A DNA stretch of 64,000 nucleotides from an uncultured Acidobacteriaceae bacterium (GTDB lineage Bacteria; Acidobacteriota; Terriglobia; Terriglobales; Acidobacteriaceae), in contig CAVQCF010000039.1 in assembly GCA_963710885.1 (NCBI GenBank), positions 102,153 to 166,152 of the forward strand, written 5' to 3'. How positions within the stretch are numbered: position 1 is the stretch's first letter; the number at the start of each line of letters is the position of its first letter. The position numbers and the translations under genes were made by a program. The notes beneath the pieces are model-generated. The model worked only from the letters and a program-made list of their open reading frames with translations, ran no database searches and had not been told where the DNA came from. Positions 1 to 64,000 of the stretch are shown one piece after another.

Positions 1-194
1 GTCTCAGTAACGGTTACCAACTGTTCCGGCTGTTGGTAGGGCAGTGGCTGCAGAAGCACGGTGTCGACCACGCTGAAGGTCGCCGTACTCGCCCCAATCC
101 CGATGGCCAACGTCAAGACGGCAATCGCGGTAAAACCGGGGTTCTTCCCGAGCATCCGCCAGCCGTATCGAATGTCCTGCATCAGACTCTCCAT
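1..194 (-). CDS. ADOP-type duplicated FtsX/MacB-like permease, 5' end only (gene continues past the left window edge); paralog 7 of the array
   Basis: Not in the ORF track because it is truncated. The minus-strand ATG at 194, 9 nt after the stop of 204..2654, reads [64 protein letters not shown]. This is the same N-terminal signature and TM1 as the six complete paralogs upstream. The 4..207 track ORF is a different frame. Confidence 0.75.
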
Positions 195-203
195 CGGATC
201 TCC

Positions 204-2654
204 TCACTCATACCGCAACGCCACCATGGGATCGACCCGGGTTGCGCGGTACGCCGGAATCAGGCTCGCCAGCAACGCGATCACCGCCAGCAGCGCGGTC
301 ACCGCGACAAACGTAACGGGATCACTCGGCTTAATCCCAAAGGTGAGGCTCGACAGAACGCGCCCCAGCAACAGCGCGCCGGCCGCACCGATGGCGACTC
401 CGAGCAAAGTCGGCTTCATGCCCTCGAACACGACACGGCGGAGTTCGTCGCTGAGGCGGGCACCCAGAGCCAGGCGGATTCCGATTTCACGTACGCTCCG
501 CTTCACGCTGTACGACAGCACGCTGTAAATTCCCACCGCCGCCAGCAACAAGGCGAGCCCAGCGAATGATCCGAGCAGCAGCATGTTGAAGCGCTGTTGG
601 GAGACGGAGTTCGCGACCAGATCGTCCATGGTCAGAATGTCGCGCAATGGCATCGCCGGATCGACGTCATGTACCGCGTTCGCCACGGGTGAGACCATGC
701 CTGCAGAACTGGAGACGGACCGAACGACCAGCGTCATCGGAAACGAAGTCCATCCGCCGTTCGATGAAGCGGAAAGCTGATCAAGAGGAAAGTAGAGAGC
801 GGCGTTCGCGCGGGTCTGGTCGAGACTATCAAGTTTCACGTCGCCCACAACTCCCACCACTTCGCGAACCGCATCCGGATAGAACGTCAGCGTAAGACGC
901 TTGCCTAGAGGGTCTTCACCCGGCCAGAACTGCCGCGCCATCGACTCGCTGATCAGAATGACGTCCGGCCTGCCCGCAATGTCCGCGTCGCTAATATCCT
1001 GTCCACGCAGAATCGGGACATGCAGCGCACTCATGTAACCGGGGCTGATAAGGCGCACGTCGACCTCCGGTTGTTCCGACATCGGCACCACCGGACGGCC
1101 CTCAATCGCGATCGGTTGATGGGAACCACCGTTGTCCAACGGAATGTCATCAATTACGCCGGCAGATTCAACACCGGGTAAGGTTCGTATCCGCTGCAGC
1201 GCTCCCTCGAAGAAATTGATCTGCTGCAGCGGAGAAGAAAATTTTGCCCGGGAGACCATTGCGTTCATGGTCAGAACATTGCGTGCATCAAAACCTGGAT
1301 TCACGCTTTGCAGTTTCTGAAAGCTGCGGATCATTAGCCCCGCGCCGACTAACAGCATGAGTGAGAGGGCAACCTCCGACACAACCAGGATGCTGCGCGT
1401 ACGATGTCCACCGGAGTCCGCATCGGTTCGACCCAGTCCCTGCTTGAGCACCTGACTCACGTTGCCCCGCGCCAGACGCACGGCGGGCAGCACTCCCGCA
1501 ATCACTCCGCTGAGTACCGAAATCAGGGCTGTGAAAGCAAGGACCTGCGAATCCAGTTTGATCTCCGTGAAACCGGGCAATTTGTCTCCCAGAAAAGCCA
1601 CAATCAGGCGGATTCCATAATGTGCGCACGACAGGCCAAGCGCTCCACCCGCGAGTGCGAGAAGCACTGTCTCAGTGAGGAGTTGGCGGAGCACGCGCGG
1701 CCAGCTCGCTCCCAACGCCGTCCGAATCGCAATCTCTTTTTGACGACTGAACGTTTTTGCCAGCGCCAGATTGGCCACGTTCACACAAGCAATCAGAAGG
1801 ACGAATCCAACCGCTCCGAGCAGCACGAGCAAGGGAGTGCGCACGTCGCTCACCATGTCGTCATGCAAAGGCAGGACTGTCGCGCCCCATCCCTTATCGT
1901 CATCGGGATAGAGTTGCTGCAAGCGGTCTGAGATCGTGTTCATCTCCGCCTTCGCCTGCTGCAATTCAACCCCGGGCTTCAGGCGCGCGATGACCATGTA
2001 GTGGTGCTCGCCGCGTACCGCGCGTTCTTTATCGGTCCACGCCATCGGAGTCCACATCTGAGCGAAATCAGGAAACCGGAAGCTCGCCGGCATGACGCCG
2101 GCCACAAGGTACGCTTCGCCATCCAGATTGATGTTGTGACCTACGATCTCAGGATTAGATCCAAAGTGCTCCTGCCACATGCGGTGACTGAGAACCACCA
2201 CGTGCGAATGTCCTACTTGATCCTCGTCGGGAGATAACACTCGGCCCAGCATGGGAGGAATACCCAAGGTCGAGAAGAAGCCGGCGGACACGGCACAGGC
2301 GTCCACCTGTTCAGGCTTGTTGCCACCCGTCATCGTGAAGCTGTGGCCCGTCATGATTGCCATGCTGGCGAATACGTGGTTCTGGTTTTCCCAGTCTGCG
2401 TAATTCGCCGCCGACACTGAGAACAATGTCATTCCAGGGAAGCTCTTCGGTGGAGGAACATGCCAAACACGGACGAGCCGGCCCGGATCCTTAAACGCAA
2501 GCGGCCGCAGCAGAACTCCGTTGACCACGCTAAAGATGGCGGTGTTCGCGCCAATCCCGAGCGCGAGTGTGATCACGGCCACGGCCGTGAATCCAGAGCT
2601 TTTGAAAAGCTGACGCAATGCGAAACGGACATCCTGAAATAGCCCACTCATCAT
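204..2654 (-). CDS. ADOP-type permease (two MacB/FtsX permease modules with two large extracytoplasmic domains in one chain), paralog 6
   Basis: 816 aa. N-terminus is [41 protein letters not shown] (TM1). It is followed by a long hydrophilic region, a 3-TM block, a second long hydrophilic region and a second 3-TM block, ending in DPMVALRYE. The architecture matches the acidobacterial duplicated orphan permease family (TIGR03434; MacB_PCD + FtsX twice) as I recall it. Confidence 0.9.
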
Positions 2655-2660
2655 GACCTC

Positions 2661-5087
2661 CTATTCATACCTCAGCGCCACCATGGGATCGATTTTGGCA
2701 GCACGCCACGCGGGAAGCCCGCATGCGATCATCGTCACGGCGCCCAGCAGCAAAATCACGCCGAAATACGCAAATGGATCAAGGTTCGACACGCCGAACA
2801 GCAGCGTGGAGAGGACCTGACTCGCCGCTACGGCGCCGAGCAGTCCCAACGCGATCCCGACCCCCGTGAGGGCCATTCCCTGCCGAATGACAAGCGTCAG
2901 AATGTCACGGCGGGATGCACCCAGAGCTGACCTCACTCCGATCTCGCGAGTTCGCTCAGTGACGCCACCAGAGAGGACGCCATAAATGCCGGTCGCCGCC
3001 AATATCAATGACACCAGCCCGAACGCCTCAAACAGGATCAGCACAAACCTTCTCTCAGCCGCTGACGCAGCGATCAAACTATCCATCGTGGCAACGCGGA
3101 CGATCGGTTGATCTTTGTCCACCGACCAAATCGCGTTCTTGATGGCGGGTGTCAGCGCGGCCACATTGCCGCGTGCGCGAACCGTCAGCGACAGCGTTCC
3201 GTCCGCCCAATGCCACTGTGTTGTCGTACCGTAGACCGCATCGGCGTCACTCATCGCGAGCGACATCTGCTTTACATCGCCGACGACGCCAACGATCGTG
3301 AAGAGCGTCAAACTGCTTCCGCCACCAACCTGAACCCGCTTCCCGATTGGATCCTGATCGGGAAATCTGCGCTTTGCCAGCGACTCGCTGATCAGCATCA
3401 CCCGCGGAGCATCCGCCGTGTCTTGAGTACCGAGAAGACGGCCGCGACGCAGCGGGATGCCCAGCGTTTCGAGATAACCCGGTGTCACGGCGTAACGGAA
3501 GACTGGATAACCTTGCTCGGGACCGTCGTTCTCGAAGTGCGCGCCATACACATCCGAATCTCCACTCAGGGGCAACTGGCTGGTGAAGGCCGCAGCGGTG
3601 ACACCGGGAACGGCGCGCACCGCATCGAGCGCTTGCGCGAAAAATCGATGACACACACGATCATCGTCATAACGGTGGCCGTAGGTTTGCACCTGCATGG
3701 TGAGCAATTGCGAACCGTCGAAGCCCACAGGTACGGCGAACAGCCTGCGCAAACTGTGGAGCAGCAGTCCCGCACCCACCAGCAGCACCAGCGCGATCGC
3801 GATCTCGGCAACAGCGAATGTCCGGCGCGTAACCTGATGAGTTCCAGCGGTGCGCCGTGAGCCTTCCTGTATTCCGATGTGCAGGTCGGCGCGGGAAGCT
3901 TGTCGTGCCGGTATCAACCCCACCGTCAGGCCGATGAGCGTCGTGATACCGAGCGCGAATCCGAATACCGTGCCGTCTAAATGGATCGCGTCCACCCGCG
4001 GCAGCCCTGGTGGGCTAAGCGCAACGAGTGCACGTACACCCACCTGCGCGACAATCATGCCGAGAGCGCAGCTCAACATGGCCAGCAACAGACTCTCGGT
4101 GATCAGTTGCCGGATCAGTCGCGGTCGTCCCGCGCCCAGTGCAACACGCATCGAGAATTCACTGCGGCGCTGCGCGCTCTGCGCCAGCAAAAGGTTGGTC
4201 ACATTCACGCAAGCGATCAGGAGCACCAGTATTACCGCCCCGAAAACGGCGAGCAGCGCCGGCCTTACCCCGCGCGTAACGTCATCCTGCAGCGCGCTCG
4301 CGATAAACCCGTGAGCTAGAGACACAAAACTAGGCCGTGGAAATTCCGCTACTGGAGTCTGCGCGATCCATTTCAGATCGCTCCGGGCTTGGGCCATGCT
4401 GACACCCTCCCGCACCCGCCCTACCATCCGCAGATGATGGCCCCATTCCCTGGTCTGAACGGACGCGACATTCCCCGCGTCGTACTGCAGGGGCGACCAG
4501 ACCTCAGCCGAGGGAGCCAGCACATTGTCAAACCCGGGCGGCATCACGCCGATGACGGTGTAGTTGTCGCCGTCGAGCCGGATCTGGTTTCCAACGATCG
4601 CGCGATCGCCGCCGAGGCGGCTACGCCACAGCCCGTCGCTGACGATCACCACTTTGGGTCCATGCAGCACATCGTCGGTGTCCCGGAAATCTCGGCCCAG
4701 AGCCGGCGGCACCCCGAGCGCCCGGAAGCAACCCGCGGTGACCTGCTGCCCATCAAAACGCTCCGGCTGACCCTCTCCCGAGAGGGTCGGCTGCCAGGCC
4801 TTCATCACGGCCAGCGCTTCGAAAGACCGGCTACGCTCCGCTACTTCGCGATAGGTGTGGAACGATTGGGGAATGCGGGATCCATCCTCCCCGGCATACC
4901 AGATCATCATGATCCGGCTGGCATCGGGATATGGCAGCGGCTCAAATAGGATCGGATTGATCGTGCTGAAGATGGCCGTCGTCCCGCCGATACCGAGCGC
5001 GAGTATCACGATGGCCGTGCAGGCGAACCCCGGGCTCTTGCGCAACTGGCGCACCGCATAGCGAAGATCTTGCAGCCATCCGCTCAT
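2661..5087 (-). CDS. ADOP-type permease, paralog 5
   Basis: The track ORF is 2661..5108 (GTG start). I prefer the ATG at 5087 (MSGWLQDLRYAVRQLRKSPGF...). It aligns with the starts of the sibling genes and is preceded by GGGAGG. It also removes the 8-nt overlap with the upstream gene. 808 aa, ending DPMVALRYE. Confidence 0.9.
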   Translation of the reverse strand: MSGWLQDLRYAVRQLRKSPGFACTAIVILALGIGGTTAIFSTINPILFEPLPYPDASRIMMIWYAGEDGSRIPQSFHTYREVAERSRSFEALAVMKAWQPTLSGEGQPERFDGQQVTAGCFRALGVPPALGRDFRDTDDVLHGPKVVIVSDGLWRSRLGGDRAIVGNQIRLDGDNYTVIGVMPPGFDNVLAPSAEVWSPLQYDAGNVASVQTREWGHHLRMVGRVREGVSMAQARSDLKWIAQTPVAEFPRPSFVSLAHGFIASALQDDVTRGVRPALLAVFGAVILVLLIACVNVTNLLLAQSAQRRSEFSMRVALGAGRPRLIRQLITESLLLAMLSCALGMIVAQVGVRALVALSPPGLPRVDAIHLDGTVFGFALGITTLIGLTVGLIPARQASRADLHIGIQEGSRRTAGTHQVTRRTFAVAEIAIALVLLVGAGLLLHSLRRLFAVPVGFDGSQLLTMQVQTYGHRYDDDRVCHRFFAQALDAVRAVPGVTAAAFTSQLPLSGDSDVYGAHFENDGPEQGYPVFRYAVTPGYLETLGIPLRRGRLLGTQDTADAPRVMLISESLAKRRFPDQDPIGKRVQVGGGSSLTLFTIVGVVGDVKQMSLAMSDADAVYGTTTQWHWADGTLSLTVRARGNVAALTPAIKNAIWSVDKDQPIVRVATMDSLIAASAAERRFVLILFEAFGLVSLILAATGIYGVLSGGVTERTREIGVRSALGASRRDILTLVIRQGMALTGVGIALGLLGAVAASQVLSTLLFGVSNLDPFAYFGVILLLGAVTMIACGLPAWRAAKIDPMVALRYE

Positions 5088-5100
5088 CGTGTGCCTCCCA

Positions 5101-7512
5101 CTACTCACACCTCAGGGCTTCCATGGGATCAGTTTCTGTCGCGCGGTGGGCTGGAATGTAACATGCCGCCACAGTCGTCGCGAGCAGCACAAGTGCGACG
5201 CCGACGAAGGTCACCGGATCGGTTGACGTCACCCCAAATAGCAAACCCGCTATCGCTCTCGCCGCCGCGAGGGCCGCGATCGTGCCCACCGTGATTCCAG
5301 TGAGTGCCTGCCGCAGTCCCTCTTTCATGACCAGAACGAGGACATCCTGGCGCGTTCCGCCGAGCGCGATTCGTAAGCCGAATTCGCGAGTTCGCTGGCT
5401 CACGGAATACGCAATCGCACCATAGAGTCCGAGTGAAGAGAGCACCAAGGCCAACGTGGCGAAGGCCCCCATCAGTTGCAGGCCCAGTCTTCGTGCAGCA
5501 AGAGTCTGAAGAGCGATGCTGTCCATCGTTCGTATTTCGTTGATTGGCTGGTCAGCCTTGATCGAGTGCACGCGCGCCCGCAAAGATCCGGCTATGTTGA
5601 TCGGGTCTCCGGTGGTGCGCACGAAAAGGTGCATGCCGGCAAACACGTGATGGGTCGGGTCTTGTAAGAAGGGCATGTACAGCGCCGGTTCCGGCAAAAC
5701 ATCCAACCCCCGCTGCCTCACGTCTTCCACGACACCGACGACTTCGCGAAACCGGGCGACAGCGTTGCTGTCGCGGCCAGGCCCCACGTAGTTGACTGCA
5801 AAACGTTTGCCGATGGGATCTTGGCCGGGCCAGTACGTCTGAGCCATCGCTCGGTTCACAATCACGACTGCTGGTGCAGCCTCGTCATCGTGTGGCGTAA
5901 ACAGGCGGCCTCGGAACAACCGGGTTCCAGTCGCACGAAAGTAGTCATCACTGATCCAACAGGCATCCGTGGTCGGTGCGTTCTTGGGATCGACGGGGCG
6001 ATCATCGAAAGTCAAGGTTGCGGTCGGTGCCCAATTCGCGGGCACGCAGTCACTGACGCCCGTTGCCCGTACTCCTGGTAGAGATGACACCGACTCGAGA
6101 ATCCGTCTGTAAAATGTCGCGCCTGAGGCCTCGTAGTAATTCGTGCGCAGATAGGACTCAAGCAATTGCTCCGGCTGGAATCCAGGATTAGAACGCGCTG
6201 CCAGCCGGAAACTGCGAAACAGGAGTCCCGCACCGACCAGCAGTACCAGTGTAATTGCAACCTCGGACGCGATCAACAGTTGCAAGCTTCGCCGGTTCGA
6301 TTTTCCGACTTGTCCGCGTCCTGATTTGAGAGCGGAAGGTATATCAAGTCGCGAGAAGGTTACTGATGGTCCCCAGGCCAGCAGCAAACTGGCTGCGAAC
6401 GTGACCAGCAACGCAATTCCCAATACCGTGGCATTGACTTGAATGGAGTGGCTCCGCGGCAGGTTGCCAAAGTTGAAGCTCGTGGTCAGCCTCACTCCCC
6501 ACACCGCCAACGCAACTCCCAAAGCTCCCCCAAGCACGCTCAGCAGCAGATTCTCAGCGACCAGTTGCTGCACAATGCGCTTGTGACTAGCGCCGAGCCC
6601 GAGCCTCACGGCGATTTCCGACTGTCGCTTTTCGCTCCTGGCCAGTAGTAGGCCCATGACGTTCACGCAGGCGATCACCAGAACCAGGCCGACGGAAGCG
6701 GCAATAATGTCCAACTCCGCGCGCACCTGACCCACGAATTCATCTTTGAGCGGGACCAGTTTCACCGCCAAACTTGAAGATGCCCCGGGCGCCCGCCGCA
6801 GGATTGCCGTCAGATCCTGCTCCGCTTGTGCGGGGCTTATACCAGGCATCGTGCGACCGATCACGGTAAGGAACTTGTTCCCTCGTAATCGCATCCACGC
6901 GAAGTCAGGAATGACCTTTGCCCAGATATCGGTATGGGGAAACAGATCCGGAATCGACGGCATGACTCCGATAACGGTTTGGCCTCCTCCGCTAAGGTTC
7001 AGGACGCGTCCCAGAACATGCGGGTCGGCGCTGAGCTGTTGTCTCCAGAAGCGCTCTGAAATGACGACCTGAACTCCGTCCGTTTGATACTCCTCCGGGG
7101 TGTATAGCCGGCCGAGGAGTGGCTTTACTCCGAGCATTGGAAAGAAGTCGTAGGAGATGGCTGTGCATATGACATTTCGCGGCTCGCCTAGCCCGGTCAA
7201 GCTGTACGTGAAGTGTGGGAGCAGTTCGGCCAAGCCCTCGAAAGATCGGTTTTGTTCCTTGTAGTCCTGAAAATCGGGCCCGGACGCGCCTGTGTTGAGT
7301 GATTTCTCTTCCGGCGACACAGCCCACACGGCAAATAGATGATCGGGCTCGTGAAAAGGCAAAGGTCGAAGGAGCACGCCGTCGATTACGCTGAAAACAG
7401 CCGTATTCGCGCCAATCCCCAACGCTAGAGTTAGGATGGCAACCGCGGCGAACCCCGGGCTCTTGCGTAACTGCCGCACCGCGTAGCGAAGGTCCTGCAG
7501 CCATCCACTCAT
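5101..7512 (-). CDS. ADOP-type permease, paralog 4
   Basis: 803 aa. N-terminus [40 protein letters not shown]; C-terminus DPMEALRCE. Same two-module layout as the siblings. Confidence 0.9.
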   Translation of the reverse strand: MSGWLQDLRYAVRQLRKSPGFAAVAILTLALGIGANTAVFSVIDGVLLRPLPFHEPDHLFAVWAVSPEEKSLNTGASGPDFQDYKEQNRSFEGLAELLPHFTYSLTGLGEPRNVICTAISYDFFPMLGVKPLLGRLYTPEEYQTDGVQVVISERFWRQQLSADPHVLGRVLNLSGGGQTVIGVMPSIPDLFPHTDIWAKVIPDFAWMRLRGNKFLTVIGRTMPGISPAQAEQDLTAILRRAPGASSSLAVKLVPLKDEFVGQVRAELDIIAASVGLVLVIACVNVMGLLLARSEKRQSEIAVRLGLGASHKRIVQQLVAENLLLSVLGGALGVALAVWGVRLTTSFNFGNLPRSHSIQVNATVLGIALLVTFAASLLLAWGPSVTFSRLDIPSALKSGRGQVGKSNRRSLQLLIASEVAITLVLLVGAGLLFRSFRLAARSNPGFQPEQLLESYLRTNYYEASGATFYRRILESVSSLPGVRATGVSDCVPANWAPTATLTFDDRPVDPKNAPTTDACWISDDYFRATGTRLFRGRLFTPHDDEAAPAVVIVNRAMAQTYWPGQDPIGKRFAVNYVGPGRDSNAVARFREVVGVVEDVRQRGLDVLPEPALYMPFLQDPTHHVFAGMHLFVRTTGDPINIAGSLRARVHSIKADQPINEIRTMDSIALQTLAARRLGLQLMGAFATLALVLSSLGLYGAIAYSVSQRTREFGLRIALGGTRQDVLVLVMKEGLRQALTGITVGTIAALAAARAIAGLLFGVTSTDPVTFVGVALVLLATTVAACYIPAHRATETDPMEALRCE

Positions 7513-7525
7513 TGTTTGCCTCCCA

Positions 7526-10012
7526 TCACTCGTACCTGAGTGCCACCATCGGGTCGATCTTTGTGGCCCGACGCGTGGGAATAAAGGTGGCTACGCATGC
7601 AATGGCGGCCAGCAAAAGTGAAACGCCCACGTAGGTAATGGGGTCATTGGGCGTAATGCCTACGAGAAAATCGCTGACTAGCCGTCCCGCAGCGAGCGCG
7701 GCGAGCAAGCCAACGGTCAGGCCCGATGCGACAATCACTGCACCCCGGCGTCCGATCATCCTGAGAATGTCGCGACGCTGCGCCCCGAGCGCCATTCGCA
7801 CGCCGATCTCTTGCGTACGTTGGCTGACGGCGTATGACATCACTCCGTACACGCCAACCACTGCGAGAATCAGCCCTAGCAACCCCAACGCCGCAGCAAG
7901 GCTCGCGCCCAATTCGAAGAACAGCAAGCCATTGCCGCCGTGCAGGGCCTCCGCCATCGTGCGCACGCCATAGACGGGAATCGCCGGCGCCAGCGACTGT
8001 GCGATTGCTCTTACCTCGGCGACCGTGTCTTGCGTACTCCTCCCCGAACGTATTTGCAGCGTCTCTGTCGACCGGTAACTCTGCGCGGCCGGCAGATAGA
8101 AGATCGGTTCGAATTCCCCATAGAGCTGGCTCATCCGGCTGTTTTGCACGACGCCAACGATCGTCGCGGGACGCTTCGGATCATCCGTCAGCGTAAAAGA
8201 CTTTCCCAGCGGGTCTTGATGCGGCCAAAAGCGTTCCGCCATGGACTGGTTGATCACAGCAACGTGGGGAGCGTTTTCGTTGTCCGCATCGGTAAAATCA
8301 CGACCGCGTTTCAGCGCAATGCGCATGGTGCTGAAGTAATCCGAAGACACAACATTGTCTTCGGCGTGCGGTGCTTCCTGGTTTGCAGAGGTTGCGTATC
8401 CGGGAATCGCCAAGTCGCTACCCTGGATGGAGTCGCTGAGCGGCACCACCGATGCTAGGCTGGCCGACTGTACTCCCGGCAGAGTGCGCGCACGTTCCAG
8501 CATCGCGCGATAGAAGGCTCTTCCCTGCTGCTCCGTATAGCCAATCTCGTTTGGGTCGAGCGTCAAATTGATGACATGCTGGGGATCAAACCCCAAGTCG
8601 CTGGTCTGGACGCTGCGCAGACTGCGCACAAACAATCCTGCAACGATCAGCAAAGTCAGCGACCCGCCAACCTGCACGGCCACCAGAACATCGCGCAAAC
8701 GCTGGCGTCCGCCGGTCGAAGTGCGTCCACCTTCGTGCAACACTTCCCGCAAGTTGCCATGCCGGATGCGGGCCGCAGGCACGACAACAACGAACGCAGC
8801 GGTCGCCGCCGCGACTGCGAAGGCATACGCGAACACGCGCCAGTTGAACTCGAAGTCAAACACGATCGGCAACTCACTCTGCAGAGGCACAGAGCCCAGC
8901 AGGCGCGATGCGGACAAGCCCAGCGCTACTCCTAAACCGCAGCTGAGAGCTGCCACCACCAGACTCTCAGTGAACAGTTGGCGAACGAGCCGGCCAGTTC
9001 CGGCGCCCAGCGCAGCGCGCACCGCCATCTCGCGCTGCCGCGCTGCCGCTCGAACCAGAAAGAGGTTGGCAACGTTCACACACGCCAGGGCCAGCACCAA
9101 GGCAGCAAGCGTCAGGAACAATGCTGCCAGCTTGGGAAAGGGATTCGTCGCCCCGCCCATAATTCCTGGCGGCCGCAACGGACGGGCCTGCAATTCGCCA
9201 ATTCCGCGATCTCGGGGATATTGCTTTAGCAGGCGCTGGCCCACGACGGCGATCTCGGACTGGATTCGTTTCGAATTCGCTCCAGGTTTTACTCGCGCCA
9301 GTGCGAGCATGCTGCGGGTGCTGGGATTGGCCAGGAAGTCGCCCGCAACTCCTCTCTCAATCAGGAACATGCTCAGCGGAAGGTAAGCCTGGATATTGAG
9401 AAGAGGAGTCGGCCCGAGAAAACCGTTCGGCGCCACTCCAACGATGGTGAGGGGGTGACCGTTGATTGAAACCGCTTTGCCGACAATCGCGGGGTCACTG
9501 GAAAAGCGAGTCTGCCAATAGCTGTAACTCAGAACGACGACCGGGTCGGCGCCCGCGGCCTTCCCCTCGGTGCTCAAAATGAAGCGGCCCGAGGCGGGCG
9601 CAATGCCCAGCAGCGAGAAGAAGTCGCCGCCCACATAGGCAGTCTGAACTGGCTTGGTCACACCGTCTGCGGTCATGCCACTCTGCGAATTCTGCTCACC
9701 CGCCAAACCGCCAAAGATGAACGGTGTTATGCCCGAAAACACATCCGCGGTCTGCTTTTGAATATCTGCAAACTCGGGATACGAGAACTGCAGTTCGGAA
9801 TTGGCGCCGGGCCGAGTAAAAACCAGAAAATGCATCTGCTGCGGATCCTTGACCGGCAACGACCGCAGCACCAGCCAATCCACCATGCTGAAAATGGCAG
9901 TGTTGGCTCCAATGCCCAGCCCAAGAGTTAATATGACGACCGAGAAAAAGACCGGGCTCTTGCGCAACTGCCGCACCGCATAACGAAAGTCCTGGATTAT
10001 TCCTGTGATCAT
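7526..10012 (-). CDS. ADOP-type permease, paralog 3
   Basis: 828 aa. N-terminus [41 protein letters not shown]; C-terminus [15 protein letters not shown] lies in the 13-nt spacer to the next gene. Confidence 0.9.
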   Translation of the reverse strand: MITGIIQDFRYAVRQLRKSPVFFSVVILTLGLGIGANTAIFSMVDWLVLRSLPVKDPQQMHFLVFTRPGANSELQFSYPEFADIQKQTADVFSGITPFIFGGLAGEQNSQSGMTADGVTKPVQTAYVGGDFFSLLGIAPASGRFILSTEGKAAGADPVVVLSYSYWQTRFSSDPAIVGKAVSINGHPLTIVGVAPNGFLGPTPLLNIQAYLPLSMFLIERGVAGDFLANPSTRSMLALARVKPGANSKRIQSEIAVVGQRLLKQYPRDRGIGELQARPLRPPGIMGGATNPFPKLAALFLTLAALVLALACVNVANLFLVRAAARQREMAVRAALGAGTGRLVRQLFTESLVVAALSCGLGVALGLSASRLLGSVPLQSELPIVFDFEFNWRVFAYAFAVAAATAAFVVVVPAARIRHGNLREVLHEGGRTSTGGRQRLRDVLVAVQVGGSLTLLIVAGLFVRSLRSVQTSDLGFDPQHVINLTLDPNEIGYTEQQGRAFYRAMLERARTLPGVQSASLASVVPLSDSIQGSDLAIPGYATSANQEAPHAEDNVVSSDYFSTMRIALKRGRDFTDADNENAPHVAVINQSMAERFWPHQDPLGKSFTLTDDPKRPATIVGVVQNSRMSQLYGEFEPIFYLPAAQSYRSTETLQIRSGRSTQDTVAEVRAIAQSLAPAIPVYGVRTMAEALHGGNGLLFFELGASLAAALGLLGLILAVVGVYGVMSYAVSQRTQEIGVRMALGAQRRDILRMIGRRGAVIVASGLTVGLLAALAAGRLVSDFLVGITPNDPITYVGVSLLLAAIACVATFIPTRRATKIDPMVALRYE

Positions 10013-10018
10013 TGGGCT

Positions 10019-12469
10019 TCACTCGTAACGCAGTGCTGCAACCGGATTCGTTCGCGAAGCTTTGTATGCTGGTACGAAACCCGCGAATAGTGACACCCCA
10101 CTCAACAGCGCGGTTGCTACCGCGAAAGTAAGCGGATCATTTGGTTGCAGGCCATAGAGAAGCGAACCCGCGCCTCGCGCGCCCGCCAGGGCAAGAACCA
10201 ACCCAGCCACAATTCCAGCCGTCAGCAGCAGCAGGGTTTGCCGAAGGATGATTCCCACGACACTTCCTCGTGTCGCCCCCAAGGCGATGCGAATGCCGAT
10301 TTCGTTCCTCCGCATCTGTGCCAGATAGGAGATCACGCCATAAAGCCCGACCGTGGTCAGCAGCACGGCAAGAAATCCAAAGAACCCCGAGAGCATCGCC
10401 ATCAGCCGCTCCGCGACCAGTCCATCTCGAACCTGCTCTTGGAAATCAGTGAATTCTGCTAGTGCGTCAGGATGCTTCTGGGCAAGTGCATTCTTAACTC
10501 CGGTTGCGATTGCTTCCGCAGGCATGTCCGACCGAATCATCACCATTCCCCAAGGCCCTTGGTCCGGGAACTGTGAAGCGGGCGCGAAGGTCATGGGTGG
10601 CGTCGCGCTCCGGATATCGTTGTATCGAGTGTCCGGAATAACGCCTACGATCTCGTACAGCGTTGACGGATAGTCCGGTTCCGCATTGGTCCGCAAGGTT
10701 TGTCCGATCGGATTACCATTCAGATACTGGCGAACAAAGGTCTCGTTCACGATCGCGACATGCGGCGACGACGCTGTATCGTCCCGGCCGAAACCGCGCC
10801 CGCGGACGATTGGAATGTCCATGGTTTGAAAATACTCCGGACTCACCCAGGTGAACTTCGAAGTCCCCTCCCTGGCCCCAACGTGAACGCCGTGCTCCCA
10901 ACTCCCACCCACCAATGGGACGCGGGTTGAGATCGCTGCGCTACGCACGCCCGGAACCGAACGAATCTCATCAAGTAATTCCGTCTCGTACGAACCCCAG
11001 CGCTCTGGTTGTAAATGAGACTGCCAGAATCCCAGAAACGCTACGGTAATCCCGCTTTCGCGCATTCCGGGGTTCAGTGTCAGCAGATTGCGAAAACTCC
11101 TCACAAACAGAAGCGCGGCGACCAGCAGCACAAGTGAAATTGAAATTTGGGCGGCGACCATGCCTCGTTGCAATGAGAACTGCTCGCGCCCCATCGTCGT
11201 TCCCCTCCCACCCGCTCGCATCGAGGAAAGTGGCTCAGTGCGAATGGCGCGCAGCGCGGGAACAAGTCCGAAGATCACGCACGTCACAACGGTCGCTGCG
11301 GTTGCGAAAAGCAGAACACGCCAGTCCGTGACGATCTGCAGATTCACCGGGTCACCTTGTGTCGAGATGGCCCATACCAGTGCTCGGCTCAAGATCGGTG
11401 CTAACCCCATCCCTGCAATCGAGCCGATTCCGGCTAGCAGGACACTTTCCACCAACAGGTTCTGTAACACGCGTGCCCGCCCAGCTCCCAGCGCCATTCG
11501 AACCGCGATTTCACGCTCACGCCGGTTTGCTCGCGCGAGCATGAGGCTGGCCAGATTGGCGCACGCGATCAATAGAACGAGCCCCGTGATCGCAAGAAGC
11601 AGCGCCAGCGATCCGTGATCATCGCGGAGGCCACTGACGCCGGTGGATGCTGGGTATGCTGCCAGTTGGAAGCGCTTATAAGTCTCGGTCGTGCCTGAGT
11701 CGCGACCCGGCGGAACTGTGGCTTCGAAAATGCCTGCGCTTAGAGCGCTGAATTCCGCGGAAGCGCGCTGAATCGTCCAACCCGGCTTCAGGCGGCCCAT
11801 GACTGACAGTTCGAACACGTCGCTGCGGAATCCTTCTTTGGGCTGGCAGAATGGCAACGCGAGATCGAAGTCCTGGCCCACCGCCATTCCAAAGAAATCC
11901 GGTGGAGTCACGCCAACAATTTCCACCAGATCGTTATTCGCGATCAGCTTGATCCCTGCGGCCAGATCCTGCCCGCCCAGCTCACGCTGCCAATAGGAGT
12001 AGCTGGCAACAGCCCGCGTCACTGGACACATTCCCTCATCCTCAGGCATCAACAAACGGCCGCGCCAGGGACGCACGCCCAACACAGGGAAAAAACTTCC
12101 GCTCACCCAAAGCCCATTGAAGTGCCGCATCTCACTCCCACGGCCCACATACCTCTGATTCAGGCTCCAGGCAAACATTCCGGAAAATGCCTGCTGTTTG
12201 TCGCGAATCTCGCGCCAGAGCGGTTGCGTTAGTTCTCCGTATTGCTGATTGAGGCCCATGCCTCGGTTGCCGCCGACGATCTTCACTTCCGCAAGTTCTC
12301 GTGGATTCTGAACGGGCAGAGTGCGTAATCGAATAGCATTGAGCAACTGGAAAATCGACGCGTTCCCTCCGATTCCCAGCGCAAGCATAAAAATTGCAAC
12401 CGCCGTGAAGCCGGGGTTTTTGCGCAACTGCCGCACCGCATAGCGAAGATCTTGGAGCAACCCGTTCAT
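10019..12469 (-). CDS. ADOP-type permease, paralog 2
   Basis: 816 aa. N-terminus MNGLLQDLRYAVRQLRKNPGFTAVAIFMLALGIGGNASIF; C-terminus NPVAALRYE. Two-module FtsX layout. Confidence 0.9.
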   Translation of the reverse strand: MNGLLQDLRYAVRQLRKNPGFTAVAIFMLALGIGGNASIFQLLNAIRLRTLPVQNPRELAEVKIVGGNRGMGLNQQYGELTQPLWREIRDKQQAFSGMFAWSLNQRYVGRGSEMRHFNGLWVSGSFFPVLGVRPWRGRLLMPEDEGMCPVTRAVASYSYWQRELGGQDLAAGIKLIANNDLVEIVGVTPPDFFGMAVGQDFDLALPFCQPKEGFRSDVFELSVMGRLKPGWTIQRASAEFSALSAGIFEATVPPGRDSGTTETYKRFQLAAYPASTGVSGLRDDHGSLALLLAITGLVLLIACANLASLMLARANRREREIAVRMALGAGRARVLQNLLVESVLLAGIGSIAGMGLAPILSRALVWAISTQGDPVNLQIVTDWRVLLFATAATVVTCVIFGLVPALRAIRTEPLSSMRAGGRGTTMGREQFSLQRGMVAAQISISLVLLVAALLFVRSFRNLLTLNPGMRESGITVAFLGFWQSHLQPERWGSYETELLDEIRSVPGVRSAAISTRVPLVGGSWEHGVHVGAREGTSKFTWVSPEYFQTMDIPIVRGRGFGRDDTASSPHVAIVNETFVRQYLNGNPIGQTLRTNAEPDYPSTLYEIVGVIPDTRYNDIRSATPPMTFAPASQFPDQGPWGMVMIRSDMPAEAIATGVKNALAQKHPDALAEFTDFQEQVRDGLVAERLMAMLSGFFGFLAVLLTTVGLYGVISYLAQMRRNEIGIRIALGATRGSVVGIILRQTLLLLTAGIVAGLVLALAGARGAGSLLYGLQPNDPLTFAVATALLSGVSLFAGFVPAYKASRTNPVAALRYE

Positions 12470-12482
12470 CGTTCGCCTTCCA

Positions 12483-14957
12483 CTACTCGTACCTCAGGGC
12501 CACCATGGGATCGACTTTCGCTGCCCGCCACGAAGGCAGAAATGCGGCAATGCACCCAACCCCCACGACGCAAGAGGTCGCAAGCCCGAAGCTGACAGGA
12601 TCGAGCGGGGATAACTGGTAGAGCATCGCGCTCAAGAAACGGGCGCCGAAGAACGCAAGGACGAATCCAGCCGCCGCCCCAGCGCAGCTGATCAAAAGGC
12701 TTTCCCGCATAATCATCCAGAGCACACGGCCCCGTGGCGCTCCGAGGGCCATGCGTGTTCCAATCTCGGTTGTGCGCCGATTGGTTCGATACGACAGGGT
12801 TCCGTACAGCCCGGTAGCTACCAGCAGCGCGGCCAGCCCACCGAAAAATCCGCCCAGCCGCGCAAACATAGTGGGCCCCTCATAAGATTCCTCAAATTGC
12901 GCGCGCTGCGTGATGGGCTTCTCCAGCGGGACATTGGGATCCATGTCGTGAACCAATTGCCGGATTGAGGGTAGAACGGTCATCGGTTCGCCATTCACCC
13001 TCACCTCAACATGCAGCGTGTCCCCGACGTTGAGACCTTGGAACGCAGCGTAGTAGGCCATCGGCATGGGCGGCTCATCGACGCGCGTGTATCGACTGTC
13101 TTTCACGACGCCCACGATCGTTCGGTTATCGCGAACCTTGTGGCCCAGCGGATTCGTATTCGGCAGAAACCGCTTCACAAACGTTTCATTCACTACTGCG
13201 ACCGGAAGAGAGGTCGGAGTATCGCTGTCGGCGAGGTCCCGGCCTTCGAGAATTGGGACTCCAAGCACCTCGAAGTAATCAGGACCAACATTGTTGCTCC
13301 GCACGATTGACTGGGGGCCAAATTTCGCCCCGAGACTGACTCCGTCGACTGAGTCGTCATTGTTGTTGCTCCAGCCCGAGCCGATGCGATTTTCCATGAC
13401 CGTCGCGGATTCCACGCCCGGTAGAGCGTGAATGCGGTCGAGCAGAGTGCGATAAAACGCCAGAGTCTCCTGGGCACTCTGCGCGCGCTGCGGCGTGATT
13501 CCAAAAACCAACAGCCCGTCCGCGCGCATTCCCAGGTCCTGAGTCTGGTAGTGGCGAAGAGTGCGAATCAGAAGCCCGGCAGCAACCAGGAGCAATAGGC
13601 AAATCGCCACCTGCGACGCCATGAGCACTCTGCCGCCCAGAGCACGGCGCCGGTCCTGAGTGATATGGCTTGCGGTAGCCCGCAGCACGCCCGAAACCGG
13701 AATCCGCAATGCAACCCACAGCGGAGCTACGCTGAAGGCCAGCGCGCTGATCACCGAAATGGCAAGAGTAAAGAACAACACGTTACGGTCAGGATCGAGG
13801 CCAGTCTCGATTCCCGACCAATCGGCCAAAGCGCGCGTAGCGAAGACGGCGAATGCCCAACCGAGGGCCGCACCAGCGATGACCAGGAGCGAACTCTCGG
13901 TCAGCAGTTGCCGAAAGAGATGCGCTCTTTCTGCTCCAATCGCCATTCGCAGGCTGAACTCCCGTCGCCGTGCTTCATTGCGTGCCATGATCAGCAGAGC
14001 AACGTTGGTGCAGGCAATCAGCAACACCAGAAGCACCAGGCCCATCAAGATCCGCACTGGCTCTCGGAACTGCTGGTTGTAGCCCTGAATCCCCTTGGCC
14101 GGATCGAAGTTCAGCAACGGCTTCCACTGCTTCGGATCAATGGCGCCGACTCCGATCTTGGCCGCTTCGCCGAACGTGGACTGCAAGGCCATCCCCGCCT
14201 GCTCGGGCGAGACATGCGGCTTGAGTCGCGCCATCAGTGGGAGGCACCACCATCTCGGGGTTCCGTAGAGGCTATTGATGTTGGCAGGATTGCCCCACGC
14301 ATTCAGTTCCGCTCGGCTCTGTAGAGGAATCCAAAAGTCCGTCGAGCTGCCTGCTTCGACTCCGCGAAACCCGCGCGCAGCAAGGCCGACAATCGTGAAA
14401 GGCACATTTTTGACGAATAACGTCGCACCGAGGACCGCTGGGTCTCGTGCAAAACGCCGCGTCCAATAGTCGTAACTGATGACGGTTACCGGTGAGTGAT
14501 CCTTCTCGTCCTCCAGAGAAAAACCACGGCCAAGAGCAATTCCCGCGCTCAGACCCGAAAAGAAGTTTCCACTGACTTCATCGCCGTTGGCCTCCTCCGG
14601 CATGGCGCCGTATCGAACGGGGACCTTGCCAATGCCGAGAGGAACGTACGCAATGACGTCATCCAACACATCATGGCGCTGGCGAAGCGCCTCGAATACT
14701 GGCTCGGAGAAAGAGGTCTCACTGTTCCCTGTATTGCCCGCGCCTGGCGGCTGGTTCCCGCTGGCGATCTGCAAATAATAAAGACACTCCGGATCGCGCA
14801 CTGGAAGCATGCGCGACAGAACCGAGTTCATTACGCTGAAGACCGCCGTATTCGCGCCAATTCCGAGGGCAAGGGTCAACACCGCAACGGTCGTGAACCC
14901 AGGGCTCTTGCGCAGCTGGCGCAGTGCGTAACGGAGATTCTGAACCAGGCTGTTCAT
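12483..14957 (-). CDS. ADOP-type permease, paralog 1 (first after the ATPase)
   Basis: 824 aa. N-terminus [40 protein letters not shown]; C-terminus DPMVALRYE. Confidence 0.9.
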   Translation of the reverse strand: MNSLVQNLRYALRQLRKSPGFTTVAVLTLALGIGANTAVFSVMNSVLSRMLPVRDPECLYYLQIASGNQPPGAGNTGNSETSFSEPVFEALRQRHDVLDDVIAYVPLGIGKVPVRYGAMPEEANGDEVSGNFFSGLSAGIALGRGFSLEDEKDHSPVTVISYDYWTRRFARDPAVLGATLFVKNVPFTIVGLAARGFRGVEAGSSTDFWIPLQSRAELNAWGNPANINSLYGTPRWWCLPLMARLKPHVSPEQAGMALQSTFGEAAKIGVGAIDPKQWKPLLNFDPAKGIQGYNQQFREPVRILMGLVLLVLLIACTNVALLIMARNEARRREFSLRMAIGAERAHLFRQLLTESSLLVIAGAALGWAFAVFATRALADWSGIETGLDPDRNVLFFTLAISVISALAFSVAPLWVALRIPVSGVLRATASHITQDRRRALGGRVLMASQVAICLLLLVAAGLLIRTLRHYQTQDLGMRADGLLVFGITPQRAQSAQETLAFYRTLLDRIHALPGVESATVMENRIGSGWSNNNDDSVDGVSLGAKFGPQSIVRSNNVGPDYFEVLGVPILEGRDLADSDTPTSLPVAVVNETFVKRFLPNTNPLGHKVRDNRTIVGVVKDSRYTRVDEPPMPMAYYAAFQGLNVGDTLHVEVRVNGEPMTVLPSIRQLVHDMDPNVPLEKPITQRAQFEESYEGPTMFARLGGFFGGLAALLVATGLYGTLSYRTNRRTTEIGTRMALGAPRGRVLWMIMRESLLISCAGAAAGFVLAFFGARFLSAMLYQLSPLDPVSFGLATSCVVGVGCIAAFLPSWRAAKVDPMVALRYE

Positions 14958-14975
14958 AGGCTACTCGCTGGCCGT

Positions 14976-15701
14976 TCAAGCGTGCGTGTCAGCCATCAGT
15001 TTCTGTAGCTCTTCCTCTGCCACAACCTTGCCGTCGAAGAGATGTACTTCTCGTTGCGCGTGCTTGGCGAACCGCGGATCGTGCGTCACCATGCAGATGG
15101 TCGCGCCCTCGCGGTGCAGGTTTTGCAGCAACTCCATCACCGCTTCGCCGTTGCGCGAATCCAAATTCCCAGTAGGTTCGTCCGCCAGCAGGATGGAAGG
15201 TTTTCCCCCAAGCGCGCGCGCTACGGCCACACGCTGCTGTTGACCGCCAGACAGCTGCGACGGATAGTGCCGGACGCGGTGCGCCATGCCGACGCGCTCC
15301 AACGCTTCCATGACCCGCGCCTTCCGGTCAGCCGCCGGCATCCGTTGGCGATAGGTCAGAGGCAGTTCGACGTTCTCGTAGACGGTGAGATCGCCAATCA
15401 GGTTGAAGCTCTGAAAGATGAACCCGATCTCCTGATTTCGAATGCGCGAACGCTCCGCAAAATCGAGGTTCTCAACTGTCTTATTGTTGAGTGAGTAGCG
15501 TCCCTGCGTGGGCGTATCGAGCAATCCGATGATGGAAAGCAGCGTCGACTTGCCGCAACCCGAAGGTCCCGACATCGCCACATACTCCCCTTTGGCAATC
15601 GAGAGGTGCACGCCGGAAAGAGCGTGCGTTTCAATTTCGTCGGTGTAGAAGACTTTGGTCAGATCCTGAATCTGGATCAACGGCTGTCCTGTTTCGGTCA
15701 T
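14976..15701 (-). CDS. ABC transporter ATP-binding protein, MacB/LolD/FtsE type (stand-alone NBD)
   Basis: 241 aa. Walker A GPSGCGKST, Q-loop IGFIFQ, signature LSGGQQQRVAVARAL, Walker B ILLADEPTGNLD, H-loop VTHD. Lies 18 nt upstream of the first permease. Confidence 0.95.
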   Translation of the reverse strand: MTETGQPLIQIQDLTKVFYTDEIETHALSGVHLSIAKGEYVAMSGPSGCGKSTLLSIIGLLDTPTQGRYSLNNKTVENLDFAERSRIRNQEIGFIFQSFNLIGDLTVYENVELPLTYRQRMPAADRKARVMEALERVGMAHRVRHYPSQLSGGQQQRVAVARALGGKPSILLADEPTGNLDSRNGEAVMELLQNLHREGATICMVTHDPRFAKHAQREVHLFDGKVVAEEELQKLMADTHA

Positions 15702-15746
15702 GGATTCTTGCCTCGATATGTTGGATTTCGTTCTTAACTTGCGGTC

Positions 15747-17006
15747 CTACTCCAAACGGATGCGATCCGTCTTATCCCAACGCGACATGTCGGAAAGAAT
15801 AACGGTATCGCCTTCGTGCAGGCCTTCGAAAACTTGAATCGAATTCACCGATTCCCGTCCCACCTTCACCGGCACACGTGACGCTTCTTTGCCGTCCGCA
15901 TCCAGCTTGAACAAGCTGATCGTACTGTTCTCCTGCCCAAACGCCGGACGCCCCACATAGAGAATGTTGTCCAGTCGTTCCAGATCGATCGTCCCATCCA
16001 CGCTCAAATCCGGACGCGCCCCCTCGGGCAACTGTCCGGTTAGTTTGACGTCGACGGTCACCGTTCCGTTTTGTACAGCAGGATCGACGCGCATCACGGT
16101 TCCGTTAATGATCCCGTTATGCGTGTCGATTGCCGCCGGTTCACCATCCCGCACGTCCCGCGCTTGAGTTTCCGCGATCTTCAATGTCGCCATCAGATGG
16201 TTCGGCTCGACCACCTTCGCAAGCATCGCTCCCGGCTGAACGTGCTGCCCCACCTGCAACGGAAGATCTACCAGCACTCCGTTAATGCCAGCACGCACTT
16301 TCAGGGCTTCCAGTTGCTTCTTCTTCAGACCAGCGAGGGTTTGCGCCTGGTCAACCTTCGCCTGTTCCTGTGCCAACTGAGTGTCGATCGCTTTCTTGTT
16401 GATCACCAGCCGCTGCTCTTCGAGATCGTTTCGTGTCGTGAGTTCGTCTGCTTTGCCCTTGGACGCTTTGTAGGCCAGGCCTGAAATCACTCCTAAGTCG
16501 TAAAGAGCCTTGTCGGTATCCGCCTGTCGTTGTGCCTGACTGTAGTCGGCGGTCACGGTGGCGGCGCCAGCCTTCTGAGTCATCAGGTCGCTGTCGAGCT
16601 TTACCTTGAAGCTCTGGTATTCGGCCTCCGCGGCCCTAAGTTGCAGGTCGGCGTCTACGGCCGCCTGTTCCACCTGGGGATTGCTCATCTCGAGAAGAAT
16701 GTCATCCGCCTTTACCTGCGAACCCGGCAGCATGCGGATGCGCACCACTGTAGCCTCAGTTTCAGCGGGAATCTGCCGAACCGCTTCCTGGCTGGGCACC
16801 AGCGAGCCTGGCCCCCGCACTTGGCGCAGCATCGATCCGTGTTTTACGGTGTCGGTCCACACCGTTCCGCGCTCGACTGAGGGTGCTGCCGGCCTAAGCC
16901 GCGATACTCCAACGGTTAAAGCTGCAATGACCACGATGCCGATGGCCGCGAACACAATCTGGCGGCGTAGTTTCTGACGCTTAAATTCTGGGCGAGCGAT
17001 ATCCAT
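15747..17006 (-). CDS. HlyD/MacA-family periplasmic adaptor (membrane fusion protein)
   Basis: 419 aa. N-terminal basic tail plus a single TM (IVFAAIGIVVIAALTV). A long coiled-coil-like stretch (QVEQAAVDADLQLRAAEAEYQ... QLAQEQAKVDQAQTLAGLKKKQLEAL) is followed by beta-barrel-like segments. First gene of the operon. Confidence 0.85.
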   Translation of the reverse strand: MDIARPEFKRQKLRRQIVFAAIGIVVIAALTVGVSRLRPAAPSVERGTVWTDTVKHGSMLRQVRGPGSLVPSQEAVRQIPAETEATVVRIRMLPGSQVKADDILLEMSNPQVEQAAVDADLQLRAAEAEYQSFKVKLDSDLMTQKAGAATVTADYSQAQRQADTDKALYDLGVISGLAYKASKGKADELTTRNDLEEQRLVINKKAIDTQLAQEQAKVDQAQTLAGLKKKQLEALKVRAGINGVLVDLPLQVGQHVQPGAMLAKVVEPNHLMATLKIAETQARDVRDGEPAAIDTHNGIINGTVMRVDPAVQNGTVTVDVKLTGQLPEGARPDLSVDGTIDLERLDNILYVGRPAFGQENSTISLFKLDADGKEASRVPVKVGRESVNSIQVFEGLHEGDTVILSDMSRWDKTDRIRLE

Positions 17007-17109
17007 CGAACTACCAATGGCAACTCGCCTTCCACACCCCAGAATGGCCTAAGTGTATGGATTGAAAGTAGGATAGGTAGGCCCCACTGAGCGATCAGCT
17101 GGCGGGCGG

Positions 17110-17143
17110 TGTCCACTGCCGGAACCAATTGTCCACTACCGGA
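17110..17143. promoter_or_regulatory. Two 14-bp direct repeats (TGTCCACTGCCGGA / TGTCCACTACCGGA) 20 bp apart in the divergent intergenic region; candidate operator
   Basis: Read directly from 17110..17123 and 17130..17143. Each unit contains the inverted half-sites TGTCC-N6-GGA(A/C)A. They sit between the MFP start (17006) and the ABC ATPase start (17324). Confidence 0.3.
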
Positions 17144-17323
17144 CAGCACAATACATAAGGACGGGCTGTTTTCGTGTCCAACCCGGGACCAAAAGACGGC
17201 AGACCACGCTCGCGGCCAGGGAACGAAGCTTGATCCGCGACAAGTGATAGTAGAATAGCTCCCCATGTTCGCTTACGAAGCGGACCGTGCGGTTCAGACC
17301 GATTCTCAAATCTCGGAGGTAGC

Positions 17324-18217
17324 GTGGCACTCACGATCAACGGTCTTTCCAAGACTTATCCTAATGGAGTGAAGGCGCTCAAGAACCTTTCACTCTCCAT
17401 TGGTAACAGCATGTTCGGCCTGGTGGGACCCAACGGCGCCGGAAAAAGTTCTCTGATGCGCACCATCGCCACGCTGCAGGATCCTGACTCCGGCACCGTC
17501 AACCTCGATGGCATCGACGTGCTGCGCCAAAAAGATCAAGTGCGCCGCATCCTCGGCTACCTGCCGCAGGAATTCGGCGTCTATCCCAAGATCTCCGCGC
17601 TCGACATGCTTCACCATCTCGCCGTGATGAAGGGCATGACCTCCTCGGCAGAGCGCAAGGAAACCGTCGACACGCTACTGCAGCAGACCAACCTGTGGGA
17701 CTCTCGCAAGAAAGCCCTCTCCACTTATTCCGGCGGCATGAAGCAGCGCTTCGGCATCGCGCAAGCCTTGCTGGGCAATCCGCGGCTCATCATTGTCGAC
17801 GAGCCCACGGCCGGGCTCGATCCCGCAGAGCGCAATCGCTTCCTGAACCTGCTCTCGTCTCTAGGCAGTGACCGCACAGTGATCCTTTCGACTCACATCG
17901 TCGATGACGTCCGCCAACTCTGCCCGCGTATGGCGATCATCGCTTCCGGCGAACTCTTGCTGGAAGGCGCGCCCAGCGAGACCATCGCAGCCCTCAACGG
18001 CAAGATTTGGTCGAAAGTAGTCGCGACCGGTGAGGAAGTGCGCGCCATCGAAGCATCGCTGCACGTCATCTCCACTCACCTGGTGGGCGGGCGGCACGAG
18101 GTTCGCGTGTACGCCGATAGCTCTCCCGGCGACGGCTTCGTCCCGGTCGAGTCCGATTTGGAAGACGTGTATTTCCTCAACCTATCGCAGCAGACCAAGC
18201 GTCCGCTGGTGAATTAA
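17324..18217 (+). CDS. ABC transporter ATP-binding protein (ABC-2/exporter type)
   Basis: 297 aa. GTG start preceded by GGAGG. Walker A GPNGAGKSS, signature YSGGMKQRFGIAQAL, Walker B LIIVDEPTAGLD. Has an extra C-terminal ~80 aa domain. Confidence 0.9.
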   Translation: MALTINGLSKTYPNGVKALKNLSLSIGNSMFGLVGPNGAGKSSLMRTIATLQDPDSGTVNLDGIDVLRQKDQVRRILGYLPQEFGVYPKISALDMLHHLAVMKGMTSSAERKETVDTLLQQTNLWDSRKKALSTYSGGMKQRFGIAQALLGNPRLIIVDEPTAGLDPAERNRFLNLLSSLGSDRTVILSTHIVDDVRQLCPRMAIIASGELLLEGAPSETIAALNGKIWSKVVATGEEVRAIEASLHVISTHLVGGRHEVRVYADSSPGDGFVPVESDLEDVYFLNLSQQTKRPLVN

Positions 18218-18242
18218 GACTCGAAACTGGAGGAATCCGACC

Positions 18243-21200
18243 ATGGCACTGTTCTGGGAGTTCTTCACCTTCGAGCTGAGGTTCCGCTTCAAGAGCCTCT
18301 CGACGTACATGTATTTCCTGCTCTGGCTCGTGTTTTCCTTCCTCAGCGTTGCGTCGGAAAGCTTTGGCCCGCTCGGAAGCGGCAATGGCAAGGTTCTCCT
18401 GAATTCCGCGTATGCCAATGCGTTCAACGACATTGGCGCTGCGCTCTTCGGCATCATCGTGATTGCCGCCATTTTCGGCACCTCAATTCTCCGCGACTTC
18501 CAGCGCGATACCTACCAGATCCTGTTTACCCAACCCATCTCAAAGTTCGCCTACCTCGGCGGACGCTGGGCCGGTTCCTTCGTCACCACTGTCTTCGCCT
18601 TCTCCGGAATGATGTTTGGCACGTTCCTCGGCACATTCGCCCCTTGGGCGGACCACACTCGCATCGGTCCAAATCATCTCTGGGCCTATCTCCATCCTTT
18701 TCTCTCGATCCTCGTCGTTCAAATCTTCTTTATTGGTTCCCTGTTCTTCGCGGTTTCCGCCCTCACTCGCAAAATCTTCATTGTCTATCTGCAGGGCGTG
18801 GCCCTGTTCATGATCTACGTCATCGGCTTGACCGTGTTCGTTGCCACCCGCTCCCTGGAACGTTTCTGGTCTAGCATCTTCGATCCCATCGGCATCATCC
18901 TGTTCAACAACGTCACCCGTTATTGGACCGTGATCGAAAAGAACACTCTATTCGTCTCGTGGTCCCCCGCTCTCCTCAATGGAGTGTTCCTCTATAACCG
19001 TCTCCTCTGGATTGGAGTTGGCGTCGTGTCGCTGATTTCGGTCTGGGCCCTCTTTCCCATGTCGGTGGAGGCTCTCACCGCGCGCTCCCAAGGACGCCGC
19101 GCAGCCAAAGCGAAGGAACAGGAACTCACGGAAGCGCAGCCGCTCCGCTCCCTCGTGCCCGCTCAGCTTCCCCGTGCCCATCAGTCCTTTACGGCCTCCA
19201 CTACGTTCGCTCAATACGTCTCGCTCTCGCGCCTCCGGATGCGGAGCATTTTTCGCGACATCCCGTTCTGGGCGCTCGTCGCTCTCATCGTCGCCTTCGC
19301 GGTTAACAACGGCTATTTCGCCGGCCGCATCGCCGAACAGAACGTCTGGCCGGTCACCTACCTCATGGTGCAAGCGGTCGAGGGAAGCGCCCTCCTCTTT
19401 CTCTTTATTGTCGCGGGTCTCTATGCCGCTGAATTGCTCTGGCGCGAGCGCGACAACCATTTCGACGGCATCCACGATGCTTTGCCCGTGCGCGAGTCGA
19501 CCGACTGGTTCTCGCGTCTTACGGCCATCGTCGCCGTCGAACTCATTCTCCTCGCCTTCGTCATGCTCATCGGCATCGTGATGCAAACCATCGCGGGCTA
19601 CTACCACTACGAATTCCTTCAGTACATGAAGGAGCTTTATGTAGTGACCTTCCCGCAGGTCCTTACCTTCATCTTGCTCGCCCTGTTTGTCCAGACCGTG
19701 GTCTCGAACAAGTTCGTCGGCTATGCCATCCTTTTGGGCGCCTTCGTGTTGATGCCGGTTCTCTACAACTTCGGCTGGGAGAACACGCTCTACCTCATTG
19801 GCCAGACTCCCGCCTACACGTACTCCGACATGAACGGGTACGGCCACTTCGTCCCATCGCTTTTCTGGTCGATCACGTATTGGTTCTCGATTTGTGCTCT
19901 GTTAGGCGTGTTCTCCATCGCCTTTGCACGCCGCGGCGCCGAAGACTCGCTGCGCGCTCGCACTCGTCTCGCCCTTCAGCGTGCTCCGCGGCTCATTCCT
20001 GCCGCCTTGCTATTCGCGATTATGGCTGTGGGCGCTGGCTCCTGGTACTTCTACAACGCTCACGTACTGAATGAATACCTCGATTCGAAAGCACGCCGGG
20101 GCATCCAGGCTGACTACGAACGTCAGTTCAAGAAGTACGAAAACCTGGACCAGCCCAAAGTCACGGCCGTCGATGCCACCATCAATATCTATCCCGAGCA
20201 CCGCTCCTTCGACGGAAGCGTGCGGATGACTCTGCAGAACAAGACCAACCAGCCGATCGCACAAATTCATCTCACCGACCAGAAGCAGTCGGTCACGAAC
20301 GTCCAGTTCGATCGCGCGTTCCACCTCGTCAGTGCCGCGCGGCGCAACATGTACTCGATCTATGCGCTCGACTCGCCGTTAGCACCGGGCCAGACGGTCA
20401 CCCTCACTTGCAATGTGGGCCACCATACCCGCGGCTTCCGCGACGGCAACGAACTCCCCGAGTTGGCTTATAACGGCACTTTTTTCGACTCCGACTACGT
20501 TCCTTACATCGGCTACAACGCCGGCATCGAACTCGATGATCCACGCCGCCGCCGCGAAGAGCATCTGCCGCCTCTCGAAGAAATGGCCCACCGCGGCGAT
20601 CCCGCGCACGCCGTAAACAACGTTTTCTTCCGCGGAGAGTCCGACTGGGTCACGTATCACACTGTGGTGAGCACGTCGGCGGACCAGATCGCGGTCGCGC
20701 CCGGATACCTCCAGCGCGAATGGCAGGACAAGGGGCGCCGCTACTTCGAATACAGCATGGGCTCGACGCACATCCTGGATTTCTTCTCTTATATTTCGGC
20801 GCGCTACCAGTCGCGGAGAGAGATGTACCACGGCCCCAACGGCGACGTTGCTCTCGAGGTTTACTACGATCCCGCACACACCTACGACGTCGACGACATG
20901 CTGGCCAGTTCCCGCGCCGGCCTCGACTACTATCAAAAAACCTTCAGCCCCTACCAGTTCAAGCAGTACCGCATTTTCGAGTTTCCCCGCTACCGTACTT
21001 TCGCTCAATCGTTTCCCAACACGATTCCTTACTCGGAGGGCATCGGCTTCATCAGTCGCGTCATCAAGCCGACCGACATCGATTTCACATATTTTGTGAC
21101 TGCCCACGAACTCGGCCACCAATGGTGGGCGCATCAACTGGTTGGCGCCGACGCCGAAGGTTCCAACATGATGTCGGAGAGCCTTGCCGAGTACTCCGCC

Positions 21201-21935
21201 CTGCAGGTGATGGCGCACAAGTACGGCCGCGATCTGATGCACCGCTTTCTCCGCCACGAACTCGATGGATACCTCCGCGGGCGCGCCGGCGAGGTCCGCC
21301 ATGAGCCGCCACTCGCGCTCGTGCAGCGCGAGCAATACGTCTGGTACCAGAAGGGCGGTCAGATTCTCTATACGCTGGCCGACTATATCGGCGAAGACAA
21401 ACTCAATCTCGCGCTCCACAATTTCCTGATGCAATACCAGTACGCCAACGCCAACAACCAGGTCGACGCTAACAACAACGCGCAGGCCTCCATGCCTATC
21501 AACAGTCCTTATCCGGACACTCGCATGCTGGTTGACGCTATCCGCGCTCAAACTCCGCCCGAACTCCAGTATCTGGTCGACGACGGCTTCAACCGCATCG
21601 TGCTCTACGACAACAAAACCGTCACTGCAACCTCGCAGAAGACTTCGGATGGCAAATATAAAGTCACGCTTGAGGTTGAGGCGCGCAAGATGCAAGCCGA
21701 CGGCAACGGCGCCGAAACGCCGATGCCCCTTGACGACTACATCGAGATCGGCGTCTTTAGCGGCAAGAAAGATCAGGAAAAACCGCTCTACCTCAAGAAG
21801 GAAAAGATCAGCGAGCCCCACAAAACGTTTGTGGTCGTGGTTGACGAAAAGCCAACTCTAGCAGGCATTGATCCTTACAATAAGCTCATCGACCGCAACG
21901 CCGATGACAACATGATCGATGTCACAGAGCAGTAA
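18243..21935 (+). CDS. Fusion protein: two tandem ABC-2-type permease modules (about 13 TM segments) + C-terminal M1-family zinc metallopeptidase domain
   Basis: 1230 aa, with GGAGG before the ATG. By eye there are ~6 hydrophobic helices in aa 20-275, ~6 in aa 340-560 and one more at ~585-605. After that the chain is soluble. It carries VTAHELGHQWW (HELGH = aa 955-959, nt 21105..21119) and a downstream Glu in MMSESLAEY, which is the gluzincin HEXXH-(X18-19)-E signature of M1 peptidases. Confidence 0.85.
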   Translation: MALFWEFFTFELRFRFKSLSTYMYFLLWLVFSFLSVASESFGPLGSGNGKVLLNSAYANAFNDIGAALFGIIVIAAIFGTSILRDFQRDTYQILFTQPISKFAYLGGRWAGSFVTTVFAFSGMMFGTFLGTFAPWADHTRIGPNHLWAYLHPFLSILVVQIFFIGSLFFAVSALTRKIFIVYLQGVALFMIYVIGLTVFVATRSLERFWSSIFDPIGIILFNNVTRYWTVIEKNTLFVSWSPALLNGVFLYNRLLWIGVGVVSLISVWALFPMSVEALTARSQGRRAAKAKEQELTEAQPLRSLVPAQLPRAHQSFTASTTFAQYVSLSRLRMRSIFRDIPFWALVALIVAFAVNNGYFAGRIAEQNVWPVTYLMVQAVEGSALLFLFIVAGLYAAELLWRERDNHFDGIHDALPVRESTDWFSRLTAIVAVELILLAFVMLIGIVMQTIAGYYHYEFLQYMKELYVVTFPQVLTFILLALFVQTVVSNKFVGYAILLGAFVLMPVLYNFGWENTLYLIGQTPAYTYSDMNGYGHFVPSLFWSITYWFSICALLGVFSIAFARRGAEDSLRARTRLALQRAPRLIPAALLFAIMAVGAGSWYFYNAHVLNEYLDSKARRGIQADYERQFKKYENLDQPKVTAVDATINIYPEHRSFDGSVRMTLQNKTNQPIAQIHLTDQKQSVTNVQFDRAFHLVSAARRNMYSIYALDSPLAPGQTVTLTCNVGHHTRGFRDGNELPELAYNGTFFDSDYVPYIGYNAGIELDDPRRRREEHLPPLEEMAHRGDPAHAVNNVFFRGESDWVTYHTVVSTSADQIAVAPGYLQREWQDKGRRYFEYSMGSTHILDFFSYISARYQSRREMYHGPNGDVALEVYYDPAHTYDVDDMLASSRAGLDYYQKTFSPYQFKQYRIFEFPRYRTFAQSFPNTIPYSEGIGFISRVIKPTDIDFTYFVTAHELGHQWWAHQLVGADAEGSNMMSESLAEYSALQVMAHKYGRDLMHRFLRHELDGYLRGRAGEVRHEPPLALVQREQYVWYQKGGQILYTLADYIGEDKLNLALHNFLMQYQYANANNQVDANNNAQASMPINSPYPDTRMLVDAIRAQTPPELQYLVDDGFNRIVLYDNKTVTATSQKTSDGKYKVTLEVEARKMQADGNGAETPMPLDDYIEIGVFSGKKDQEKPLYLKKEKISEPHKTFVVVVDEKPTLAGIDPYNKLIDRNADDNMIDVTEQ

Positions 21936-23691
21936 ACAATCGGGTCGCGTGACCAACTTCGAGAGAAGCTGCCGCAGGAACATCGCCGCTCTGCTGGCGT
22001 TGTGCCTGCTGTCTGGCGCTCCCAGTCTGCTGGCCCAGCTCCCAACGCACAGGGCCGCAACCGGCAAAGAGAAGACAGTAGTGCCGGCCGCATCCGCGAT
22101 CCAGTTCGAAAACGTAATCGAACAATCCAAGATCAAATTCAAACTCAAAAACAGCGTCAGTCCCCAACGCTATACGTTTGAAACCATGGTCGGCGGAGTC
22201 GCCGTCTTCGACTACAACAACGACGGCTTCCTGGACATCTTCTTCACCAATGGCGCGGCGATCCCGTCTCTGGAAAAGAGCGATCCAAGTTACTGGAACC
22301 GCCTCTTCCGCAACAACGGGGACAGCACCTTCACCGATGTAACCGATAAAACGGGCCTGCAAGGGATCGGCTATTCGATGGGTGTAGCCGCCGGCGACTA
22401 CGACAACGATGGATTCGTCGATCTCTACGTGACCGGAGTCAACCGCAACCAGCTTTTCCATAACAATGGAGACGGCACCTTCACTGACGTAACCGAAAAG
22501 GCGGGAGTCGGCGGCATGGTTCCCAAACTCGGCAAAGCGTGGTCGGTCGCAGCGGGATGGTTCGATTTCAACAATGATGGGCTGCTCGACCTGTTTGTCG
22601 TGAACTACCTCAATTACAGCATCAAAACCGCGACTCTCTGCGTCCAGCAGGGACTTCCGGCTTATTGCTCGCCGGTCGATTTTCTGGGAACGCCCAACAT
22701 TCTTTATCGCAACAACGGCGACGGCACATTTACCGACGTCTCGGAACAGTCCCACATTTCCAAGTACGTCGGCAAAGGGATGGGTCTTGCGTTCGCCGAT
22801 TATGATAACGACGGATTCACCGACATCTTTGTCTCCAACGATACTTTCGAGAATTATCTTCTGCACAACAACCGGGACGGAACTTTCACCAACGTGGCAC
22901 TGCTCGCCGGGGTTGCCTACAACGCATTCGGCAACGCCATCGCCGGCATGGGCGCGGATTTCCGCGACATCGACAACGATGGCAAGCCGGATATTTTTGA
23001 AACAGCCATGTTCGGGGAAGGCTTCCCTCTCTACAAGAATCTGGGCGATGGTCAGTTTCAGGACGTCACCGCAACTGCAGGATTGAGCGCGCTGACCAGC
23101 CGCTCCACCGCATGGGGAGTGGGGGTCTTCGATTTCGACAACGACGGGAACAAGGATCTGTTCACCGCCAACTCCGACATTCTGGACAACTCGATGGAAC
23201 TGGCGCACCGGCCTTATCCGCTACCCAATCGAGTGTTCCGTAACAAAGGCGATCTTGCCTTCGAGGATCTGAGTGCCAAGGCCGGGACATCCTTCCAGGT
23301 TCCGGCTCCGCATCGCGGCGCGGCCTTCGGCGACTTCAACAACGACGGCAAGATCGATGTCGTTGTGACGGTCCTGAACGGCCCGCCCGAAATATGGATG
23401 AATCGTTCCAGCACCCCAAACCACTGGATCATTCTGAAGCTGATCGGCGTCAAATCCAATCGCGACGGGCTGGGAACGAAGATCAAAGTGACAACAGCTC
23501 TCGGCTCGCAGTACAACCAGGCAACAACCGCGGTCAGCTATAACTCTTCGAGCGATAAGCGCGTGCACTTCGGCCTGGGCTCGGCCGGCGTCGTAGACGC
23601 GATCGAACTCACGTGGCCGAGCGGCATCAAGCAGGTTTTAAAAAACGTCAAAGCAGATCAGATCCTCACCGTGACGGAAAGTGGCCCGTGA
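21919..23691 (+). CDS. Secreted FG-GAP/VCBS-repeat beta-propeller protein with C-terminal ASPIC/UnbV domain (CRTAC1-like)
   Basis: 590 aa. Signal peptide AALLALCLLSGAPSLLAQ. Repeated units of the form DYDNDGFxDLFVxN...[18 protein letters not shown]. C-terminal NRDGLGTKIKV...SSSDKRVHFGLG...IELTWPSG is typical of UnbV/ASPIC. The start overlaps the previous stop by 17 nt. Confidence 0.85.
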   Translation: MSQSSKQSGRVTNFERSCRRNIAALLALCLLSGAPSLLAQLPTHRAATGKEKTVVPAASAIQFENVIEQSKIKFKLKNSVSPQRYTFETMVGGVAVFDYNNDGFLDIFFTNGAAIPSLEKSDPSYWNRLFRNNGDSTFTDVTDKTGLQGIGYSMGVAAGDYDNDGFVDLYVTGVNRNQLFHNNGDGTFTDVTEKAGVGGMVPKLGKAWSVAAGWFDFNNDGLLDLFVVNYLNYSIKTATLCVQQGLPAYCSPVDFLGTPNILYRNNGDGTFTDVSEQSHISKYVGKGMGLAFADYDNDGFTDIFVSNDTFENYLLHNNRDGTFTNVALLAGVAYNAFGNAIAGMGADFRDIDNDGKPDIFETAMFGEGFPLYKNLGDGQFQDVTATAGLSALTSRSTAWGVGVFDFDNDGNKDLFTANSDILDNSMELAHRPYPLPNRVFRNKGDLAFEDLSAKAGTSFQVPAPHRGAAFGDFNNDGKIDVVVTVLNGPPEIWMNRSSTPNHWIILKLIGVKSNRDGLGTKIKVTTALGSQYNQATTAVSYNSSSDKRVHFGLGSAGVVDAIELTWPSGIKQVLKNVKADQILTVTESGP

Positions 23692-23694
23692 GCT

Positions 23695-25370
23695 CTATTT
23701 TTGCCCGCCATTGGCCGACAAACGCTGCGCCAGGTCGGTTTGCCCATTGCGGCGCAGAAGCTCGATCAGGTCTTTCATGATCTGTGGATTGTTTCTCCCA
23801 TACGCCGCCACTGTTTCAGCAGTCAGGTCGGCATCCGATACCTTGCCGATCCGGAAGTAGGAATCGCACAGCATGTACAGCAATTCGGGAGTCATGGTTC
23901 TGGACTTCGCCAGATGTTCCGCCGCCTCGGACCATAGTTCCCCTGGTGGTACCGAACCTCGCCCATCTCGGCAATCGCCAGTCTGATAGTTCGGGTCGTT
24001 TGCAGTTCTGCCTTGAAACTCGTTCTCGGCCGCTTTCAGGTCGCCCTGTTTCAGCGCCAGGATTCCCTCGATAGGTATGCGCGCCTCGAACCGTCGGCTG
24101 AATCTCCAGCGCATGATGAAGGCTGCGCACACCATTCCCTGTATCTCCCATGAACAGATACAGTTTGCCAACAAACACATATGCGTCCGCGGGAGTGGCG
24201 GCCGTTCCCTTGAAGTGTTCCCGATACAACTGCAACGCATCCTCCTCGCGATGCTCGATCAGCAATTGGCGGGTCTGCGCTTTGATGGGACTCTCACGTT
24301 CGTCGCTCTCCGCCGAGCGGACGAATGTCCTCTGTTCCATCATCAACTGATGCAGAGCCGCCTCGTGCTGCGCGTCCTGCCGTCCGGCCCATCGCGGCGT
24401 ACGCCCGTGAGAGATAGAAATGTGCCAGCAATCGCGTCGGGTCGAGCCGTAACGCCGATTGCAGGTCGATCGACCGCTGCGGGATAGTTCTTCAGTTCCA
24501 GTTCGCATTGGCCAAGCCCCAGCAACGCCTCGACATCGTCGGCCTTGAACGCGAGAACGCGTTCGAATGCGTTCTTGGCCTCCTGCCATTTGGCGAGCTT
24601 CACATCCGCGGTAGCCAGCAGTTGCAAGGCGGTCACATCGTTGGGATGGGATTCGAACTGCGCGGGCGGCATACTGTGCGGCGCCGGCAAGATCCATCAA
24701 TTTGTAGTCTGCCGCGGCGATGTCGTAATCAATCCGCGGCAGCGTCGCATCAGAGTGCTGCGCTTTGAGCAGCCATTTCAGCCCACCGGCGTAATCCCCG
24801 GTGCCGCACAGCAGTTCTCCATATTTCTGCCACACCGATACATTGTCGGGCTCGGCCTTCAAACTCTGCCGGATGGCGCGCAGCGCCAGCTCGTCCTGCC
24901 CATTCAGGTGATAGGCCTGGGCAAGATAAAACTGCGCGTCTCCATCGCCGGGAAGAATCCGGACGCAGTGCTCGAGCAGTTTGATGGCTTCTTCTTTTTG
25001 TCCGGTGGCCAGTTTGTCGATGCCTACTTTCAGCAGCAGATCTCCATCGTTCGGAGCAAGCTTCAGAGCCTCTTCATAAGCGGCCGCCGCTTCGGAGGTG
25101 TGTCCCGGCCTCCTCCAGCAACATGCCCTTCAGCTTGATTGCCGGAGCAAAGTCCGGATGCTGCTCAAGCAAGCGCAGGGTAAGATTCATCGCACCCTGC
25201 TTGTCGCCGTGCTCGGCGAGGCTGAGCGCCTGGTGGACTTGCCGCATCAGGGGCGACTCGGCGGGATGGCCCGCGTTCTGCGCCACGAATCGCAGACCCG
25301 CACCGGCACCAGACAGCGCCGCCAGAAGCAGGACTGCACGCAGACGATTTGCGGTTGCCCCGATCGCCAT
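23695..25370 (-). pseudogene. TPR-repeat protein with signal peptide, interrupted by at least 7 frameshifts (pseudogene or consensus errors)
   Basis: Sensible TPR-like translation hops between frames. 25370->~25085 gives MAIGATANRLRAVLLLAAL...KLKGMLLEEAG. ~25085->~24665 gives HTSEAAAAYEEALKLAPNDGDLLLKVG...AEPDNVSVWQKYG. ~24665->~24480 gives FESHPNDVTALQLLATADVKLAKWQEAKNAFERVLAFKADD. ~24480->~24375 gives SIDLQSALRLDPTRLLAHFYLSRAYAAMGR. Next come HEAALHQLMMEQ...ALEIQP, then IPIEGILALKQGDLKAAENEF. A compensated pair of shifts lies near 23983/23943 (LAIAEMGEVRYHQG), and the gene ends ...LAQRLSANGGQK. Confidence 0.7.
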
Positions 25371-25371
25371 A

Positions 25372-27233
25372 TTAAGGAAGCTTCACGCGGTGCTCGGATG
25401 GCTTGCTGGAGACCACTCCCTGCCCTTCGCGCACCACATAAAATCGGTCGGCAGCTAGATTGGCGAGCGTCTCCTTCTTCCCATCCGGCCACAGCACTTC
25501 AGCCTGATCGACACGCTCGTGAGTGCCCAGCCCGAAGTGAATGCGCAGATCATGCTGCGACAGGTAGCTTCCGCCGCTGATGACTTCGCCCAGCTGCACG
25601 AGGTCTCCGGCCGTGGCTCGCACGCGCGCATTCAAGGCCAGGCGGTTGCTCTTCACGCCTTCCAGTTGAAAACTGATCCAATGGTTCTGCGGGCCACCTT
25701 CGGGACGCAGAATCATCGGCTTGCCCACCAGGTTTTCAACCACCGCTTCCATCTTTCCGTCGTTGAACAGATCGCCCACGGCAAGTCCGCGGCTCACCTG
25801 CGGAATCTGAATCGCGTCGCCGACCAGCTTGCTGGCATTCCTGAAAGTTCCGTCTCGTTGATTGATAAACAGAAGCTTCGGCTCCAGATAGCGGGTGGCC
25901 GGTGCGCGCTGTCCACCTGCGGATACACGTGCCCGTTGACCAGGAAGAAATCCTGCCAGCCGTCGTTGGCGAAATCGACAAATGCGTCTCCCCAGCCCAC
26001 ATAGCCTTGCGTGCCCCGGGCGATGCCCGAGGCGATCGACGTATCGGTAAAGTTCATCCCGTCCATCGTTGCGATAGAGCGCGGCGTACTCAATGTCGAA
26101 ATGCGAGAGCAGCAGCGACATGCGCCCGGTGTGCAGATAGTCGCCGAAGGCAACTCCCATGTTGGCCTGTTCAACTCCGTCTTCGTTCGCGGCCACGCCG
26201 GAAGTAAGCGCAACATCCTCAAATTTTCCCGCGCCGTCGCCCTGATAAAGATAGTTCGCCTGGCCATCGTTGGTCACAAAGAGATCGAGCTTTCCGTCGT
26301 TGTCGAAATCCGACCAGATGGCGGTCAGACCATAGCGGCGTTCCGGATCGTCGACGCCGGCCTTCTTCGACAACATCGGTAAATGTTCCGTCGCCGTTGT
26401 TGTGATAAAGATTGTCGGGAGATCCCTTCAGCCCGCGCGGGCCGCACTGCACATCGAGTCCCAGATACTTGCACGACTTTGCCGGAACCGAACACGGGCA
26501 GATCGTCCAGATGAAAATCGACATAGTGCGAAACAAAAAGATCGGCCCAGCCGTCGCCGTCATAATCGCCGAAAGCTGCGCCCGTCGCCCATCCGGAATC
26601 GCTGGCCAGTCCGCTGGCCTTGGTCACGTCGGTAAATGTTCCATCGCCGTTGTTGCGATAGAGCACCACGCCGTTCAGACAGGTCACCAGCAGATCGGGC
26701 CAGCCGTCATTGTTGTAGTCGCCAACGGCCGCGCCCATCGCCCAGCAGGGATAGCCTACGCCGGCCTTGTCGGTGACATCGGTAAATGTTCCGTCGTGAT
26801 TGTTATGAAACAAGGCGCTGCGCGCTTTGACGCCGTGCAGCGCCATGTCCACGCTCTGCGCATTCGTAAAATAAATGTCCGGCCAGCCATCGCCGTCGTA
26901 ATCGATCAGCGCGACTCCGCCGCTCATCGACTCGGCAATGAATTTCGCCTCAGGACTCGACATGTGCTCGAAATGAATTCCAGTGGAATCCGTGATGTCG
27001 ACCAGATGCGGATAGTTGGTGAGCGCGCCGGTTGCCTTGCTCTCGGCCTCGGCTTTTTGACGCTCTGCGGGCGGCAGGGGGGTCGGCGTTCCCATCTGTG
27101 CCATCGCCCTCGCACTCAGGCAAAGAACAGTAATAAAGATAGCGCCAAACAATCGGAGAAACGCCGGCGACTGCACCCGCGTTGCTGGCGCGACTCGTGC
27201 TCCGATCCTACGGTTCTTCCGGCTCGTCCGCAC
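25372..27233 (-). pseudogene. FG-GAP/VCBS-repeat + ASPIC/UnbV protein (paralog of 21919..23691), interrupted by about 4 frameshifts
   Basis: The N-terminal ORF 26325..27233 has a signal peptide and [15 protein letters not shown] / [11 protein letters not shown] repeats. The frame changes near 26480 (to [35 protein letters not shown]) and near 26372 (to [32 protein letters not shown]). It changes again near 26065 (to GMNFTDTSIASGIARGTQGYVGWGDAFVDFANDGWQDFFLVNGHVYPQVD) and near 25900 (to ATRYLEPKLLFINQRDGTFRN...). The gene ends with the UnbV-type SGGSYLSQHDLRIHFGLG...VLWPDG. Confidence 0.75.
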
Positions 27234-28436
27234 GAATTTCCTTGGGCTGAACCTGCAATTCCTTATAGAGAGCGCTCAGCTTCTCTTTCATCTCCTTGAA
27301 TTTCTTGTAGAGCTCCATCTCGCGCTTGGCGTCGTCCGCGCGCCCCATCTTCCGGTACAGCGTCGCCAGGCGGTAGTGGGCCGTGGCGTTGGTGGGCTCC
27401 AGTTGCACGGCCTCTTCGAGCAAAGCCAGCGCCTTGTCCGATTGATTCATCTCAATCAGGGTCTTCGCCAAGCCCAAGCTTGGCATCGGCATCGGCCGGC
27501 TGCAGCTCGACGGCTTTGGTGTATTCCTGATAAGACTGCTCTCGATTTCCCTTCTGCGCGTCGATCTCCGCGAGCCGGAGAATCGCTTTCTCATCCTGCG
27601 GATTTTCCCGCAGCGCGGCGCGATATTCCTGTTCGGCCTCCTTCTTCACGGCCTCGTCGCTCGAAGTGTGCAGCAGTTCGGCCAATTCGAAATGAATGCC
27701 GGGAAGATGCGGGTTGATCGCGATGGCCTTCCGATACTGCGCGATGGCGCCGTTAGTATTTCCCTGCCGAGCGTCTTCGTGAGCCAACAGCTGATGCATC
27801 TGCGCGGAGTCCGGCGCTGCCAGCGACAGCGCGAGCATCGACTCGCCTGCAAGATCGGAATAGGTGCGATAGGCGGCATAGAGCACCTCCGCATTCTCGG
27901 GATCGGCCTTGCGCAACTGCGCGATGACTGCCGGCGGCCTTCTCTAGATCGCCGCTCTCGCGTATCGAGGCCGACCAGTTCCAGCCCAAGTTGCACCTGA
28001 AAGCGCGGGTCCTGGATCGCGGGAAAGGCGGCTTCCATATCCTTGCGCGCATTGGCAAAGTCCAGCGTGCGGCTCTCGGCCATTCCCAGCAGTCCTTGAA
28101 TCTTGGCTAGGCCGGGCTGCCGCTCCATCGCAGCACGCGCGCGAAAGTGAGGAATGGACATCGGCGGCCTTGCCCTGAAAGAACAGCAGAACGCCCAGGT
28201 TGGCCTGCGCGTCCACACTCGTCGGGATCGATGTCCACCGCAGCCTGGAACTCCGGAATCGCCAAGGCAGGCTGCTTTTCATCGAGGTAGCCGCGGGCCT
28301 TCTGGATGTGCGCCGCAAACTCCTGCTGCTTGTCTTGGATGGCCTGAGCTGGGGTAGCCTGAGAAAGACAAAACGCAGCGCCCAGCAGCAAGACGAACCC
28401 CGGAAAGGCAATTCGAAGCTTCGCGATCATTCGCAA
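27208..28436 (-). pseudogene. TPR-repeat protein with signal peptide, interrupted by at least 4 frameshifts
   Basis: Five overlapping minus-strand ORFs each carry part of a coherent TPR protein: 28107..28436, 27944..28411, 27646..28218, 27452..27916 and 27208..27594. The parts read MRMIAKLRIAFPGFVLLLGAAFCLSQA...AVDIDPD, then DAQANLGVLLFFQGKAAD, then SIPHFRARAAMERQPGLAKIQGLLGMAESR...QVQLGLELVGLD. They continue with ADPENAEVLYAAYRTYSDLAGE...AVELQPADADAKLGLG and finally LAKTLIEMNQSDKALALLEEAVQLEPTNATAHYRLATLYRKMGR... Confidence 0.7.
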
Positions 28437-28479
28437 CCACTCAGATTATATAGCGCGGTCAATTCCTAGAGTATGAGGC

Positions 28480-28513
28480 AAAAAAGAAGAGACGGCGAAC
28501 AATCGCCGTCTCT
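28480..28513 (-). terminator. Rho-independent terminator after the TonB-dependent receptor gene
   Basis: Perfect 11-bp stem AGAGACGGCGA (28488..28498) / TCGCCGTCTCT (28503..28513) with loop ACAA. On the minus strand the hairpin is followed by TCTTCTTTTTT. Lies 26 nt past the stop at 28539. Confidence 0.7.
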
Positions 28514-28538
28514 CAAGGGAAGCACAACTCCATCAGAG

Positions 28539-31500
28539 TTAGAACGTGAGGCGAGCCCCAAGCTGCACGTTCGTACCGTTAGCCGTGGTATTGTTGATGA
28601 CCGTCGAGCCGCTCGTATAGGGCGTGCCGGGGCCGGCTGAGCCACCAAGATTGGCATCGCCGGCACGCCATAGCTGGGATGGTTGAACGCGTTCTGCAGC
28701 GTCGGCGCGAATCTGCAACTGGATTCCCTCCCACGGCAAAGAGAAGGTCTTGCTGCCGGACAGGTTCACAATATTGAGTCCCGGCCCATAGATGCTGTTT
28801 CTTGGAACGTTGCCGAAGGCTCCATCCTGCGGTTGCGCGAACGCCGCCGGGTTAAACCAGTTCTTGATGCTTTGGTGCGCGGGCTTGATGCTGACTCCCG
28901 GGACCCGATCTGGGAACGAACTGCCCGCCTGCGCAAAAGTGTTGTTCGAGGAATTAATCACGGTAAACGGATTTCCGGTAGAAAGAATCAGCGTCCCGGA
29001 AATCTGCCAGCCGCCAACCAATGCGTCGAGCAGAGCATTGCTGTTCAGTAGCCTTTTGCCCCTGCCGAAGGGAAGCTGATAAACCGCATAGCCCTTGAAC
29101 GCGTTGCGGACGTCGAAGTTGGAGTTGCTGTAGTTCGCCGCGGGATTGTTGGCAATCTGATAATCCTGCGGACCCGCGCGGCTTCCCCAACCCGAAGAGT
29201 CCATGTCATCCAGCATATGCGACCAGACATAGTTGAAGCTCAGGCTCAGGCCGTTGGTCATGCGCTTGGTGATGGAAGCCTGCAGCGAGTTGTAGTTGGA
29301 AATGGCATTATTCGTGCTGCCCGGGATGCTCCCGAAGTTCGGGTAGGGGCGGAATTGCGGCGAATCGTTGGGTGATAGATACTGCTGTGGCACCTGGTTA
29401 AGATCCGTAGCGAAATTCAGGTTCGACCCGTGGCTCGCCACGTAGGCAATTTCCACGACATAATTCGTGGCGAACGCGCGCTGCACCGACATGTTCCACT
29501 GCAGAATCCTCGGTACGGGAGTGTGATACTGGACGTAACCCACGTCCTGGCCGTTGTGCGCGTCGGGAGCGGTCGATGCCGAAACGAATGGCAGCGCAGT
29601 GGCCGTTCCAAACACATTGCCCGTTCCATCGAGCTTTGTGATTGGAGTGATGCCATTGGTCTGGTCGGTGCTGCTACCAGATGAGCTAACCGCGGCGCCC
29701 ATCCCGTAGCTCGTATTGTTTCCGCCGTAGGTATCTAGGCTCCAAGTGTAGGAGTAGACCCCAAATCCGCCGCGGAAGGTCGTTTTGGGATCGATAGCCC
29801 AAGCTAGACCTAAGCGCGGCTGCCACGTGTTGAAGGTATTGGCCTGCAGGGAGGTGCGGCCGTTGGCCTTGGTGGGACCGAACCAATAAGCTCCCAGGGT
29901 ATTGTTCGCCGGGTTGAGCACGGTTGGGTCGAAGCTCGACATATTCTGGTGAACTTCATTCCAGCCATGGTTGATCTGGTAGCGGAGGCCGAGATTCAGG
30001 GTCAGATTCGGGCGCACCTTCCAGTCGTCCTGAACGAAAACCTGCGGGGTCTTCAGCCGCGCCCCATATTCGGGCGAGACGCCTGCGTTCCAACTTTGTG
30101 CGTAACCCAGCAGGAAGTCTGCATACTCCATGCCCGTTCCGGCGACTGGGCGCAGCCACCCCGTTTGCGTTGAGTGCCCATTGCTGGGTGTACTGCCCGA
30201 GAAGTGGAAAGTGCCCGCGTTGGTATTGCCCCAAGCGGTGGAGTTGTTCTGGTAGGCCAGGAGTTCTCCGCCGAAGTGCAGGATGTGTTTGCCGCGGATC
30301 ATGGTCACGACGTCGGAAGGATCCCAGGTGAACTCCTTGTACACCGAGTTCGAACTGGGGTCGATCCAGGCATAGGGATACGAGCCTCCCGTGAAATTGA
30401 TCGCCGGGAAGTCATCGGCTTTGGCAAACTGCCAGCCCAGTTGGCTGGCATAGCCTTTGTTTAGCGCGAGGTCTTTAAAGAAGTTCAACTGACTGGTGAA
30501 GCCCAGTCGGGCTTCGTTGATGGTGCGCGGGCTGATGTTCCACACTTCCGTGATCTGGGCGTTGTTGTTGTCCACGTCGCCGGTCTGGCAACCGATGGGG
30601 CAGGCGAACACGTTGCTTGGATACATCTGCGGGGTGTCGCTCTGCGTGTCGGACATGGTCAGGCGGTTGTTCTGCGTGATGTCGTAATCCAACCGGCCGA
30701 AAAACTTTCTGATACGGCGCGGATTGCTGCAGGCTGGAGAAGAAGTTGTTTTGCGGCACTCCCTCACCGATTTACACCGTTCGGCGCAACAAACTGACCT
30801 CCGGCGAGATGGCTTGACGGAGTCGGGTAAAACGCCTGCATCCTTGGCGGCGACTTGATCGAACAGAGCCGTGGGAATGGCGTTTCCGAGCGCAGGATAT
30901 TCGCTGGCAAAGCTTTGCCGGATCGGGTACGGTTGGCCCTGAGAATCGACGCCAATGGTCTGCGTGGTCGGATCGAAGATGGTCTGCGCGTCGGCGTTAA
31001 AGTTTCCCGCCAGAACATCGGTGGTTGGAACGCTATTGGTAGCGGTACTGTTGCCGTGGTCACGATCTGGTCGTAGTCGAAGTAGAAGAACATCTTGTTC
31101 TTCAGAATCGGGCCGCCAATGGAGAAGCCGAAGTTGTTATAGCGCAGGAACGGAATCGGTCCAGTCGTGAATGGAGAGTGAGCCGTCAACGCATCGTTCT
31201 GGAAGTACTCGTAGGCCGATCCGTGGAACTGGTTGGTGCCGCCCTTGGTGATCTGGTTGAAGATGACTCCGCCGACGCCATACTGCGCCGAAAATGCCGA
31301 GGTGTTGACCTGCAGTTCGGAGACGGTTTCAAAGACTGCCGGATTGGCGTTCTGGCTATGCGAGAGCGTGGTGGACGCTCCATCCGCGAGAATGTTGCTG
31401 TAAGGCAGGTTGCCGTTGATCGCCACTTCCTGGCCGGGATTGGACGAACCCTGGCTCCCACCGGGTGTGCCGGTGGCGCCGGGGATCAGGATCATGAAAT

Positions 31501-31996
31501 TTTCCCAGTCCTGGGTAACCTGGGGCAACTGCGACATCGACTTGGACTCAAGCGTTGTGCTCTGCTCCATGGTCTCGGTCTGCAGCAGAGGCACGTCCGC
31601 GGTCACTGACACCGATTGTGTCGCAGCGCCGACCACCAACTCGGCATTCACCGTGGTGAAGCCGACCTGCACGGTGACAGGGCCGCGCACTAGTCGTTCG
31701 AAGCCGTCCTTGGTGAAGGTAAGCTGGTAGCTTCCGGTCACGATGGAAGACGTGTCGTAGAGGCCGTCCTGATTGGTCGTGAATTCTTTCGATACACCAG
31801 TTTCGATATCCAGGACTGTGATCTTCACTCCAGGAATCAGAGCTCCGGATGAGTCGGTTACGCTGCCGCGAATATCGCCGGAGTTCGTGCTCTGCGCGAA
31901 GCAGGCCGCGCTCGCCAAAACAAGGAACAGGGGTAGGACGCATCGATGCAGGTTCGTCATGGAACTGCCTCCAGGAAGTCGGTTCAACTGCTTCAT
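28539..31996 (-). pseudogene. TonB-dependent receptor-like outer-membrane protein with N-terminal carboxypeptidase-regulatory-like domain, interrupted by about 4 frameshifts
   Basis: The N-terminal ORF 30764..31996 has a signal peptide (CVLPLFLVLASAACFAQ) and a CarboxypepD_reg-like segment (GDIRGSVTDSSGALIPGVKITVLDIETG...DGLYDTSSIVTGSYQLTFTKDGF) followed by plug-like sequence. The sensible frame changes near 31058 (DHGNSTATNSVPTTDVLAGNFNADAQTIFDPTTQ...), near 30840 (MQAFYPTP...) and near 30770 (VPQNNFFSSLQQS). It changes once more near 30718, into the 742-aa ORF 28539..30767 (RKFFGRLDYDITQNN...), which ends with the barrel-terminal ...GARLTF. Confidence 0.75.
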
Positions 31997-32190
31997 GTTT
32001 TCTTCGAGCGCAAACTAACAATCTTTGCACTCGGAACGGCGTTAGGGCTCAATCGAAAAATCGATTTCGTCCCAGCGCATCAGCATTTTCGGGATGGCAA
32101 CCTAATGTGAACGTACTAATAGAAAATAATCCGGAGGGGGTGTCAATTATACTTTCGTACAGCTAAAGCGCCGTAAACGATTACGTTTCT

Positions 32191-32823
32191 TCACTCTAGC
32201 GAGATAATGCCGCGTTGCAGAGCTACCGTCGCGGCCTGTGTACGATCTTTCACACTCAACTTTTCCAGAACATGACTCACATGCAGTTTCACCGTCACTT
32301 CGGCGATACTCAGCGCAGTCGCAATCTCCTTGTTCCCTAATCCCTTAGCCACCATCCGCAGCACCTCCACCTCGCGGGCGCTCAAAGAGCGATGCGATCG
32401 GCGCTCGGCCAGGTGCCAAGCCACGACAGGATCCACGTATTGCCGCCCCTGGTGCACCTCTCGCACGGCACGCAGCAGTTCCTCTCGAATAATGCTCTTG
32501 ACGATGTATCCCTTGGCTCCTGCTTGCAACGCCCGGAAAATTTCTTCCTCGCCAGAGTGGGTTGAGAGCATCAGGATGCGCGCGTCGGGGAATTCCAGAA
32601 GGATCGCGGCCGTGCACTCTGTACCGCTCATTCCCGGCAACCGCAGGTCCATCATCACCAGGCTGGGACGATGTTTGCGGTAAGCCTCGAGCGCGGCGAT
32701 GCCATTGCCTGCCTCGGCCACGACTTCCATATCGGCTTCCACGTTCAACGACGCAGAGAGCCCCATGCGCACCATGAAGTGGTCGTCAACGACCAGAATA
32801 CGAATTGGCTTTGAGTTCTTCAT
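32191..32823 (-). CDS. Two-component response regulator, NarL/FixJ (LuxR-type HTH) family
   Basis: 210 aa. Receiver domain IRILVVDDH...VMMDLRLPGMSG...KGYIVK. C-terminal LSAREVEVLRMVAKGLGNKEIATALSIAEVTVKLHVSHVLEKL is a GerE/LuxR HTH. Confidence 0.9.
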   Translation of the reverse strand: MKNSKPIRILVVDDHFMVRMGLSASLNVEADMEVVAEAGNGIAALEAYRKHRPSLVMMDLRLPGMSGTECTAAILLEFPDARILMLSTHSGEEEIFRALQAGAKGYIVKSIIREELLRAVREVHQGRQYVDPVVAWHLAERRSHRSLSAREVEVLRMVAKGLGNKEIATALSIAEVTVKLHVSHVLEKLSVKDRTQAATVALQRGIISLE

Positions 32824-34915
32824 CGATCCCTTCTGCGGGATGCCCTTCTCGGGGATGGAGCGGAACCTCCACGGCGATGCGCGTTCCGTGACCGGGCTCG
32901 CTCTCGACCTTTAAGTGGCTGCCCATCGATTGCGCACGCTCGCGCATATCGAGCAGCCCAAAATGTCCCGTCGGTGATGGTTGAGCGGCAGGAAAGCCCT
33001 CACCATCATCGCTTACGGTGAGATAAACCGAAGCCGGCTCGAACCGCAGCTCGATGAACACATGCCGGGCACGACCGTGCTTCACCGCGTTGGCGACGGC
33101 CTCCTGCCCAATGCGGAGCAGGTTCATCTCAACGGGCGCGGGGAGCCGAACCGGGCTGCCCAAAATCTTGAAGTCGGCTTTCGCCTGCTCGCGCGGAACG
33201 AGTGGTTCGACGATCTGCGATAACGCAGAAACCAGATCTCCATTTTCCAGCAATTGGCAGCGCAAGTCCCACACGGATCGGCGCGCCTCGACCATGCTGT
33301 GGCGGCTCATGTCGCGCGCCGTCTCCAGCGCATGCTGGGCCACGCCCGGCGCCTGCTCAAAACAATCGACCGCCAGATCCAGTTGCATGGTGATGCCGGC
33401 GAGTTCCTGTTCCAGTGTGTCGTGCAACTCGCGCGCAATGCGGTTGCGCTCTTCGAGTACCGCGCTGCTGTGTCGCTTCTGGCGAATCACGGCCATCTGC
33501 TCTCGCAATCGCCGCCCCAGCACCACCACCCACACCAGGACAGCCAGCAGAACACTTCCGGTAATACCCAGCAGCCAGAGGGCATGACGCGAAGTCCACC
33601 AGGACGGAGTCTTGAGTACGACGACATCCTGCGGCAGGCGGAGCACCATGCGAATCGATTGCGGAATCTGCCACAACCCTCCACTGCGCACCAGACAAAT
33701 GCCGGTCACTTGCACTTCGCTATTCAACGGGATGGACCGCATACGTTCCGCGGTCGCGCCGGCCGTAACGTCAGCGTCAAAGAACATATCGCCACGCTGG
33801 AGCGTCAGCCTCAGTCCATCGGACTCCTCTTGGCGATTCAATAATTTCGCGTCAGTGGTCACGACAGCGCCGTCGAATTGTTCCCACGGCGCACCGAGAT
33901 CGAGCTTCAGGGGCTGTGGTATATTCCCGTGGCGTAAACGATGAAATGCCGCATCCTCGATCATCGGCGCGGAGTCCCCCATGGCGGGAAATCCGAGAAC
34001 TTCGACGAGGTCTCCGATCTCGACAGCGGTGCTCTGCTCCGAGAGCACGCGCAGTCCCTTGCCTTGACTCTGCAAAAAGAGTGCTTTGCCCAGCTGCTGG
34101 TAGCCGACGATGCCGCGCACTCGCACCCGGTGCCGAGTGCCCTCCGCCGGCGAAAACCGCAACAACGCCGACAGCGGAACTTCGGTGGCCGGCGCTTCCA
34201 CCGTCAAAAAGCTCAAGCGAGGAACGTAGAACAGAATGCCCGTCAATTGCCGGTTCGTGTTGTACAAGCTGCCACAGACACCTTCGATCAAAACCTCGCT
34301 GTCGACCCAGGAAGAGAAATCCTGCTCGCGCGCAATCGGCACGCGGACATGGAATTCGCCGCCTTCGGAGGCAATCCTCATGGCCAGCGCGGGCTCGCGC
34401 CAGGATGTTCGATCGACCGCCGCAGACCGCACAATTCCTCTCACTTGTGCCCACTGGCTGTCCTGCTGACCGTTCGCGAGTTCGGAGAGCGAAAAAAGTT
34501 GCGGTTTGGGAAGCACTCCTTCGCCCAGAACGCGCAATTTTGCCTCGCGGATTACGGGAGCGAACTTGCCCGGCCCGGTCACACCTTCAATCTCAACAAG
34601 CTGGCTGAGGATGTGGGGGTACTTTGGCGAGACGCTGCCCTCCACATAGATACCCGCGGTTGCATCTTGAACGATGAAGTCCGGTGACGGAGCATCCATC
34701 GTGATCACGCCGCGAATGAGCACTGGATAGCCGAGGCCTGCCTGTTCAGGACTCAAACTGCGAACCTGATCGGCGTGCGTAAGGACAGGCAAGGGCTTGG
34801 CGGCGGCAGCAAGCTGCCCGTGAGCCGTCACGCCCAGCGCGCTCACTACTAACCCCGACACCGCCAGCAGCCTCAACACTGGTGCGAATCGTTCTCCGAC
34901 GCTACGTGCCCGCAT
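32786..34915 (-). CDS. Sensor histidine kinase (HisKA_3 / NarX-DesK type) with large extracytoplasmic sensor region
   Basis: 709 aa. N-terminal TM (LRLLAVSGLVVSALGV), ~430 aa of hydrophilic sequence, then a second TM (LWLLGITGSVLLAVLVWVVVLG). H-box ERNRIARELHDTLEQEL, then HATPase_c (NAVKHGRARHV...DDGEGF...GLLDMRERAQSMG...GHGTRI). Overlaps the response-regulator start by 38 nt. Confidence 0.85.
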   Translation of the reverse strand: MRARSVGERFAPVLRLLAVSGLVVSALGVTAHGQLAAAAKPLPVLTHADQVRSLSPEQAGLGYPVLIRGVITMDAPSPDFIVQDATAGIYVEGSVSPKYPHILSQLVEIEGVTGPGKFAPVIREAKLRVLGEGVLPKPQLFSLSELANGQQDSQWAQVRGIVRSAAVDRTSWREPALAMRIASEGGEFHVRVPIAREQDFSSWVDSEVLIEGVCGSLYNTNRQLTGILFYVPRLSFLTVEAPATEVPLSALLRFSPAEGTRHRVRVRGIVGYQQLGKALFLQSQGKGLRVLSEQSTAVEIGDLVEVLGFPAMGDSAPMIEDAAFHRLRHGNIPQPLKLDLGAPWEQFDGAVVTTDAKLLNRQEESDGLRLTLQRGDMFFDADVTAGATAERMRSIPLNSEVQVTGICLVRSGGLWQIPQSIRMVLRLPQDVVVLKTPSWWTSRHALWLLGITGSVLLAVLVWVVVLGRRLREQMAVIRQKRHSSAVLEERNRIARELHDTLEQELAGITMQLDLAVDCFEQAPGVAQHALETARDMSRHSMVEARRSVWDLRCQLLENGDLVSALSQIVEPLVPREQAKADFKILGSPVRLPAPVEMNLLRIGQEAVANAVKHGRARHVFIELRFEPASVYLTVSDDGEGFPAAQPSPTGHFGLLDMRERAQSMGSHLKVESEPGHGTRIAVEVPLHPREGHPAEGIDEELKANSYSGR

Positions 34916-35239
34916 AGTTTTCCTTCGCCATGTTTATTTCGGCATGTCGATGAAGTGTGGAATCAAGCCGCGGGCAGCGTTCGCCGGCGCTCCGCCAATC
35001 CCACGTTCGCTTAGGGTAGCCCAAACCGGCGGCGGTGGAAAGCTCAGACTCTTGCGGCCATATTGACTCAACCGGCAAACTCAATTTCCTGACCTTCGCA
35101 AGCAGGGCACGACTATGCGATTTGACAGGCATGAGATTCTTGTCAGCGAGATCGATTGCCGGGAACGCGTGCGAACAAGGGCATCTATTGGGACACGTCT
35201 AGATTTGTTCCGTAGGTTCGAATTCCCCTGCCAGACTGT

Positions 35240-36697
35240 GTGACCACGATGGCCAGACTCTTCCCTGTTTCACTGATATTCGCCGCCTGCCTTTTCCTGA
35301 ATAGTTGCCCCAACTCGACCACTCCGACGCAAACGTCCATCCCGGGGCCCAGTGTGCAGCTCGTCGAAACCACCGGCGACCGAGCCATGCTATTGCAAGC
35401 GCAGCCGAGCGTCGCGTTCTCTTCCGGGGGAAGTTCGAGCAGTCTCGTCGTCACTGTGGATGCGACAACCCAGTATCAACAGATGGATGGGTTCGGCGGA
35501 TCGCTGACGGATTCTTCCGCCTGGTTGATATGGAACAAGCTCAGTGCCGCGCAGCAAACCACGCTGATGCAACAACTCTTCAGCCCGAGCGGCGGCATCG
35601 GCATCAGTTTTCTGCGGCAGCCCATGGGCGCAACCGACTTCTCGGCCAGCGGAAACTACAGTTACGACGATATGCCCGCGGGCCAGACCGATCCCAATCT
35701 CACGAACTTTTCCATCGCCCACGATACGGCTTACATCATTCCGCTGGTAAAGCAAGCAATCTCCATCAATTCGAGCCTCAAGGTGGTCGCACTGCCATGG
35801 AGTCCGCCCGCATGGATGAAGACCACTGGAACGATGAATGGCGGAAACATGAACCCGGCCTACTTCTCAAGCCTGGCCCAGTATTTCGTCAATTTTGCGC
35901 AGGCATACCAGCAGCAAGGCATCCCGATCTATGCGCTATCGGTGCAGAATGAGCCGCTGTACTCGACTACGGGATACCCGTCCGAATATCTCGCTGCGAA
36001 CGATGAATCCACATTTATCGCCAACAACCTCGGACCGGTCCTGAACACCGCGGGACAGGGAAGCGTGAAGATCTTCGGCTACGAACACAATTGGGATAAC
36101 ACCGCCTATCCGGAGTCGGTGCTCGGGAGTTCTGCCGCGCAGTTCGTCGCCGGAAGTTCGTTTCACTGTTACGCGGGTGATCCCAGCGCCCAATCGACAG
36201 TGGAAACAGCGTTTCCCGCCAAGGACATCTGGTTCACGGAATGCTCTGGCATTACCTCGAGCACATTCGCCGGCGATCTGGTGTGGAATGCGGAGCATTT
36301 GCTGATCGACGCCACGCGCAACTGGGCCCGCAGCGTTTCGCTGTGGAACCTGGCTCTCGATCAGAACTCCGGCCCGAAGAACGGCACTTGCTCCAACTGC
36401 CGCGGGGTTGTGACCATCGACGACAGCGTGTCGCCGGCGAATATTACGTTCAACGTGGAGTACTACATCCTGGGGCACTTGGGAAAATTCGTGGTGTCGG
36501 GCGCGCACCGGATTGGTTCGAACACCTTCGGAGCGGGCAGCATCGAGGATGTCGCCTTCCAGAATCCCGACGGCTCGATTGTTCTCTTCGCCCTGAACTC
36601 GGGCAGCAGCGCCACTAGCTTCACCGTCAGCTTCAAGGGAAAGACCTTCAACTACACTCTGCCTGCGGGTGCGATCGCTACGTTTGAATGGAATTAA
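35240..36697 (+). CDS. Glycoside hydrolase family 30-like (glucosylceramidase / beta-1,6-glucanase / xylanase type), probable lipoprotein
   Basis: 485 aa. Signal with ...ACLFLNSC. QQMDGFGGSLTDSSAW is typical of the GH30 N-terminus. The candidate acid/base is in YALSVQNEP and the candidate nucleophile in IWFTECSG. The start may instead be the ATG at 35249. Confidence 0.8.
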   Translation: MTTMARLFPVSLIFAACLFLNSCPNSTTPTQTSIPGPSVQLVETTGDRAMLLQAQPSVAFSSGGSSSSLVVTVDATTQYQQMDGFGGSLTDSSAWLIWNKLSAAQQTTLMQQLFSPSGGIGISFLRQPMGATDFSASGNYSYDDMPAGQTDPNLTNFSIAHDTAYIIPLVKQAISINSSLKVVALPWSPPAWMKTTGTMNGGNMNPAYFSSLAQYFVNFAQAYQQQGIPIYALSVQNEPLYSTTGYPSEYLAANDESTFIANNLGPVLNTAGQGSVKIFGYEHNWDNTAYPESVLGSSAAQFVAGSSFHCYAGDPSAQSTVETAFPAKDIWFTECSGITSSTFAGDLVWNAEHLLIDATRNWARSVSLWNLALDQNSGPKNGTCSNCRGVVTIDDSVSPANITFNVEYYILGHLGKFVVSGAHRIGSNTFGAGSIEDVAFQNPDGSIVLFALNSGSSATSFTVSFKGKTFNYTLPAGAIATFEWN

Positions 36698-37048
36698 TTT
36701 CTGGTTTCTTGACTGGCGGGGGGCTGGCCTTACACTAAGTCATTCAATACCTGCGGCTGTAGCGTTTCCGAACACACCATTATCGTCCATTATAAGTACG
36801 CAATTGTACGTACACACTGGTATGTTGACTATACCGCTCATGGAACGGACGATTCCCAGAAGCGGACAAACGCTCTCGCTGCTCGCTCACGATGCCCTTT
36901 GCGGGGCCGGAAACGGCTCTTGTTGCGACGATCGACTCCGCGAACGACAAATACTTCGTCCATTGCCAGAAAGCGCGCCGTGGAGCGGCCAGAGCTCTCC
37001 TACGAGTTTTCAACGACTTCCACGAAGACTCAACGACTTACCAAAAAC

Positions 37049-39565
37049 TCACCTAGAGTGCGCCAACGTGAACTTGCCTCGCAGTTGGATGTTGTCGGAG
37101 GAGCCCCCGACGAGAATTGTGAAATCTCCCGGCTCCGCGCTCCAATCCTTTTTTGTGACGTCATAAAAGGAAAATGCCCTGCGATCAAGCGTCAGAGTGA
37201 CGCGCCTGGTCTCACCCGGCTTGAGATCTACCTTGGTAAATCCCTTTAATTCTTTGGCGGGCCGGGGAACGCTCGCATGAGAATCGCCCACGTACAACTC
37301 CGCGACTTCCGCCGCCTCGCGATGCCCCGTGTTCATCACGTCGAAAGAAACGGAGACAGGCTCATTCAAGTTTCCGGACTGTGGCGTCACCGATAACTTG
37401 CGGTAAGCGAACATCGAGTAGGAAAGACCGAAACCGAAGGCAAACAGCGGCTTCGTGCCGGAGCGCTCATAGCCGCGATATCCCACGAACACGCCTTCCG
37501 AGTAACTCACCCGGTTGCTGCCCTTTTCGGGGTAGTAGCTGTGAAAGGTAGGATTATCTTCCCAGCGGCGCTCAAACGATGCCGGCAACTTGCCCGACGG
37601 ACTGGTATCGCCAAAAAGAATTTGTGCCAGCGCAGTGCCGCCCTCCTGTCCCGGATACCACGCGTGCAGAATCGCCGGAACGTTATCAATCCAGTGAGTC
37701 ATATCCACGTTGCCACCGGCCGTTACTATCACGATCACGTTCTTGTTGACCGCACTGATTTGCCGGATGAGTTCGTCCTGTCCGCCGGGAAGTTGGAACG
37801 GCCGATCGAAGCCTTCACCCTCAGTCTTGGGATCGAAACCCGCGCAAATGATCACCGCGTCGGCCTTCGCGGCCAAAGGTTTGGTGTCGCGGCCGACGTA
37901 GGCCTCGGCCCGAGTCACGCCGAAACCAACGATCGCAGTGCTCACCGAGTCGAAGTATTCGAGGCGGATTTTATACGCCTGTCCAGCCTCCAGATGACGA
38001 GTAGCGATGTCGAGCGTCTGGGAATGAGGCAGCCAGTCATCGATTGCAATGTCGTCTCCGACATACAGTCGAACTCCGTCATCGGCGGAGGTGTAGAACT
38101 TATAATCCCCGGTTTCCTTGGGAACAAAATACCCGGTCCAGCGAATCGCGAAGTGGTCCACTGGTTCGCCCGGAGCAAAACTGCCTTCTCCCCAGTCGAA
38201 GTGCACGTGCTTGTCGGTCCGCACCAGCGCGGGTGTCCCTTTCAGCTCTTCATTGCTGAAGTATTCGCCTTTGAGGCCGGCCTCACCATGCGGCGCTGTA
38301 ATGAACTCTGAGTTTTCAAAAACTTCATCGAGCGGAGGAACATCGACCGCGTACAACACTTTGGCCTTCGTCCCCAAGCGATTGCTGATGCCTTCCAGAT
38401 AACTCAGGCTGTTGAATGGCTTGGTCTCTGCGCTGCCACCTCCGCTGATCACGGCGGGATAAGCATCTGGGCCAATAACGGCAATGGTCTTCACTTTGTT
38501 CTCATCGAGCGGAAGCAGATTGCCTGAATTCTTCAGCAGAACGATGCTGCCCCGGGCGACATCGAGGGCGGCCTGGCGCCCTTCCTGACTGTAGGTAGGG
38601 ATACCGATATCGGTCTGCGGTTGGTCGAAGAACCCGAACTCGATCGCCGTGCGCAGGATTCTTCGGACCTTGTCGTCGATGGTCGCCACCGCGATCTTGC
38701 CGTCTTTGAGCGCGGGCAGTAACGCATCTCGATTCATGAACGTTGGAGAAGGCATTTCAAGATCGAGCCCACCGTTGGCAGCCGCCACACCGTCGTGCGT
38801 GGCTCCCCAGTCCGACACATCGATCCCTTCGAATCCCCACTCCTTCTTGAGGATGTCGTTGTTCAAACGATTGTTCTGGGTCATGTAGGAGCCGTTCACC
38901 AGGTTGTAGGCGTCCATGACCGCGCCAACGTGTCCCTCCTTCACAGAGGCTTCGAAGGCAGGCAAGTAGATTTCGCGCAGTGTTCTTTCGTCGATGTCGG
39001 AATTGAGAGTCATGCGTGCGAATTCCGAATTATTCCCGGCAAAGTGCTTGGCTGTCGCGATCACACGTTGTGACTGCATACCTTGGATCACGGCGACCGC
39101 CATTCTTGAGGCAAGAAATGGATCCTCCCCGAAGTACTCGAAGTTGCGGCCGTTCATCGGCGCGCGGTAGATGTTCATGCCGGGGCCGAGAATGAAGTGC
39201 ACTCCGCGCGCGCGCGCATCCTGGCCCATGGCGACGCCGAAACGCTTGGCCAGATCAACATCCCAGGATGCAGCGATGGCGATGCCCGCCGGGTACGCAT
39301 TCGCTAACCCGTAGTCGTGAACGCCCATGGGGCCATCAGACATTTTCAAGGAAGGAATGCCGAGGCGAGGAATCGGATGCGTAAAGAAATCGTTGATGCC
39401 GCCGATCATCTCGACCTTTTCATCGAGCGTCATCTGACTGAGAAGTGTATCGACATGTTGCTCAACCTCTGCTTTCGACGGCGCCGATTGAGTCAGACCA
39501 AACGGCGCAAACAACAGGATGATTGCCACTGCAAAGATTCGTGCCCGTAAGATCGCTCGCTTCAT
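37049..39565 (-). CDS. Glycoside hydrolase family 3 beta-glucosidase-like enzyme with inserted PA14 domain
   Basis: The track ORF runs to 39616. I prefer the ATG at 39565 (MKRAILRARIFAVAIILLFAP..., signal peptide, GAGAGGA upstream). GH3 motifs are KHFAGNN and GFEGIDVSDWGA (the SDW nucleophile motif). The PA14 insert reads GLKGEYFSNEELKGTPAL...FAIRWTGYFVPKETGDYKFYTSADDGVRLYV. Confidence 0.9.
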   Translation of the reverse strand: MKRAILRARIFAVAIILLFAPFGLTQSAPSKAEVEQHVDTLLSQMTLDEKVEMIGGINDFFTHPIPRLGIPSLKMSDGPMGVHDYGLANAYPAGIAIAASWDVDLAKRFGVAMGQDARARGVHFILGPGMNIYRAPMNGRNFEYFGEDPFLASRMAVAVIQGMQSQRVIATAKHFAGNNSEFARMTLNSDIDERTLREIYLPAFEASVKEGHVGAVMDAYNLVNGSYMTQNNRLNNDILKKEWGFEGIDVSDWGATHDGVAAANGGLDLEMPSPTFMNRDALLPALKDGKIAVATIDDKVRRILRTAIEFGFFDQPQTDIGIPTYSQEGRQAALDVARGSIVLLKNSGNLLPLDENKVKTIAVIGPDAYPAVISGGGSAETKPFNSLSYLEGISNRLGTKAKVLYAVDVPPLDEVFENSEFITAPHGEAGLKGEYFSNEELKGTPALVRTDKHVHFDWGEGSFAPGEPVDHFAIRWTGYFVPKETGDYKFYTSADDGVRLYVGDDIAIDDWLPHSQTLDIATRHLEAGQAYKIRLEYFDSVSTAIVGFGVTRAEAYVGRDTKPLAAKADAVIICAGFDPKTEGEGFDRPFQLPGGQDELIRQISAVNKNVIVIVTAGGNVDMTHWIDNVPAILHAWYPGQEGGTALAQILFGDTSPSGKLPASFERRWEDNPTFHSYYPEKGSNRVSYSEGVFVGYRGYERSGTKPLFAFGFGLSYSMFAYRKLSVTPQSGNLNEPVSVSFDVMNTGHREAAEVAELYVGDSHASVPRPAKELKGFTKVDLKPGETRRVTLTLDRRAFSFYDVTKKDWSAEPGDFTILVGGSSDNIQLRGKFTLAHSR

Positions 39566-39665
39566 TCCCGTGTCCTCTCGATTTTCGAATCCAGCATAAC
39601 TCAACTCATCCATCACGCTTTTTTCGTTTGACTATCGCGCGGGTCAACTCCACACTAACGCTCTT

Positions 39666-41792
39666 ATGTCTTCTCGTCGGAGCTTTATCACCGGTTCCGC
39701 CGGCGCCATCGCCGGAGCGCTCGCCGCGTCCAAGGCACAGGCGAGCGAAACACGCGCTCAGCCTTGCATTTCGGAAGTAGCCAGCCTTTGCGGGGACTGG
39801 TTTTTCCGCACGGATCCCGACGATCGCGGCGTGAAGAACAACTGGCAGAGTGGGAGCGCCTCCGGTGAAGGCTGGCGAACGGTCACCGTCCCTCATACCT
39901 GGCAAATAGAAACCCCGCTCACCGCTTATCGCGGCGTCGCGTGGTATTGGCGGACTTTCGATCCGCCGCGAATGACTGCGGTTAACGGTGGGCAGGAGCG
40001 CACCGTGCGGGTGGAGTTCGAGGCGGTCTTCCACACCGCTACCGTCTGGGTCAACGGCAAACTTGCTGGGGAACACGCGCGCAAAGGCTACACCGCCTTC
40101 ACGCTCGATCTCACGAATCTTTTACATTGGGGCCAGGGCAATACCATTGCCGTCCGCGTGGACAATGCCTTCAACCAGCATATGGTGCCCCGCGGCCAGT
40201 CAAGCGACTGGGCGAATGATGGAGGCATTTACCGGCCAGCGCAGCTTCTCATCACTCCAAAGACATTTGTGGAGCGCGTGGATGTCGAGGCGGTGCCGGA
40301 TCTGTCCAGCGGGCAAGGGAAACTAACGATCAGCGCGCACCTCCGAAACACCGATGGGAAAGCCTGGAGTGGCAAGGCTTCTTTCGTTGTCATGAAAGAC
40401 GGAGACGGGAAATCTCAGCCCGTCCTGACGGGCTCGGCGAATAAAGCTCTTTCGGTCAAGCCGGGCGCGGTTGAAACCGTCACGCTGCGGGCGACACTGC
40501 CTCAGGCCAAACTATGGCACTTTGATCATCCCCATCTCTATCGCCTGGAGTTTTCCATCGCTGACGAACACCACGAACACACTTTCACAACGATCTTCGG
40601 CGTACGCAAGCTTGAGATTCGAGACGGTGCGTTCTTCCTCAACGGCGAACCTGTGCGACTGATGGGCGTGGAACGTATGGCCGGGAGCAATCCGCAGTTC
40701 GGCATGGCTGAGCCGACGGAGTGGATTACTCACGACCATGCAGACTTGAAACATTTGAACTGTGTCTTCACTCGCGTCCATTGGCCCCAGGACAAGCGAG
40801 TTTTGGAGTACTGCGACCGCCACGGCATTCTTATGCAACCCGAGGTTCCAGCCTGGGGTCCGGACACCTTCGCGGGCATGACCGGCGAGCCCGCCGCGGA
40901 CATCATGCAAAATGCACTCGAGCAATTGCGCGAGATGATTGCTCGGGACTTCAATCATCCATCGGTTGTGGTGTGGGGATTATGCAATGAGATTGGAGGA
41001 CAGAATCCGCCCGCGTACAAGTTTGCCCAGCGCTTGCTGGAGGAGGCCAAGCGGCTGGACCCGAGCCGTCTCTACTCTTACGCTTCGAACTCGCTAGACA
41101 ACACGCCGCAGCACGACGCTGCTGGACCGATGGATTTTATCGAGGCTAACGAATACTTCGGGACATGGGCCCCGGGAACGGCAGGGGATGCGGCGCGTTA
41201 TCTCGACGAGATTCACGCGGCGTTTCCCGGCAAAGCCGTGGTGATTTCCGAATACGGATATTGCGCCTGCACGCCCGACCGGCCGGAAGGCGATGAGCAG
41301 AGAATCGAGATCCTGCGCTCACACGATGCGGTGTTTCGTTCGAAAGACTTTGTCGCCGGAGCGATTTTCTTCTGCTACAACGACTACCGCACGCATATGG
41401 GAGATCGCGGAGTGGGTGTGTTGCAGCAGCGCGTGCATGGCGTGGTTGATGTATACGGCGCGCACAAGGCGTCGTATGAAGTTCTCAGAAGCGAGTCCAG
41501 TCCGATTGCATCGCTCACGGTTGAACGCGACGGGAACAGATTTCACATTCTGATCAGAACTCGCGGCGATCTTCCGATGTACACACTCCGCGGGTACAAG
41601 CTTCGAGGGTTGTTCTTCGGCCCGGGCAACATTCCGGTTGAGCGACAGGAAGTGGAAATACCAGACGCCGCGGCTGGCAGCGAGACGAAGTTGGAACTGG
41701 CGTTCAGCCAGTCGGAATCGCCAATGCATTTGCAGTTCGACGTCGCGCGTCCCACCGGCTTCTCGGCGTATCTTTTAGATTGGAAACCCTAG
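39666..41792 (+). CDS. Glycoside hydrolase family 2 enzyme (beta-galactosidase / beta-glucuronidase / beta-mannosidase type), TAT-exported
   Basis: 708 aa. Twin-arginine signal MSSRRSFITGSAGAIAGALAASKAQA. Sugar-binding N-domain (VPHTWQ...YRGVAWYWRTF). Candidate acid/base in VVWGLCNEIGG and nucleophile in VVISEYGY. Confidence 0.8.
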   Translation: MSSRRSFITGSAGAIAGALAASKAQASETRAQPCISEVASLCGDWFFRTDPDDRGVKNNWQSGSASGEGWRTVTVPHTWQIETPLTAYRGVAWYWRTFDPPRMTAVNGGQERTVRVEFEAVFHTATVWVNGKLAGEHARKGYTAFTLDLTNLLHWGQGNTIAVRVDNAFNQHMVPRGQSSDWANDGGIYRPAQLLITPKTFVERVDVEAVPDLSSGQGKLTISAHLRNTDGKAWSGKASFVVMKDGDGKSQPVLTGSANKALSVKPGAVETVTLRATLPQAKLWHFDHPHLYRLEFSIADEHHEHTFTTIFGVRKLEIRDGAFFLNGEPVRLMGVERMAGSNPQFGMAEPTEWITHDHADLKHLNCVFTRVHWPQDKRVLEYCDRHGILMQPEVPAWGPDTFAGMTGEPAADIMQNALEQLREMIARDFNHPSVVVWGLCNEIGGQNPPAYKFAQRLLEEAKRLDPSRLYSYASNSLDNTPQHDAAGPMDFIEANEYFGTWAPGTAGDAARYLDEIHAAFPGKAVVISEYGYCACTPDRPEGDEQRIEILRSHDAVFRSKDFVAGAIFFCYNDYRTHMGDRGVGVLQQRVHGVVDVYGAHKASYEVLRSESSPIASLTVERDGNRFHILIRTRGDLPMYTLRGYKLRGLFFGPGNIPVERQEVEIPDAAAGSETKLELAFSQSESPMHLQFDVARPTGFSAYLLDWKP

Positions 41793-41867
41793 GTGGACTG
41801 GAAGCCCTAGCCAGCCGATCCGCCAGCGAAAAAATAATCCAGCAGGTCGCAAGCATTTGAATCGTCG

Positions 41868-42731
41868 TCAGACCTGCAGATTGCGAAGGTAGGGCACGCT
41901 GGCTTTCATCATTTCCAAGTCCATTTCGACGAAGTAATTCTTGATGCCGCCGGTTTTGGCGGCGGTAAAGATCTTCTTCCAATCCAGTGAGCCCTGCCCC
42001 ACCGGCACTATTTTCTTGGTCGCCGCCGACCAGCCCTGCACGTGCATGGAAATGAAGCGGCCAGGATACTTCGTGAAATATTCGGCGGCATCGTACCCGC
42101 TACTGATGGTAGAAACCTGGAACTGGAACTTCACCAGCTTGGGATCCAGCAGGCTGAACAGCACGTCATAGGTGCGCTTGCCGTCCACCGTCGAAAGCTC
42201 GAAGGTCTCGTTGTGAAGTCCCTGCTGAATGCCGGCCTTGGCGGCTTGTTCACCCATTTTGTTGTACTCGTCGGCGGCTCGCTTGACCTCATCCATCGTC
42301 GGGTTCTTGGGCCCGTCGAGGCTAGGCACCAGCATCTGGGTGAGGCCGACATCTTTGGCCCAGGCAATCGCTGCCGGCTGATCCTTCCTGAGTTCGTCGA
42401 TGCCGAAATGCGAACTGACGCAGCCGACGCCTGCGTCGCTGAGAATCTTGCGCAGTTCGGTTCCCTTATATTTGGCGAGGCCGGCGAAACCGTTGTCGGC
42501 GTAACCTACCGGGGAGCACAGTTCGATCATCTGAAAACCAGCGCCGGCCAGCACCTTGATGGTGCCGGGAAAGTCCTGCTCGATCATTTTTCTGACGGGC
42601 CAAGTCTGGCATCCAATGGGCAAGCCCAAGGGATTGGCGCGAAGATCCAGCACACCCCTGGAAAGAAGTCCGGCAGCGGTCGTGTAGGCTGCCGCAGTTT
42701 TCAGAAAGTCTCTTCTCGAAATCGGTGACAT
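41868..42731 (-). CDS. Sugar phosphate isomerase/epimerase-family (xylose-isomerase-like TIM barrel) protein, TAT-exported
   Basis: 287 aa. Twin-arginine signal MSPISRRDFLKTAAAYTTAAG. The remainder is typical AP_endonuc_2 / xylose-isomerase-like TIM-barrel sequence (GFQMIELCSP..., VSSHFG..., GLHNETFE..., ISMHVQGW...). Confidence 0.8.
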   Translation of the reverse strand: MSPISRRDFLKTAAAYTTAAGLLSRGVLDLRANPLGLPIGCQTWPVRKMIEQDFPGTIKVLAGAGFQMIELCSPVGYADNGFAGLAKYKGTELRKILSDAGVGCVSSHFGIDELRKDQPAAIAWAKDVGLTQMLVPSLDGPKNPTMDEVKRAADEYNKMGEQAAKAGIQQGLHNETFELSTVDGKRTYDVLFSLLDPKLVKFQFQVSTISSGYDAAEYFTKYPGRFISMHVQGWSAATKKIVPVGQGSLDWKKIFTAAKTGGIKNYFVEMDLEMMKASVPYLRNLQV

Positions 42732-42761
42732 TGACGCCTCCTCAGTGCAGCAGCGCGTTCG

Positions 42762-44318
42762 TTAGAGTTCCCATCCAGTGCGGCGTTCCGGCTTGACATA
42801 TTTCTGAGCGACAGCAGAGTTCACGCTCAGGGTGGAGCGATCCCAGGTAAGAGTCTGCCCCATGCAAGACGCGACGTTTCCGAGGAGCAGCGTCTCGGTG
42901 ACGAGGCCCTCGAATTCGAAGTTCCCGCCAGGCTTCGCCTTGCCGCCTTTGCAGGCGTCGAGCCATTCGCGCTCGTTACCGGGCGAGCGCGGCAGAGTCT
43001 TCGGCGGCTGTTTGTAACCGTCCATCTTGGTTTGGGGAATCAGCTTGGGATTGGCGCCATTGAAGCTACAAAGAATTTTCCCGCGGTCTCCAATAAACAA
43101 CAGCCCTTCATCTTCTTCGCCGTCTCCCTTGAGAGGACGGTTTTCTTCCAGTTCTTCCGGGCGCGTGGGCTTCAGGCCTCCGTCGTACCAGGCAAATTTA
43201 ACCGGCGGCATGTCGCCGCGAGCTGGGAAGTTATAGCGGACGATCGAGGCCAGCGGGTAAGTTTCGTCGTAGCGGTCGCTGGAACTGGATTCCACACTTA
43301 CGGGCGCTTCGAGTTTCAAGACACGAAAGATTGTGTCGAAGCTGTAGGAGCCCATATCGCCCAGCGCACCGCAACCGAAGTCGGTCCACCCACGCCACAC
43401 AAACGGCAGATACGCGTGGTTGAAAGGGCGCTCCGGCGCAGGGCCGAGCCAGAGGTTCCAATCCAAACCCTCGGGCACAGGCTCGGGTTCCTTGGGGCGT
43501 TCGATTCCTTGCGGCCAGAACGGGCGGCTCGACCAATTCTGAACTTGACGAACGGGTCCGATGGCGCCGCTCCAAATCCATTCACAGAGCAACCGAGTAG
43601 CTTCCGATGCCTGGTTGGCTACTGCGATTTGAGTAGCGACGCCGGTTTCCTTGGCGATCTCGGCGATGCGGCGCGCTTCATAGATGGTATGCGTCAGAGG
43701 CTTCTGGCAGAAGACATGCTTGCCTTTCCTCATCGCCGCCGCGGAGACAGACGCGTGCAGGTTGTCGGTTGTACAGACAACGACGGCGTCGAGATCTTTC
43801 TGCTTCTCCAGCAACTCGCGGAAGTCAGTGTAGGTTGCACAGCCTGAATACTGGCCGGAGCGCTGCTGCGTACCGTAATAGCCCTCCACAATTTTCTGGC
43901 ATGGTTCGCGGCCGGCGACGCCGCCCGTCACCGCGAGCGAATGGGACAACCGAATCGGCTGATCGGGGCTGAGCCAATCCCAACCGCTGCTGACGCCGAG
44001 CAGTTTCTGGACAGAATTGCAGAACTCGTGCGTACTCCATTGCGGATAATCCGACCCTGACTTATTGCAGTCGCAGACGGCGACGCCCTGCACGTCGGGC
44101 TCCCGCAAGAAATGCAGCATCACTCGCAAGCCCTGGGCGCCGACGCCGATGAACGCGATATTGACTTTGTCGCTAGGCGGCACATAACCCACGCCGCCTA
44201 ACACTCTGCGCGGAACAATCGAAAAACCAATCGCCGCTGCGGCGGTTCGGCCTAAGAACGTACGCCGCGAAACTGAACCTGTACCACTGCTGCGCGACCG
44301 ACCTTGATTCTTCACCAT
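42762..44318 (-). CDS. Gfo/Idh/MocA-family NAD(P)-dependent oxidoreductase, TAT-exported
   Basis: The track ORF runs to 44345. I prefer the ATG at 44318 (MVKNQGRS...), which is preceded by GGAGGA. Twin-arginine signal SVSRRTFLGRTAAAAIGF. Rossmann motif VNIAFIGVGAQG. 518 aa. Confidence 0.85.
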   Translation of the reverse strand: MVKNQGRSRSSGTGSVSRRTFLGRTAAAAIGFSIVPRRVLGGVGYVPPSDKVNIAFIGVGAQGLRVMLHFLREPDVQGVAVCDCNKSGSDYPQWSTHEFCNSVQKLLGVSSGWDWLSPDQPIRLSHSLAVTGGVAGREPCQKIVEGYYGTQQRSGQYSGCATYTDFRELLEKQKDLDAVVVCTTDNLHASVSAAAMRKGKHVFCQKPLTHTIYEARRIAEIAKETGVATQIAVANQASEATRLLCEWIWSGAIGPVRQVQNWSSRPFWPQGIERPKEPEPVPEGLDWNLWLGPAPERPFNHAYLPFVWRGWTDFGCGALGDMGSYSFDTIFRVLKLEAPVSVESSSSDRYDETYPLASIVRYNFPARGDMPPVKFAWYDGGLKPTRPEELEENRPLKGDGEEDEGLLFIGDRGKILCSFNGANPKLIPQTKMDGYKQPPKTLPRSPGNEREWLDACKGGKAKPGGNFEFEGLVTETLLLGNVASCMGQTLTWDRSTLSVNSAVAQKYVKPERRTGWEL

Positions 44319-44618
44319 TTCCTCCGTTGACCGCACCGCACACATACCAAGTGCCTCTCGGCGCTGTTCCTCTTGAAGTAACTTTACAGAGCCGACGCTT
44401 CAACCCGGATACTGTAAACGAATCCCAGGCCAGCGGGTGTGAAAGTTGCTCCCCAACGTCGACGCCTCGACTGTCTCCGACAGCTGCGAGGGTTGAGCGT
44501 ACAGTTCATTCGCGTGGTGAAGGCCTGGGCCGGCAGCGGAAATTCCGTCTAAGTCATTGATGAATAACTCAATCAGCGGAATCGATCCGCAAATGCTTTT
44601 GTGTGGGAATTGTGGAAT

Positions 44619-44678
44619 CCCGCGTGCACACCTTGTGGCACGCGAGGGCCGAAGGACAAGGCAAGCCCTTCGGCTCCC
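44619..44678 (+). promoter_or_regulatory. Two adjacent stem-loops in the 5' leader of the 44708 gene (function unknown)
   Basis: Hairpin 1: CGCGTGC (44621..44627) / GCACGCG (44638..44644), 10-nt loop. Hairpin 2: GGCCGAAGG (44647..44655) / CCTTCGGC(T)C (44667..44676), 11-nt loop. No U-tract follows. They lie 30-90 nt upstream of the SD GAGGAG. Confidence 0.3.
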
Positions 44679-44707
44679 GGACTTCTAGAATTTGAGGAGA
44701 GTAATCC

Positions 44708-45082
44708 ATGAAAAAGTTTACAGGCCTTATGCTGACGCTTGTCACATTTTCGTTGATGGCGACGATGGCTGCGTTTGCACGAGACAAGAATCATCACAGT
44801 GTTGAAATTCCGGAAACCTTGCAGGTGGGAACCGCTCAGCTGGCGCCCGGAGAATACACAATGGAATGGACGGAAAGCGGAGCCACGGCGGAAGTCACCT
44901 TCGTTCAGCACGGAAAGAGCGTCGTGCAGGCACCGGCGAAGATCGTCACGCTGGATCGTCCGGCCTCATCTGATTCGCTGACCACCAAGACACAGACGAA
45001 CAATTCAATGGCACTCGAAGAGGTTCAGTTCGGGGGACATAAGGAAGCCTTCTCGTTCAGCGACACCCCATCTGGAGAGTAA
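44708..45082 (+). CDS. Small secreted protein of unknown function
   Basis: 124 aa. Strong SD (GAGGAGAG) and signal peptide MKKFTGLMLTLVTFSLMATMAAFA. Followed by a clean terminator. I recognise no family. Confidence 0.6.
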   Translation: MKKFTGLMLTLVTFSLMATMAAFARDKNHHSVEIPETLQVGTAQLAPGEYTMEWTESGATAEVTFVQHGKSVVQAPAKIVTLDRPASSDSLTTKTQTNNSMALEEVQFGGHKEAFSFSDTPSGE

Positions 45083-45095
45083 GAACTGTTGATTC

Positions 45096-45128
45096 GAGAG
45101 CGGGCAGGTGCCCGCTCTCAACTTTTTT
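45096..45128 (+). terminator. Rho-independent terminator
   Basis: Perfect 10-bp stem GAGAGCGGGC (45096..45105) / GCCCGCTCTC (45110..45119) with loop AGGT, followed by AACTTTTTTGT. Confidence 0.8.
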
Positions 45129-45189
45129 GTCTCTGTCCCTCACGTTGGACTTCCCATCCAAGCTGGCCTTCCCTTCCTTCTCCTGATTC

Positions 45190-45218
45190 CGAATCGCAAT
45201 GGCACATTTTCGAATCGC
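45190..45218. promoter_or_regulatory. Direct repeat CGAATCGC x2 (21-nt period) upstream of the RND operon; candidate operator
   Basis: TTCCGAATCGCAATGG (45190..45197 core) and TTTCGAATCGCGGTAT (45211..45218 core), read directly. About 260 nt upstream of the pump ATG. Confidence 0.2.
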
Positions 45219-45477
45219 GGTATCCAGTCGGAGCATCGCTGGCGTACATCCACGTCGGGGTGCTGTCGATGGCCCGACGCGTTCTACACCGTTAACCTTC
45301 TAACCCTTTACCTTCAAGCCGCTAACCCCTTGCGCTTCTTTAGCGTAAAGCTCGGCACGCCGTCCAGCGATTGGTATGGAGCGTGCACTTACCGACTACA
45401 AGTGGGGATTTCGCTCTCACCGATTCATAAGAACAACAGTGCGGGACGGCTTCTGACGAGTCTCGCGTGAGGCAGAT

Positions 45478-48400
45478 ATGTGGATTGTCCGGCTCGCTTT
45501 ACGACGGCCTTATACGTTTGTAGTGCTCGCGATCTTGATCCTGGTGCTGGGGGCGTTCTCCATTGTGCGGACGCCGACAGACATTTTCCCGAATATCAAT
45601 ATTCCAGTCGTCAGCATCATTTGGAATTACAACGGACTGAACGCGCAGGATATGAGCGACCGCATCGTCTCTGTGACAGAGCGTACGCTCACAACCACCG
45701 TCGACAATATCGAGCATATCGAGTCGCAGTCGCTCAATGGAATCGCGGTGGTGAAGGTTTTCTTCCAGCCTAAAGCCAGCGTTGAGCGCGCTATCGCACA
45801 GGTGACGGCGGTTTCGCAGACTCAATTGCGGCAGCTGCCGCAAGGGACGACTCCTCCCCTGGTCATCAGTTACAGTGCGTCCAGTGTGCCCATTCTGCAG
45901 CTTGCACTCTCCGGAGGAAAGCTCTCCGAGCAACAGCTGAATGACTTTGGACTCAACTTTATCCGCACCCGACTGATCACGGTGGAAGGAGCCGCGGTTC
46001 CTTATCCGTATGGCGGCAAGCAGCGGCAAGTGCAAATCGACCTGGACACGGCTGCGCTGCAGTCGAAAGGATTGTCGCCGCTTGATGTGGTCAACGCAAT
46101 CAGTGCGCAGAACCTGATTCTGCCGTCGGGAACGGCGAAGATCGGATCGAAGGAATACGACGTCGATATCAACGGCAGCCCGACCGACATCGCGGGCCTG
46201 AACCAGATACCGATCAAGACCGTGGGCAGCAGCACGATCTACATTCACGACGTGGGTTGGGTGCGAGATGGATTTCCTCCGCAAACCAATATTGTGCGGG
46301 TCGATGGGCAGCGGTCTGTGCTGCTGACGATTCAGAAGGCCGGGAACGCGTCCACATTGGATGTCATCTCCGGCATCAAATCGTTGCTGCCGCAGATCAA
46401 GGCCAGTCTGCCGCCGGAACTCGACATCAAGCCGCTGGCCGACCAGTCTATCTTTGTGCGCGCGTCGATTGATGGCGTGATCAAGGAAGCGACGATTGCC
46501 GCATGTTTGACCGGGCTGATGATTCTGATTTTCCTGGGAAGCTGGCGCAGCACTCTGATCATCGCGGTTTCGATTCCGCTGTCGATTTTGACGTCGATCA
46601 TCGTGCTCAGCGCTCTGGGCGAAACGATCAACATCATGACGCTGGGCGGACTGGCGCTGGCGGTCGGGATTCTCGTCGACGACGCAACCGTCGAGATCGA
46701 GAATATCAATCGAAACATTGCGCAAGGAAAGGAGATTCAGCAGGCAATTCTTGATGGCGCGCAGCAGATTGCGGTTCCTGCGTTTGTTTCGACCCTTTGC
46801 ATTTGCATAGTGTTCGTTCCGATGTTCTTTCTGACTGGTGTTGCACGGTATCTGTTTGTGCCGCTCGCCGAATCGGTTGTGTTCGCGATGCTCGCCTCTT
46901 ATCTGCTGTCGCGCACGCTGGTGCCGACCATGGCGAAGTACCTGCTGCGCGGTCACGAGCAAGAGGCTGGGCACATCCCCGGGTCGAGCAGCAATCCTCT
47001 GGTTCGTCTGCAGATTCGGTTCGAAGAGGGCTTCGAGCATCTGCGCGAGCGCTACCAGCGGGTGTTGGAAGGCTGCCTGAACCATCGGCGAGGATTTCTG
47101 TTGGGTGTGCTGGCGTTTTCCATCGTCTCGCTGGCGGCGCTCATTCCTTTCCTGGGGCAGGATTTCTTTCCCACGGTCGATAGTGGTCAGTTCAAACTGC
47201 ACCTTCGCGCTCCGACGGGGACTCGCATTGAAGAAACCGCGCGGCTCTGCGACCTGGTGGAACAGTCGATCCGGCAGCAGATTCCGCCGTCAGAAGTTTC
47301 CAGCATCATCGACAACATCGGGATTCCCTACAGCGGCATCAACCTGTCTTACAGCAATTCGGCGCCAATTGGGTCGGCGGACGCGGACATTCTGGTCAGC
47401 CTTTCGACCGACCATCGGCCGACCGACAAGTATGTGCACGATCTGCGGTTCAGTTTGGCCGAGCGAATTTCCAGGCGTTACTTTTGCTTTTCTTCCTGCC
47501 GACATCGTGAGCCAGATTTTGAACTTCGGGCTGCCTGCTCCGATTGACATTCAGGTGGCGGGTAACGATCTGCAGGGAAACCGGCGCTATGCCGACAACG
47601 TGCTGCAACGAGTGCGCGGAATTGCCGGGACCGCAGATCTGCGGATTCAGCAGCCCTTCGACCAGCCCGAACTTCACATTGATGTGGATCGCACCAAGGC
47701 GAACCAAATCGGATTCACGCAGCACGACGTTGCGCAAAATCTGCTGGTCTCGCTGAGCGGGAGCTTTCAGACGTCGCCAACATTCTGGCTCGATCCGAAC
47801 AATCGCGTGAGCTATTCGATCGCGACCCAGACGCCGCAGTACCGGATTCAAACGTTGCAGGACCTCGAGAACATTCCGGTAACGGCGGCCTAACCCCGCG
47901 GCGCCTCCAGAGATTCTGGGCGAGTTTGGCATCGGTCAAGCGGCAAGTGATATGCCGGTCGTTTCGCACTACAACATTCGTCCGGTAATCGATATTTACG
48001 GATCGGTGCAAGGCCGCGATCTGGGCGCGGTGGCGCGACGAGATTCAATCGGATCGTCGCCGAGACGCAGAGATCCTTCCTCGCGGGTCGCAAGTGATTG
48101 TGCGCGGGCAGGTGCGAACGATGCGGTCGTCTTATATCGGTCTGCTGGCCGGGCTGGCGTTTTCGATCATGCTGGTGTACCTGCTGATCGTGGTGAATTT
48201 CCAGTCGTGGCTCGATCCGTTCATCATCATCTCGGCGCTGCCTGCGGCGCTGGCGGGAATCGTATGGTTTCTGTTCGTCAGCCACACCACGGTCAGCGTG
48301 CCGGCGCTGACTGGCACCATCATGTGCATGGGCGTGGCCACCGCCAACAGCATTCTGGTGGTGAGCTTTGCGACCGAGCAGATGCAGGGAGGAAAAGACG

Positions 48401-48672
48401 CGATCGCGGCCGCGCTGGAGGCCGGGTATACGCGATTTCGTCCGGTGTTGATGACTGCCTTGGCAATGATCATCGGCATGGTACCGATGGCTCTGGGATT
48501 GGGCGAAGGCGGCGAGCAGAATGCGCCGCTGGGCCGCGCCGTGATTGGCGGTCTGCTTTTTGCGACGGTCGCGACTTTGTTGTTCGTGCCAACCCTGTTC
48601 AGCGTGCTGCACGGATCTCGCCGCAGCATCGCTGGGCAGGAAAACCAATCGAATCTTCAAGAGTCCCGGTAA
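45478..48672 (+). pseudogene. RND (AcrB/HAE1-type) inner-membrane efflux pump, interrupted by about 5 frameshifts between 47.46 and 48.08 kb
   Basis: The N-terminus MWIVRLALRRPYTFVVLAILILVLGAFSI... is clean to ~47465. The correct frame then moves to the 47105..47893 ORF (FPGVTFAFLPADIVSQILNFGLPAPIDIQVAG...ENIPVTAA). Near 47891 it moves to NPAAPPEILGEFGIGQAASDMPVVSHYNIRPVIDIYGSVQGRDLGAVAR. Three more shifts fall at ~48037, ~48050 and ~48075 (DEIQS / RIVAETQRS / LPRGSQVIVRGQVRTM). From 48094 to 48672 the sequence is clean (SYIGLLAGLAFSIMLVYLLIVVNFQSW...LFVPTLFSVL). Confidence 0.8.
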
Positions 48673-48784
48673 GAAAGTGGGGAAGTATGCCAGTTGAAAC
48701 AGCTGCGGAAGACAAAGTGACGATCGAAGAAGTGACGTCACAGTATCAAAAGTCCGTCAAGCCCCAGCATGGATAGCCGCGATC

Positions 48785-49897
48785 GTGGTGGCCGTGGCGG
48801 TCATTGGAGCTTTGAGCTTCGGCATTTTGCCTCGGGTCACTGCTCGGACGACACTGCGCAAAGAAAACGCGCAAATGGCGCTGCCGACGGTCGCAGTCAT
48901 TCATCCCGAGCGTACTGCGCAAGCCGAAGAAGTTGTGCTTCCGGCGAATGTGCAAGCCTTCATCAGCGCTCCAATTTATGCCAGGACGAACGGCTATCTG
49001 AAGAAGTGGTACGCGGATATTGGGGCACACGTGAAGGAAGGACAACTTCTGGCGGAAATCGAGACACCGGAAGTCGACCAGCAACTGCAGCAGGCGCGGG
49101 CGGATCTGGGCACGGCGCAGGCGAACCTGCACCTTGCGGAAATCACGGCCAACCGCTATCAGGACCTGCTGAAATCGAATTCGGTTTCGCAGCAGGAGAC
49201 CGACAACGCGACCGGGGCCTTGGCCGCGAACCAAGCGACCGTAAAGGCGAACCAGGCGAATGTAAGCCGGCTGCAACAGTTGCAATCGTTCGAAAAAATC
49301 TATGCGCCCTTTAGCGGAGTGATCACAGCCCGCAAGATCGACATCGGCAATCTGATTGACGCCGGCGCCAGTGGCGGCGCGAAGACTGACCTTTTTGACA
49401 TCGCTCAGCCAGACAAACTGCGCGTCTATGTCAACGTTCCGGAGGCATACTCTCAGGCCGCAAAGCCTGGTCTGACTGCGGACTTAATGCTGTCTGAATT
49501 TCCAGGACGCCGCTTTCAAGGGCGTTTGGTGCGAACGGCCGAGGCCATCGATCCCGCCTCGCGCACATTGCTGGTGGAAATCGATGTGGTGAATCCGACG
49601 GGCGTGCTTCTAACTGGCTCATATGCGGAGGTTCATCTTAAACTTCCGGCGGGAAGTTCGTCCTACGTGGTCCCAGTGAATACCTTGCTGTTCCGCAAAG
49701 AAGGACTCCGGCTGGCGGTAGTGAAAGATGGCAAGGCTGTGTTGACGCCTGTAACGCCAGGTCATGATTTCGGCGATCACATGGAGATCGTCGGAGGGCT
49801 GCAGGGCGAGGAGTCGATCATCGTGAATCCGCCGGATTCGATCATCTCTGGACAGGCTGTACGAATTGCGCAGGCGACGACAGGAGATGCTCAATGA
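48785..49897 (+). CDS. RND-type membrane fusion protein (HlyD_D23 family periplasmic adaptor); the 5' end is probably disturbed by a frameshift
   Basis: 370 aa from the GTG at 48785. Lipoyl-like motif GYLKKWYADIGAHVKEGQLLAEIETPE, a coiled coil, APFSGVITARKIDIGNLI, and a beta-barrel. An ATG at 48687 with an SD reads MPVETAAEDKVTIEEVTSQYQKSVKPQHG and then stops at 48776. It would join the WIAAIVVAVAVIGAL TM segment after a 1-nt shift near 48770. Confidence 0.8.
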   Translation: MVAVAVIGALSFGILPRVTARTTLRKENAQMALPTVAVIHPERTAQAEEVVLPANVQAFISAPIYARTNGYLKKWYADIGAHVKEGQLLAEIETPEVDQQLQQARADLGTAQANLHLAEITANRYQDLLKSNSVSQQETDNATGALAANQATVKANQANVSRLQQLQSFEKIYAPFSGVITARKIDIGNLIDAGASGGAKTDLFDIAQPDKLRVYVNVPEAYSQAAKPGLTADLMLSEFPGRRFQGRLVRTAEAIDPASRTLLVEIDVVNPTGVLLTGSYAEVHLKLPAGSSSYVVPVNTLLFRKEGLRLAVVKDGKAVLTPVTPGHDFGDHMEIVGGLQGEESIIVNPPDSIISGQAVRIAQATTGDAQ

Positions 49898-51438
49898 ACT
49901 GCGGAGCGTTTGCAAACTCGAGGTACAGGATCGCGCTGCTGGGATTGTTCATTCCGATCGCGCTCTTAGCTGGATGCGAGGTGGGTCCGCGTTACGCTCG
50001 CCCCAACGTGCCCGCGCCGCCGGCGTACAAGGAATTGCCGGCCGATTGGACGACGGCGCAGCCCAACGATGCCATTGCGCGCGGAACATGGTGGGAGATT
50101 TTTCAGGACGCGAAGCTGAACGAACTCGAAGGTCAGATCAACGTATCGAATCAGAATCTGAAAGCGGCCGAGGCGCAGTACATTCAAGCCCGAGCGCTGG
50201 TCCGGCAAAATCGCGCAGACTATTTTCCAACCATCACGACGGGGATTTCGGCGGTCCGGGATCATCAATCGCAGAATCGGCCGCTCTTTAGCCAGGCAAG
50301 TACTACGTATACCGATATAGTGTTGCCGGTGAGTGCATCCTACGAAGCCGATGTGTGGGGTCGAGTGCGGCGGACTGTCGAGGCCAGCCGGGCCCAGGCA
50401 CAGGCAACCGCTGCCGACCTCGAAGGCGTCCGTCTGAGCCTGCACGCGGAACTCGCGTCGGATTATTTCCAGCTCCGGGAACTGGATGCGGAGGAGCAAC
50501 TTCTTTCGTCCACCGTCACGGCTTACGAAGAGGCTCTCGATTTGACGCAGAATCGTTTTAAAGGCGGAGTTGCATCCGCGGTGGACGTAGCGCAAGCCCA
50601 AACTCAACTCGAAACCACACGCGCACAGGCCATCGACATCGGCGTGCAGCGAGCGCAGTTCGAACATGCGATCGCAGTACTGGTGGGGACGCCGGCCTCC
50701 ACGTTTAGTTTGGCATCGTCCCCGCTCACACTGGCGCCGCCCGTTATTCCAGCTGGGATGCCTTCCGAACTGCTGGAGCGGCGTCCTGACGTGGCTGCTG
50801 CCGAACGCCGTATCGCCGCGGCCAACGCCACCATCGGCGTCGCGAAGGCTGCGTACTTCCCGAATGTGTCATTGTCAGCCTCGGGGGGATTCGAGAGCAA
50901 CACCATCACGAACCTTCTGTCAGGGCCAAGCGGATTTTTGTTGGCTGGCGCATCTGCGATGGTGACCGCCTTCGATGCGGGACGACGCCACGCCGTGTCG
51001 GATCAGGCGCAAGCTGCATACGATCAGTCTGTGGCCAACTATCGTGAAACGGTGCTCGGCGCATTTCAGGATGTGGAAGACAATCTGGCCGCGCTCAGGA
51101 TTTTGCAGGACGAGGCAAAGACCCAGCAGGCTGCGGTGCAAGCTGCGCAGAATTCCCTGAATCTCTCACTGAATCGCTACAAGGGCGGCGTGACCACCTA
51201 CCTGGAAGTGATTACCGCGCAGGGACTGGCACTCTCTGATGAAAGAACCGCGGTACAGATTCTGGGTCGCCGGATCACGGCAAGCGTGTTGCTGGTGCGG
51301 GCGCTGGGAGGTGGATGGGACAGTTCGACTCTGCCGCAGAGGCCGGAGTGCTGTGGCAGGTTGATCAGTCAAACCACAGGCGCGCCCGCGGCAAATCCGC
51401 AAGCGGTGGCCGCACCGGAGAAGTCAGGATCCCGCTAA
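49894..51438 (+). CDS. Outer-membrane efflux lipoprotein, NodT/OprM family
   Basis: 514 aa. Lipobox LLAGC. RPNVPAPPAYK...WW..F.D..LN is typical of the NodT N-terminus, followed by two OEP repeats. The start overlaps the MFP stop (ATGA). Confidence 0.85.
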   Translation: MNCGAFANSRYRIALLGLFIPIALLAGCEVGPRYARPNVPAPPAYKELPADWTTAQPNDAIARGTWWEIFQDAKLNELEGQINVSNQNLKAAEAQYIQARALVRQNRADYFPTITTGISAVRDHQSQNRPLFSQASTTYTDIVLPVSASYEADVWGRVRRTVEASRAQAQATAADLEGVRLSLHAELASDYFQLRELDAEEQLLSSTVTAYEEALDLTQNRFKGGVASAVDVAQAQTQLETTRAQAIDIGVQRAQFEHAIAVLVGTPASTFSLASSPLTLAPPVIPAGMPSELLERRPDVAAAERRIAAANATIGVAKAAYFPNVSLSASGGFESNTITNLLSGPSGFLLAGASAMVTAFDAGRRHAVSDQAQAAYDQSVANYRETVLGAFQDVEDNLAALRILQDEAKTQQAAVQAAQNSLNLSLNRYKGGVTTYLEVITAQGLALSDERTAVQILGRRITASVLLVRALGGGWDSSTLPQRPECCGRLISQTTGAPAANPQAVAAPEKSGSR

Positions 51439-51463
51439 GGAAACGTCAGCCCTGTTTCTGGTC

Positions 51464-53536
51464 TTAGTCGGGCTGCCGCGCGATTCCAAGGCGGCGCATC
51501 TTGTAGATCAGCGTCGTTCTCGGCATTCCGAGGCGATTTGCCGCCCCACTGGAACCGCCGAGCACCCACTGGGTTTCGCGCAACGCTTGCAGAATGTGGT
51601 CCCGCTCTGCGTCCTCGAGGGTGACTGGTGCGGGTCCGGGATTCTCACGAGCCCGGGCCAATTCCGAGACTGGCGCGCACAGAATCTTGGTTTGCGACAG
51701 GATGACCGCGCGCTCGATGAAATTCTGCAGCTCGCGAATATTTCCCGGCCAGTCATAGCGCATCAGCGCCTCCAGCGTTTCCGGGGGAATGACGTCGATC
51801 CTCTTGTTCATCTGCTTGCCGTAGTGCTCCACAAAGTGAAAAACAAGCAGGGGAATATCTTCGCGGCGTTCGCGGAGAGCAGGCAAACGAATGGGGAAAA
51901 CGTTCAGCCGGTAGTAAAGATCGGCGCGAAAGGAACGATCCTCCACCATCTTCCCCAGATCCTGATTGGTGGCGGCGACGAGCCGAACGTCCACATGGAT
52001 GGACCGGCTGCTGCCGAGGCGCTCGAACTCCTGCTCCTGCAAGACGCGCAGCAGCTTGGGCTGCAGTTCCGAAGGGATATCGCCGACTTCATCGAGAAAC
52101 AGCGTTCCCTTGTCGGCCACCTCGAATCGGCCCACCTTCTTCGCGATCGCTCCGGTGAACGCGCCTTTCTCGTGGCCGAACAACTCGCTCTCCAGCAATC
52201 CGGATGGAATCGCGGCGCAATTGAGTTTGGCGAATAGATTTTCGCGGCGGGAGCTGAGATTGTGAATCGCCCGCGCCACGAGTTCCTTGCCCGTTCCGGT
52301 TTCTCCCTGGATGAGCACGGTGGAGTTGGTCGGAGCCACAGTCGAGATGTGCCGTAATACTTCCCGAATGGCGGGCGTGTCTCCCAGAATTTCGTCGAAG
52401 CCGCGCTCGGCGCGGATCTCCGTACGGAGATAGGACGTCTCTCCCGCCAGTCTTTGCCTCGACTCATCGACCTCGCGGTACTGCATCGCATTGTCGAGCG
52501 CAATCGCGACCTGATTGGAAACCTGCTGCAGAAAATCCGCATCGGCTTCCGAGAAGCGATGAGGATGCCGGTCCAATAAGTGCAGCACCCCAATTTTGCG
52601 ATCGCCGCGCAGTAGCGGCAGAAAGCAGCCGGATTGCACTCCCTCTTGAAAATTCAATTGCAGAGAACTCACGTGCAGGGCACGGGGGGCGGTTTCGAAG
52701 AGGACAGGCTCGCCGGTCTGAAAGGCCTTGCCGGGACTGGATCCGTCGATGGGAAGTTGCGTTTCCTCCTGCAGAAAGCCGCGCCCTTCGGGAAAATCGA
52801 GGCCGTGGATTTCCAGTTGTTTCTTGGACGCGTCGGGCAACGAAAGGCAGGCCCCATCGCACTGCATCGCCAGGCGCACCCGCCGCGGAATGACTTTAAA
52901 CAGTTCCGTCAACGACAGGTTCGATACCACGGCGTTGTTCACGTCGAGCAGAAGTTTCAGGCGGTCCCGTTCGCGAGCGACCTCTGCCTGCAAGTTGGAC
53001 GCCTCCTGAGAGTTCAACGCGTTCTCTACGGCGACGGCAACGTGGCTCGCAGCCAGCGTCTGAATCTCGAGTTGGTCCAGCGCATACGCGTTGGGCGCCG
53101 TGTGCCCCAAACTGAAAGCGCCCAGTCTTCTTCGCGGAGTGCTCAAGGGTATGCTGCAGAATGACCGGACTCCATATTCCCGCATCAGCTTGATGGGGCG
53201 CGCGAAGCGATCCTCACGATTGAGATCGTCAAGGACGAGAGGCTGCTGATTCGACCAGACCCAGGCGGACGGCGACTCGTCCATGGAAAACTCCATTCCC
53301 GGGCGAACGGTGTCGGGGCCATCGGAATTCAAGATGTGGACGCGCATGACATTCCGCGTCGAATCGTAGAGCAGCACGCTGAGATAGGTGAAATCAATGA
53401 TGGGATGAAGCCGGTGAGCGAGGTCGGTGAATAACTCTTCCAGGGTTCGGTGCGACGTGATGGCCGACGCGACCTCCAGCAAAGCAAGATAGCGCTCAGA
53501 CAGAACCTGGCCTTTTTCTTCAGAAATACTTTGCAT
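51464..53536 (-). CDS. Sigma-54-dependent transcriptional activator with N-terminal GAF domains (no receiver domain) and C-terminal Fis-type HTH
   Basis: The track ORF extends to 53947, but that would overlap the divergent gene. I use the ATG at 53536 (MQSISEEKGQVLSERYLALLEV...), giving 690 aa. AAA+ core has GETGTGKELVARAIH, ESELFGHEKGAFTGA (the GAFTGA motif) and TLFLDEVGD. The HTH is AANRLGMPRTTLIYKMRRLGI. Confidence 0.85.
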   Translation of the reverse strand: MQSISEEKGQVLSERYLALLEVASAITSHRTLEELFTDLAHRLHPIIDFTYLSVLLYDSTRNVMRVHILNSDGPDTVRPGMEFSMDESPSAWVWSNQQPLVLDDLNREDRFARPIKLMREYGVRSFCSIPLSTPRRRLGAFSLGHTAPNAYALDQLEIQTLAASHVAVAVENALNSQEASNLQAEVARERDRLKLLLDVNNAVVSNLSLTELFKVIPRRVRLAMQCDGACLSLPDASKKQLEIHGLDFPEGRGFLQEETQLPIDGSSPGKAFQTGEPVLFETAPRALHVSSLQLNFQEGVQSGCFLPLLRGDRKIGVLHLLDRHPHRFSEADADFLQQVSNQVAIALDNAMQYREVDESRQRLAGETSYLRTEIRAERGFDEILGDTPAIREVLRHISTVAPTNSTVLIQGETGTGKELVARAIHNLSSRRENLFAKLNCAAIPSGLLESELFGHEKGAFTGAIAKKVGRFEVADKGTLFLDEVGDIPSELQPKLLRVLQEQEFERLGSSRSIHVDVRLVAATNQDLGKMVEDRSFRADLYYRLNVFPIRLPALRERREDIPLLVFHFVEHYGKQMNKRIDVIPPETLEALMRYDWPGNIRELQNFIERAVILSQTKILCAPVSELARARENPGPAPVTLEDAERDHILQALRETQWVLGGSSGAANRLGMPRTTLIYKMRRLGIARQPD

Positions 53537-53700
53537 GACTGCAAAAATCCTTCCCCACCCCAAGGCAACGTGTCGGAAGCTGTCGACGTGCAGACCCGGC
53601 GGAACTTCGTCTCTAGAGTTCAGATGAGGCAACGTGCGGGTTGGATTCAATAAGCGCTTTGCTGTCAAGCATGTGGAAGGGCGCCGGACAGTGTCAAGAA

Positions 53701-53716
53701 TGGCTTGCGAAATGCA
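53701..53716 (+). promoter_or_regulatory. Candidate sigma-54 (-24/-12) promoter for the aldo/keto reductase gene
   Basis: TGGCTTGCGAAATGCA has GG at 53702-3 and GC at 53714-5, the exact GG-N10-GC spacing of the TGGCACG-N4-TTGCW consensus. It ends 61 nt upstream of the ATG at 53778 and faces away from the adjacent sigma-54 activator gene. Confidence 0.5.
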
Positions 53717-53777
53717 ATCAGATAGGCGTAGTTGGAAGGGCAAAGCGAGCGTATAACTGGCATAAATGGAGGGTGAA

Positions 53778-54749
53778 ATGGAAACACGACGATTAGGTAA
53801 CAGCGACTTAATGATTACCCCGATCGGCATCGGCGCGTGGGCCATGGGTGGAAGCGGATGGGCGTGGAGCTGGGGGCCGCAGAACGATAACGACTCGATT
53901 ACAGCAATCCACGACGCTCTCGATCGCGGCATCAATTGGATCGACACGGCAGCGGTCTACGGGTTGGGACATTCCGAAGAGGTGGTGAAGCAGGCGCTGC
54001 GTGGACGGAATCATCGGCCCTACGTGTTTACGAAGTGTGAGCGAACTTGGGACAAGGATGGAAAGCTCGGAGGATCTCTGAAAGCGGCGTCCATTCGACG
54101 GGAATGTGAAGACAGCCTGCGGCGGTTGGGCGTGGACGTCATCGATCTTTACCAGATTCACTGGCCAGAACCGGATGCGGACATTGAAGAGGGCTGGACG
54201 GAGATGGCGCGTCTGAAGGAAGTGGGTAAGGTCCGACATATCGGCGTGTCGAATTTCAATGTTGCGCAGATGAAGCGGGCGGCGGCAATCGCACCCATCA
54301 CTTCCCTGCAGCCGCCTTACTCGATGCTGGCGCGTGACGTGGAAAATTCCATTCTGCCGTTTGCCTTGCAGAACAAGATTGGGGTCATCGTCTACTCGCC
54401 GATGTATTCCGGCCTGCTGAGCGGTGGCATGACTCGGCAGCGGGTCTCGTCGCTGGCTGCGGAAGACTGGCGATTGCAGAATCCAAACTTCCGCGAGCCG
54501 TTGCTTTCGAAAAATCTCCGCCTCGTCGAGTTGTTGAAGGAAGTCGGCGGACGCCATGGCAGAACGGCGGGACAAGTTGCCATCGCATGGACGCTGCACA
54601 ACCCGGCAGTGACGGGCGCGATCGTGGGAATGCGCAATCCGCAGCAGGTTGCGGGAGTGATCGGGGCGGGAGCGTTCCGGCTGTCCTCGAAGGAATTTGA
54701 GGAGATTGAAGAGGCCTTGCAGCAGGAAGTGGCAGCGCTGCAAAGGTAA
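53778..54749 (+). CDS. Aldo/keto reductase family oxidoreductase
   Basis: The track ORF starts at 53766. The ATG at 53778 has GGAGGG 5 nt upstream (METRRLGNSDLMITPIGIGAWAMGG...). AKR motifs: INWIDTAAVYGLGHSEEVVG-like, IDLYQIHWP, VRHIGVSNF, QPPYSML. Confidence 0.9.
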   Translation: METRRLGNSDLMITPIGIGAWAMGGSGWAWSWGPQNDNDSITAIHDALDRGINWIDTAAVYGLGHSEEVVKQALRGRNHRPYVFTKCERTWDKDGKLGGSLKAASIRRECEDSLRRLGVDVIDLYQIHWPEPDADIEEGWTEMARLKEVGKVRHIGVSNFNVAQMKRAAAIAPITSLQPPYSMLARDVENSILPFALQNKIGVIVYSPMYSGLLSGGMTRQRVSSLAAEDWRLQNPNFREPLLSKNLRLVELLKEVGGRHGRTAGQVAIAWTLHNPAVTGAIVGMRNPQQVAGVIGAGAFRLSSKEFEEIEEALQQEVAALQR

Positions 54750-54819
54750 TCCGGTGATTCTTATGCGAAGTGGAGCAGGGAGCGCGAGTCGCGCCTCCCC
54801 CATGCCCTCACGGTTGTGG

Positions 54820-56115
54820 CTAGGCGGCTGCGAGGTAGACGTATCGCAGAATAAACAGAATCGTCAGGATCCAAATCAGTGCGTTGATCTCGCGAACCTT
54901 CCCAGCCGCGACTTTCACGACCGTATACGAGATTAGGCCGAGGCTGAGGCCGGTCGCGATGCTGAAGGTGAGAGGTGTAGCCAACATCGTGATGAATGCC
55001 GGGACCGCTTCGCTGAAATCCTGCCAGGCAATTTGAGCGATCGACTGCGTCATGAGCACGCCGACGAGAATCAGTGCGGGAGCCGTCGCATAGGCTGGAA
55101 TCGCAGTGGCCAGCGGTGAGCAGAACGTCGCCAACAAAAATAGCGCCGCCACCGCAACGTTACTCAATCCGGTGCGAGCCCCGGCCGCAACGCCTGCGGC
55201 GCTTTCGATGTAACTTGTCACGGTGGAGGTACCCGTCAGAGCGCCGACGACGGTGCCCACACCGTCCGCGACTAAAATGCGACCCGCGCGCGGGATCTTG
55301 CCATCCTTGACGAAGCCACCTTGTTCACAAACTCCAACCAGAGTACCAACGTTGTCAAAGAGATCTACGAACAGGAACGCGAACAGGATTTCGAGTAAGC
55401 CGAGATGCACGGCACCGCGAAAGTCGAGCTGCAGAAAAGTGGACGAAGGGTGCGGCATCGCGAAGATTGCGGTGGGCCAGTGCGTGATTCCGCGAAGAAT
55501 TCCGAGCAGCGTGGTGCCGAAGATGCCCACTAGAATGGCACCGTGGAGTTTTCGAGACATCAAGATCAGGGTGAGGGCGAGGCCAAAGCAGGCGGTCTGG
55601 ACATCCTTATCGGCAAAGCTACCCAGACCGACAAATGTATCGGGATTGGCCACGACGAGCTTTGCGTTCCGCAAGCCAACAAAGGCAATGAACATTCCAA
55701 TGCCGGCGGCCGTCGAATGCTTCAGGCAGTCGGGGATACCGTTGACGATCTGCTCGCGAACGCGCGTCACCGTGAGCACCAGGAACAGCACGCCAGAACA
55801 GAAGACGACTGCCAGCGCGGTACGCCAGGGAATGTGCATCGCGATGCAAACCGAATAAGTGAAGTAGGCGTTCAGCGACATTCCCGGAGCCAACGCGATG
55901 GGATAGTTGGCGTAGAGTCCCATCACCAGCGTGGCCACGGCGGCGGAGACGCAGGTCGCAAAGACAACACCATCCGCGGGCATTCCCGCCTTGGCGAGAA
56001 TCTGTGGATTCACGACGACGATGTAGGCCATGGTCACGAAAGTCGTGAGGCCGCCCAGCATCTCCTGTTTCACAGAGGTCTGGTTTTCGGTGAGCTTGAA
56101 ATAGCGATCGATCAA
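54820..56115 (-). CDS. NCS2-family purine permease, AzgA type (adenine/guanine/hypoxanthine)
   Basis: 431 aa. The N-terminus MIDRYFKLTENQTSVKQEMLGGLTTFVTMAYIVVVNPQILA closely resembles PbuG/GhxP/AdeP-type permeases. Multi-TM throughout. Confidence 0.9.
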   Translation of the reverse strand: MIDRYFKLTENQTSVKQEMLGGLTTFVTMAYIVVVNPQILAKAGMPADGVVFATCVSAAVATLVMGLYANYPIALAPGMSLNAYFTYSVCIAMHIPWRTALAVVFCSGVLFLVLTVTRVREQIVNGIPDCLKHSTAAGIGMFIAFVGLRNAKLVVANPDTFVGLGSFADKDVQTACFGLALTLILMSRKLHGAILVGIFGTTLLGILRGITHWPTAIFAMPHPSSTFLQLDFRGAVHLGLLEILFAFLFVDLFDNVGTLVGVCEQGGFVKDGKIPRAGRILVADGVGTVVGALTGTSTVTSYIESAAGVAAGARTGLSNVAVAALFLLATFCSPLATAIPAYATAPALILVGVLMTQSIAQIAWQDFSEAVPAFITMLATPLTFSIATGLSLGLISYTVVKVAAGKVREINALIWILTILFILRYVYLAAA

Positions 56116-56157
56116 AAATCCTCCGTGAACCTGAAACTGGCAGTTTCGCGAATCCGC

Positions 56158-56625
56158 TCAGTACTCGATTTTGTTGGGCTTGTTTTCCCAGGCACGAAAC
56201 GCCGCTTGCGCCTCTTCCCGCATCATCTGAATCATCGGGATCTTGCGCCGGGAATGGGGTTGCGCGATCTCGTTATAAATCAGCGAATCGTCGAATCCGA
56301 TCCTGGAGGCGTCGGCATCGGCGTTGGCGAAGTAGACCTTGGAAAGACGGGCCCAGTAGATGGCGCCCAGGCACATGGGGCAGGGTTCACAGGAAGTGTA
56401 GATTTCGTAACCCTCCAGATCGAACACGCCAAGTTTCTTGCAGGCCGCACGGATGGCGAGCACCTCCGCATGCGCGGTGGGATCATTGGTGGAAGTGACC
56501 TGGTTGGCGGCTTCGGCGACGATGGCGCCGTCCTTCACCACGACCGCACCGAAGGGTCCGCCGCGTCCTGACTGGACGTTATCGATCGAAAGCTGAATGG
56601 CGCGAGCCATGAAAGGATTGTCCAT
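56158..56625 (-). CDS. guaD: Guanine deaminase, cytidine-deaminase-fold (Bacillus GuaD type)
   Basis: 155 aa. GGPFGAVVVKDGAIVAEAANQVTSTNDPTAHAEV ... YTSCEPCPMCLGAIYWARL ... GFDDSLIY is nearly collinear with B. subtilis GuaD as I recall it. Zn ligands are HAE and PCxxC. Confidence 0.85.
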   Translation of the reverse strand: MDNPFMARAIQLSIDNVQSGRGGPFGAVVVKDGAIVAEAANQVTSTNDPTAHAEVLAIRAACKKLGVFDLEGYEIYTSCEPCPMCLGAIYWARLSKVYFANADADASRIGFDDSLIYNEIAQPHSRRKIPMIQMMREEAQAAFRAWENKPNKIEY

Positions 56626-56807
56626 GTGGTGACTCTATCTATGCGTAATCGTGAAGGGCAGCTGGCGTCAGCAACCCGCGAACCCGCAACTCAGTCGACA
56701 TGGACTCTTTCGCAGCCGCTTCGCTGAGAAGCGAGTATAAGCTGGAGTCGGAATTTCGTAAAATGCTGATTCGATCGTGCTGAGGCAAGAACCATAAGGA
56801 GCTGACT

Positions 56808-58181
56808 TTGGATTTGCAGGCCTTCGTCGCCCGACACGTGGTCACTCCCGAGGGAATCCAACCCGCGGCTATCTTGGTGGATGGAGAGCGGATCCAAGCG
56901 GTCGTCTCATCCGAGCAAGTATCGGGTCGGTACAAAATCCGCGACTTCGGCGAAGCGGCGATCCTGCCTGGACTCGTCGATTCCCATGTACACATCAACG
57001 ATCCCGGCCGCGCGGAGTGGGAGGGGTTCGAAACCGCGACGAGAGCTGCGGCGGCCGGCGGTTACACGATGCTCGTCGATATGCCGCTGAACTGTCTTCC
57101 TGCGACAACCACGGTCGCTGGGCTGCAGGCGAAGCGTGCGGCGGCGCGTGGCAAATGCCGCGTCGATTGGGCGGCCTGGGGCGGCGTGGTCCACGACAAT
57201 CAAGGTGATATTGAAGCGCTGGCCGCCGCAGGGGTACCCGGATTCAAGTGTTTTCTGATCGACCCCGGAATCGATGGTTTCACCAAGGTTACGGAGCAAC
57301 AGTTGCGATTGGCTCTCCCGCATATTGCCCGCACCGGCCTGCCGCTGCTGGTTCATGCGGAACTCGCGGGTCCGATTGATCGCGCGACCGCCGCCCTGAC
57401 TGACGCGGATTGGAGCCGCTACTCCACTTACCTGCAGTCGCGTCCGGAGGAGGCGGAGGTGGCCGCCATCCGCCTGACGCTATCGCTGTGCCGGGAATAC
57501 GGCTTTCGCCTGCACATTGTGCATCTGTCTTCCGGTCGGGCGCTTTCGGAGTTGCGTGCCGCTCGGGCCGAAGGGCTACCGGTAAGCGTGGAGACTTGTG
57601 CGCACTACCTGCACCTGTCCGCGGAAACGATCGCGAATGGAGCCACGCTGAATAAATGCGCGCCGCCCGTGCGCAGTCGCGAGAATCGCGAGAAGTTATG
57701 GGAAGGCCTCAGAGACGGAACGATCGACTTTGTGGTCACCGATCACTCACCCTGTCCTCCGGTGATGAAGCGTCTGCAGGAGGGCAATTTTCGCACCGCC
57801 TGGGGTGGAATTGCGAGCCTTTCCGTAGCACTGCCGCTGATGTGGACTGAAGCCAGCAAGCGGGGATTCACGTTGCTCGATCTGGCGCACTGGATGGCAA
57901 CTGGGCCGGCTCGCCTTGCCGGCTGCGACACGCGTAAGGGCCGTATTGCGGCTGACTATGACGCGGATTTCGTGATCTTTGAACCCGAGTGCGAATTCGT
58001 TGTCACGAAAGATCGATTGCATTACCGGCATACGGTTTCTCCCTATCTAGGCGAAGCTCTACGTGGCGTGGTGAAGGCCACCTATCTGCGAGGGGCCCCA
58101 GTCTTCTGCGAAAGAGCGTTCCCAGGGGAGACTGCCGGGCGGGAGTGGATTGCCAATCAAAGCTCTCGATCGGGGCCATAA
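56808..58181 (+). CDS. allB: Allantoinase (cyclic amidohydrolase superfamily)
   Basis: 457 aa. TTG start with AAGGAG 6 nt upstream. ILPGLVDSHVHINDPGRAEWEGFETATRAAAAGGYTMLVDMPLN and GFKCFL are typical of allantoinase. The purine-degradation context supports the call. Confidence 0.8.
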   Translation: MDLQAFVARHVVTPEGIQPAAILVDGERIQAVVSSEQVSGRYKIRDFGEAAILPGLVDSHVHINDPGRAEWEGFETATRAAAAGGYTMLVDMPLNCLPATTTVAGLQAKRAAARGKCRVDWAAWGGVVHDNQGDIEALAAAGVPGFKCFLIDPGIDGFTKVTEQQLRLALPHIARTGLPLLVHAELAGPIDRATAALTDADWSRYSTYLQSRPEEAEVAAIRLTLSLCREYGFRLHIVHLSSGRALSELRAARAEGLPVSVETCAHYLHLSAETIANGATLNKCAPPVRSRENREKLWEGLRDGTIDFVVTDHSPCPPVMKRLQEGNFRTAWGGIASLSVALPLMWTEASKRGFTLLDLAHWMATGPARLAGCDTRKGRIAADYDADFVIFEPECEFVVTKDRLHYRHTVSPYLGEALRGVVKATYLRGAPVFCERAFPGETAGREWIANQSSRSGP

Positions 58182-58316
58182 CCTTTTTCTATCCGCACTC
58201 ATCAGGCTTCCCTGCTATTGTTTGCCGGTCTGTCATACACTATCCCAACCCCGATTCTCGGGGGCCGTTGGGCCCGCGAGGGGTGGGTCGCAGCTCTGCT
58301 CTAAGCTCTCACGTCC

Positions 58317-60605
58317 ATGAACGCAGATCCCATCATCGGCAAATCGGTTCCGCGCAAGGAAGGGCGCGACAAGGTGACTGGCAGGTCGCAGTACGTCGAT
58401 GACATGGTGCTGCCCAACATGCTTTTCGGAGCAACCGTTCGCAGCCAGATTCCACGGGGACGGATCACGAAGATCACGTTCGGTCCCGGGGTCGCGTGGG
58501 ATGAATTCGTAATCGTCTCGGCGAAAGATATTCCCGGCAAGAATTGCATTGCGTTGATCGGCGACGATCAGCCCTGCCTGGCCACGGAGTTCGTGAATCA
58601 TCCTGAGGAACCAATTCTGTTGTTGGCGCATCCCGACCGTCATGTTCTTCCGAAGGCGGTTCAGGCGCTGTCGATCGAATACGATCCTTTACCAAGCATC
58701 TTCACGATTGACGAGAGTGAGAGCCGCTCGCAAATCATTTGGGGCGAGGACAATGTTTTCAAAACATACCTCATCGAGAAGGGGGACGGAGACAGCGTAT
58801 GGAAGAAGGCCGACTACATCGTGGAAGGCGAGTATTCGACCGGCGCCCAAGAGCAACTTTATATCGAAAATAATGGGATGATCGCGGCGTTTGACCCGGC
58901 GCGTGGGATCACGGTGTGGGGTTCGCTGCAATGTCCTTATTACATTCACAAGGCGCTCATGGCTCTCTGCAACTTGCCAGCGGAAAAGGTTCGCGTGGTG
59001 CAGATGGAAACGGGAGGCGCTTTCGGAGGGAAGGAAGAATATCCCTCAATGATCGCCGCGCACGCTACGCTGTTGGCGATCAAGTCTGGCCGGCCAGTGA
59101 AGATTGTTTACGACCGCCTGGAAGATATGGTGGCGACTACCAAGCGGCATCCTTCGCGCACCCGCCATCGAACTGCTGTGAGCCGTGACGGGAAGATTCT
59201 CGGGGGCGAGATCGAGTTCACGATTGATGGTGGCGCGTATGCGACGTTGTCGTCGGTTGTGCTCTCGCGCGGCGCCATTCATGCGGGAGGACCTTATTAC
59301 TGGCCGAGCGTTCGTATCAGAGCGAAGGCGGTCGCGACCAATGCCCCGCCTCATGGTGCCTTCCGGGGCTTTGGCGCGCCACAGAGTTTGTTTGCCATGG
59401 AACGACAGATGGACCGGATCGCGCAGGCAGTCGGTCTTTCTCCGGTTGAGATTCGACGGCGAAATTTTCTGCAGCCGGGACAGGACACTACTACCGGGCA
59501 GGTCATACGTGAACCGATCGATCTGGGGAAATTACTGGACCGGGCATTGGAGATTTCCGATTACCGGGCGAAGAAGCGGCGTTTCGCTCAACAGAATCAG
59601 GCTGGCATCTCCAGAAAAGGCATAGGCATTGCCTCGTTTCTTCACGGCGCCGGGTTTACCGGGTCGGGCGAGCGTTACCTGAGTTCCGTGGTCGGGGTGG
59701 AAGGATGCGCGGATGGCAGCATTCGCGTGCTGGTGTCGAGCACCGAATTTGGTCAGGGAACGAAAACAGTTCTGAGCCAGATTGCGGCGGAGGCTCTCGC
59801 GATTCCCTACGAGAGCGTCAGCATGGCGCAAGCAGATACGCTCGAAGTCCCGAATAGCGGCCCGACAGTCGCGTCTCGCACGGTGATGGTGGTGGGAAGC
59901 CTGGTGAAGTCGGCTGCCCTTGGAATTGCACAAACTTTAATTTCTTCCAACTTTTTGCACGAAGGCTATTCCGCGGATGAGTTTCGCAAGGCCTGCCGGC
60001 AACATGTCGCGATGCACGGCCAGTTCCGCTGCTGGTCGCGCTATGAAGCGCCCAGTGGCATTTTCTGGGACGACGAAAAATATCGGGGGGAAGCTTACGC
60101 TGCCTTTGCCTGGGCTGTTTATATTGCGGAAGTCACAATCGACCTCACGACGTACAGCGTGTCGGTGGATGACTTCGTCGCGCTTCAAGAGGTGGGCAAA
60201 GTTCTGCATCCGTCGCTGGCGCGGGGGCAAATCATGGGCGGGATCGCCCAGGGAATTGGGTTCAGCCTTTACGAAAAAGTGGTTTGGCAGAATGGGCGCA
60301 TGCAAAACGGACAGATGACCAACTACATCATGCCCACGTCGAGCGATCTGCCGCCGATTCGCGTGTTCTTTGAAGAGTTGGGAAACGTTCATGGAGCGTA
60401 CGGAGCGAAGGGCATCGGGGAACTGCCAATGGACGGTCCGGCCCCGGCGATCGTGAACGCGGTAGAAGATGCGCTCGATGGGCCGAAGGCTGGAGCGAAG
60501 AAGGTTCGCTTCGATTCCATTCCTCTGCTTCCCGAGGACATCATGGACGCGCTTCTCAACGCGTCACGGCAGGATTACGCAACTCTTATTGGCGGAGGCC
60601 GATGA
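58317..60605 (+). CDS. Xanthine dehydrogenase-family molybdopterin-binding (large) subunit
   Basis: 762 aa. GGAFGGKEEY matches the GGGFGGKE motif carrying the substrate Glu. AFRGFGAPQ matches the XDH Arg motif. AKGIGELPMDG carries the catalytic Glu. Genomic context suggests xanthine/hypoxanthine as substrate. Confidence 0.85.
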   Translation: MNADPIIGKSVPRKEGRDKVTGRSQYVDDMVLPNMLFGATVRSQIPRGRITKITFGPGVAWDEFVIVSAKDIPGKNCIALIGDDQPCLATEFVNHPEEPILLLAHPDRHVLPKAVQALSIEYDPLPSIFTIDESESRSQIIWGEDNVFKTYLIEKGDGDSVWKKADYIVEGEYSTGAQEQLYIENNGMIAAFDPARGITVWGSLQCPYYIHKALMALCNLPAEKVRVVQMETGGAFGGKEEYPSMIAAHATLLAIKSGRPVKIVYDRLEDMVATTKRHPSRTRHRTAVSRDGKILGGEIEFTIDGGAYATLSSVVLSRGAIHAGGPYYWPSVRIRAKAVATNAPPHGAFRGFGAPQSLFAMERQMDRIAQAVGLSPVEIRRRNFLQPGQDTTTGQVIREPIDLGKLLDRALEISDYRAKKRRFAQQNQAGISRKGIGIASFLHGAGFTGSGERYLSSVVGVEGCADGSIRVLVSSTEFGQGTKTVLSQIAAEALAIPYESVSMAQADTLEVPNSGPTVASRTVMVVGSLVKSAALGIAQTLISSNFLHEGYSADEFRKACRQHVAMHGQFRCWSRYEAPSGIFWDDEKYRGEAYAAFAWAVYIAEVTIDLTTYSVSVDDFVALQEVGKVLHPSLARGQIMGGIAQGIGFSLYEKVVWQNGRMQNGQMTNYIMPTSSDLPPIRVFFEELGNVHGAYGAKGIGELPMDGPAPAIVNAVEDALDGPKAGAKKVRFDSIPLLPEDIMDALLNASRQDYATLIGGGR

Positions 60606-61099
60606 CCGATTCTCACGGAAGCCGCGCCCAGGCCGAACTTTCAATCACGGTCAACGGTGAGCCCAAGAAGGTAATCGCGTACCCGATGGAGCGCCTGCTC
60701 GACGTTCTGCGATTGGAACTTGGATTGACCGGCGCGAAAGAAGGCTGCGGCGAAGGTGAGTGCGGATCGTGCTCGGTGTTGATGGATGGGGCGCTCGTCA
60801 ACAGCTGTCTGGTGCCAGCGCTTCAGGCGGCTGGCACGAGCATCGTTACGATTGAAGGCTTGGCGGAGGGCGGAGAGCTGCACGTGGTGCAGGAGGCTTT
60901 TCTGCAATGCGGCGGGGCACAGTGCGGCATCTGCACCCCGGGGATGATTCTGGCATCGGTGCACTTGCTGAAGGGAAAACCCAATCTCACGATGGATGAG
61001 ATTCGAGAAGGGCTCTCTGGGAATCTCTGCCGTTGCACGGGCTACAGCCAGATTCTTGAAGCCGTTGCGGACGCGGCGCGGCGCAGGTCGAACACATGA
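60602..61099 (+). CDS. Xanthine dehydrogenase-family [2Fe-2S]-binding (small) subunit
   Basis: 165 aa. GCGEGECGSCSV (plant-type cluster) and CGICTPGM...CRCTGY (second cluster). 4-nt ATGA overlap with the large subunit. Confidence 0.9.
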   Translation: MTDSHGSRAQAELSITVNGEPKKVIAYPMERLLDVLRLELGLTGAKEGCGEGECGSCSVLMDGALVNSCLVPALQAAGTSIVTIEGLAEGGELHVVQEAFLQCGGAQCGICTPGMILASVHLLKGKPNLTMDEIREGLSGNLCRCTGYSQILEAVADAARRRSNT

Positions 61100-62493
61100 G
61101 ATCGAATCCGTCGGACTATGAAATGGTCGCGCCCGGCAGCCTGCAGGCGATCGTCTCGCTGCTGGCTCAGGAACCGGGCGCGTGGCTCCCGATTGCGGGT
61201 GGCACCGACGTGATGGTGCTGTACGCAGCCGGGAAGCTGCCGGCGCGGAAGTTGGTCAGCATTTGGAACCTTCCAGAATTACGGCGCATCGAGGTTGCCC
61301 CGGACGAGATTCGCATTGGGGCGGGATGTACGTACACCGATCTGCGCAGGCACGACGTTGTGGAGCGCGAGTTCCCGCTTCTAGTGACTGCGGCGCGGTG
61401 GACCGGAGGAATCGCCAACCAGAATCGCGGAACGATTGGCGGCAACATCGTGAACGCATCACCGGCTGCGGATTCCTTGCCTGCCTTGCTTGTCCATGAA
61501 GCTGAATTGATTTTGGTGTCGGTGCGAGGCGAGCACCGCGTGCCATATGTTTCGTTCCACACCGGATACAAGCAGACTCAACTGGCTCCGGACGAGTTGA
61601 TTCGGGAGGTGTGCCTGCCTCGGCGGTTCTCTGGGTATCTCAGCCATGCCCGCAAGGTCGGAGCGCGCAATGGGCAGGCTATTTCCAAAGTGTGCATTGC
61701 CGCTCTGGGTCGAGTACAGAACGGCGTTGTCGAAGATGTGAGAATCGCAATGGGGAGTGTTGCGCCGGTTCCGCTTCGTCTGCGTGAAACCGAACGAGTC
61801 GTGAAGGGACGGTCGATCGATGCTGACTTGTTGGATGCCGCCAGAAAGACTGCTACTGGCGAGATCCAACCGATCGACGATATTCGATCGACAGCCCGAT
61901 ATCGCGCAGCAGTGACAGGCAATCTGGTGGTCGAGTTTCTGAATCGCCTGCGTGTCGAGCATCCAGAAGCTAGTCACAGTGGGCCAGAGATTCTGGCACG
62001 ATGGAATCTGTTCTCGGCCGGCGATGCCATGAGTGCGATCCTGCCCTGCTGCGGATCGACGGCCTGGGCGCAAGGTGTCGTGGCCCGAAGACCGATTGCG
62101 GACGTAGAGGCGCTGCTGGCCGCGTCGAACGAAACGTGGCGCAGGCTCCAGACATCGGACTGGATGGAGGCATTCCAGGGTCATCCGCGAATCGGCGAGT
62201 CCCGCGCACCACAGTCTCCGCCAGCGCAATCCTTGGCGTGGTCGACGCAGGAGCAACGACAAGTGGCCGAGGCCGACGCAGCGCTGAAGGCTGCTCTGTC
62301 AGATGCCAATCGCCGATACGAGGAGCGTTTCAATCGCACCTTCATTGTTTGTGCCACCGGCAAGTCGGCCCAGGAGATTCTGGAAATTCTTCTGGGGCGC
62401 TTCCACAACGATGCGGAGACCGAACTTCACGAAGCCGCCGAGCAGCAGCGGCAGATCACCGAAATCCGGCTAAGGAAATGGCTCCAATCATGA
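61096..62493 (+). CDS. Fusion: xanthine dehydrogenase FAD-binding (medium) subunit + OHCU decarboxylase (UraD) domain
   Basis: 465 aa. The N-terminal ~290 aa are CO-dehydrogenase-flavoprotein-like (IAGGTDVMV..., NRGTIGGNIVNASPAADS, RSTARYRAAV). The C-terminal ~165 aa (from ~nt 61990) read ...LPCCGSTAWAQGVVARRPIADVEALLAASNETW...WMEAFQGHPRIGES...RYEERFNRTFIVCATGKSAQEIL. These are hallmark OHCU decarboxylase motifs (HP.IG, F[IV].CA.G[KR]SA). Confidence 0.8.
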   Translation: MRSNPSDYEMVAPGSLQAIVSLLAQEPGAWLPIAGGTDVMVLYAAGKLPARKLVSIWNLPELRRIEVAPDEIRIGAGCTYTDLRRHDVVEREFPLLVTAARWTGGIANQNRGTIGGNIVNASPAADSLPALLVHEAELILVSVRGEHRVPYVSFHTGYKQTQLAPDELIREVCLPRRFSGYLSHARKVGARNGQAISKVCIAALGRVQNGVVEDVRIAMGSVAPVPLRLRETERVVKGRSIDADLLDAARKTATGEIQPIDDIRSTARYRAAVTGNLVVEFLNRLRVEHPEASHSGPEILARWNLFSAGDAMSAILPCCGSTAWAQGVVARRPIADVEALLAASNETWRRLQTSDWMEAFQGHPRIGESRAPQSPPAQSLAWSTQEQRQVAEADAALKAALSDANRRYEERFNRTFIVCATGKSAQEILEILLGRFHNDAETELHEAAEQQRQITEIRLRKWLQS

Positions 62494-62834
62494 AGCGTAT
62501 TTCGACACACATCCTGGACCTGATGCACGGCAAGCCGGCGACGGCAGTAGCGGTGCGACTGGAGAAACGGAACAGCACCGGGGATTGGCGGCTGTTGACC
62601 GCAGCTCGCACCGACGATGACGGCCGATGCCCGCAGTTGCTGCCGGAAGCTGAGGATCTTTCGGCGGGAGTTTATCGTTTGATCTTTGACACCGGCAGCT
62701 ACTTCGCGCGACAGAAGGTAGATGCCCTGTATCCCATCGTCGAAGTTACGTTCCAGGCGCCGGAAGGCGAATCGCATTTTCACATTCCGCTGCTCCTGAG
62801 CCCGAATGGATATACAACCTACCGCGGCAGTTGA
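62490..62834 (+). CDS. uraH: 5-hydroxyisourate hydrolase (transthyretin-like)
   Basis: 114 aa inside track ORF 62001..62834. The ATG at 62490 overlaps the previous stop (ATGA). Reads MKRISTHILDLMHGKPATAVAVRL ... HFHIPLLLSPNGYTTYRGS, with the diagnostic C-terminal YRGS tetrapeptide. Confidence 0.9.
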   Translation: MKRISTHILDLMHGKPATAVAVRLEKRNSTGDWRLLTAARTDDDGRCPQLLPEAEDLSAGVYRLIFDTGSYFARQKVDALYPIVEVTFQAPEGESHFHIPLLLSPNGYTTYRGS

Positions 62835-63685
62835 GCGGCAATAACTGCTGCGATGGAGCCGATCAAGTGACCTCGTCAATCCGCGAATGGCTGAACCTTC
62901 TGGTGCGCTGGACGCATGTGTTTGCCGCAATCATGTGGGTCGGCCAGACCTACTATTTCACATGGCTGGACGGGCGTTTTAACCGGCTCGCCAAGAAGGC
63001 TGCAAGCGAGGGCACATCTCCGTCGATTTGGATGGTACACAGCGGAGGCTTCTACACCGTCGACCGGCAGAAATCACTCCGCGTCGGTCCTGAGCAGGTG
63101 CATTGGTTCCGCTGGGAAGCGCTCATGACCTGGGCGAGTGGAATGATTCTGCTGGGTCTTGTCTACTACGCCAGCAACGGACTCATCGATCCAGATATTG
63201 CTGACATTTCGCAGGCTCGTGGCATTGCCATCGGTCTGGCCGTGCTGGCCGGCGGGTGGGTCGTCTATGATCTGGCGCTGCGGTCGCCTCTGGCGCGGTC
63301 GGAAACCGGATTTGCTCTGCTTTCCCTGATCGTGATTGCCGCGCTCGCCTGGGGCCTGACACACGTATTCAGCGGACGCGCTGCTTACATTCATGTCGGC
63401 GCGGTTCTTGGCACAATCATGAGCGCCAATGTCTGGTTCCGGATCCTTCCCTCCCAGCGCAAGATGATCGCGGCGGCAGCGGCCGGGCAGACGTTCGATG
63501 CGTCCCTGAGCGCGCAGGCCAAGCTGCGATCCAAACACAATACTTTTATGGCGGTTCCGGTTGTCTTTATCATGATCAGCAATCACTTTCCGGTCGCGAC
63601 CTATGGGAACACGTACAACTGGGAGGTACTGGTTGCGCTTGTTCTTCTGGGCTGGGTGGCGGCGAAGGTGATTCGGGAGTCGTGA
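62831..63685 (+). CDS. Integral membrane protein resembling the N-terminal (Urate_ox_N) domain of urate hydroxylase PuuD; no cytochrome c domain
   Basis: 284 aa from the TTG at 62831 (alternative GTG at 62867). REWLNLLVRWTHVFAAIMWVGQTYYFTWLDGRF matches my recollection of the PuuD membrane-domain N-terminus. About 6-7 TM segments and no CxxCH motif. The position directly after uraH supports a role in urate oxidation. Confidence 0.55.
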   Translation: MSGNNCCDGADQVTSSIREWLNLLVRWTHVFAAIMWVGQTYYFTWLDGRFNRLAKKAASEGTSPSIWMVHSGGFYTVDRQKSLRVGPEQVHWFRWEALMTWASGMILLGLVYYASNGLIDPDIADISQARGIAIGLAVLAGGWVVYDLALRSPLARSETGFALLSLIVIAALAWGLTHVFSGRAAYIHVGAVLGTIMSANVWFRILPSQRKMIAAAAAGQTFDASLSAQAKLRSKHNTFMAVPVVFIMISNHFPVATYGNTYNWEVLVALVLLGWVAAKVIRES

Positions 63686-63719
63686 ATCCCTAGAGTCTCG
63701 GTAATCGAACTGAAATCCA

Positions 63720-64000
63720 GTGCAGACTACTGCGATCACAACGCGGGCAGCAGAAGTCATTCAACGGTGCCTCAAGCTCGCATCTTTTTCTGAAGACACT
63801 GGCAGCACCCGCCGTACATTCTTGTCGCTGCCGATGCGCGACTGCCACCAGGAAATCGCACGATGGATGGAACCCCTTGGCGTCCACGTGCGCACCGATG
63901 CTGCTGGTAATTTTCGCGGAGTATATGCTGCTGCGCAGCCCAACGCTGCCCGCCTTCTGATCGGCTCTCACCTCGATACGGTTCCGAAAGCCGGGGCCTA
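63720..64000 (+). CDS. allC: Allantoate amidohydrolase / M20-family ureidohydrolase, 5' end only (runs off the right window edge)
   Basis: Not in the ORF track because it is truncated. The GTG at 63720, just after an in-frame TGA at 63711, reads VQTTAITTRAAEVIQRCLKLASFSEDTGSTRRTFLSLPMRDCHQEIARWMEPLGVHVRTDAAGNFRGVYAAAQPNAARLLIGSHLDTVPKAGA. The GSHLDTVP.(A/G)G motif and the overall N-terminus are typical of AllC / carbamoylase M20 enzymes. Confidence 0.7.
   Translation, partial: MQTTAITTRAAEVIQRCLKLASFSEDTGSTRRTFLSLPMRDCHQEIARWMEPLGVHVRTDAAGNFRGVYAAAQPNAARLLIGSHLDTVPKAGA

Follow-up and report, generated by a model that had tools for sequence, protein, structure and literature searches.

An ADOP permease array behind an adaptor and an ATPase gene in an uncultured Acidobacteriaceae bacterium, compared with related Terriglobia loci

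Introduction

The permeases of the ADOP family (TIGR03434) were named for lacking neighbouring ATPase genes. Among described systems, YbbA2-YbbP has a 2:1 stoichiometry and a fused, pseudo-symmetric permease (PMC12646458). A single ATPase common to several ABC systems has been described (PMC4519317), and BceS is known to sense through BceAB (PMC4513084, PMC10314905). An ADOP array, clustered and accompanied by ATP-binding transporters, was mentioned for Psychroflexus in a 2014 genome paper (PMC3914696), which was the sole mention found; no functional description of a layout of MFP, ATPase and ADOP array was found in the literature searched. Here a locus of this layout from an uncultured soil bacterium of the Acidobacteriaceae is compared with about 160 related Terriglobia loci. 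From gene order and conservation we infer, with moderate confidence, that a shared motor, adaptor and duct serve interchangeable specificity modules, which, if true, may explain how the ATPase-less ADOP permeases are powered.

Organization of the locus

The window, i.e., the whole stretch of 64,000 nt that was analysed, contains in its first 17 kb an MFP gene, an ATPase gene, six complete ADOP permease genes and a seventh truncated at the window edge, all on the minus strand according to the ORF coordinates. The adaptor MFP (15747..17006 (-); 419 aa; Pfam HlyD_3, HlyD_D23 and Biotin_lipoyl_2) is followed by the ATPase A1 (14976..15701 (-); 241 aa; Pfam ABC_tran), a nucleotide-binding subunit of the MacB/LolD/MJ0796 class. 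The complete permeases, given with orthogroup and TIGR03434 score, are P1 (12483..14957 (-); 824 aa; orthogroup 12; 806.8 bits), P2 (10019..12469 (-); 816 aa; orthogroup 47; 792.3 bits), P3 (7526..10012 (-); 828 aa; orthogroup 10; 840.3 bits), P4 (5101..7512 (-); 803 aa; orthogroup 46; 839.2 bits), P5 (2661..5087 (-); 808 aa from the ATG; orthogroup 15; 881.1 bits) and P6 (204..2654 (-); 816 aa; orthogroup 1, the most widespread one; 977 bits). All six pass the ADOP cut-off of 622.3 bits (range 792-977 bits), and each carries two MacB_PCD and two FtsX domains (Pfam). Regarding P7 (1..194 (-)), the first 64 codons are present up to the window edge; the 65-aa translation of the edge stretch 1-197 aligns to TIGR03434 positions 1-61, 63 of the 64 residues are the same as in the gene after the P6 orthologue in locus L143, and the full-length orthologues have 810 aa.

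The spacers along the operon measure 45, 18, 13, 6, 13, -8, 6 and 9 nt, the overlap becoming a 13-nt spacer if P5 begins at the ATG at 5087. This start is more likely than the GTG at 5108 (ORF 2661-5108), since it lines up with the paralogue N-termini and has a GGGAGG box 7 nt before it; starting at the GTG would add 7 aa that are found in no paralogue. Boxes resembling Shine-Dalgarno sequences precede P2 (GGAAGG), P4 (GGGAGG), P5 (GGGAGG), P6 (GGAGG) and P7 (GAGGAG), with none or a weak one ahead of P1 and P3. The hairpin scan found no terminator-like hairpin in the gene junctions, every match lying inside an ORF, and matches were not enriched (25 vs 17.9 +/- 4.1 in shuffles). On re-derived coordinates, a preliminary description of this DNA was matched exactly in gene order, positions, strand and spacers of 6-45 nt; its report of such boxes in several spacers, its failure to find internal terminators and its assignment of the permeases to the ADOP family, including P7 by its match to the model start, were likewise borne out.

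The permease array is far beyond chance. An assembly artefact was ruled out by orthologues (up to 95% identical) in the same order in independent assemblies. Positions 1-17145 are probably the 17 kb nearest the promoter in a far longer transcription unit, whose genes would be co-transcribed.

Comparison with related loci

The genome set comprised the 80 species best matching through A1, with one locus per GTDB species, all but two of them titled as Acidobacteriota lineages. Judged by gene order, a common unit is conserved across Terriglobia, composed of a putative sigma-54 promoter with two palindromes, MFP, A1, an ADOP array, a second ATPase (A2), a TolC-like OMF, an NtrC-type regulator and a histidine kinase. 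MFP and A1 occur in this orientation in 80/80 genome loci and are adjacent in 79 (in L078 one permease lies between them). A2 closes the array in 35/37 genome loci and in 10/10 metagenome loci whose array end can be seen, and wherever sequence past A2 is available the next gene is TolC-like, L029 and L170 being the exceptions. The finding of a single ATPase gene holds inside the window only; in relatives, A2 closes 45 of the 47 arrays with a visible end. Neither A2 nor OMF, regulator or kinase was found within the 64-kb window; by extrapolation from the relatives, the A2, duct and regulators of this array would lie beyond its left edge.

The number of permeases per genome locus was zero in 10 species, one in 6, two in 10, three in 9 and four in 2, and at least four in 35 more loci. 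The largest closed arrays seen have 6 permeases; open arrays reach at least 10-11 on contigs of 0.3-1 Mb. The count of seven tandem permeases given earlier is correct as a minimum for the window and understates the array, as 11 or more are present in the closest syntenic relative; this array has at least 7 and, by synteny, probably 12 or more. Over 471 junctions the median spacer was 11 nt, and 85% were of 30 nt or less. The layout proved not to be a one-off; ATPase adjacency to ADOP arrays is common, being the rule in the 80 best-matching species and in 74 of 76 P6 orthologue loci. The preliminary description would have regarded an adjacency that is common and already functionally described as a refutation; it is indeed common, but no functional description was found in the literature searched.

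Ten of the 80 species have the frame without a permease between A1 and A2. In L086-L090 (at least 5 species) it consists of MFP-A1-A2-OMF only, and no permease gene was detected from 8.5 kb upstream to about 7 kb downstream. The genes of such a frame overlap by 4 nt in L008, where MFP, both ATPases and the duct are all kept. Permease-less frames must use permeases encoded elsewhere.

Orthologues of P6 lie inside an array in 74/76 metagenome loci whose context can be seen, and may be its first permease, its last or any in between. A 95% identical orthologue of P2 occupies the same position in L171; P4 is missing at the equivalent position in L171 and L091, and an 87% identical orthologue follows a P7-like gene in L172. 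L091 lacks P2, P4 and P5. Individual permease families nevertheless persist across dozens of species.

It is scarcely credible that the ADOPs are true orphans working without any ABC ATPase, their place behind A1 being coincidental packing. The family name, which by the TIGR03434 description refers to the absence of neighbouring ATPase genes, and the many flank ADOPs outside the frame would agree with it, but the layout is kept in 80/80 species when followed through A1 and in 74/76 loci when followed through a permease. The parts of the protein that are most conserved (see below) speak against it as well.

Features of the permeases

Overall pairwise identity among the window permeases is 30-38%. 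As the preliminary description had noted, the ends of the proteins are conserved and the periplasmic regions divergent: identity is 63% in the N-terminal helix plus TM1 and 43% in TM6-8, whereas the two periplasmic domains show 24% and 27%. Pairwise identity among 531 ADOPs was bimodal (25-45% for paralogues, 60-100% for orthologues), yielding about 85 orthogroups, and 3 of 371 adjacent permease pairs belong to the same orthogroup. The arrays are mosaics drawn from at least 85 permease families of deep divergence. The dN/dS values of 0.09-0.13 (P3 0.13 against its L091 orthologue, P6 0.087) indicate purifying selection, which together with the low identity of the copies excludes a recent amplification. 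Between close orthologues, the periplasmic domains had no clear surplus of amino-acid replacements (omega 0.08-0.18), giving no sign of an arms race, which counts against the preferred reading of a shared chassis.

It is very improbable that the array is a redundant or decaying amplification, with most copies surplus, non-functional or being lost and ATPase adjacency mattering for the first copy only. The fast shift of cassette content between close relatives (P4 gone in L171; P2, P4 and P5 in L091) and broken ADOP ORFs in some MAG arrays fit such decay, but the copies, at their level of identity, are no recent duplicates, all six complete ones are intact, above the family cut-off and constrained, and the families last across dozens of species with same-family neighbours being rare. 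Many of the fragments come from long-read MAGs, where frameshift errors would be likely.

The AlphaFold2 model of P1 (pLDDT 82, pTM 0.74) has eight TM helices (4+4), two periplasmic domains and two coupling helices. Its best structural match was YbbP, followed by MacB and LolCDE; Spr0695, BceB, YtrF and HrtB were also in the top list. By this model, an ADOP is built of two 4-TM halves fused into one chain, both of which have a periplasmic domain and a coupling helix of their own; by itself it provides the whole membrane part of a type VII (MacB/LolCDE-like) ABC machine, without the ATPase domain. Conservation scores of the 85 group representatives, mapped onto this model, peak in the C-terminal helix (0.82), coupling helix 2 (0.77) and the N-terminal elbow helix (0.76), followed by TM1 (0.74) and coupling helix 1 (0.69), with 0.36-0.40 in the periplasmic domains. 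Across families, conservation is highest in the segments predicted to contact the ATPases. That it should be strongest in the two coupling helices and in the cytoplasmic helices at the N- and C-terminus is sensible only if a nucleotide-binding domain docks there, contrary to an orphan function. The coupling-helix consensus differs consistently between the halves (R.rE.AvR.ALGA vs RtrEIGiRmALGA). The C-terminal (V/I)ALR(Y/C)E is kept in 8/8 in-array families listed; the C-terminus is more variable in the out-of-frame families listed.

ATPases, adaptor and duct

The best NCBIfam models for A1 were DarD, LolD, MacB NBD and DevA, none of which reached its equivalog cut-off, and the best PDB sequence matches were MJ0796, Spr0694, LolD, MacB and YbbA. 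Pattern matching found Walker A, LSGGQ and Walker B-Glu intact, and the alignment shows the switch His. A1 is 84-99% identical across the 80 species (dN/dS 0.018). A2 of the relatives is 41% identical to A1, belongs to the same NBD class and is canonical in the same motifs (Walker A, LSGGQ and Walker B-Glu by pattern, switch His by alignment).

To our knowledge, all solved type VII systems have homodimeric NBDs. Two separate motors, with A1 and A2 as homodimers serving different permease subsets or with A2 belonging to another machine, are nonetheless quite improbable here. The fully canonical motifs of both ATPases, the two loci without A2 and the YbbA2 homodimer on the asymmetric YbbP (PMC12646458) favour this reading; it is opposed by the joint presence of A1 and A2 in 45/47 closed frames, by their translational coupling with a 4-nt overlap in L008 (the one permease-less frame whose coordinates were read) and by the non-identical ADOP halves with their consistently different coupling helices. 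The two loci in question, L023 and L071, have A1 followed directly by the OMF and no recognisable A2, so that A1 alone may suffice and a heterodimer would not be required. They weigh against a shared chassis, as does the A1-A2 distance, which can exceed 25 kb and is then unusual for obligate partners, and as does the L005-7 lineage, in which an 88% identical A1 stands alone beside a divergent ADOP, without MFP.

The MFP scored 91.6 bits against TIGR01730, just below the cut-off of 94.9, and matched the DarC adaptor model weakly over the full length. One hydrophobic segment (residues 12-38) forms its N-terminal membrane anchor. Identity is 74-98% in the 80 species, with a dN/dS of 0.03 vs L091. 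That one adaptor should fit dozens of periplasmic domains only 24-27% identical is a strong demand on the shared chassis. This bears on an unlikely reading in which the ATPases are shared and the pump is not: A1/A2 would drive all permeases, of which one or a few couple to adaptor and duct, the remaining ones acting in LolCDE-, FtsEX- or YbbAP-like manner in lipid or lipoprotein extraction or in driving a periplasmic partner, with no outer-membrane efflux. Apart from the divergent domains, it draws on the great diversity of type VII ABC outputs on one fold (PMC12646458) and on YbbP, a lipid-extracting protein without adaptor, being the best whole-chain structural match. However, no LolA-, EnvC- or TesA-like genes are interleaved in any array, the junctions are tight, and MFP and OMF are kept in essentially every frame regardless of permease content.

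Under the preferred reading of a fully shared chassis, one ADOP would dock two nucleotide-binding subunits from a shared pool, A1 and probably A2, one per half. By mechanotransmission, the TM helices would relay ATP binding and hydrolysis to the periplasmic domains, and substrate from the periplasm or outer leaflet would be pushed via the shared adaptor and outer-membrane duct. The permeases would be non-redundant alternatives in specificity that compete for a single chassis, which scattered 'orphan' ADOPs elsewhere in the genomes may use too. We infer the physical sharing of A1/A2, MFP and duct among permeases from sequence data, and likewise the A1-A2 heterodimer, the efflux direction, the substrates and the sensed signal. 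The idea of one motor with interchangeable permeases, put forward earlier, is the one best supported by the comparative data, with the correction that a single ATPase is probably incomplete.

Promoter and regulation

Regulation was missed in the preliminary description, namely a conserved sigma-54-type promoter in the window, together with its enhancer-like sites, and an NtrC-type system in relatives. Upstream of MFP on the minus strand no sigma-70-like site was found. An enhancer-like palindrome, TGTCCGGTAGTGGACA (17130..17145 (-); TGTCC-N6-GGACA), lies 139 nt before the MFP start codon, and a second, weaker one, GTTCCGGCAGTGGACA (17110..17125 (-)), 20 nt downstream of it; a sigma-54-type -24/-12 element, TGGAAGGCGAGTTGCC (17019..17034 (-); TGG-N8-TTGC), ends 13 nt before the MFP ATG. 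The first palindrome is at a fixed site (about -139) in 107/112 related upstream regions (126 matches vs 1.1 expected in shuffles), and the second corresponds to another conserved block, nTCC-N6-GGACA, in the stacked alignment of the 107 regions. TGG-N8-TTGC occurs at -28 to -30 in 82/112 upstream regions and within -45 to -15 in 87/112 (0.2 expected). These motifs suggest that the operon is sigma-54 dependent.

A regulator of the domain order REC-Sigma54_activat-HTH_8 follows the OMF in 32/34 loci where this part is visible; the two loci without it lack both DNA motifs too. This covariation is consistent with the promoter motifs having their cognate system in the NtrC-type two-component pair that relatives carry at the far end, and the operon would be switched on by its own two-component system. 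With hardly any periplasmic loop, the kinase may sense by way of the transporter, like BceS. The kinase gene follows the regulator in both loci examined (L017, L086), and its product has two TM helices separated by about 8 residues.

Gene organization of the permease array

The ORF list confirmed the layout given in the preliminary description: on the minus strand within positions 1-17006, the gene for a membrane fusion (adaptor) protein (MFP, 15747-17006; HlyD domains according to Pfam, N-terminal anchor) is followed by the separate gene for the 241-aa ATPase A1 (14976-15701; Pfam ABC_tran), by six complete permease genes (P1-P6; 803-828 aa, each with two MacB_PCD (PF12704) and two FtsX (PF02687) stretches according to Pfam) and by a seventh (P7) at the window edge. 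The first 64 codons of P7 align to positions 1-61 of TIGR03434, the model of the acidobacterial duplicated orphan permeases (ADOPs). The earlier assignment to this family holds, as all six complete permeases scored 792-977 bits against a curated cut-off of 622.3 bits.

The intergenic spacers from MFP to P7 are, in order, 45, 18, 13, 6, 13, -8 (or 13), 6 and 9 nt. For the P4-P5 spacer, 13 nt is likelier because the P5 ATG at position 5087 matches the N-termini of the paralogues and has a GGGAGG box. Shine-Dalgarno-like boxes precede five of the seven permease starts. In the terminator scan the junctions were free of hairpin-plus-T-run structures and such matches were not enriched, in line with the earlier remark that internal terminators are lacking. 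The Rfam scan of positions 1-18300 yielded no RNA family.

Pairwise overall identity among the paralogues is 30-38%. The regional values reproduce the previously noted pattern of conserved ends and divergent extracytoplasmic parts, with 63% in the N-terminal helix plus TM1 and 43% in TM6-8 vs 24% and 27% in the two periplasmic domains.

Conserved frame in related loci

Relatives of A1 at 88-95% identity number thousands. The survey sample consisted of 80 loci with an A1 84-99% identical to that of the window, one genome per GTDB species, all of them MAGs. The titles of 78 of these loci named Acidobacteriota lineages (such as Terriglobia, Acidobacteriaceae and Ca. Sulfotelmatobacter); the remaining two MAGs were labelled Binatus and Verrucomicrobiia. 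When ORFs were classified against references, the recurring order was MFP, A1, a variable number of ADOP genes, a second ATPase gene (A2, 235 aa) and an OEP-domain, TolC-like gene of ~635 aa (outer-membrane factor, OMF). The number of permeases per closed array was 0 in 10 species, 1 in six, 2 in 10, 3 in nine and 4 in two, and at least four permeases ran off the 10-kb flank in 35 further species. The array ended with A2 in 35 of the 37 visible cases and directly with the OMF in the two loci without A2. An OEP-domain gene followed A2 (or, in two loci, came straight after A1) in nearly all closed frames with sufficient visibility.

A metagenome scan with P6 as query added 80 loci, and a P6 orthologue (67-96% identical) lay inside an array in 74 of the 76 with visible context, at the first, the last or any position between. 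The longest closed arrays seen in loci viewed with 10-kb flanks comprised six permeases; longer ones were reached via P7 orthologues (three look-ups). Exact-sequence look-ups of P6 and P4, aimed at continuing beyond the left edge of the window, gave no match, and the genes further downstream were seen through orthologues. The 1.03-Mb contig of locus L171 carries P1, P2 (95%), P3 (95%), P5 (90%), P6 (93%) and P7 (95%) together with five further ADOPs, i.e. an array of at least 11 ADOPs with both ends open, and on the contigs of loci L012 and L011 A1 is followed by at least 10 ADOPs. The median spacer over 471 junctions was 11 nt.

Neither A2 nor an OMF nor the frame regulators were found anywhere in the 64-kb window; by extrapolation, those belonging to the window array, if present, would lie beyond position 1. 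The earlier reading of one adaptor and one ATPase therefore stands inside the window, whereas the frames of relatives add a second ATPase, a duct and a regulator. Likewise, the count of at least seven permeases is right for the window and too low for the clade, in which relatives have at least 11. As a whole, the preliminary interpretation, a single motor serving many permeases, is partly supported, and is widened by the second ATPase, the duct, the regulator, the arrays of at least 11 permeases and the clade-wide distribution.

The term 'orphan' in the TIGR03434 family description means that no ABC ATPase gene is fused or adjacent; Ward et al. 2009 is cited as the source of the ADOP observation. 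This name-giving trait fails for the orthogroups studied here, because only 18 nt separate the stop codon of A1 from the start of P1 and the same A1-ADOP adjacency was recorded in 80 of the 80 species sampled. That the permeases are true orphans is poorly compatible with this arrangement. Loci L086-L090 have a permease-less frame, and the search for ADOPs in the rest of each locus was negative as well. No other observation argues as strongly as such frames for a chassis (MFP, A1, A2 and OMF) that works with permeases encoded elsewhere; they also suggest that 'orphan' ADOPs have a motor after all.

Several loci depart from the common order. In loci L005-L007 (Ca. Sulfotelmatobacter lineage; 7162-10726) a lone, 88%-identical A1 is divergent from a single ADOP, with no MFP, A2 or OMF nearby and no sigma-54 or palindrome motif; this A1 may represent an additional copy, or the frame may have been rearranged. 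In a permease-less, regulator-less clade, one to three ADOPs of family 31 lie upstream of the MFP gene on the same strand (L065, 709-8618; L050, 6152-8617). The three copies in L065 are 61-88% identical with gaps of ~250 nt, the sole clear recent tandem duplication. In L008, another permease-less frame, the TolC-like protein (11169-13076) has a long Gly/Ala-rich low-complexity insert near residues 120-160.

Permease fold and conserved surfaces

An AlphaFold2 model of P1 (52-sequence alignment, pLDDT 82, pTM 0.74) comprises eight TM helices in a 4+4 arrangement, compared with 10 in YbbP or BceB. The first half consists of an N-terminal amphipathic helix, TM1, periplasmic domain 1, TM2, a short coupling helix, TM3 and TM4; after a disordered linker, the second half consists of TM5, periplasmic domain 2, TM6, a coupling helix, TM7, TM8 and a C-terminal helix. 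The model thus has the features that define type VII ABC permeases: a unit of four TM helices in which a large periplasmic domain separates TM1 from TM2 and a coupling helix connects TM2 to TM3. Foldseek ranked YbbP (9GE6) first, followed by MacB, Spr0695, LolC/E, BceB, YtrF and HrtB (E-values 3e-18 to 1e-7), and sequence searches agreed.

Among representatives of 85 orthogroups, the frequency of the majority residue was highest in the C-terminal helix (0.82), followed by coupling helix 2 (0.77), the N-terminal helix (QDlRYAlRqLRK, 0.76), TM1 (0.74) and coupling helix 1 (0.69), and was 0.36-0.40 in the periplasmic domains. Docking of the ATPase on segments of the cytoplasmic face is established by structures of MacB, LolCDE and YbbAP (PMC12646458). 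The top-ranked segments except TM1 coincide with precisely these docking sites and, by analogy, would form the ATPase docking face of ADOPs; ADOP families outside the frame keep these motifs more loosely. ATP hydrolysis probably drives mechanotransmission to the periplasmic domains, as in MacAB-TolC.

The two ATPases

A1 and A2 share 41% identity. Pattern matching recovered Walker A, LSGGQ and Walker B-Glu in the two proteins, and the alignment also shows the switch His in each. Their best-scoring NCBIfam models are shared (DarD, FtsE, MacB and LolD); the top PDB sequence matches of A1 were MJ0796, Spr0694, LolD, MacB, YtrE and YbbA, with A2 matching the same model set. A1 and A2 might act as separate homodimers, each with its full set of nucleotide-binding motifs. 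An A1-A2 heterodimer on an asymmetric ADOP is an attractive possibility: in the permease-less frame of L008, the single such frame with gene coordinates read, A1/A2 and A2/OMF overlap by 4 nt each, and the coupling-helix consensus differs consistently between the two ADOP halves.

Permease diversity and maintenance

Pairwise identities of the 531 ADOPs collected from these loci form two peaks (25-45% and 60-100%) separated by a trough at 45-55%. The permeases fall into ~85 orthogroups, of which the arrays are mosaics; only three of 371 adjacent pairs were neighbours from the same group. Together with the identity of 30-38% in the window, this rules out recent tandem duplication as the origin of the array. 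Close relatives differ by whole permease cassettes. Locus L091, with an A1 99% identical to that of the window, is without P2, P4 and P5 and has a different gene after P1, and in L172 the P4 orthologue is placed after a P7-like gene.

Relative to L091, dN/dS was 0.018 for A1, 0.029 for MFP and 0.087-0.13 for P6 and P3. Redundancy or decay might be considered for an array with such turnover of cassettes; this reading is poorly compatible with the data. Regarding the periplasmic parts, the two orthologue pairs showed no clear excess of change, and diversifying selection on these domains is thus unsupported. A search for long exact DNA repeats at the junctions returned only stretches of 57-234 nt at 60-82% identity. 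These short similarities are attributable to the conserved protein ends, and homologous-recombination hot spots are unsupported since the junctions are without long exact repeats.

The ADOP family is very large, with 48,383 clusters at 50% identity returned by a search at E <= 1e-30. Many distant relatives (proteins P0365-P0510) are 880-935 aa long and have ~70-80 extra N-terminal residues ahead of the conserved helix, a stretch missing from all array members in the window.

Regulation

The 317 nt upstream of MFP were compared with 112 related upstream regions. On the minus strand they contain a conserved palindrome of the form TGTCC-N6-GGACA (TGTCCGGTAGTGGACA, 17130-17145), a weaker second copy 20 nt downstream (17110-17125) and a sigma-54-type element, TGG-N8-TTGC (TGGAAGGCGAGTTGCC, 17019-17034). 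The palindrome occurs at about -139 in 107 of the 112 regions (126 matches vs 1.1 in shuffles). The TGG-N8-TTGC element lies within -45 to -15 in 87 of the 112 (82 of them at -28 to -30) vs 0.2 expected, and its spacing equals that of sigma-54 -24/-12 promoters (GG-N10-GC). The sigma-70 promoter scan gave no match on the operon strand.

A sigma-54 activator domain is encoded after the OMF on the same strand in 32 of the 34 loci with room to see it. In L017 and L086, two related loci, the regulator (~470 aa) has the architecture REC-Sigma54_activat-HTH_8 and is followed by a kinase of ~480 aa with TM helices at ~39-62 and 67-88, a loop of ~8 residues between them and then a HATPase_c domain. 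In the regulator-less loci L050 and L065 both DNA motifs are absent too, as they are in L008, which is related to these two, and in the lone-A1 locus L005. On these sequence features, the array is predicted to be a sigma-54-dependent operon with a cognate enhancer-binding protein, the gene of which would lie outside the window. The predicted transcription start would lie 1-3 nt before the MFP ATG and the message would be leaderless.

Another activator, of 827 aa, is encoded at 51464-53947 (minus strand; GAF-GAF-Sigma54_activat-HTH_8). In the AAA+ domain it shares 43% identity with the array-linked regulator, but it carries GAF domains in place of the receiver of the REC-type frame regulators and probably is not the activator that belongs to the array.

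Comparison with known transport systems

All parts of the system are of known kinds (type VII ABC fold, MacA-like adaptor, TolC-like duct, NtrC-type regulation). MacAB-TolC shares the MacB-type fold, in which a periplasmic domain separates TM1 from TM2, the ATPase class, the in-operon periplasmic adaptor and, in related loci only, the TolC-like duct. In MacB, however, two copies of a 4-TM permease, each carrying an ATPase domain fused to its N-terminus, form a homodimer, whereas the ADOP halves are fused into an 8-TM chain, the frame ATPases are two different, separate genes, up to 11 or more permeases occur per adaptor and duct, and the frame is predicted to be controlled by sigma-54 together with a two-component system of the NtrC type. 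E. coli YbbAP-TesA (PMC12646458; PDB 9GE6) likewise combines a separate ATPase (at 2:1) with a pseudo-symmetric double-FtsX permease whose two periplasmic domains and two coupling helices belong to a single chain, and YbbP is the best whole-chain structural match of the P1 model. It differs in having 10 TM helices in YbbP instead of eight, one ATPase gene, one permease, the partner TesA and neither adaptor nor duct; A1 remains below the cut-off of the YbbA model NF007879 (204 vs 336 bits). In LolCDE, two different 4-TM units (LolC and LolE) sit on separate LolD-class ATPases, and the ADOP halves resemble a fused LolC-LolE, but LolCDE encodes its permeases in separate genes, relies on a LolD homodimer without adaptor or duct, passes a lipoprotein substrate to LolA and is present once per genome.

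Among NCBIfam models, the set for the darobactin exporter DarBCD (NF038008, NF038010, NF038007) scored best for A1 (248 bits) and A2 (236 bits); MFP aligned end to end with the DarC adaptor model, and the DarB model (777 positions) is close to ADOPs in length. The scores are nevertheless far below the equivalog cut-offs (A1 248 vs 375 bits, MFP 65 vs 450, ADOPs at most 32 vs 700), DarBCD has one permease and not an array, and no darobactin biosynthetic gene was found near the array. Bce modules (BceAB-BceRS; PMC4513084, PMC10314905) are type VII transporters encoded with their own two-component system and, as in the related loci, with a kinase of two TM helices and almost no extracellular loop, the hallmark of sensing through the transporter. 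They are found in Firmicutes, without adaptor or duct; BceB has 10 TM helices and one extracellular domain and BceR is OmpR-type and sigma-70 dependent, whereas the frame combines ADOPs of eight TM helices and two periplasmic domains with an NtrC-type regulator and a sigma-54-type promoter. The system thus lies outside MacB proper (fused ATPase, 4 TM), YbbAP (10 TM), DarBCD (cut-offs) and Bce (permease and regulator types).

Group II ECF transporters use one energising module, with two different ATPases (EcfA and EcfA'), for many specificity components. To our knowledge, shared energising modules have until now been confined to importers and ECF transporters. The shared-ATPase systems MsmK/MsiK and FhuC, importers in which one energiser likewise serves many membrane specificity components, are conceptual precedents (PMC4519317, PMC10147376). 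Unlike the array, these and the ECF systems are importers with components scattered in the genome, no adaptor and duct and no single-operon array.

A 42-kb cluster in Psychroflexus torquis (PMC3914696) contains 8-10 ADOP paralogues and transporters with ATP-binding regions. This cluster is abundantly translated; it lies on a genomic island in a member of the Bacteroidota and was mentioned only briefly, without a description of a frame, of regulation or of a mechanism. Clustering of ADOPs with ATPases had accordingly been seen in 2014 but not analysed. Under the ADOP name, the literature search returned only this note and a Dyadobacter study with 28 and 33 annotated copies in two genomes (PMC11573002). 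It yielded no account of a frame in which two ATPase genes enclose a variable number of permeases (0 to at least 11), of a permease-less chassis or of control by sigma-54 and a two-component system.

Proposed mode of action

The simplest model fitting all data has three parts: MFP, A1, A2 and OMF would form a regulated chassis, each ADOP would be a complete but motor-less membrane module, and the modules would be alternative and non-redundant. Co-transcription, physical sharing, direction of transport, substrates and signal are points that we infer. Alternatively, only some array members may use the adaptor and the duct. Taking the shared chassis further, we tentatively propose, as a possibility less likely than not, a plug-in envelope exporter. 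Its chassis (adaptor, A1-A2 heterodimer, TolC-like duct, its own sigma-54/NtrC-type two-component system with a loop-less kinase sensing transporter activity) would service a fast-turnover library of double-FtsX permeases, co-transcribed, not redundant with one another and numbering up to a dozen or more, as well as the many 'orphan' ADOPs scattered through the genome.

The conserved chassis bracketing a variable array, especially in its permease-less variants, offers a concrete, testable answer to the question of what powers ADOPs. If correct, the plug-in exporter would explain why a family of tens of thousands of clusters seems motor-less, and no earlier type VII ABC system would have contained two different ATPase subunits. 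For tripartite efflux, one ATPase pair, adaptor and duct serving many permeases would represent a new principle of organisation. Terriglobia rank among the most abundant bacteria in soil; dominant soil bacteria would thereby gain a combinatorial repertoire for expelling diverse compounds, and the array could be taken to record, in the genome of each lineage, the chemical challenges that it faces.

Other genes in the window

Divergent from MFP, on the plus strand (17324-21935), lie genes for a 297-aa ABC ATPase and a 1230-aa ABC-2 membrane plus peptidase M1 protein; in L011, the closest species, an ABC-ATPase-like ORF is also found upstream of MFP on the opposite strand. Two overlapping FG-GAP plus ASPIC/UnbV ORFs (25372-27233, minus strand) resemble one split gene, of which an intact 590-aa paralogue is present at 21919-23691. 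At 28539-31996 (minus strand), the overlapping ORFs 30764-31996 and 28539-30767 resemble one split CarboxypepD_reg plus OMP_b-brl_4 outer-membrane receptor, the first aligning to profile positions 1-85 and the second to 150-803, which could reflect a frameshift, a pseudogene or a sequencing error. An AcrB-like ORF (45478-47547, plus strand) spans positions 1-607 of the 1021-position ACR_tran profile and is truncated or frameshifted. A purine-catabolism set at 54820-63685 comprises a xanthine/uracil permease, an amidohydrolase, the molybdopterin subunit of xanthine dehydrogenase and a protein in which an FAD-binding subunit is fused to OHCU decarboxylase.

What the first reader, a model, noticed from the sequence alone, without database searches (positions are those of the whole stretch)
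17324..23691. ABC exporter whose double permease is covalently fused to an extracytoplasmic M1 metallopeptidase, co-transcribed with a CRTAC1-like propeller protein
Seen: an ATPase (17324..18217) is followed 25 nt later by a 1230-aa ORF with two ABC-2-like 6-TM modules and a 13th TM. A ~620-aa soluble domain follows, with HELGH (aa 955-959) and the downstream Glu (SESLAEY). The next gene, a secreted FG-GAP/UnbV protein, overlaps the stop by 17 nt. With an odd TM count and a cytoplasmic N-terminus, the peptidase domain should face the periplasm. Established: M1 peptidases are gluzincins. Peptidase-containing ABC transporters are known with N-terminal C39 cysteine peptidase domains (bacteriocin exporters). 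I know of no characterised transporter with a C-terminal M1 domain, although such fusions may carry automatic annotation names. Inference: this is a transport-coupled processing machine, either exporting and then trimming a peptide or protein, or anchoring a peptidase at an exporter. The co-transcribed propeller protein is a possible substrate or partner.
Basis: partly seen in the sequence, partly recalled or inferred. Interest (0 to 1): 0.75.

Follow-up and report, generated by a model that had tools for sequence, protein, structure and literature searches.

The report
ABC transporter fused to periplasmic peptidase
A real, widespread but unstudied two-gene machine in which an ATP-driven membrane transporter carries a zinc peptidase on its outer (periplasmic) face, so cytoplasmic ATP may be coupled to peptide cleavage outside the cytoplasm; the neighbouring propeller gene is not a conserved partner.

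Summary
An ABC ATPase gene (17324-18217) lies 25 nt upstream of a 1230-aa ORF (18243-21935). That ORF has two homologous 6-TM ABC-2 modules, a 13th TM helix and a 626-aa M1-fold zinc peptidase domain, predicted periplasmic.

It is not an assembly artefact. Full-length relatives at 33-97% identity occur in hundreds of species of Acidobacteriota, Bacteroidota, Gemmatimonadota, Pseudomonadota, Myxococcota and Planctomycetota. RefSeq already names them "ABC transporter permease/M1 family aminopeptidase". I found no paper on them.

- The only conserved neighbour is the ATPase (73 of 74 loci). The CRTAC1-like gene is adjacent only in relatives at 90% identity or more, so the proposed partnership is not supported.
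- The zinc ligands and the catalytic Tyr are near-invariant, but the GXMEN exopeptidase motif is replaced family-wide by F-A-Q-S-F-P-N, and the helical lid domain is absent. The domain is probably an active peptidase but not a canonical aminopeptidase.
- The membrane part is a type V ABC fold. Its closest matches are NosY, Rv1217c and PmtCD.

Best reading: an ATP-coupled periplasmic peptidase that extracts an amphipathic peptide-like substrate and cleaves it. The main rival is NosDFY-like mechanical gating. Interest is moderate to good; this is a new variant of a known kind.

The parts
17324..18217 (+). ABC ATPase (NBD), 297 aa. Walker A GPNGAGKS (17426-17449), Q-loop, signature YSGG (17726-17737), Walker B LIIVDEP (17786-17806) and H-loop STH are all intact. 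It would act as a homodimer on the single fused permease.
   Evidence: PF00005 E 1.6e-30. Best NCBIfam matches are DrrA and GldA, both below the curated cut-offs. Motifs located. Closest solved NBDs are ABCA4/7/3/1 and NosF. An orthologue lies immediately upstream on the same strand in 73 of 74 loci, at 54-90% identity.
18243..21935 (+). 1230-aa fusion protein: TMD1, cytoplasmic linker, TMD2, TM13, then a periplasmic M1-fold peptidase.
   Evidence: AF2 model of aa 1-1200: mean pLDDT 87.1, pTM 0.82.
18243..19058 (+). TMD1 (aa 1-272): N-terminal amphipathic connecting helix plus 6 TM helices, ABC-2 / type V fold.
   Evidence: Hydropathy. AF2 helices. Profile hit to NosY 7o0y_D at E 7.6e-4. Foldseek NosY TMt 0.68-0.72.
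19059..19253 (+). Cytoplasmic linker (aa 273-337), K/R-rich. Its poorly conserved centre (aa 296-312) is low-confidence in the model, and its C-terminal end (helix 318-338) is the connecting helix of TMD2.
   Evidence: 10 K+R. Mean column conservation 0.25. pLDDT below 50 at aa 296-312.
19254..19928 (+). TMD2 (aa 338-562): second 6-TM ABC-2 module, homologous to TMD1.
   Evidence: PF12730 E 5e-8. hhalign TMD1 against TMD2: probability 95.8%, E 8e-9.
19992..20054 (+). TM13 (aa 584-604; AF2 helix 570-608). It acts as a signal-anchor that carries the chain from the cytoplasmic end of TM12 to the periplasm.
   Evidence: Hydropathy. The preceding loop has 5.8 K+R on average across the family. AF2.
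20145..20882 (+). M1 domain I-like beta-sandwich (aa ~635-880).
   Evidence: AF2 strands. Foldseek aligns about 600 columns to ERAP1/ERAP2/IRAP, which extends beyond the ~195-aa catalytic domain into the flanking beta-domains; the per-domain assignment is my inference from aligned length and model secondary structure. Not detected by sequence profiles.
20883..21467 (+). M1 catalytic (thermolysin-like) domain (aa 881-1075). F-A-Q-S-F-P-N sits at the GXMEN position (21000-21020), HELGH at 21105-21119, zinc-ligand E979 at 21177-21179 and catalytic Tyr1035 at 21345-21347.
   Evidence: PF01433 E 3.9e-10. ERAP2 alignment. Profile against PDB: ERAP2 at 1.4e-14. Conservation in 49 diverse relatives: H955 48, E956 49, H959 48, E979 49, Y1035 48. 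GXMEN absent.
21597..21932 (+). C-terminal beta-sandwich (aa 1119-1230), like M1 domain III. It ends in the conserved motif P-x-x-A-G-I-D-P-x-x-K-L-I-D-R-x-x-x-D-N (21852-21911). No helical domain IV follows.
   Evidence: AF2 strands. Motif conservation. The chain ends at aa 1230, and 6a8z, the two-domain M1 of Deinococcus, matches with TMt 0.68.
21919..23691 (+). CRTAC1-like secreted FG-GAP/UnbV propeller gene. The start may instead be the GTG at 21949. It is a neighbour and probably co-transcribed here, but it is not part of the conserved module.
   Evidence: Pfam. Adjacency only in relatives of 90% identity or more. Absent elsewhere.

Best explanation
This is a self-contained two-gene type V ABC machine. 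Two copies of the ATPase would sit on one pseudo-heterodimeric 12-TM permease. A 13th helix from that permease tethers a single catalytically competent M1-fold zinc peptidase to the periplasmic face.

Proposed mechanism (inferred): like other type V exporters of hydrophobic cargo (PmtCD, Rv1217c-Rv1218c, ABCA/ABCG), the permease takes an amphipathic, membrane-associated peptide-like substrate by lateral access. It expels that substrate on ATP binding and hydrolysis directly at the tethered peptidase, which cleaves it.

The peptidase has lost the GXMEN amino-terminus anchor and the lid domain. It is therefore expected to cut internally, or to cut N-blocked or acylated peptides, rather than trim free N-termini.

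The likely role is 'expel and destroy': clearance or detoxification of membrane-active peptides or lipopeptides, or turnover of membrane peptide remnants. Maturation of a dedicated secreted product is less likely.

Shown: the architecture, the predicted topology, the conservation of catalytic residues, the obligatory ATPase partner and the lack of any other conserved partner. Inferred: the substrate class, the direction of transport and the coupling.
For: - The fusion is ancient and under selection. 143 of the 150 best 50%-identity cluster representatives are 1150-1270 aa long and nearly all align end to end with the query; 1935 hits have E<=1e-30. At least 393 species loci carry it across six or more phyla.
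- The ATPase is immediately upstream in 73 of 74 loci and is more conserved (54-90% identity) than the permease-peptidase protein (33-40%). Its motifs are intact.
- The zinc site and the catalytic Tyr are conserved in at least 48 of 49 relatives, and the catalytic domain is the most conserved region of the protein (mean 0.61).
- GXMEN is replaced by a conserved F-A-Q-S-F-P-N, and there is no domain IV.
- The topology is C-out in 49 of 49 relatives.
- The TMD has a type V fold and matches Rv1217c, a fused double permease that exports hydrophobic drugs by lateral access. It also matches PmtCD, a peptide exporter.
- The NBD is closest to the ABCA lipid transporters.
- No conserved biosynthetic, precursor or partner genes surround the module. 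This argues for a general substrate rather than a dedicated one.
Against: - No substrate, transport or peptidase activity has been measured for any member.
- The top structural hit and the only PDB sequence hit of the permease is NosY. On present understanding NosY does not translocate cargo.
- Foldseek E-values for the TMD are weak (>=0.01).
- Loss of GXMEN could also mean a non-peptide substrate, or altered rather than endo-type specificity.
Confidence: 0.4

Rival explanations
1. Mechanotransmission without transport, as in NosDFY or FtsEX. The ATPase cycle moves the permease's periplasmic loops, which open, close or position the docked M1 domain. Cytoplasmic ATP thereby gates or powers periplasmic proteolysis of a periplasmic substrate, and nothing crosses the membrane.
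For: - NosY is the only PDB sequence hit of the TMD profile (E 7.6e-4) and the top Foldseek hit (TMt 0.68-0.72). NosF is among the closest solved bacterial NBDs.
- JGI annotators file relatives under the NosY COG.
- NosY works with a periplasmic partner, NosD, docked on its outer face; here the partner is fused.
- The peptidase lacks its own lid domain, so an external gate is conceivable.
- Highly conserved motifs lie in the periplasmic loops (DPFG, TRYWT, YSDMNGYGHF). pLDDT of loop 501-530 is 4-9 points higher when the M1 domain is present.
- pTM 0.82 suggests a confidently predicted arrangement of the domains relative to one another.
Against: - The peptidase is attached by a single C-terminal helix. 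It is not inserted between core TM helices, as the periplasmic domains of the mechanotransmitters MacB, FtsX and LolC are.
- The similarity to NosY is remote.
- The other structural neighbours (Rv1217c, PmtCD, ABCG, ABCA) are true transporters.
Confidence: 0.3
2. Co-localisation only. The ABC module exports an unrelated hydrophobic compound, and the M1 domain is simply a membrane-anchored periplasmic peptidase with no functional coupling.
For: - The peptidase hangs on one extra TM helix at the C-terminus.
- Stand-alone two-domain M1 enzymes are active on their own (6a8z family hit; activity from my knowledge of that work).
Against: - The fusion has been kept intact for a very long time across at least six phyla, with no split versions among the best 150 representatives apart from fragments.
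- This M1 subfamily, with its F-A-Q-S-F-P-N motif, was seen only in the fused form among the hits I could examine.
- An anchor alone would not require 12 further TM helices and a dedicated ATPase.
Confidence: 0.12
3. One reading: a PCAT-like export-and-maturation machine for a dedicated secreted peptide or protein, with the co-transcribed CRTAC1-like propeller as cargo or partner.
For: - In this window and in its relatives of 90% identity or more, the propeller gene follows within -17 to +91 nt on the same strand. No terminator is predicted between the genes.
- M1 enzymes can remove RiPP leaders: class III lanthipeptide AplP-type peptidases (my knowledge; lead).
Against: - The propeller gene is absent next to the fusion in the 86% and 85% relatives and in 79 of 80 species loci.
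- No downstream Pfam family recurs in more than 3 of 74 loci, and no precursor or biosynthetic genes are conserved.
- The propeller has its own Sec-type signal peptide, so it does not need an ABC exporter.
- It belongs to a CRTAC1/TPR cluster that abuts the operon.
- PCATs have a different fold, peptidase clan and peptidase location.
Confidence: 0.05
4. Digest-and-import. The tethered peptidase cleaves periplasmic peptides, and the permease imports the products for nutrition.
For: - Carriers are mostly proteolytic or polymer-degrading heterotrophs.
- Some type V ABC proteins move substrate inward (ABCA4, some plant ABCGs; my knowledge).
Against: - No substrate-binding protein gene is conserved nearby.
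- I know of no bacterial ABC-2 system that acts as a nutrient importer.
- The structural neighbours that transport anything are mainly exporters or extruders, and the top hit, NosY, is not known to translocate cargo.
Confidence: 0.05

Closest known systems
Rv1217c-Rv1218c of Mycobacterium tuberculosis (PDB 8K1M-8K1P; PMC11406275)
   Same: Two ABC-2 TMDs are fused in one polypeptide and served by a homodimer of a separately encoded NBD. The fold is the type V exporter fold, with connecting and coupling helices. Foldseek aligns about 600 columns of the TMD model (TMt 0.45-0.51). The architecture is described.
   Different: Rv1217c ends after TM12. It has no 13th helix and no extracytoplasmic enzyme domain. 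It is a drug (rifampicin) efflux pump of a mycobacterium.
NosDFY(L) of Pseudomonas stutzeri (PDB 7O0Y, 7ZNQ, 7QBA)
   Same: NosY is the best structural match and the only sequence match of the permease, and NosF is a close NBD. It is a type V ABC module that carries a periplasmic protein, NosD, on its outer face. ATP hydrolysis changes that partner's state (my knowledge of Mueller et al. 2022).
   Different: NosY is a homodimer of single 6-TM chains. The partner is a non-covalently bound beta-helix protein for copper delivery, not a fused peptidase. No nos genes lie near the fusion.
Peptidase-containing ABC transporters (PCATs; bacteriocin/lantibiotic exporters with an N-terminal C39 domain)
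   Same: A peptidase is covalently joined to an ABC transporter, so that cleavage and transport of a peptide are coupled.
   Different: In PCATs the peptidase is a cytoplasmic cysteine peptidase at the N-terminus, the fold is type IV with a fused NBD, and the genes sit in bacteriocin clusters. Here the peptidase is a periplasmic zinc peptidase at the C-terminus, the fold is type V, the NBD is separate and no conserved cargo genes are present.
M1 aminopeptidases (ERAP1/ERAP2/IRAP, PepN) and the two-domain M1 of Deinococcus radiodurans (PDB 6A8Z)
   Same: The beta-sandwich plus thermolysin-like catalytic fold is shared, as are the HEXXH...E zinc site and the catalytic Tyr in the Y-x-K-G motif. 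Like 6A8Z, it lacks the helical domain IV.
   Different: The GXMEN exopeptidase motif is replaced by F-A-Q-S-F-P-N in the whole family. The spacing is HEXXH-X19-E rather than X18. The domain is membrane-tethered to an ABC permease. Sequence similarity is low (about 12-16% identity in structural alignments).
PmtCD of Staphylococcus aureus (PDB 6XJH, 9Q1Y)
   Same: It is a type V ABC-2 exporter that handles amphipathic, membrane-active peptides (phenol-soluble modulins). It is a structural neighbour of each TMD (TMt about 0.6).
   Different: It has no peptidase. It comes from a monoderm, and it exports the producer's own peptides rather than degrading them.

Membership tests
ABC transporter, type V (ABC-2) fold | A dedicated NBD with Walker A, Q-loop, signature, Walker B and H-loop motifs | tested here: met
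   PF00005 E 1.6e-30. All motifs located. An NBD gene is adjacent in 73 of 74 loci.
ABC transporter, type V (ABC-2) fold | Two 6-TM domains, each with an N-terminal connecting helix and a coupling helix between TM2 and TM3, without domain swapping | tested here: met
   PF12730 above the gathering cut-off for TMD2. TMD1 is homologous to TMD2. AF2 helices 2-17 and 318-338 (connecting) and 91-94 and 408-413 (coupling). Foldseek returns NosY, Rv1217c, PmtCD and ABCG. This rests on a predicted structure, not a solved one.
ABC transporter, type V (ABC-2) fold | ATP-dependent translocation of a substrate | not testable with these tools
   Needs biochemistry.
Peptidase family M1 (gluzincin aminopeptidases) | HEXXH plus a downstream Glu as zinc ligands | tested here: met
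   H955, E956, H959 and E979 are conserved in 48-49 of 49 relatives. PF01433 is above its cut-off.
Peptidase family M1 (gluzincin aminopeptidases) | Catalytic Tyr stabilising the transition state (Y-x-K-G) | tested here: met
   Y1035 aligns with the ERAP2 'vsYnKGa' Tyr and is conserved in 48 of 49 relatives.
Peptidase family M1 (gluzincin aminopeptidases) | GXMEN exopeptidase motif that anchors the substrate's free amino terminus | tested here: not met
   The ERAP2 'GAMEN' aligns with F920-A-Q-S-F924. The family consensus there is F-A-Q-S-F-P-N. A G.MEN string is present in only 2 of the 150 representatives, and I did not check whether either lies in the peptidase domain.
Peptidase family M1 (gluzincin aminopeptidases) | Domain architecture of N-terminal beta-domain, catalytic domain, (beta-sandwich) and C-terminal helical lid domain | tested here: inconclusive
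   Equivalents of domains I-III are inferred from about 600 aligned columns to ERAP1/IRAP and the model's secondary structure. The helical domain IV is absent, as in the two-domain enzyme 6A8Z.
Peptidase-containing ABC transporter (PCAT) | N-terminal cytoplasmic C39 cysteine peptidase domain on a type IV exporter with a fused NBD | tested here: not met
   No C39 hit. The peptidase is C-terminal, M1 and periplasmic, the TMD is type V and the NBD is a separate gene.
Peptidase-containing ABC transporter (PCAT) | Gene neighbourhood with double-glycine leader peptides or biosynthetic genes | tested here: not met
   No conserved neighbour other than the NBD in 80 loci.
NosDFY-type assembly machine | NosY-like permease and NosF-like NBD | tested here: inconclusive
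   The similarity is remote but specific: profile E 7.6e-4, top Foldseek hit with TMt 0.68-0.72, NosF at 7.6e-37.
NosDFY-type assembly machine | Periplasmic NosD partner and a nos gene cluster (nosZ, nosL, nosR) | tested here: not met
   None of these genes is found in the window's neighbourhood or in related loci.
   The gene is adjacent only at 90% identity or more. There is no tblastn hit in 79 of 80 loci. FG-GAP/UnbV is not among the recurrent downstream families.

The most novel reading that the evidence does not exclude
The family is a general way for diderm bacteria to spend cytoplasmic ATP on proteolysis in the ATP-free periplasm. A type V ABC engine would feed or mechanically gate a covalently tethered, lid-less, GXMEN-less gluzincin. 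That would make it an 'ATP-dependent periplasmic protease', distinct from FtsH (cytoplasmic active site), from FtsEX (activates separate cell-wall hydrolases) and from PCATs (cytoplasmic cysteine peptidase).
Probability: 0.3. Interest if true: 0.8.

Novelty: new variant of a known kind. Interest (0 to 1): 0.55.

Why it matters
ABC systems with covalently attached enzymes are rare. The only well-studied peptidase fusion, the PCAT, has its peptidase in the cytoplasm.

This family places a conserved and apparently active zinc peptidase on the outside of a type V ABC engine. It occurs in hundreds of soil and aquatic species, including cultivable Granulicella, Algoriphagus, Chryseobacterium, Tenacibaculum, Massilia, Janthinobacterium and Nannocystis.

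If transport and cleavage are coupled, this would be a new logic for envelope quality control or for resistance to membrane-active peptides. It would also be a tractable model for how type V ABC modules talk to extracytoplasmic domains, a question shared with NosDFY and the ABCA transporters.

The result also corrects the automatic name. 'Aminopeptidase' is probably wrong for a domain that has lost the amino-terminus anchor.

Tried and rejected
- **Assembly or frameshift fusion.** Rejected. The gene is one ORF in 78 of 80 species loci, in more than 120 near-identical metagenome proteins and in 143 of 150 diverse representatives.
- **CRTAC1-like, TPR or MacB-operon genes as conserved partners.** Rejected by tblastn, by all-against-all clustering of flanking ORFs and by a Pfam tally of 74 downstream neighbours.
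- **Anti-phage defence.** PADLOC gives only generic ATPase similarity for the NBD and nothing for the fusion.
- **Regulatory RNA or tRNA near the operon.** None was found. The promoter and terminator scans were uninformative.
- **Literature.** Seven searches for the fusion under various wordings found nothing. An eighth, on NosDFY, gave nothing usable.
- **Exact look-up of the window's own protein.** No gene is on record for it. The cluster look-up shows it exists in NCBI/ENA without a name.
- **Geometry of the active site relative to the permease outlet.** I could not measure it, because model coordinates are not exposed.
- **Sequence profiles for the region between TM13 and the catalytic domain.** They gave no Pfam hit. 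Only the structure search suggested the M1 domain I fold.

Full report
**1. Observation**

The three ORFs exist exactly as described.
- The ATPase is 17324-18217 (297 aa, GTG start with GGAGG 7 nt upstream).
- After a 25-nt spacer comes the 1230-aa ORF 18243-21935 (ATG with GGAGG 8 nt upstream).
- The 590-aa ORF 21919-23691 follows.

Pfam confirms the domain content.
- Gene 1 has ABC_tran.
- Gene 2 has ABC2_membrane_4 (aa 342-498) and Peptidase_M1 (aa 893-1073).
- Gene 3 has six FG-GAP_3 repeats plus UnbV_ASPIC.

The ATPase has intact Walker A, Q-loop, signature (YSGG), Walker B and H-loop motifs.

The 17-nt overlap of gene 3 depends on the ATG at 21919. An in-frame GTG at 21949 corresponds to the start called in a 97%-identical relative, 13 nt after the stop there.

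**2. Anatomy of the large protein**

Hydropathy gives 13 hydrophobic helices.
- The first module scores only sub-threshold for an ABC-2 family.
- A profile-profile comparison shows that the two halves are homologous: aa 6-273 against aa 327-571, hhalign probability 95.8%, E 8e-9. The 'double permease' is therefore an internal duplication.
- The positive-inside rule gives N-in, 13 TM, C-out. Across 49 diverse relatives, predicted inside loops hold 26.3 K+R on average and outside loops 9.5, and inside exceeds outside in 49 of 49. The 626-aa C-terminal part is therefore predicted to be periplasmic.

An AlphaFold2 model of aa 1-1200, built on 72 sequences, has mean pLDDT 87.1 and pTM 0.82. Confidence is low only in the cytoplasmic linker (aa 296-312) and in a loop at aa 1074-1084. 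In the model:
- Each TMD has an N-terminal amphipathic connecting helix (aa 2-17 and 318-338).
- Each TMD has a short coupling helix between its second and third TM helices (aa 91-94 and 408-413).
- A long helix at aa 570-608 forms TM13.
- Beyond TM13 come a beta-sandwich (aa ~639-875), a helical catalytic domain (aa 883-1065) and a final beta-sandwich (aa 1119-1199 and beyond).

**3. The peptidase domain**

Foldseek aligns about 600 columns of the model to ERAP1, ERAP2 and IRAP at E around 1e-16. It also matches the two-domain M1 enzyme of Deinococcus radiodurans, 6A8Z, with TMt 0.68.
- The soluble part therefore appears to correspond to M1 domains I-III; this rests on aligned length and the model's secondary structure.
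- The chain ends at aa 1230 with no helical lid domain IV.

A family profile hits ERAP2 at 1.4e-14, but only over the catalytic domain.

In 49 relatives sharing only 31-55% identity, the catalytic residues are near-invariant:
- H955 in 48 of 49
- E956 in 49 of 49
- H959 in 48 of 49
- E979 in 49 of 49
- Y1035, the catalytic Tyr, in 48 of 49

The catalytic domain is the most conserved region of the protein. This argues for an active enzyme.

The GXMEN motif, however, is not there.
- ERAP2's GAMEN aligns with F-A-Q-S-F.
- The whole family has a conserved F-A-Q-S-F-P-N instead.
- In M1 aminopeptidases the Glu of GXMEN binds the substrate's free alpha-amino group (established knowledge of the family).
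- I therefore infer that this domain is not a canonical aminopeptidase. It is more likely to cut internally, or to act on N-blocked substrates.

The spacing is HEXXH-X19-E. A conserved C-terminal motif, AGIDPxxKLIDRxxxDN, lies beyond the modelled range and remains unexplained.

**4. The membrane engine**

- A profile of the TM region finds a single PDB sequence, NosY (7o0y_D, E 7.6e-4).
- A separate AF2 model of aa 1-614 has pLDDT 83.7 and pTM 0.76.
- Searched with Foldseek, it returns NosY first (TMt 0.68-0.72).
- Next comes Rv1217c (8K1M-8K1P), aligned over about 600 columns with TMt 0.45-0.51, then PmtCD and the ABCG proteins.
- E-values are weak (>=0.01), but the ranking is coherent: this is a type V ABC fold.

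Rv1217c-Rv1218c is described as two TMDs fused in one chain plus an NBD homodimer. It has a type V fold and lateral access for hydrophobic substrates (PMC11406275). That is the same subunit logic as here, without the 13th helix or the enzyme domain.

The ATPase is closest to the NBDs of the ABCA lipid transporters and to NosF. Its best NCBIfam matches are DrrA and GldA, both below the curated cut-offs.

**5. Distribution**

The fusion is not an artefact and not rare.
- More than 120 full-length proteins at 82-100% identity come from independent assemblies.
- An exhaustive search of 1.84 billion cluster representatives gave 6292 hits, 1935 of them at E<=1e-30.
- Of the best 150 representatives (33-62% identity), 143 are 1150-1270 aa long, and nearly all align end to end with the query. 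The few short ones look like fragments.
- A scan of one genome per species found at least 393 loci.

Carriers include Acidobacteriota, Bacteroidota (Algoriphagus, Chryseobacterium, Tenacibaculum, Emticicia, Adhaeribacter, Roseivirga), Gemmatimonadota, Burkholderiales (Massilia, Janthinobacterium), Lysobacterales, Myxococcota, Planctomycetota and Bdellovibrionota. The window itself is from a relative of Candidatus Sulfotelmatobacter (names).

RefSeq and UniRef already use the product name 'ABC transporter permease/M1 family aminopeptidase', for example WP_271994435.1 of Nannocystis radixulma. Seven full-text searches found no paper on the fusion.

**6. Neighbourhood**

- In 73 of the 74 loci that include upstream DNA, an orthologous ATPase (54-90% identity) lies immediately upstream on the same strand. 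In one locus it lies immediately downstream.
- Clustering all flanking ORFs of the 80 loci yields no other family present in more than 5 loci.
- A Pfam tally of the 74 immediate downstream neighbours yields no family in more than 3.

The CRTAC1-like gene is adjacent only in very close relatives.
- It is 13 nt downstream in the 97% relative and 91 nt downstream in the 90% relative.
- It is missing in the 86% and 85% relatives.
- In the close relatives it is the first member of a CRTAC1/TPR/CRTAC1/TPR cluster.
- It carries its own signal peptide.

The conserved unit is therefore the two-gene cassette. The propeller is a lineage-specific neighbour.

**7. Mechanism**

Shown:
- a conserved NBD
- a pseudo-heterodimeric type V permease
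- one tethered periplasmic zinc peptidase per complex, with a conserved catalytic site, a lost amino-terminus anchor and no lid
- no dedicated cargo genes

My preferred reading (confidence 0.4) is 'expel and destroy'. The permease would extract an amphipathic peptide-like substrate by lateral access, as PmtCD, Rv1217c and the ABCA proteins do with their hydrophobic cargo. It would then release that substrate at the tethered peptidase.

The main rival (0.3) is NosDFY-like mechanotransmission. Here ATP hydrolysis would gate a docked periplasmic domain and nothing would be transported.
- For it: NosY is the best hit. The periplasmic loops carry the most conserved TMD motifs. Their model confidence is higher when the M1 domain is present.
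- Against it: the peptidase hangs on one C-terminal helix rather than being inserted between core helices, as in MacB, FtsX and LolC.

Lesser rivals are:
- simple co-localisation (0.12)
- digest-and-import (0.05)

**8. Comparison and novelty**

The system works like a type V ABC module with an extracytoplasmic partner (NosDFY, ABCA), and it shares its subunit plan with Rv1217c-Rv1218c. Conceptually it parallels the PCATs, but it fails every PCAT membership feature. The peptidase is M1 at fold and zinc-site level and fails the GXMEN criterion.

The architecture is recognised by automatic annotation, but as far as I could find it is uncharacterised. I rate it a new variant of a known kind, with interest 0.55.

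The most novel reading still open is that this is a general device for ATP-dependent proteolysis in the periplasm (probability about 0.3).

Noticed in passing
window 23695-25247 (- strand): The TPR gene downstream of the propeller is intact in close relatives (514 aa in L081, 553 aa in L083). In the window it is spread over three reading frames (tblastn pieces in frames -1, -2 and -3). This is either a pseudogene or indel errors in the assembly.
   Followed up: partly
window 25372-27233 (- strand): A second CRTAC1-like (FG-GAP/UnbV) gene is split into two overlapping ORFs (334 aa and 302 aa) in different frames. The orthologue in L081 is a single 612-aa gene. Across 17001-27973 the window is 89.9% identical to L081 at DNA level with 67 gaps, although the fusion protein is 97% identical.
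   Followed up: partly
window 10019-17006 (- strand): A divergently transcribed MacB-type tripartite efflux operon lies upstream: an HlyD-like adaptor (15747-17006), an ABC ATPase (14976-15701) and two large FtsX/MacB_PCD permeases of 824 and 816 aa, each with duplicated domains. It is syntenic with the ABC-M1 operon in the 90-97% relatives but not beyond.
   Followed up: partly
window 28539-30767 (- strand): A 742-aa outer-membrane beta-barrel (OMP_b-brl_4, E 1e-154, TonB-dependent-receptor-like). The profile match starts at position 150 of 838, so the gene may be N-terminally truncated or its start miscalled.
   Followed up: no
window 21852-21911 (aa 1204-1223 of the fusion): The C-terminal motif P-x-x-A-G-I-D-P-x-x-K-L-I-D-R-x-x-x-D-N is strongly conserved (P1204 and D1210 invariant, N1223 in 48 of 49). 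It lies outside the modelled range (aa 1-1200) and its role is unknown.
   Followed up: partly
L084 2163-3891 (Granulicella pectinivorans): In this cultured acidobacterium an ECF sigma factor gene and two small unannotated genes sit directly upstream of the ATPase-fusion pair, on the same strand. This may be an envelope-stress-type regulator of the cassette. It is not conserved in other loci.
   Followed up: no
L029 749-5289; L015 5044-5908; L065 6001-10624: Three variants among relatives. In L029 the ATPase gene follows the fusion gene instead of preceding it. In L015 the ATPase match is broken into two frames. In L065 the fusion match spans 4.6 kb instead of about 3.6 kb, which suggests an insertion.
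   Followed up: no
L014 (MAG labelled 'uncultured Clostridia'): A full-length relative at 41% identity sits on a 212-kb contig of a MAG labelled Clostridia. It is the only apparent monoderm among the 80 loci. The cause may be a binning or classification error, or horizontal transfer.
   Followed up: no

What the first reader, a model, noticed from the sequence alone, without database searches (positions are those of the whole stretch)
41868..44318. Periplasmic (TAT-exported) Gfo/Idh/MocA oxidoreductase + xylose-isomerase-fold protein next to GH2/GH3/GH30: candidate oxidative, non-hydrolytic glycoside-cleavage module
Seen: both adjacent minus-strand genes start with twin-arginine signals (SRRTFLG, SRRDFLK), so they are exported folded and, for the oxidoreductase, cofactor-loaded. 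They sit directly beside three glycoside hydrolases, one of which is also TAT-exported. Established: pairs of a Gfo/Idh/MocA-type sugar 3-oxidising dehydrogenase with sugar-phosphate-isomerase/epimerase-fold (xylose-isomerase-like TIM barrel) lyases carry out keto-glycoside formation followed by elimination. Examples are the C-glycoside deglycosylation systems of the DgpA/DgpBC type and the 3-keto-glycoside pathways. Inference: this pair may cleave glycosides that resist the neighbouring hydrolases through oxidation and beta-elimination in the periplasm. An NAD(P)-dependent step there would need an unexplained redox partner.
Basis: partly seen in the sequence, partly recalled or inferred. Interest (0 to 1): 0.6.

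Follow-up and report, generated by a model that had tools for sequence, protein, structure and literature searches.

The report
Periplasmic oxidise-then-eliminate glycoside-cleaving enzyme pair
Two co-transcribed, Tat-exported genes of a soil acidobacterium are divergent relatives of a bacterial enzyme pair, described in 2020-2024, that cleaves sugar linkages by oxidising the sugar and then eliminating its partner; the type is known, but this abundant soil branch has a remodelled active site and no tested substrate.

Summary
Window 42762-44318(-) encodes a Tat-signal Gfo/Idh/MocA oxidoreductase. Window 41868-42731(-) encodes a Tat-signal xylose-isomerase-like TIM barrel. They are 30 bp apart, with a GAGGAGG ribosome-binding site and no terminator-like site called between them, and they lie beside GH2, GH3 and GH30 genes.

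The closest characterised relatives are not DgpA/DgpBC. They are the Alistipes/Bacteroides "alternative glycan breakdown" enzymes. The oxidoreductase best matches glucoside 3-dehydrogenase AL3 (BT2158 type).

Both proteins are divergent:
- Barrel: base/substrate His is Glu175, metal Asp is Gln205, Trp is Thr208, Lys-Asp is Gln-Gly.
- Dehydrogenase: active-site His is Tyr, and it carries a ~70-residue insert.

These changes are fixed across more than 120 close relatives (75% identity or more).

The two genes co-occur exactly in 20 of 41 related genomes. They are adjacent in at least 66 of 80 species loci. The GH neighbours are kept only in the closest kin, so a functional link to them is not supported.

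Verdict: a new variant of a known kind. Substrate and activity are untested.

The parts
42762..44318 (-). Tat-exported Gfo/Idh/MocA oxidoreductase, AL3/BT2158-like glycoside 3-dehydrogenase subfamily (518 aa from ATG 44318; the ORF is open back to ATG 44345)
   Evidence: Pfam PF01408 and PF19051. NCBIfam NF058561 BT_2158_fam scores 394.9 bits, below the 750 cut-off. phmmer to AL3 (8TDF/8TDH) gives E 1.4e-82. Foldseek places 8TDF first at 8.4e-28, with the next hit at 1e-13. GGAGGA precedes ATG 44318.
44250..44270 (-). Twin-arginine motif SRRTFLG of the oxidoreductase
   Evidence: Read directly. R18, R19 and F21 are invariant in 25 orthologues. TIGR01409 gives 16.0 bits against a cut-off of 16.7.
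43854..44063 (-). Insertion of about 70 residues in the Rossmann domain, relative to AL3
   Evidence: The phmmer alignment jumps from query 94 to 165 while the AL3 chain runs 43 to 53. The BT_2158 model match splits at model positions 68/75. The insert is present in all 10 sequences printed (about 16 residues shorter in L097 and L008). In the AF2 model it is partly helical with a low-confidence loop.
42732..42761 (-). 30-bp intergenic spacer with a GAGGAGG ribosome-binding site; the two genes form one transcription unit
   Evidence: Sequence read. The scan called no terminator-like site between the genes.
41868..42731 (-). Tat-exported xylose-isomerase-like TIM barrel, a divergent member of the 3-keto-beta-glycoside 1,2-lyase family (AL1/BT2156/AtOGE)
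   Evidence: PF01261. phmmer: AtOGE 8BVK 5e-18; BT1 8TCT, 8TCS and AL1 8TCD about 3-5e-16; D-tagatose epimerase and UlaE only 0.05-0.1. AF2 pLDDT is 93.7. Foldseek's top hits are AL1, BT1 and AtOGE.
42699..42719 (-). Twin-arginine motif SRRDFLK of the TIM barrel
   Evidence: Pfam TAT_signal E 5.5e-5. TIGR01409 gives 26.7 bits. R6, R7 and F9 are at least 90% conserved across 42 family representatives.

Best explanation
This is a self-contained two-gene periplasmic module of the oxidation / beta-elimination route of glycoside cleavage.

Proposed mechanism:
1. The oxidoreductase folds in the cytoplasm around NAD and is exported by Tat.
2. In the periplasm it oxidises the C3 hydroxyl of a non-reducing-end pyranoside to a ketone.
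3. The Tat-exported, metal-dependent TIM barrel binds the 3-keto group at its metal site (His173, His230, Glu269, perhaps Gln205).
4. The barrel removes the C2 proton and expels the aglycone or next sugar, leaving a 2-hydroxy-3-keto-glycal. Glu175 is the most likely base, because it occupies the position of the AtOGE catalytic His.
5. The glycal is hydrated, either slowly by the barrel itself or by DUF1080 proteins encoded elsewhere in the genome.
6. The resulting 3-keto-sugar re-oxidises the enzyme-bound NADH, so no external redox partner is needed.

What is shown: gene structure, Tat motifs, family and fold relationships, residue mapping, co-occurrence and adjacency. What is inferred: every catalytic step, the bound cofactor, the role of Glu175, and the substrate.

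Both active sites are remodelled relative to the gluco-specific AL/BT enzymes. The sugar or linkage preference probably differs and cannot be named.
For: Oxidoreductase:
- The nearest solved relative by a wide margin is Alistipes glucoside-3-dehydrogenase AL3 (E 1.4e-82, Foldseek 8.4e-28 against 1e-13 for the next hit).
- The best NCBIfam hit is BT_2158_fam, glycoside 3-dehydrogenase.
- AL3 residues Arg192, Trp195 and Asp248 are kept (alignment; invariant).
- GxGxxG and the Asp that closes strand beta-2 are present.

TIM barrel:
- His108, His173, His230 and Glu269 are kept; His173, His230 and Glu269 are invariant in 42 diverse representatives.
- Glu175 is fixed in all 121 relatives of 75% identity or more.

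Linkage of the two genes:
- 30-bp spacer with a ribosome-binding site.
- Orthologues of both genes are found in exactly the same 20 of 41 related genomes, and are adjacent in 19 of them.
- The oxidoreductase lies directly upstream in 66-69 of 80 species loci.

Context in distant relatives of the barrel fits 3-keto-sugar chemistry:
- GH97, MFS, GFO, TIM.
- Two DUF1080 genes, TIM, MFS.
- GH78-like, GFO, TIM, DUF1080, GFO, TIM.

Published biochemistry:
- AL3/BT3 keep NAD bound, and it is proposed to be recycled by 3-keto-glucose.
- BT2158 plus BT2156 cleave cellobiose and glucosinolates.
- BT2158 has a Tat signal.

The genome also encodes TatC and three DUF1080 proteins.
Against: - No activity, cofactor or expression data exist for this clade.
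- The barrel lacks several residues used by the characterised lyases: metal Asp211 is Gln205; substrate/catalytic His180 (AtOGE His134, whose H134A variant is inactive) is Glu175; Trp214 is Thr208; the Lys-Asp after the second metal His is Gln-Gly. The AL1 base Glu272 corresponds to Asp271, which is Asn in about half of the orthologues.
- In the tree, the barrel falls in the half of the family that lacks the Trp. By their motif, all characterised enzymes belong to the other half.
- In the oxidoreductase, AL3 His252 (contacts OH-3) is Tyr and Tyr349 (contacts OH-2) is Asn.
- The oxidoreductase scores only about half the NCBIfam equivalog cut-off.
- No hydratase gene is linked to the pair in Terriglobia.
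- The AF2 model of the oxidoreductase has only moderate confidence (pLDDT 70.6).
Confidence: 0.65

Rival explanations
1. The oxidoreductase makes a 3-keto-glycoside or 3-keto-sugar, but the remodelled barrel is not a lyase. It would act on the keto intermediate as an epimerase or isomerase (as in E. coli YcjS/YcjR, recalled from memory), or only as the glycal hydratase or a dehydratase.
For: Five to six active-site positions differ from all characterised lyases, and these differences are fixed in the clade. A carboxylate base next to a metal-bound ketone is what the epimerases of this fold use (general knowledge of D-tagatose 3-epimerase and UlaE, which appear as weaker fold matches). AL1/BT1 themselves have weak hydratase activity.
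Against: By sequence the barrel is about 15 orders of magnitude closer to the lyases than to any epimerase or IolE. The base position of AtOGE keeps an acid/base residue. Relatives sit beside DUF1080 lyase/hydratases and glycoside hydrolases, which fits glycoside cleavage.
Confidence: 0.17
2. The pair handles free monosaccharides, cyclitols or anhydrosugars in the periplasm, in the manner of IolG/IolE or the levoglucosan Lgd enzymes, rather than glycosides.
For: There are weak NCBIfam hits to inositol 2-dehydrogenase, levoglucosan dehydrogenase and IolE. Flanking genes in most Terriglobia loci are unrelated to glycan use.
Against: All those hits are far below cut-off: 58.8 against 355 bits; 59.7 against 650; 15.8 against 290. 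AL3 and the lyases are much closer. AL/BT enzymes do not use levoglucosan.
Confidence: 0.08
3. One reading: the pair is a dedicated accessory of the adjacent GH2/GH3/GH30 (and of the TonB receptor and two-component system). It would form one PUL-like unit that finishes off linkages those hydrolases cannot cut.
For: The genes are physically adjacent in the window and in its closest kin, at 90% barrel identity or more. The AL/BT enzymes are exo-acting and were suggested to work alongside endo-glycosidases. GH genes of other families lie next to distant homologues of the pair.
Against: GH2, GH3 and GH30 accompany the pair in only 6, 8 and 4 of 80 species loci. No neighbour family recurs in more than 13 of 80. 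The ten commonest neighbour families annotated are regulators, a recombinase, pilus proteins, a permease and the like. GH2 is convergent, so there is no shared transcript.
Confidence: 0.1

Closest known systems
[quoted passage not shown]
   Same: Both have a Tat-exported Gfo/Idh/MocA 3-dehydrogenase and a secreted xylose-isomerase-like TIM barrel encoded together. These are the best sequence and fold matches for both proteins. Two metal His and the invariant strand-8 Glu are kept in the barrel. Arg, Trp and Asp of the sugar pocket are kept in the dehydrogenase.
   Different: This locus has two genes only: no DUF1080 alpha-lyase/hydratase, no second cytoplasmic oxidoreductase and no SusR-like regulator. 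Barrel changes: Asp211 to Gln, His180 to Glu, Trp214 to Thr, Lys-Asp to Gln-Gly. Dehydrogenase changes: His252 to Tyr, Tyr349 to Asn, plus a ~70-residue insert, and a score of 395 bits against the 750-bit equivalog cut-off. The barrel uses Tat rather than the secretion (non-twin-arginine) signal peptide reported for AL1. The host is a soil Terriglobia bacterium, not a gut Bacteroidota.
AtOGE, O-glycoside beta-eliminase of Agrobacterium tumefaciens (PDB 8BVK; Bitter et al. 2023, PMC10628242)
   Same: It is the best sequence match of the barrel (E 5e-18). It has the same fold and corresponding metal ligands His132, His189 and Glu233. Asp235 corresponds to Asp271.
   Different: The catalytic His134 is Glu175 here, and metal Asp163 is Gln205. 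AtOGE partners with an FAD-dependent GlycDH rather than an NAD-bound Gfo enzyme. The window's genome has a separate canonical AtOGE-type barrel in the same gene cluster as a GMC oxidoreductase (L094).
DgpA / DgpB-DgpC C-glycoside deglycosylation system
   Same: The same general logic applies: a Gfo-family 3-oxidation followed by metal-dependent elimination in a TIM-barrel enzyme.
   Different: The relationship is remote. DgpA scores E 8e-11 by sequence and about 1e-12 by fold, against 1e-82 and 8e-28 for AL3. No DgpB/C chain appeared among the barrel's sequence matches up to E 1 or its top 50 fold matches. There is no two-subunit lyase here. The Dgp system carries no Tat signals (from memory). 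AL1/BT1 do not cleave 3-keto-C-glycosides.
Zymomonas mobilis glucose-fructose oxidoreductase (GFOR)
   Same: It is a Tat-exported Gfo/Idh/MocA enzyme with a non-dissociating nicotinamide cofactor that shuttles between two sugar substrates (summarised in PMC8121099). From memory, and not checked here, GFOR also uses a Tyr at the acid/base position.
   Different: The sequence relationship is distant (E about 1e-7). GFOR oxidises C1 of free glucose and has no lyase partner.

Membership tests
AL3/BT2158-type periplasmic glycoside 3-dehydrogenase (NCBIfam NF058561) | Score above the curated equivalog cut-off (750 bits) | tested here: not met
   394.9 bits, E 4.5e-118. The match is split by the insert at model positions 68/75.
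AL3/BT2158-type periplasmic glycoside 3-dehydrogenase (NCBIfam NF058561) | Closest solved relative is AL3, by both sequence and fold | tested here: met
   phmmer 1.4e-82. Foldseek 8.4e-28 and TM 0.75 on the target, with the next hit at 1e-13. The model pLDDT is only 70.6.
AL3/BT2158-type periplasmic glycoside 3-dehydrogenase (NCBIfam NF058561) | Twin-arginine signal peptide | tested here: met
   SRRTFLG is present. R-R-x-F is invariant in 25 orthologues. TIGR01409 gives 16.0 bits, marginally under the 16.7 cut-off.
AL3/BT2158-type periplasmic glycoside 3-dehydrogenase (NCBIfam NF058561) | Sugar-pocket and catalytic residues of AL3 (Arg192, Trp195, Asp248, His252, Tyr349) | tested here: inconclusive
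   Arg, Trp and Asp are kept and invariant. His252 is Tyr (the D-M-G-x-Y motif, invariant). Tyr349 is Asn or His.
AL3/BT2158-type periplasmic glycoside 3-dehydrogenase (NCBIfam NF058561) | Tightly bound NAD and C3 oxidation of glycosides | not testable with these tools
   Only GxGxxG and the Asp after strand beta-2 can be read from the sequence.
3-keto-beta-glycoside 1,2-lyase (AL1 / BT2156 / AtOGE) | Xylose-isomerase-like TIM barrel whose nearest relatives are the lyases, not IolE, Hyi or the epimerases | tested here: met
   PF01261. Lyases score 5e-18 to 5e-16, against 0.05 or worse for epimerases. Foldseek's top hits are AL1, BT1 and AtOGE. IolE scores 15.8 bits against a 290-bit cut-off.
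3-keto-beta-glycoside 1,2-lyase (AL1 / BT2156 / AtOGE) | Metal ligands His-Asp-His (plus the strand-8 Glu) | tested here: not met
   His173, His230 and Glu269 are kept. The Asp is Gln205 in every sequence of the clade.
3-keto-beta-glycoside 1,2-lyase (AL1 / BT2156 / AtOGE) | Second His of the H-N-H motif (AtOGE catalytic His134; AL1 substrate-binding His180) | tested here: not met
   The motif reads H-N-E. Glu175 is fixed in 121 of 121 relatives of 75% identity or more, and the Glu175/Gln205 set forms one clade (SH-aLRT 97).
3-keto-beta-glycoside 1,2-lyase (AL1 / BT2156 / AtOGE) | AL1 catalytic Glu272 and substrate-binding Trp214 | tested here: not met
   Glu272 corresponds to Asp271, which is Asn in 66 and Asp in 54 of the close orthologues. 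Trp214 corresponds to Thr208.
3-keto-beta-glycoside 1,2-lyase (AL1 / BT2156 / AtOGE) | Elimination activity on 3-keto-beta-glycosides | not testable with these tools
   This needs an enzyme assay.
DgpA/DgpBC C-glycoside deglycosylase | Close homology to DgpA, and a two-subunit DgpB/DgpC lyase | tested here: not met
   DgpA scores E 8e-11. No DgpB/C chain appeared among the barrel's sequence matches up to E 1 or its top 50 fold matches. There is a single barrel gene.
Inositol catabolism pair IolG/IolE | Scores above the NCBIfam equivalog cut-offs | tested here: not met
   TIGR04380 scores 58.8 against 355 bits. TIGR04379 scores 15.8 against 290 bits.
PUL-like unit with GH2/GH3/GH30 | Conserved co-localisation across species | tested here: not met
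   GH2 is present in 6, GH3 in 8 and GH30 in 4 of 80 loci, all close kin. No neighbour family exceeds 13 of 80.

The most novel reading that the evidence does not exclude
The Glu175/Gln205 barrel and the Tyr-type, insert-bearing dehydrogenase may together form a distinct functional class of the oxidation-elimination pathway. This class could have a different sugar, linkage or leaving-group specificity from the gluco-specific gut enzymes, or a different elimination or epimerisation chemistry. It uses a His-His-Glu metal site and a carboxylate base. It is abundant in peat and soil Terriglobia: over 8000 database relatives of the barrel and at least 545 stretches in the species-representative genome collection. 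If so, non-Koshland glycoside cleavage would extend to soil carbon turnover.
Probability: 0.3. Interest if true: 0.6.

Novelty: new variant of a known kind. Interest (0 to 1): 0.4.

Why it matters
The oxidation-elimination route to breaking glycosidic bonds was established only in 2020-2024, and in gut Bacteroidota. It can cut linkages that ordinary hydrolases cannot, including thio-glycosides and pseudo-glycosides.

This locus shows a compact, Tat-exported two-gene version that is common in peat and soil Terriglobia. Its active-site residues are systematically altered in both enzymes. If it is active, it marks an uncharacterised branch of that pathway in organisms central to soil organic-matter turnover. 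It would also offer a natural test of which residue acts as the base in these lyases: the His proposed for AtOGE or the Glu proposed for AL1.

If it merely duplicates AL/BT activity, the finding is an ordinary homologue with generic annotation.

Tried and rejected
- **Expression evidence.** The look-up of sequencing runs listed no RNA holder, only soil-metagenome DNA contigs. Nothing can be said about expression or co-regulation.
- **The Nature paper.** It is not held. I used the bioRxiv preprint instead.
- **GFOR Tyr217.** The literature look-up found nothing, so that comparison rests on memory only.
- **Follow-up papers on 3-keto-glycoside enzymes, 2024 onward.** The search returned five papers, and none of their titles or abstracts concerns Acidobacteria or this variant.
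- **Sigma-70 promoter scan of 41600-45500.** It found nothing. The terminator-like hits were at background level, apart from the one after the small secreted-protein gene.
- **Placing AL1, BT1 and AtOGE on the tree.** Their clade was therefore inferred from the motif (HHDWHDE), not from the tree. The careful tree search did not finish, so the quick IQ-TREE tree with SH-aLRT support was used.
- **Rejected: GH109/GH4-type single-enzyme NAD glycosidase.** AL3 is far closer, and the barrel partner is strictly co-inherited.
- **Rejected: levoglucosan (Lgd) pathway.** LgdA scores only E 7e-11.
- **Complex prediction was not used.** The published enzymes are interchangeable between systems and do not form obligate complexes.
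- **P0132.** It had no contig on record.
Full report
**1. Observation**

- The TIM-barrel gene is 41868-42731, 287 aa. It opens with MSPISRRDFLK. It matches Pfam TAT_signal and AP_endonuc_2 and scores 26.7 bits on TIGR01409.
- The oxidoreductase ORF runs 42762-44345. The ATG at 44318 follows GGAGGA and is the likely start.
- Its SRRTFLG motif scores 16.0 bits on TIGR01409, just under the 16.7 cut-off. However, R-R-x-F is invariant in 25 orthologues.
- Its residues from about 50 onward align to the first residues of the crystallised AL3 chain.
- The two genes are 30 bp apart, with a GAGGAGG ribosome-binding site and no terminator-like site called between them. They form one transcription unit.
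- The neighbours are GH2 (39666-41792, plus strand, with its own Tat signal), GH3 with PA14 (37049-39616, minus strand) and GH30 (35240-36697, plus strand).
- GH2 is convergent with the pair, so no GH gene shares its transcript.
- The genome (7.8 Mb, 46 contigs) encodes TatC.
- Related loci come from Terriglobia / Candidatus Sulfotelmatobacter-like MAGs. The DNA holders of the window's stretch are soil metagenome runs.

**2. What the two proteins are**

*Oxidoreductase.*
- Its best NCBIfam hit is BT_2158_fam, "glycoside 3-dehydrogenase", at 394.9 bits. This is far above inositol, levoglucosan or xylose dehydrogenase models, but below the 750-bit equivalog cut-off.
- Against solved structures, Alistipes glucoside-3-dehydrogenase AL3 (8TDF/8TDH) scores E 1.4e-82. 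The next hit scores 1e-13 and DgpA 8e-11.
- The AF2 model has only moderate confidence (pLDDT 70.6). Foldseek with it again puts AL3 first, at 8.4e-28 against 1e-13 for the next hit.

*TIM barrel.*
- Its best sequence matches are AtOGE (8BVK, 5e-18) and then 8TCT, 8TCS and 8TCD (about 3-5e-16). Epimerases reach only 0.05-0.1.
- Its AF2 model is confident (pLDDT 93.7).
- The top fold matches are titled "3-Keto-beta-glucopyranoside-1,2-Lyase" AL1 and BT1, followed by AtOGE.

**3. What is known about those relatives**

- Liou et al. showed that BT2158, together with BT2156 or BT2157, cleaves glucosinolates. With BT2156 it cleaves cellobiose, and with BT2157 it cleaves maltose.
- Liu et al. showed that BT2158 has a Tat signal. 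They proposed a tightly bound cofactor, as in GFOR.
- The Nasseri et al. preprint established the following:
  - AL3/BT3 oxidise C3 using non-exchanging NAD.
  - The DUF1080 proteins AL2/BT2 are alpha-lyases and glycal hydratases.
  - The bound NADH is most likely re-oxidised by the 3-keto-glucose product.
- Bitter et al. described AtOGE. Its Mn site uses His132, Asp163, His189 and Glu233, and His134 is essential.

Its "unexplained redox partner" has a published explanation.

**4. How this pair differs**

I mapped the published residues through the HMMER alignments.

*Barrel.*

| Published residue (AL1 / AtOGE) | Here | Status |
|---|---|---|
| His103 / His66 | His108 | kept |
| His178 / His132 | His173 | kept |
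| His237 / His189 | His230 | kept |
| strand-8 Glu (AtOGE Glu233) | Glu269 | kept |
| His180 / His134 | Glu175 | changed |
| Asp211 / Asp163 | Gln205 | changed |
| Trp214 (AL1) | Thr208 | changed |
| Lys-Asp after the second metal His | Gln-Gly | changed |
| Glu272 (proposed AL1 base) | Asp271 | Asn or Asp in orthologues |

- All 121 relatives of 75% identity or more read H-H-E-Q-Q-T-H-(G or S)-E-(N or D) at these positions. Remote family members read H-H-H-(E/Q)-D-W-H-D-E-(D/E), as AtOGE and AL1 do.
- A quick maximum-likelihood tree makes the Glu175/Gln205 set one clade (SH-aLRT 97). It sits inside a Gln205 clade (98), in the half of the family that lacks the Trp.
- By motif, all characterised enzymes belong to the Trp half. 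This placement is by motif only, not on the tree.
- The substitutions roughly conserve charge (His/Asp becomes Glu/Gln; Lys/Asp becomes Gln/Gly). My inference is that this points to a remodelled but functional site rather than a dead one.

*Dehydrogenase.*
- Arg192, Trp195 and Asp248 of AL3 are kept.
- His252 is Tyr, in an invariant D-M-G-x-Y motif, and Tyr349 is Asn.
- A ~70-residue insert follows strand beta-2.

**5. Is the pair a unit, and are the GH genes part of it?**

- In 41 related genomes, orthologues of both genes occur in exactly the same 20, and they are adjacent in 19.
- In 80 loci from the species-representative genome collection, the oxidoreductase lies directly upstream of the barrel in 66-69.
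- GH2, GH3 and GH30 accompany the pair in only 6, 8 and 4 of these loci. All of these are close kin, with barrel identity of 90% or more.
- No other neighbour family recurs in more than 13 of 80. The ten commonest neighbour families I annotated have unrelated functions.
- The module is therefore the two genes alone. Synteny with the hydrolases is recent and lineage-specific.
- Across the phylum the clade is patchy, at 8 of 301 genomes sampled.
- Distant relatives of the barrel do sit in carbohydrate contexts:
  - GH97, MFS, GFO(528 aa), TIM.
  - Two DUF1080-FG-GAP genes, TIM, MFS.
  - GH78-like, GFO, TIM, DUF1080, GFO, TIM.
- This supports 3-keto-sugar chemistry in general.

**6. Other systems in the same genome**

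- A canonical barrel with the H-N-H, Asp, Trp motif and a Tat signal lies with BON, DUF4349, a GMC oxidoreductase and GH47 (L094). This arrangement is repeated at an unrelated metagenomic locus that also carries a Gluconate_2-dh3 subunit. It resembles the FAD-type GlycDH plus OGE system.
- Three DUF1080 genes lie elsewhere in the genome, one of them next to another Gfo gene.

**7. Conclusion**

Best reading (about 0.65): this is a Tat-exported, NAD-bound glycoside 3-dehydrogenase with a metal-dependent 3-keto-glycoside lyase. It is redox-neutral overall, Glu175 is the probable base, and the substrate is unknown and probably not the gluco set of AL/BT.

Rivals:
- The barrel is an epimerase, isomerase or hydratase acting on the keto intermediate (about 0.17).
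- The pair uses free sugars or cyclitols (about 0.08).
- As a separate question, whether the pair is functionally integrated with the adjacent hydrolases: about 0.1.

No expression or activity data could be obtained.

The type of system is known. The clade is an uncharacterised variant of it.

Noticed in passing
window 45478-48741: The RND (AcrB-type) pump gene is broken. The ORF from 45478 stops at 47547 after 689 aa (ACR_tran model positions 1-607 of 1021), and reading continues in other frames. Close relatives carry an intact gene of about 1063 aa at the same place (for example L017:3632-6823). This fits indel errors or frameshifts in this assembly.
   Followed up: partly
window 204-15701: Six tandem minus-strand genes of about 803-828 aa lie upstream of an ABC ATPase gene (14976-15701). 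The first and last were scanned and are MacB_PCD + FtsX permeases; the other four were not scanned. This is an unusually long run of paralogous orphan-type permeases.
   Followed up: partly
L094 (G000:C39:444000-459000), barrel at L094:7348-8292(-): The genome holds a second, canonical lyase-type barrel with a Tat signal and the H-N-H, Asp, Trp motif of AtOGE/AL1. It lies with BON, DUF4349, a GMC (FAD) oxidoreductase and GH47. The BON, TIM, DUF4349, GMC order recurs at L100 with a Gluconate_2-dh3 subunit. This is probably an FAD-type glycoside 3-dehydrogenase plus eliminase system.
   Followed up: partly
L096 (G000:C12:115000-128000): A Gfo/Idh/MocA gene (6401-7429, minus) lies next to a DUF1080 / 3-keto-disaccharide hydrolase-family gene (7706-8266, minus) and a 1089-aa BNR/sortilin-like protein. 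The DUF1080 protein is a candidate hydratase/alpha-lyase encoded away from the window's pair.
   Followed up: no
L038, L059, L066 (GFO at L059:4442-5992, L066:8397-9947, L038:8141-9820 reversed): Barrel orthologues of 81-83% identity sit next to an oxidoreductase only about 50% identical to the window's, though it has the same insert and a D-M-G-C-Y motif. In L038 the two genes are divergently oriented. So two dehydrogenase lineages pair with one barrel orthologue, which recalls the interchangeability of modules reported for AL/BT.
   Followed up: partly
L097 (metagenome / GCA_049510555.1 contig), 1234-12474: A fuller gene set surrounds a 57%-identical barrel: GH78-like rhamnosidase, GFO (511 aa), TIM, then DUF1080, a second GFO (445 aa) and a second TIM barrel. 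This composition is close to BT2156-BT2159.
   Followed up: no
window 44708-45082(+): This is a small (124 aa) signal-peptide protein with no Pfam match. It is divergent from the pair and followed by a strong terminator-like hairpin at 45096-45119. It separates the pair from the RND operon.
   Followed up: no
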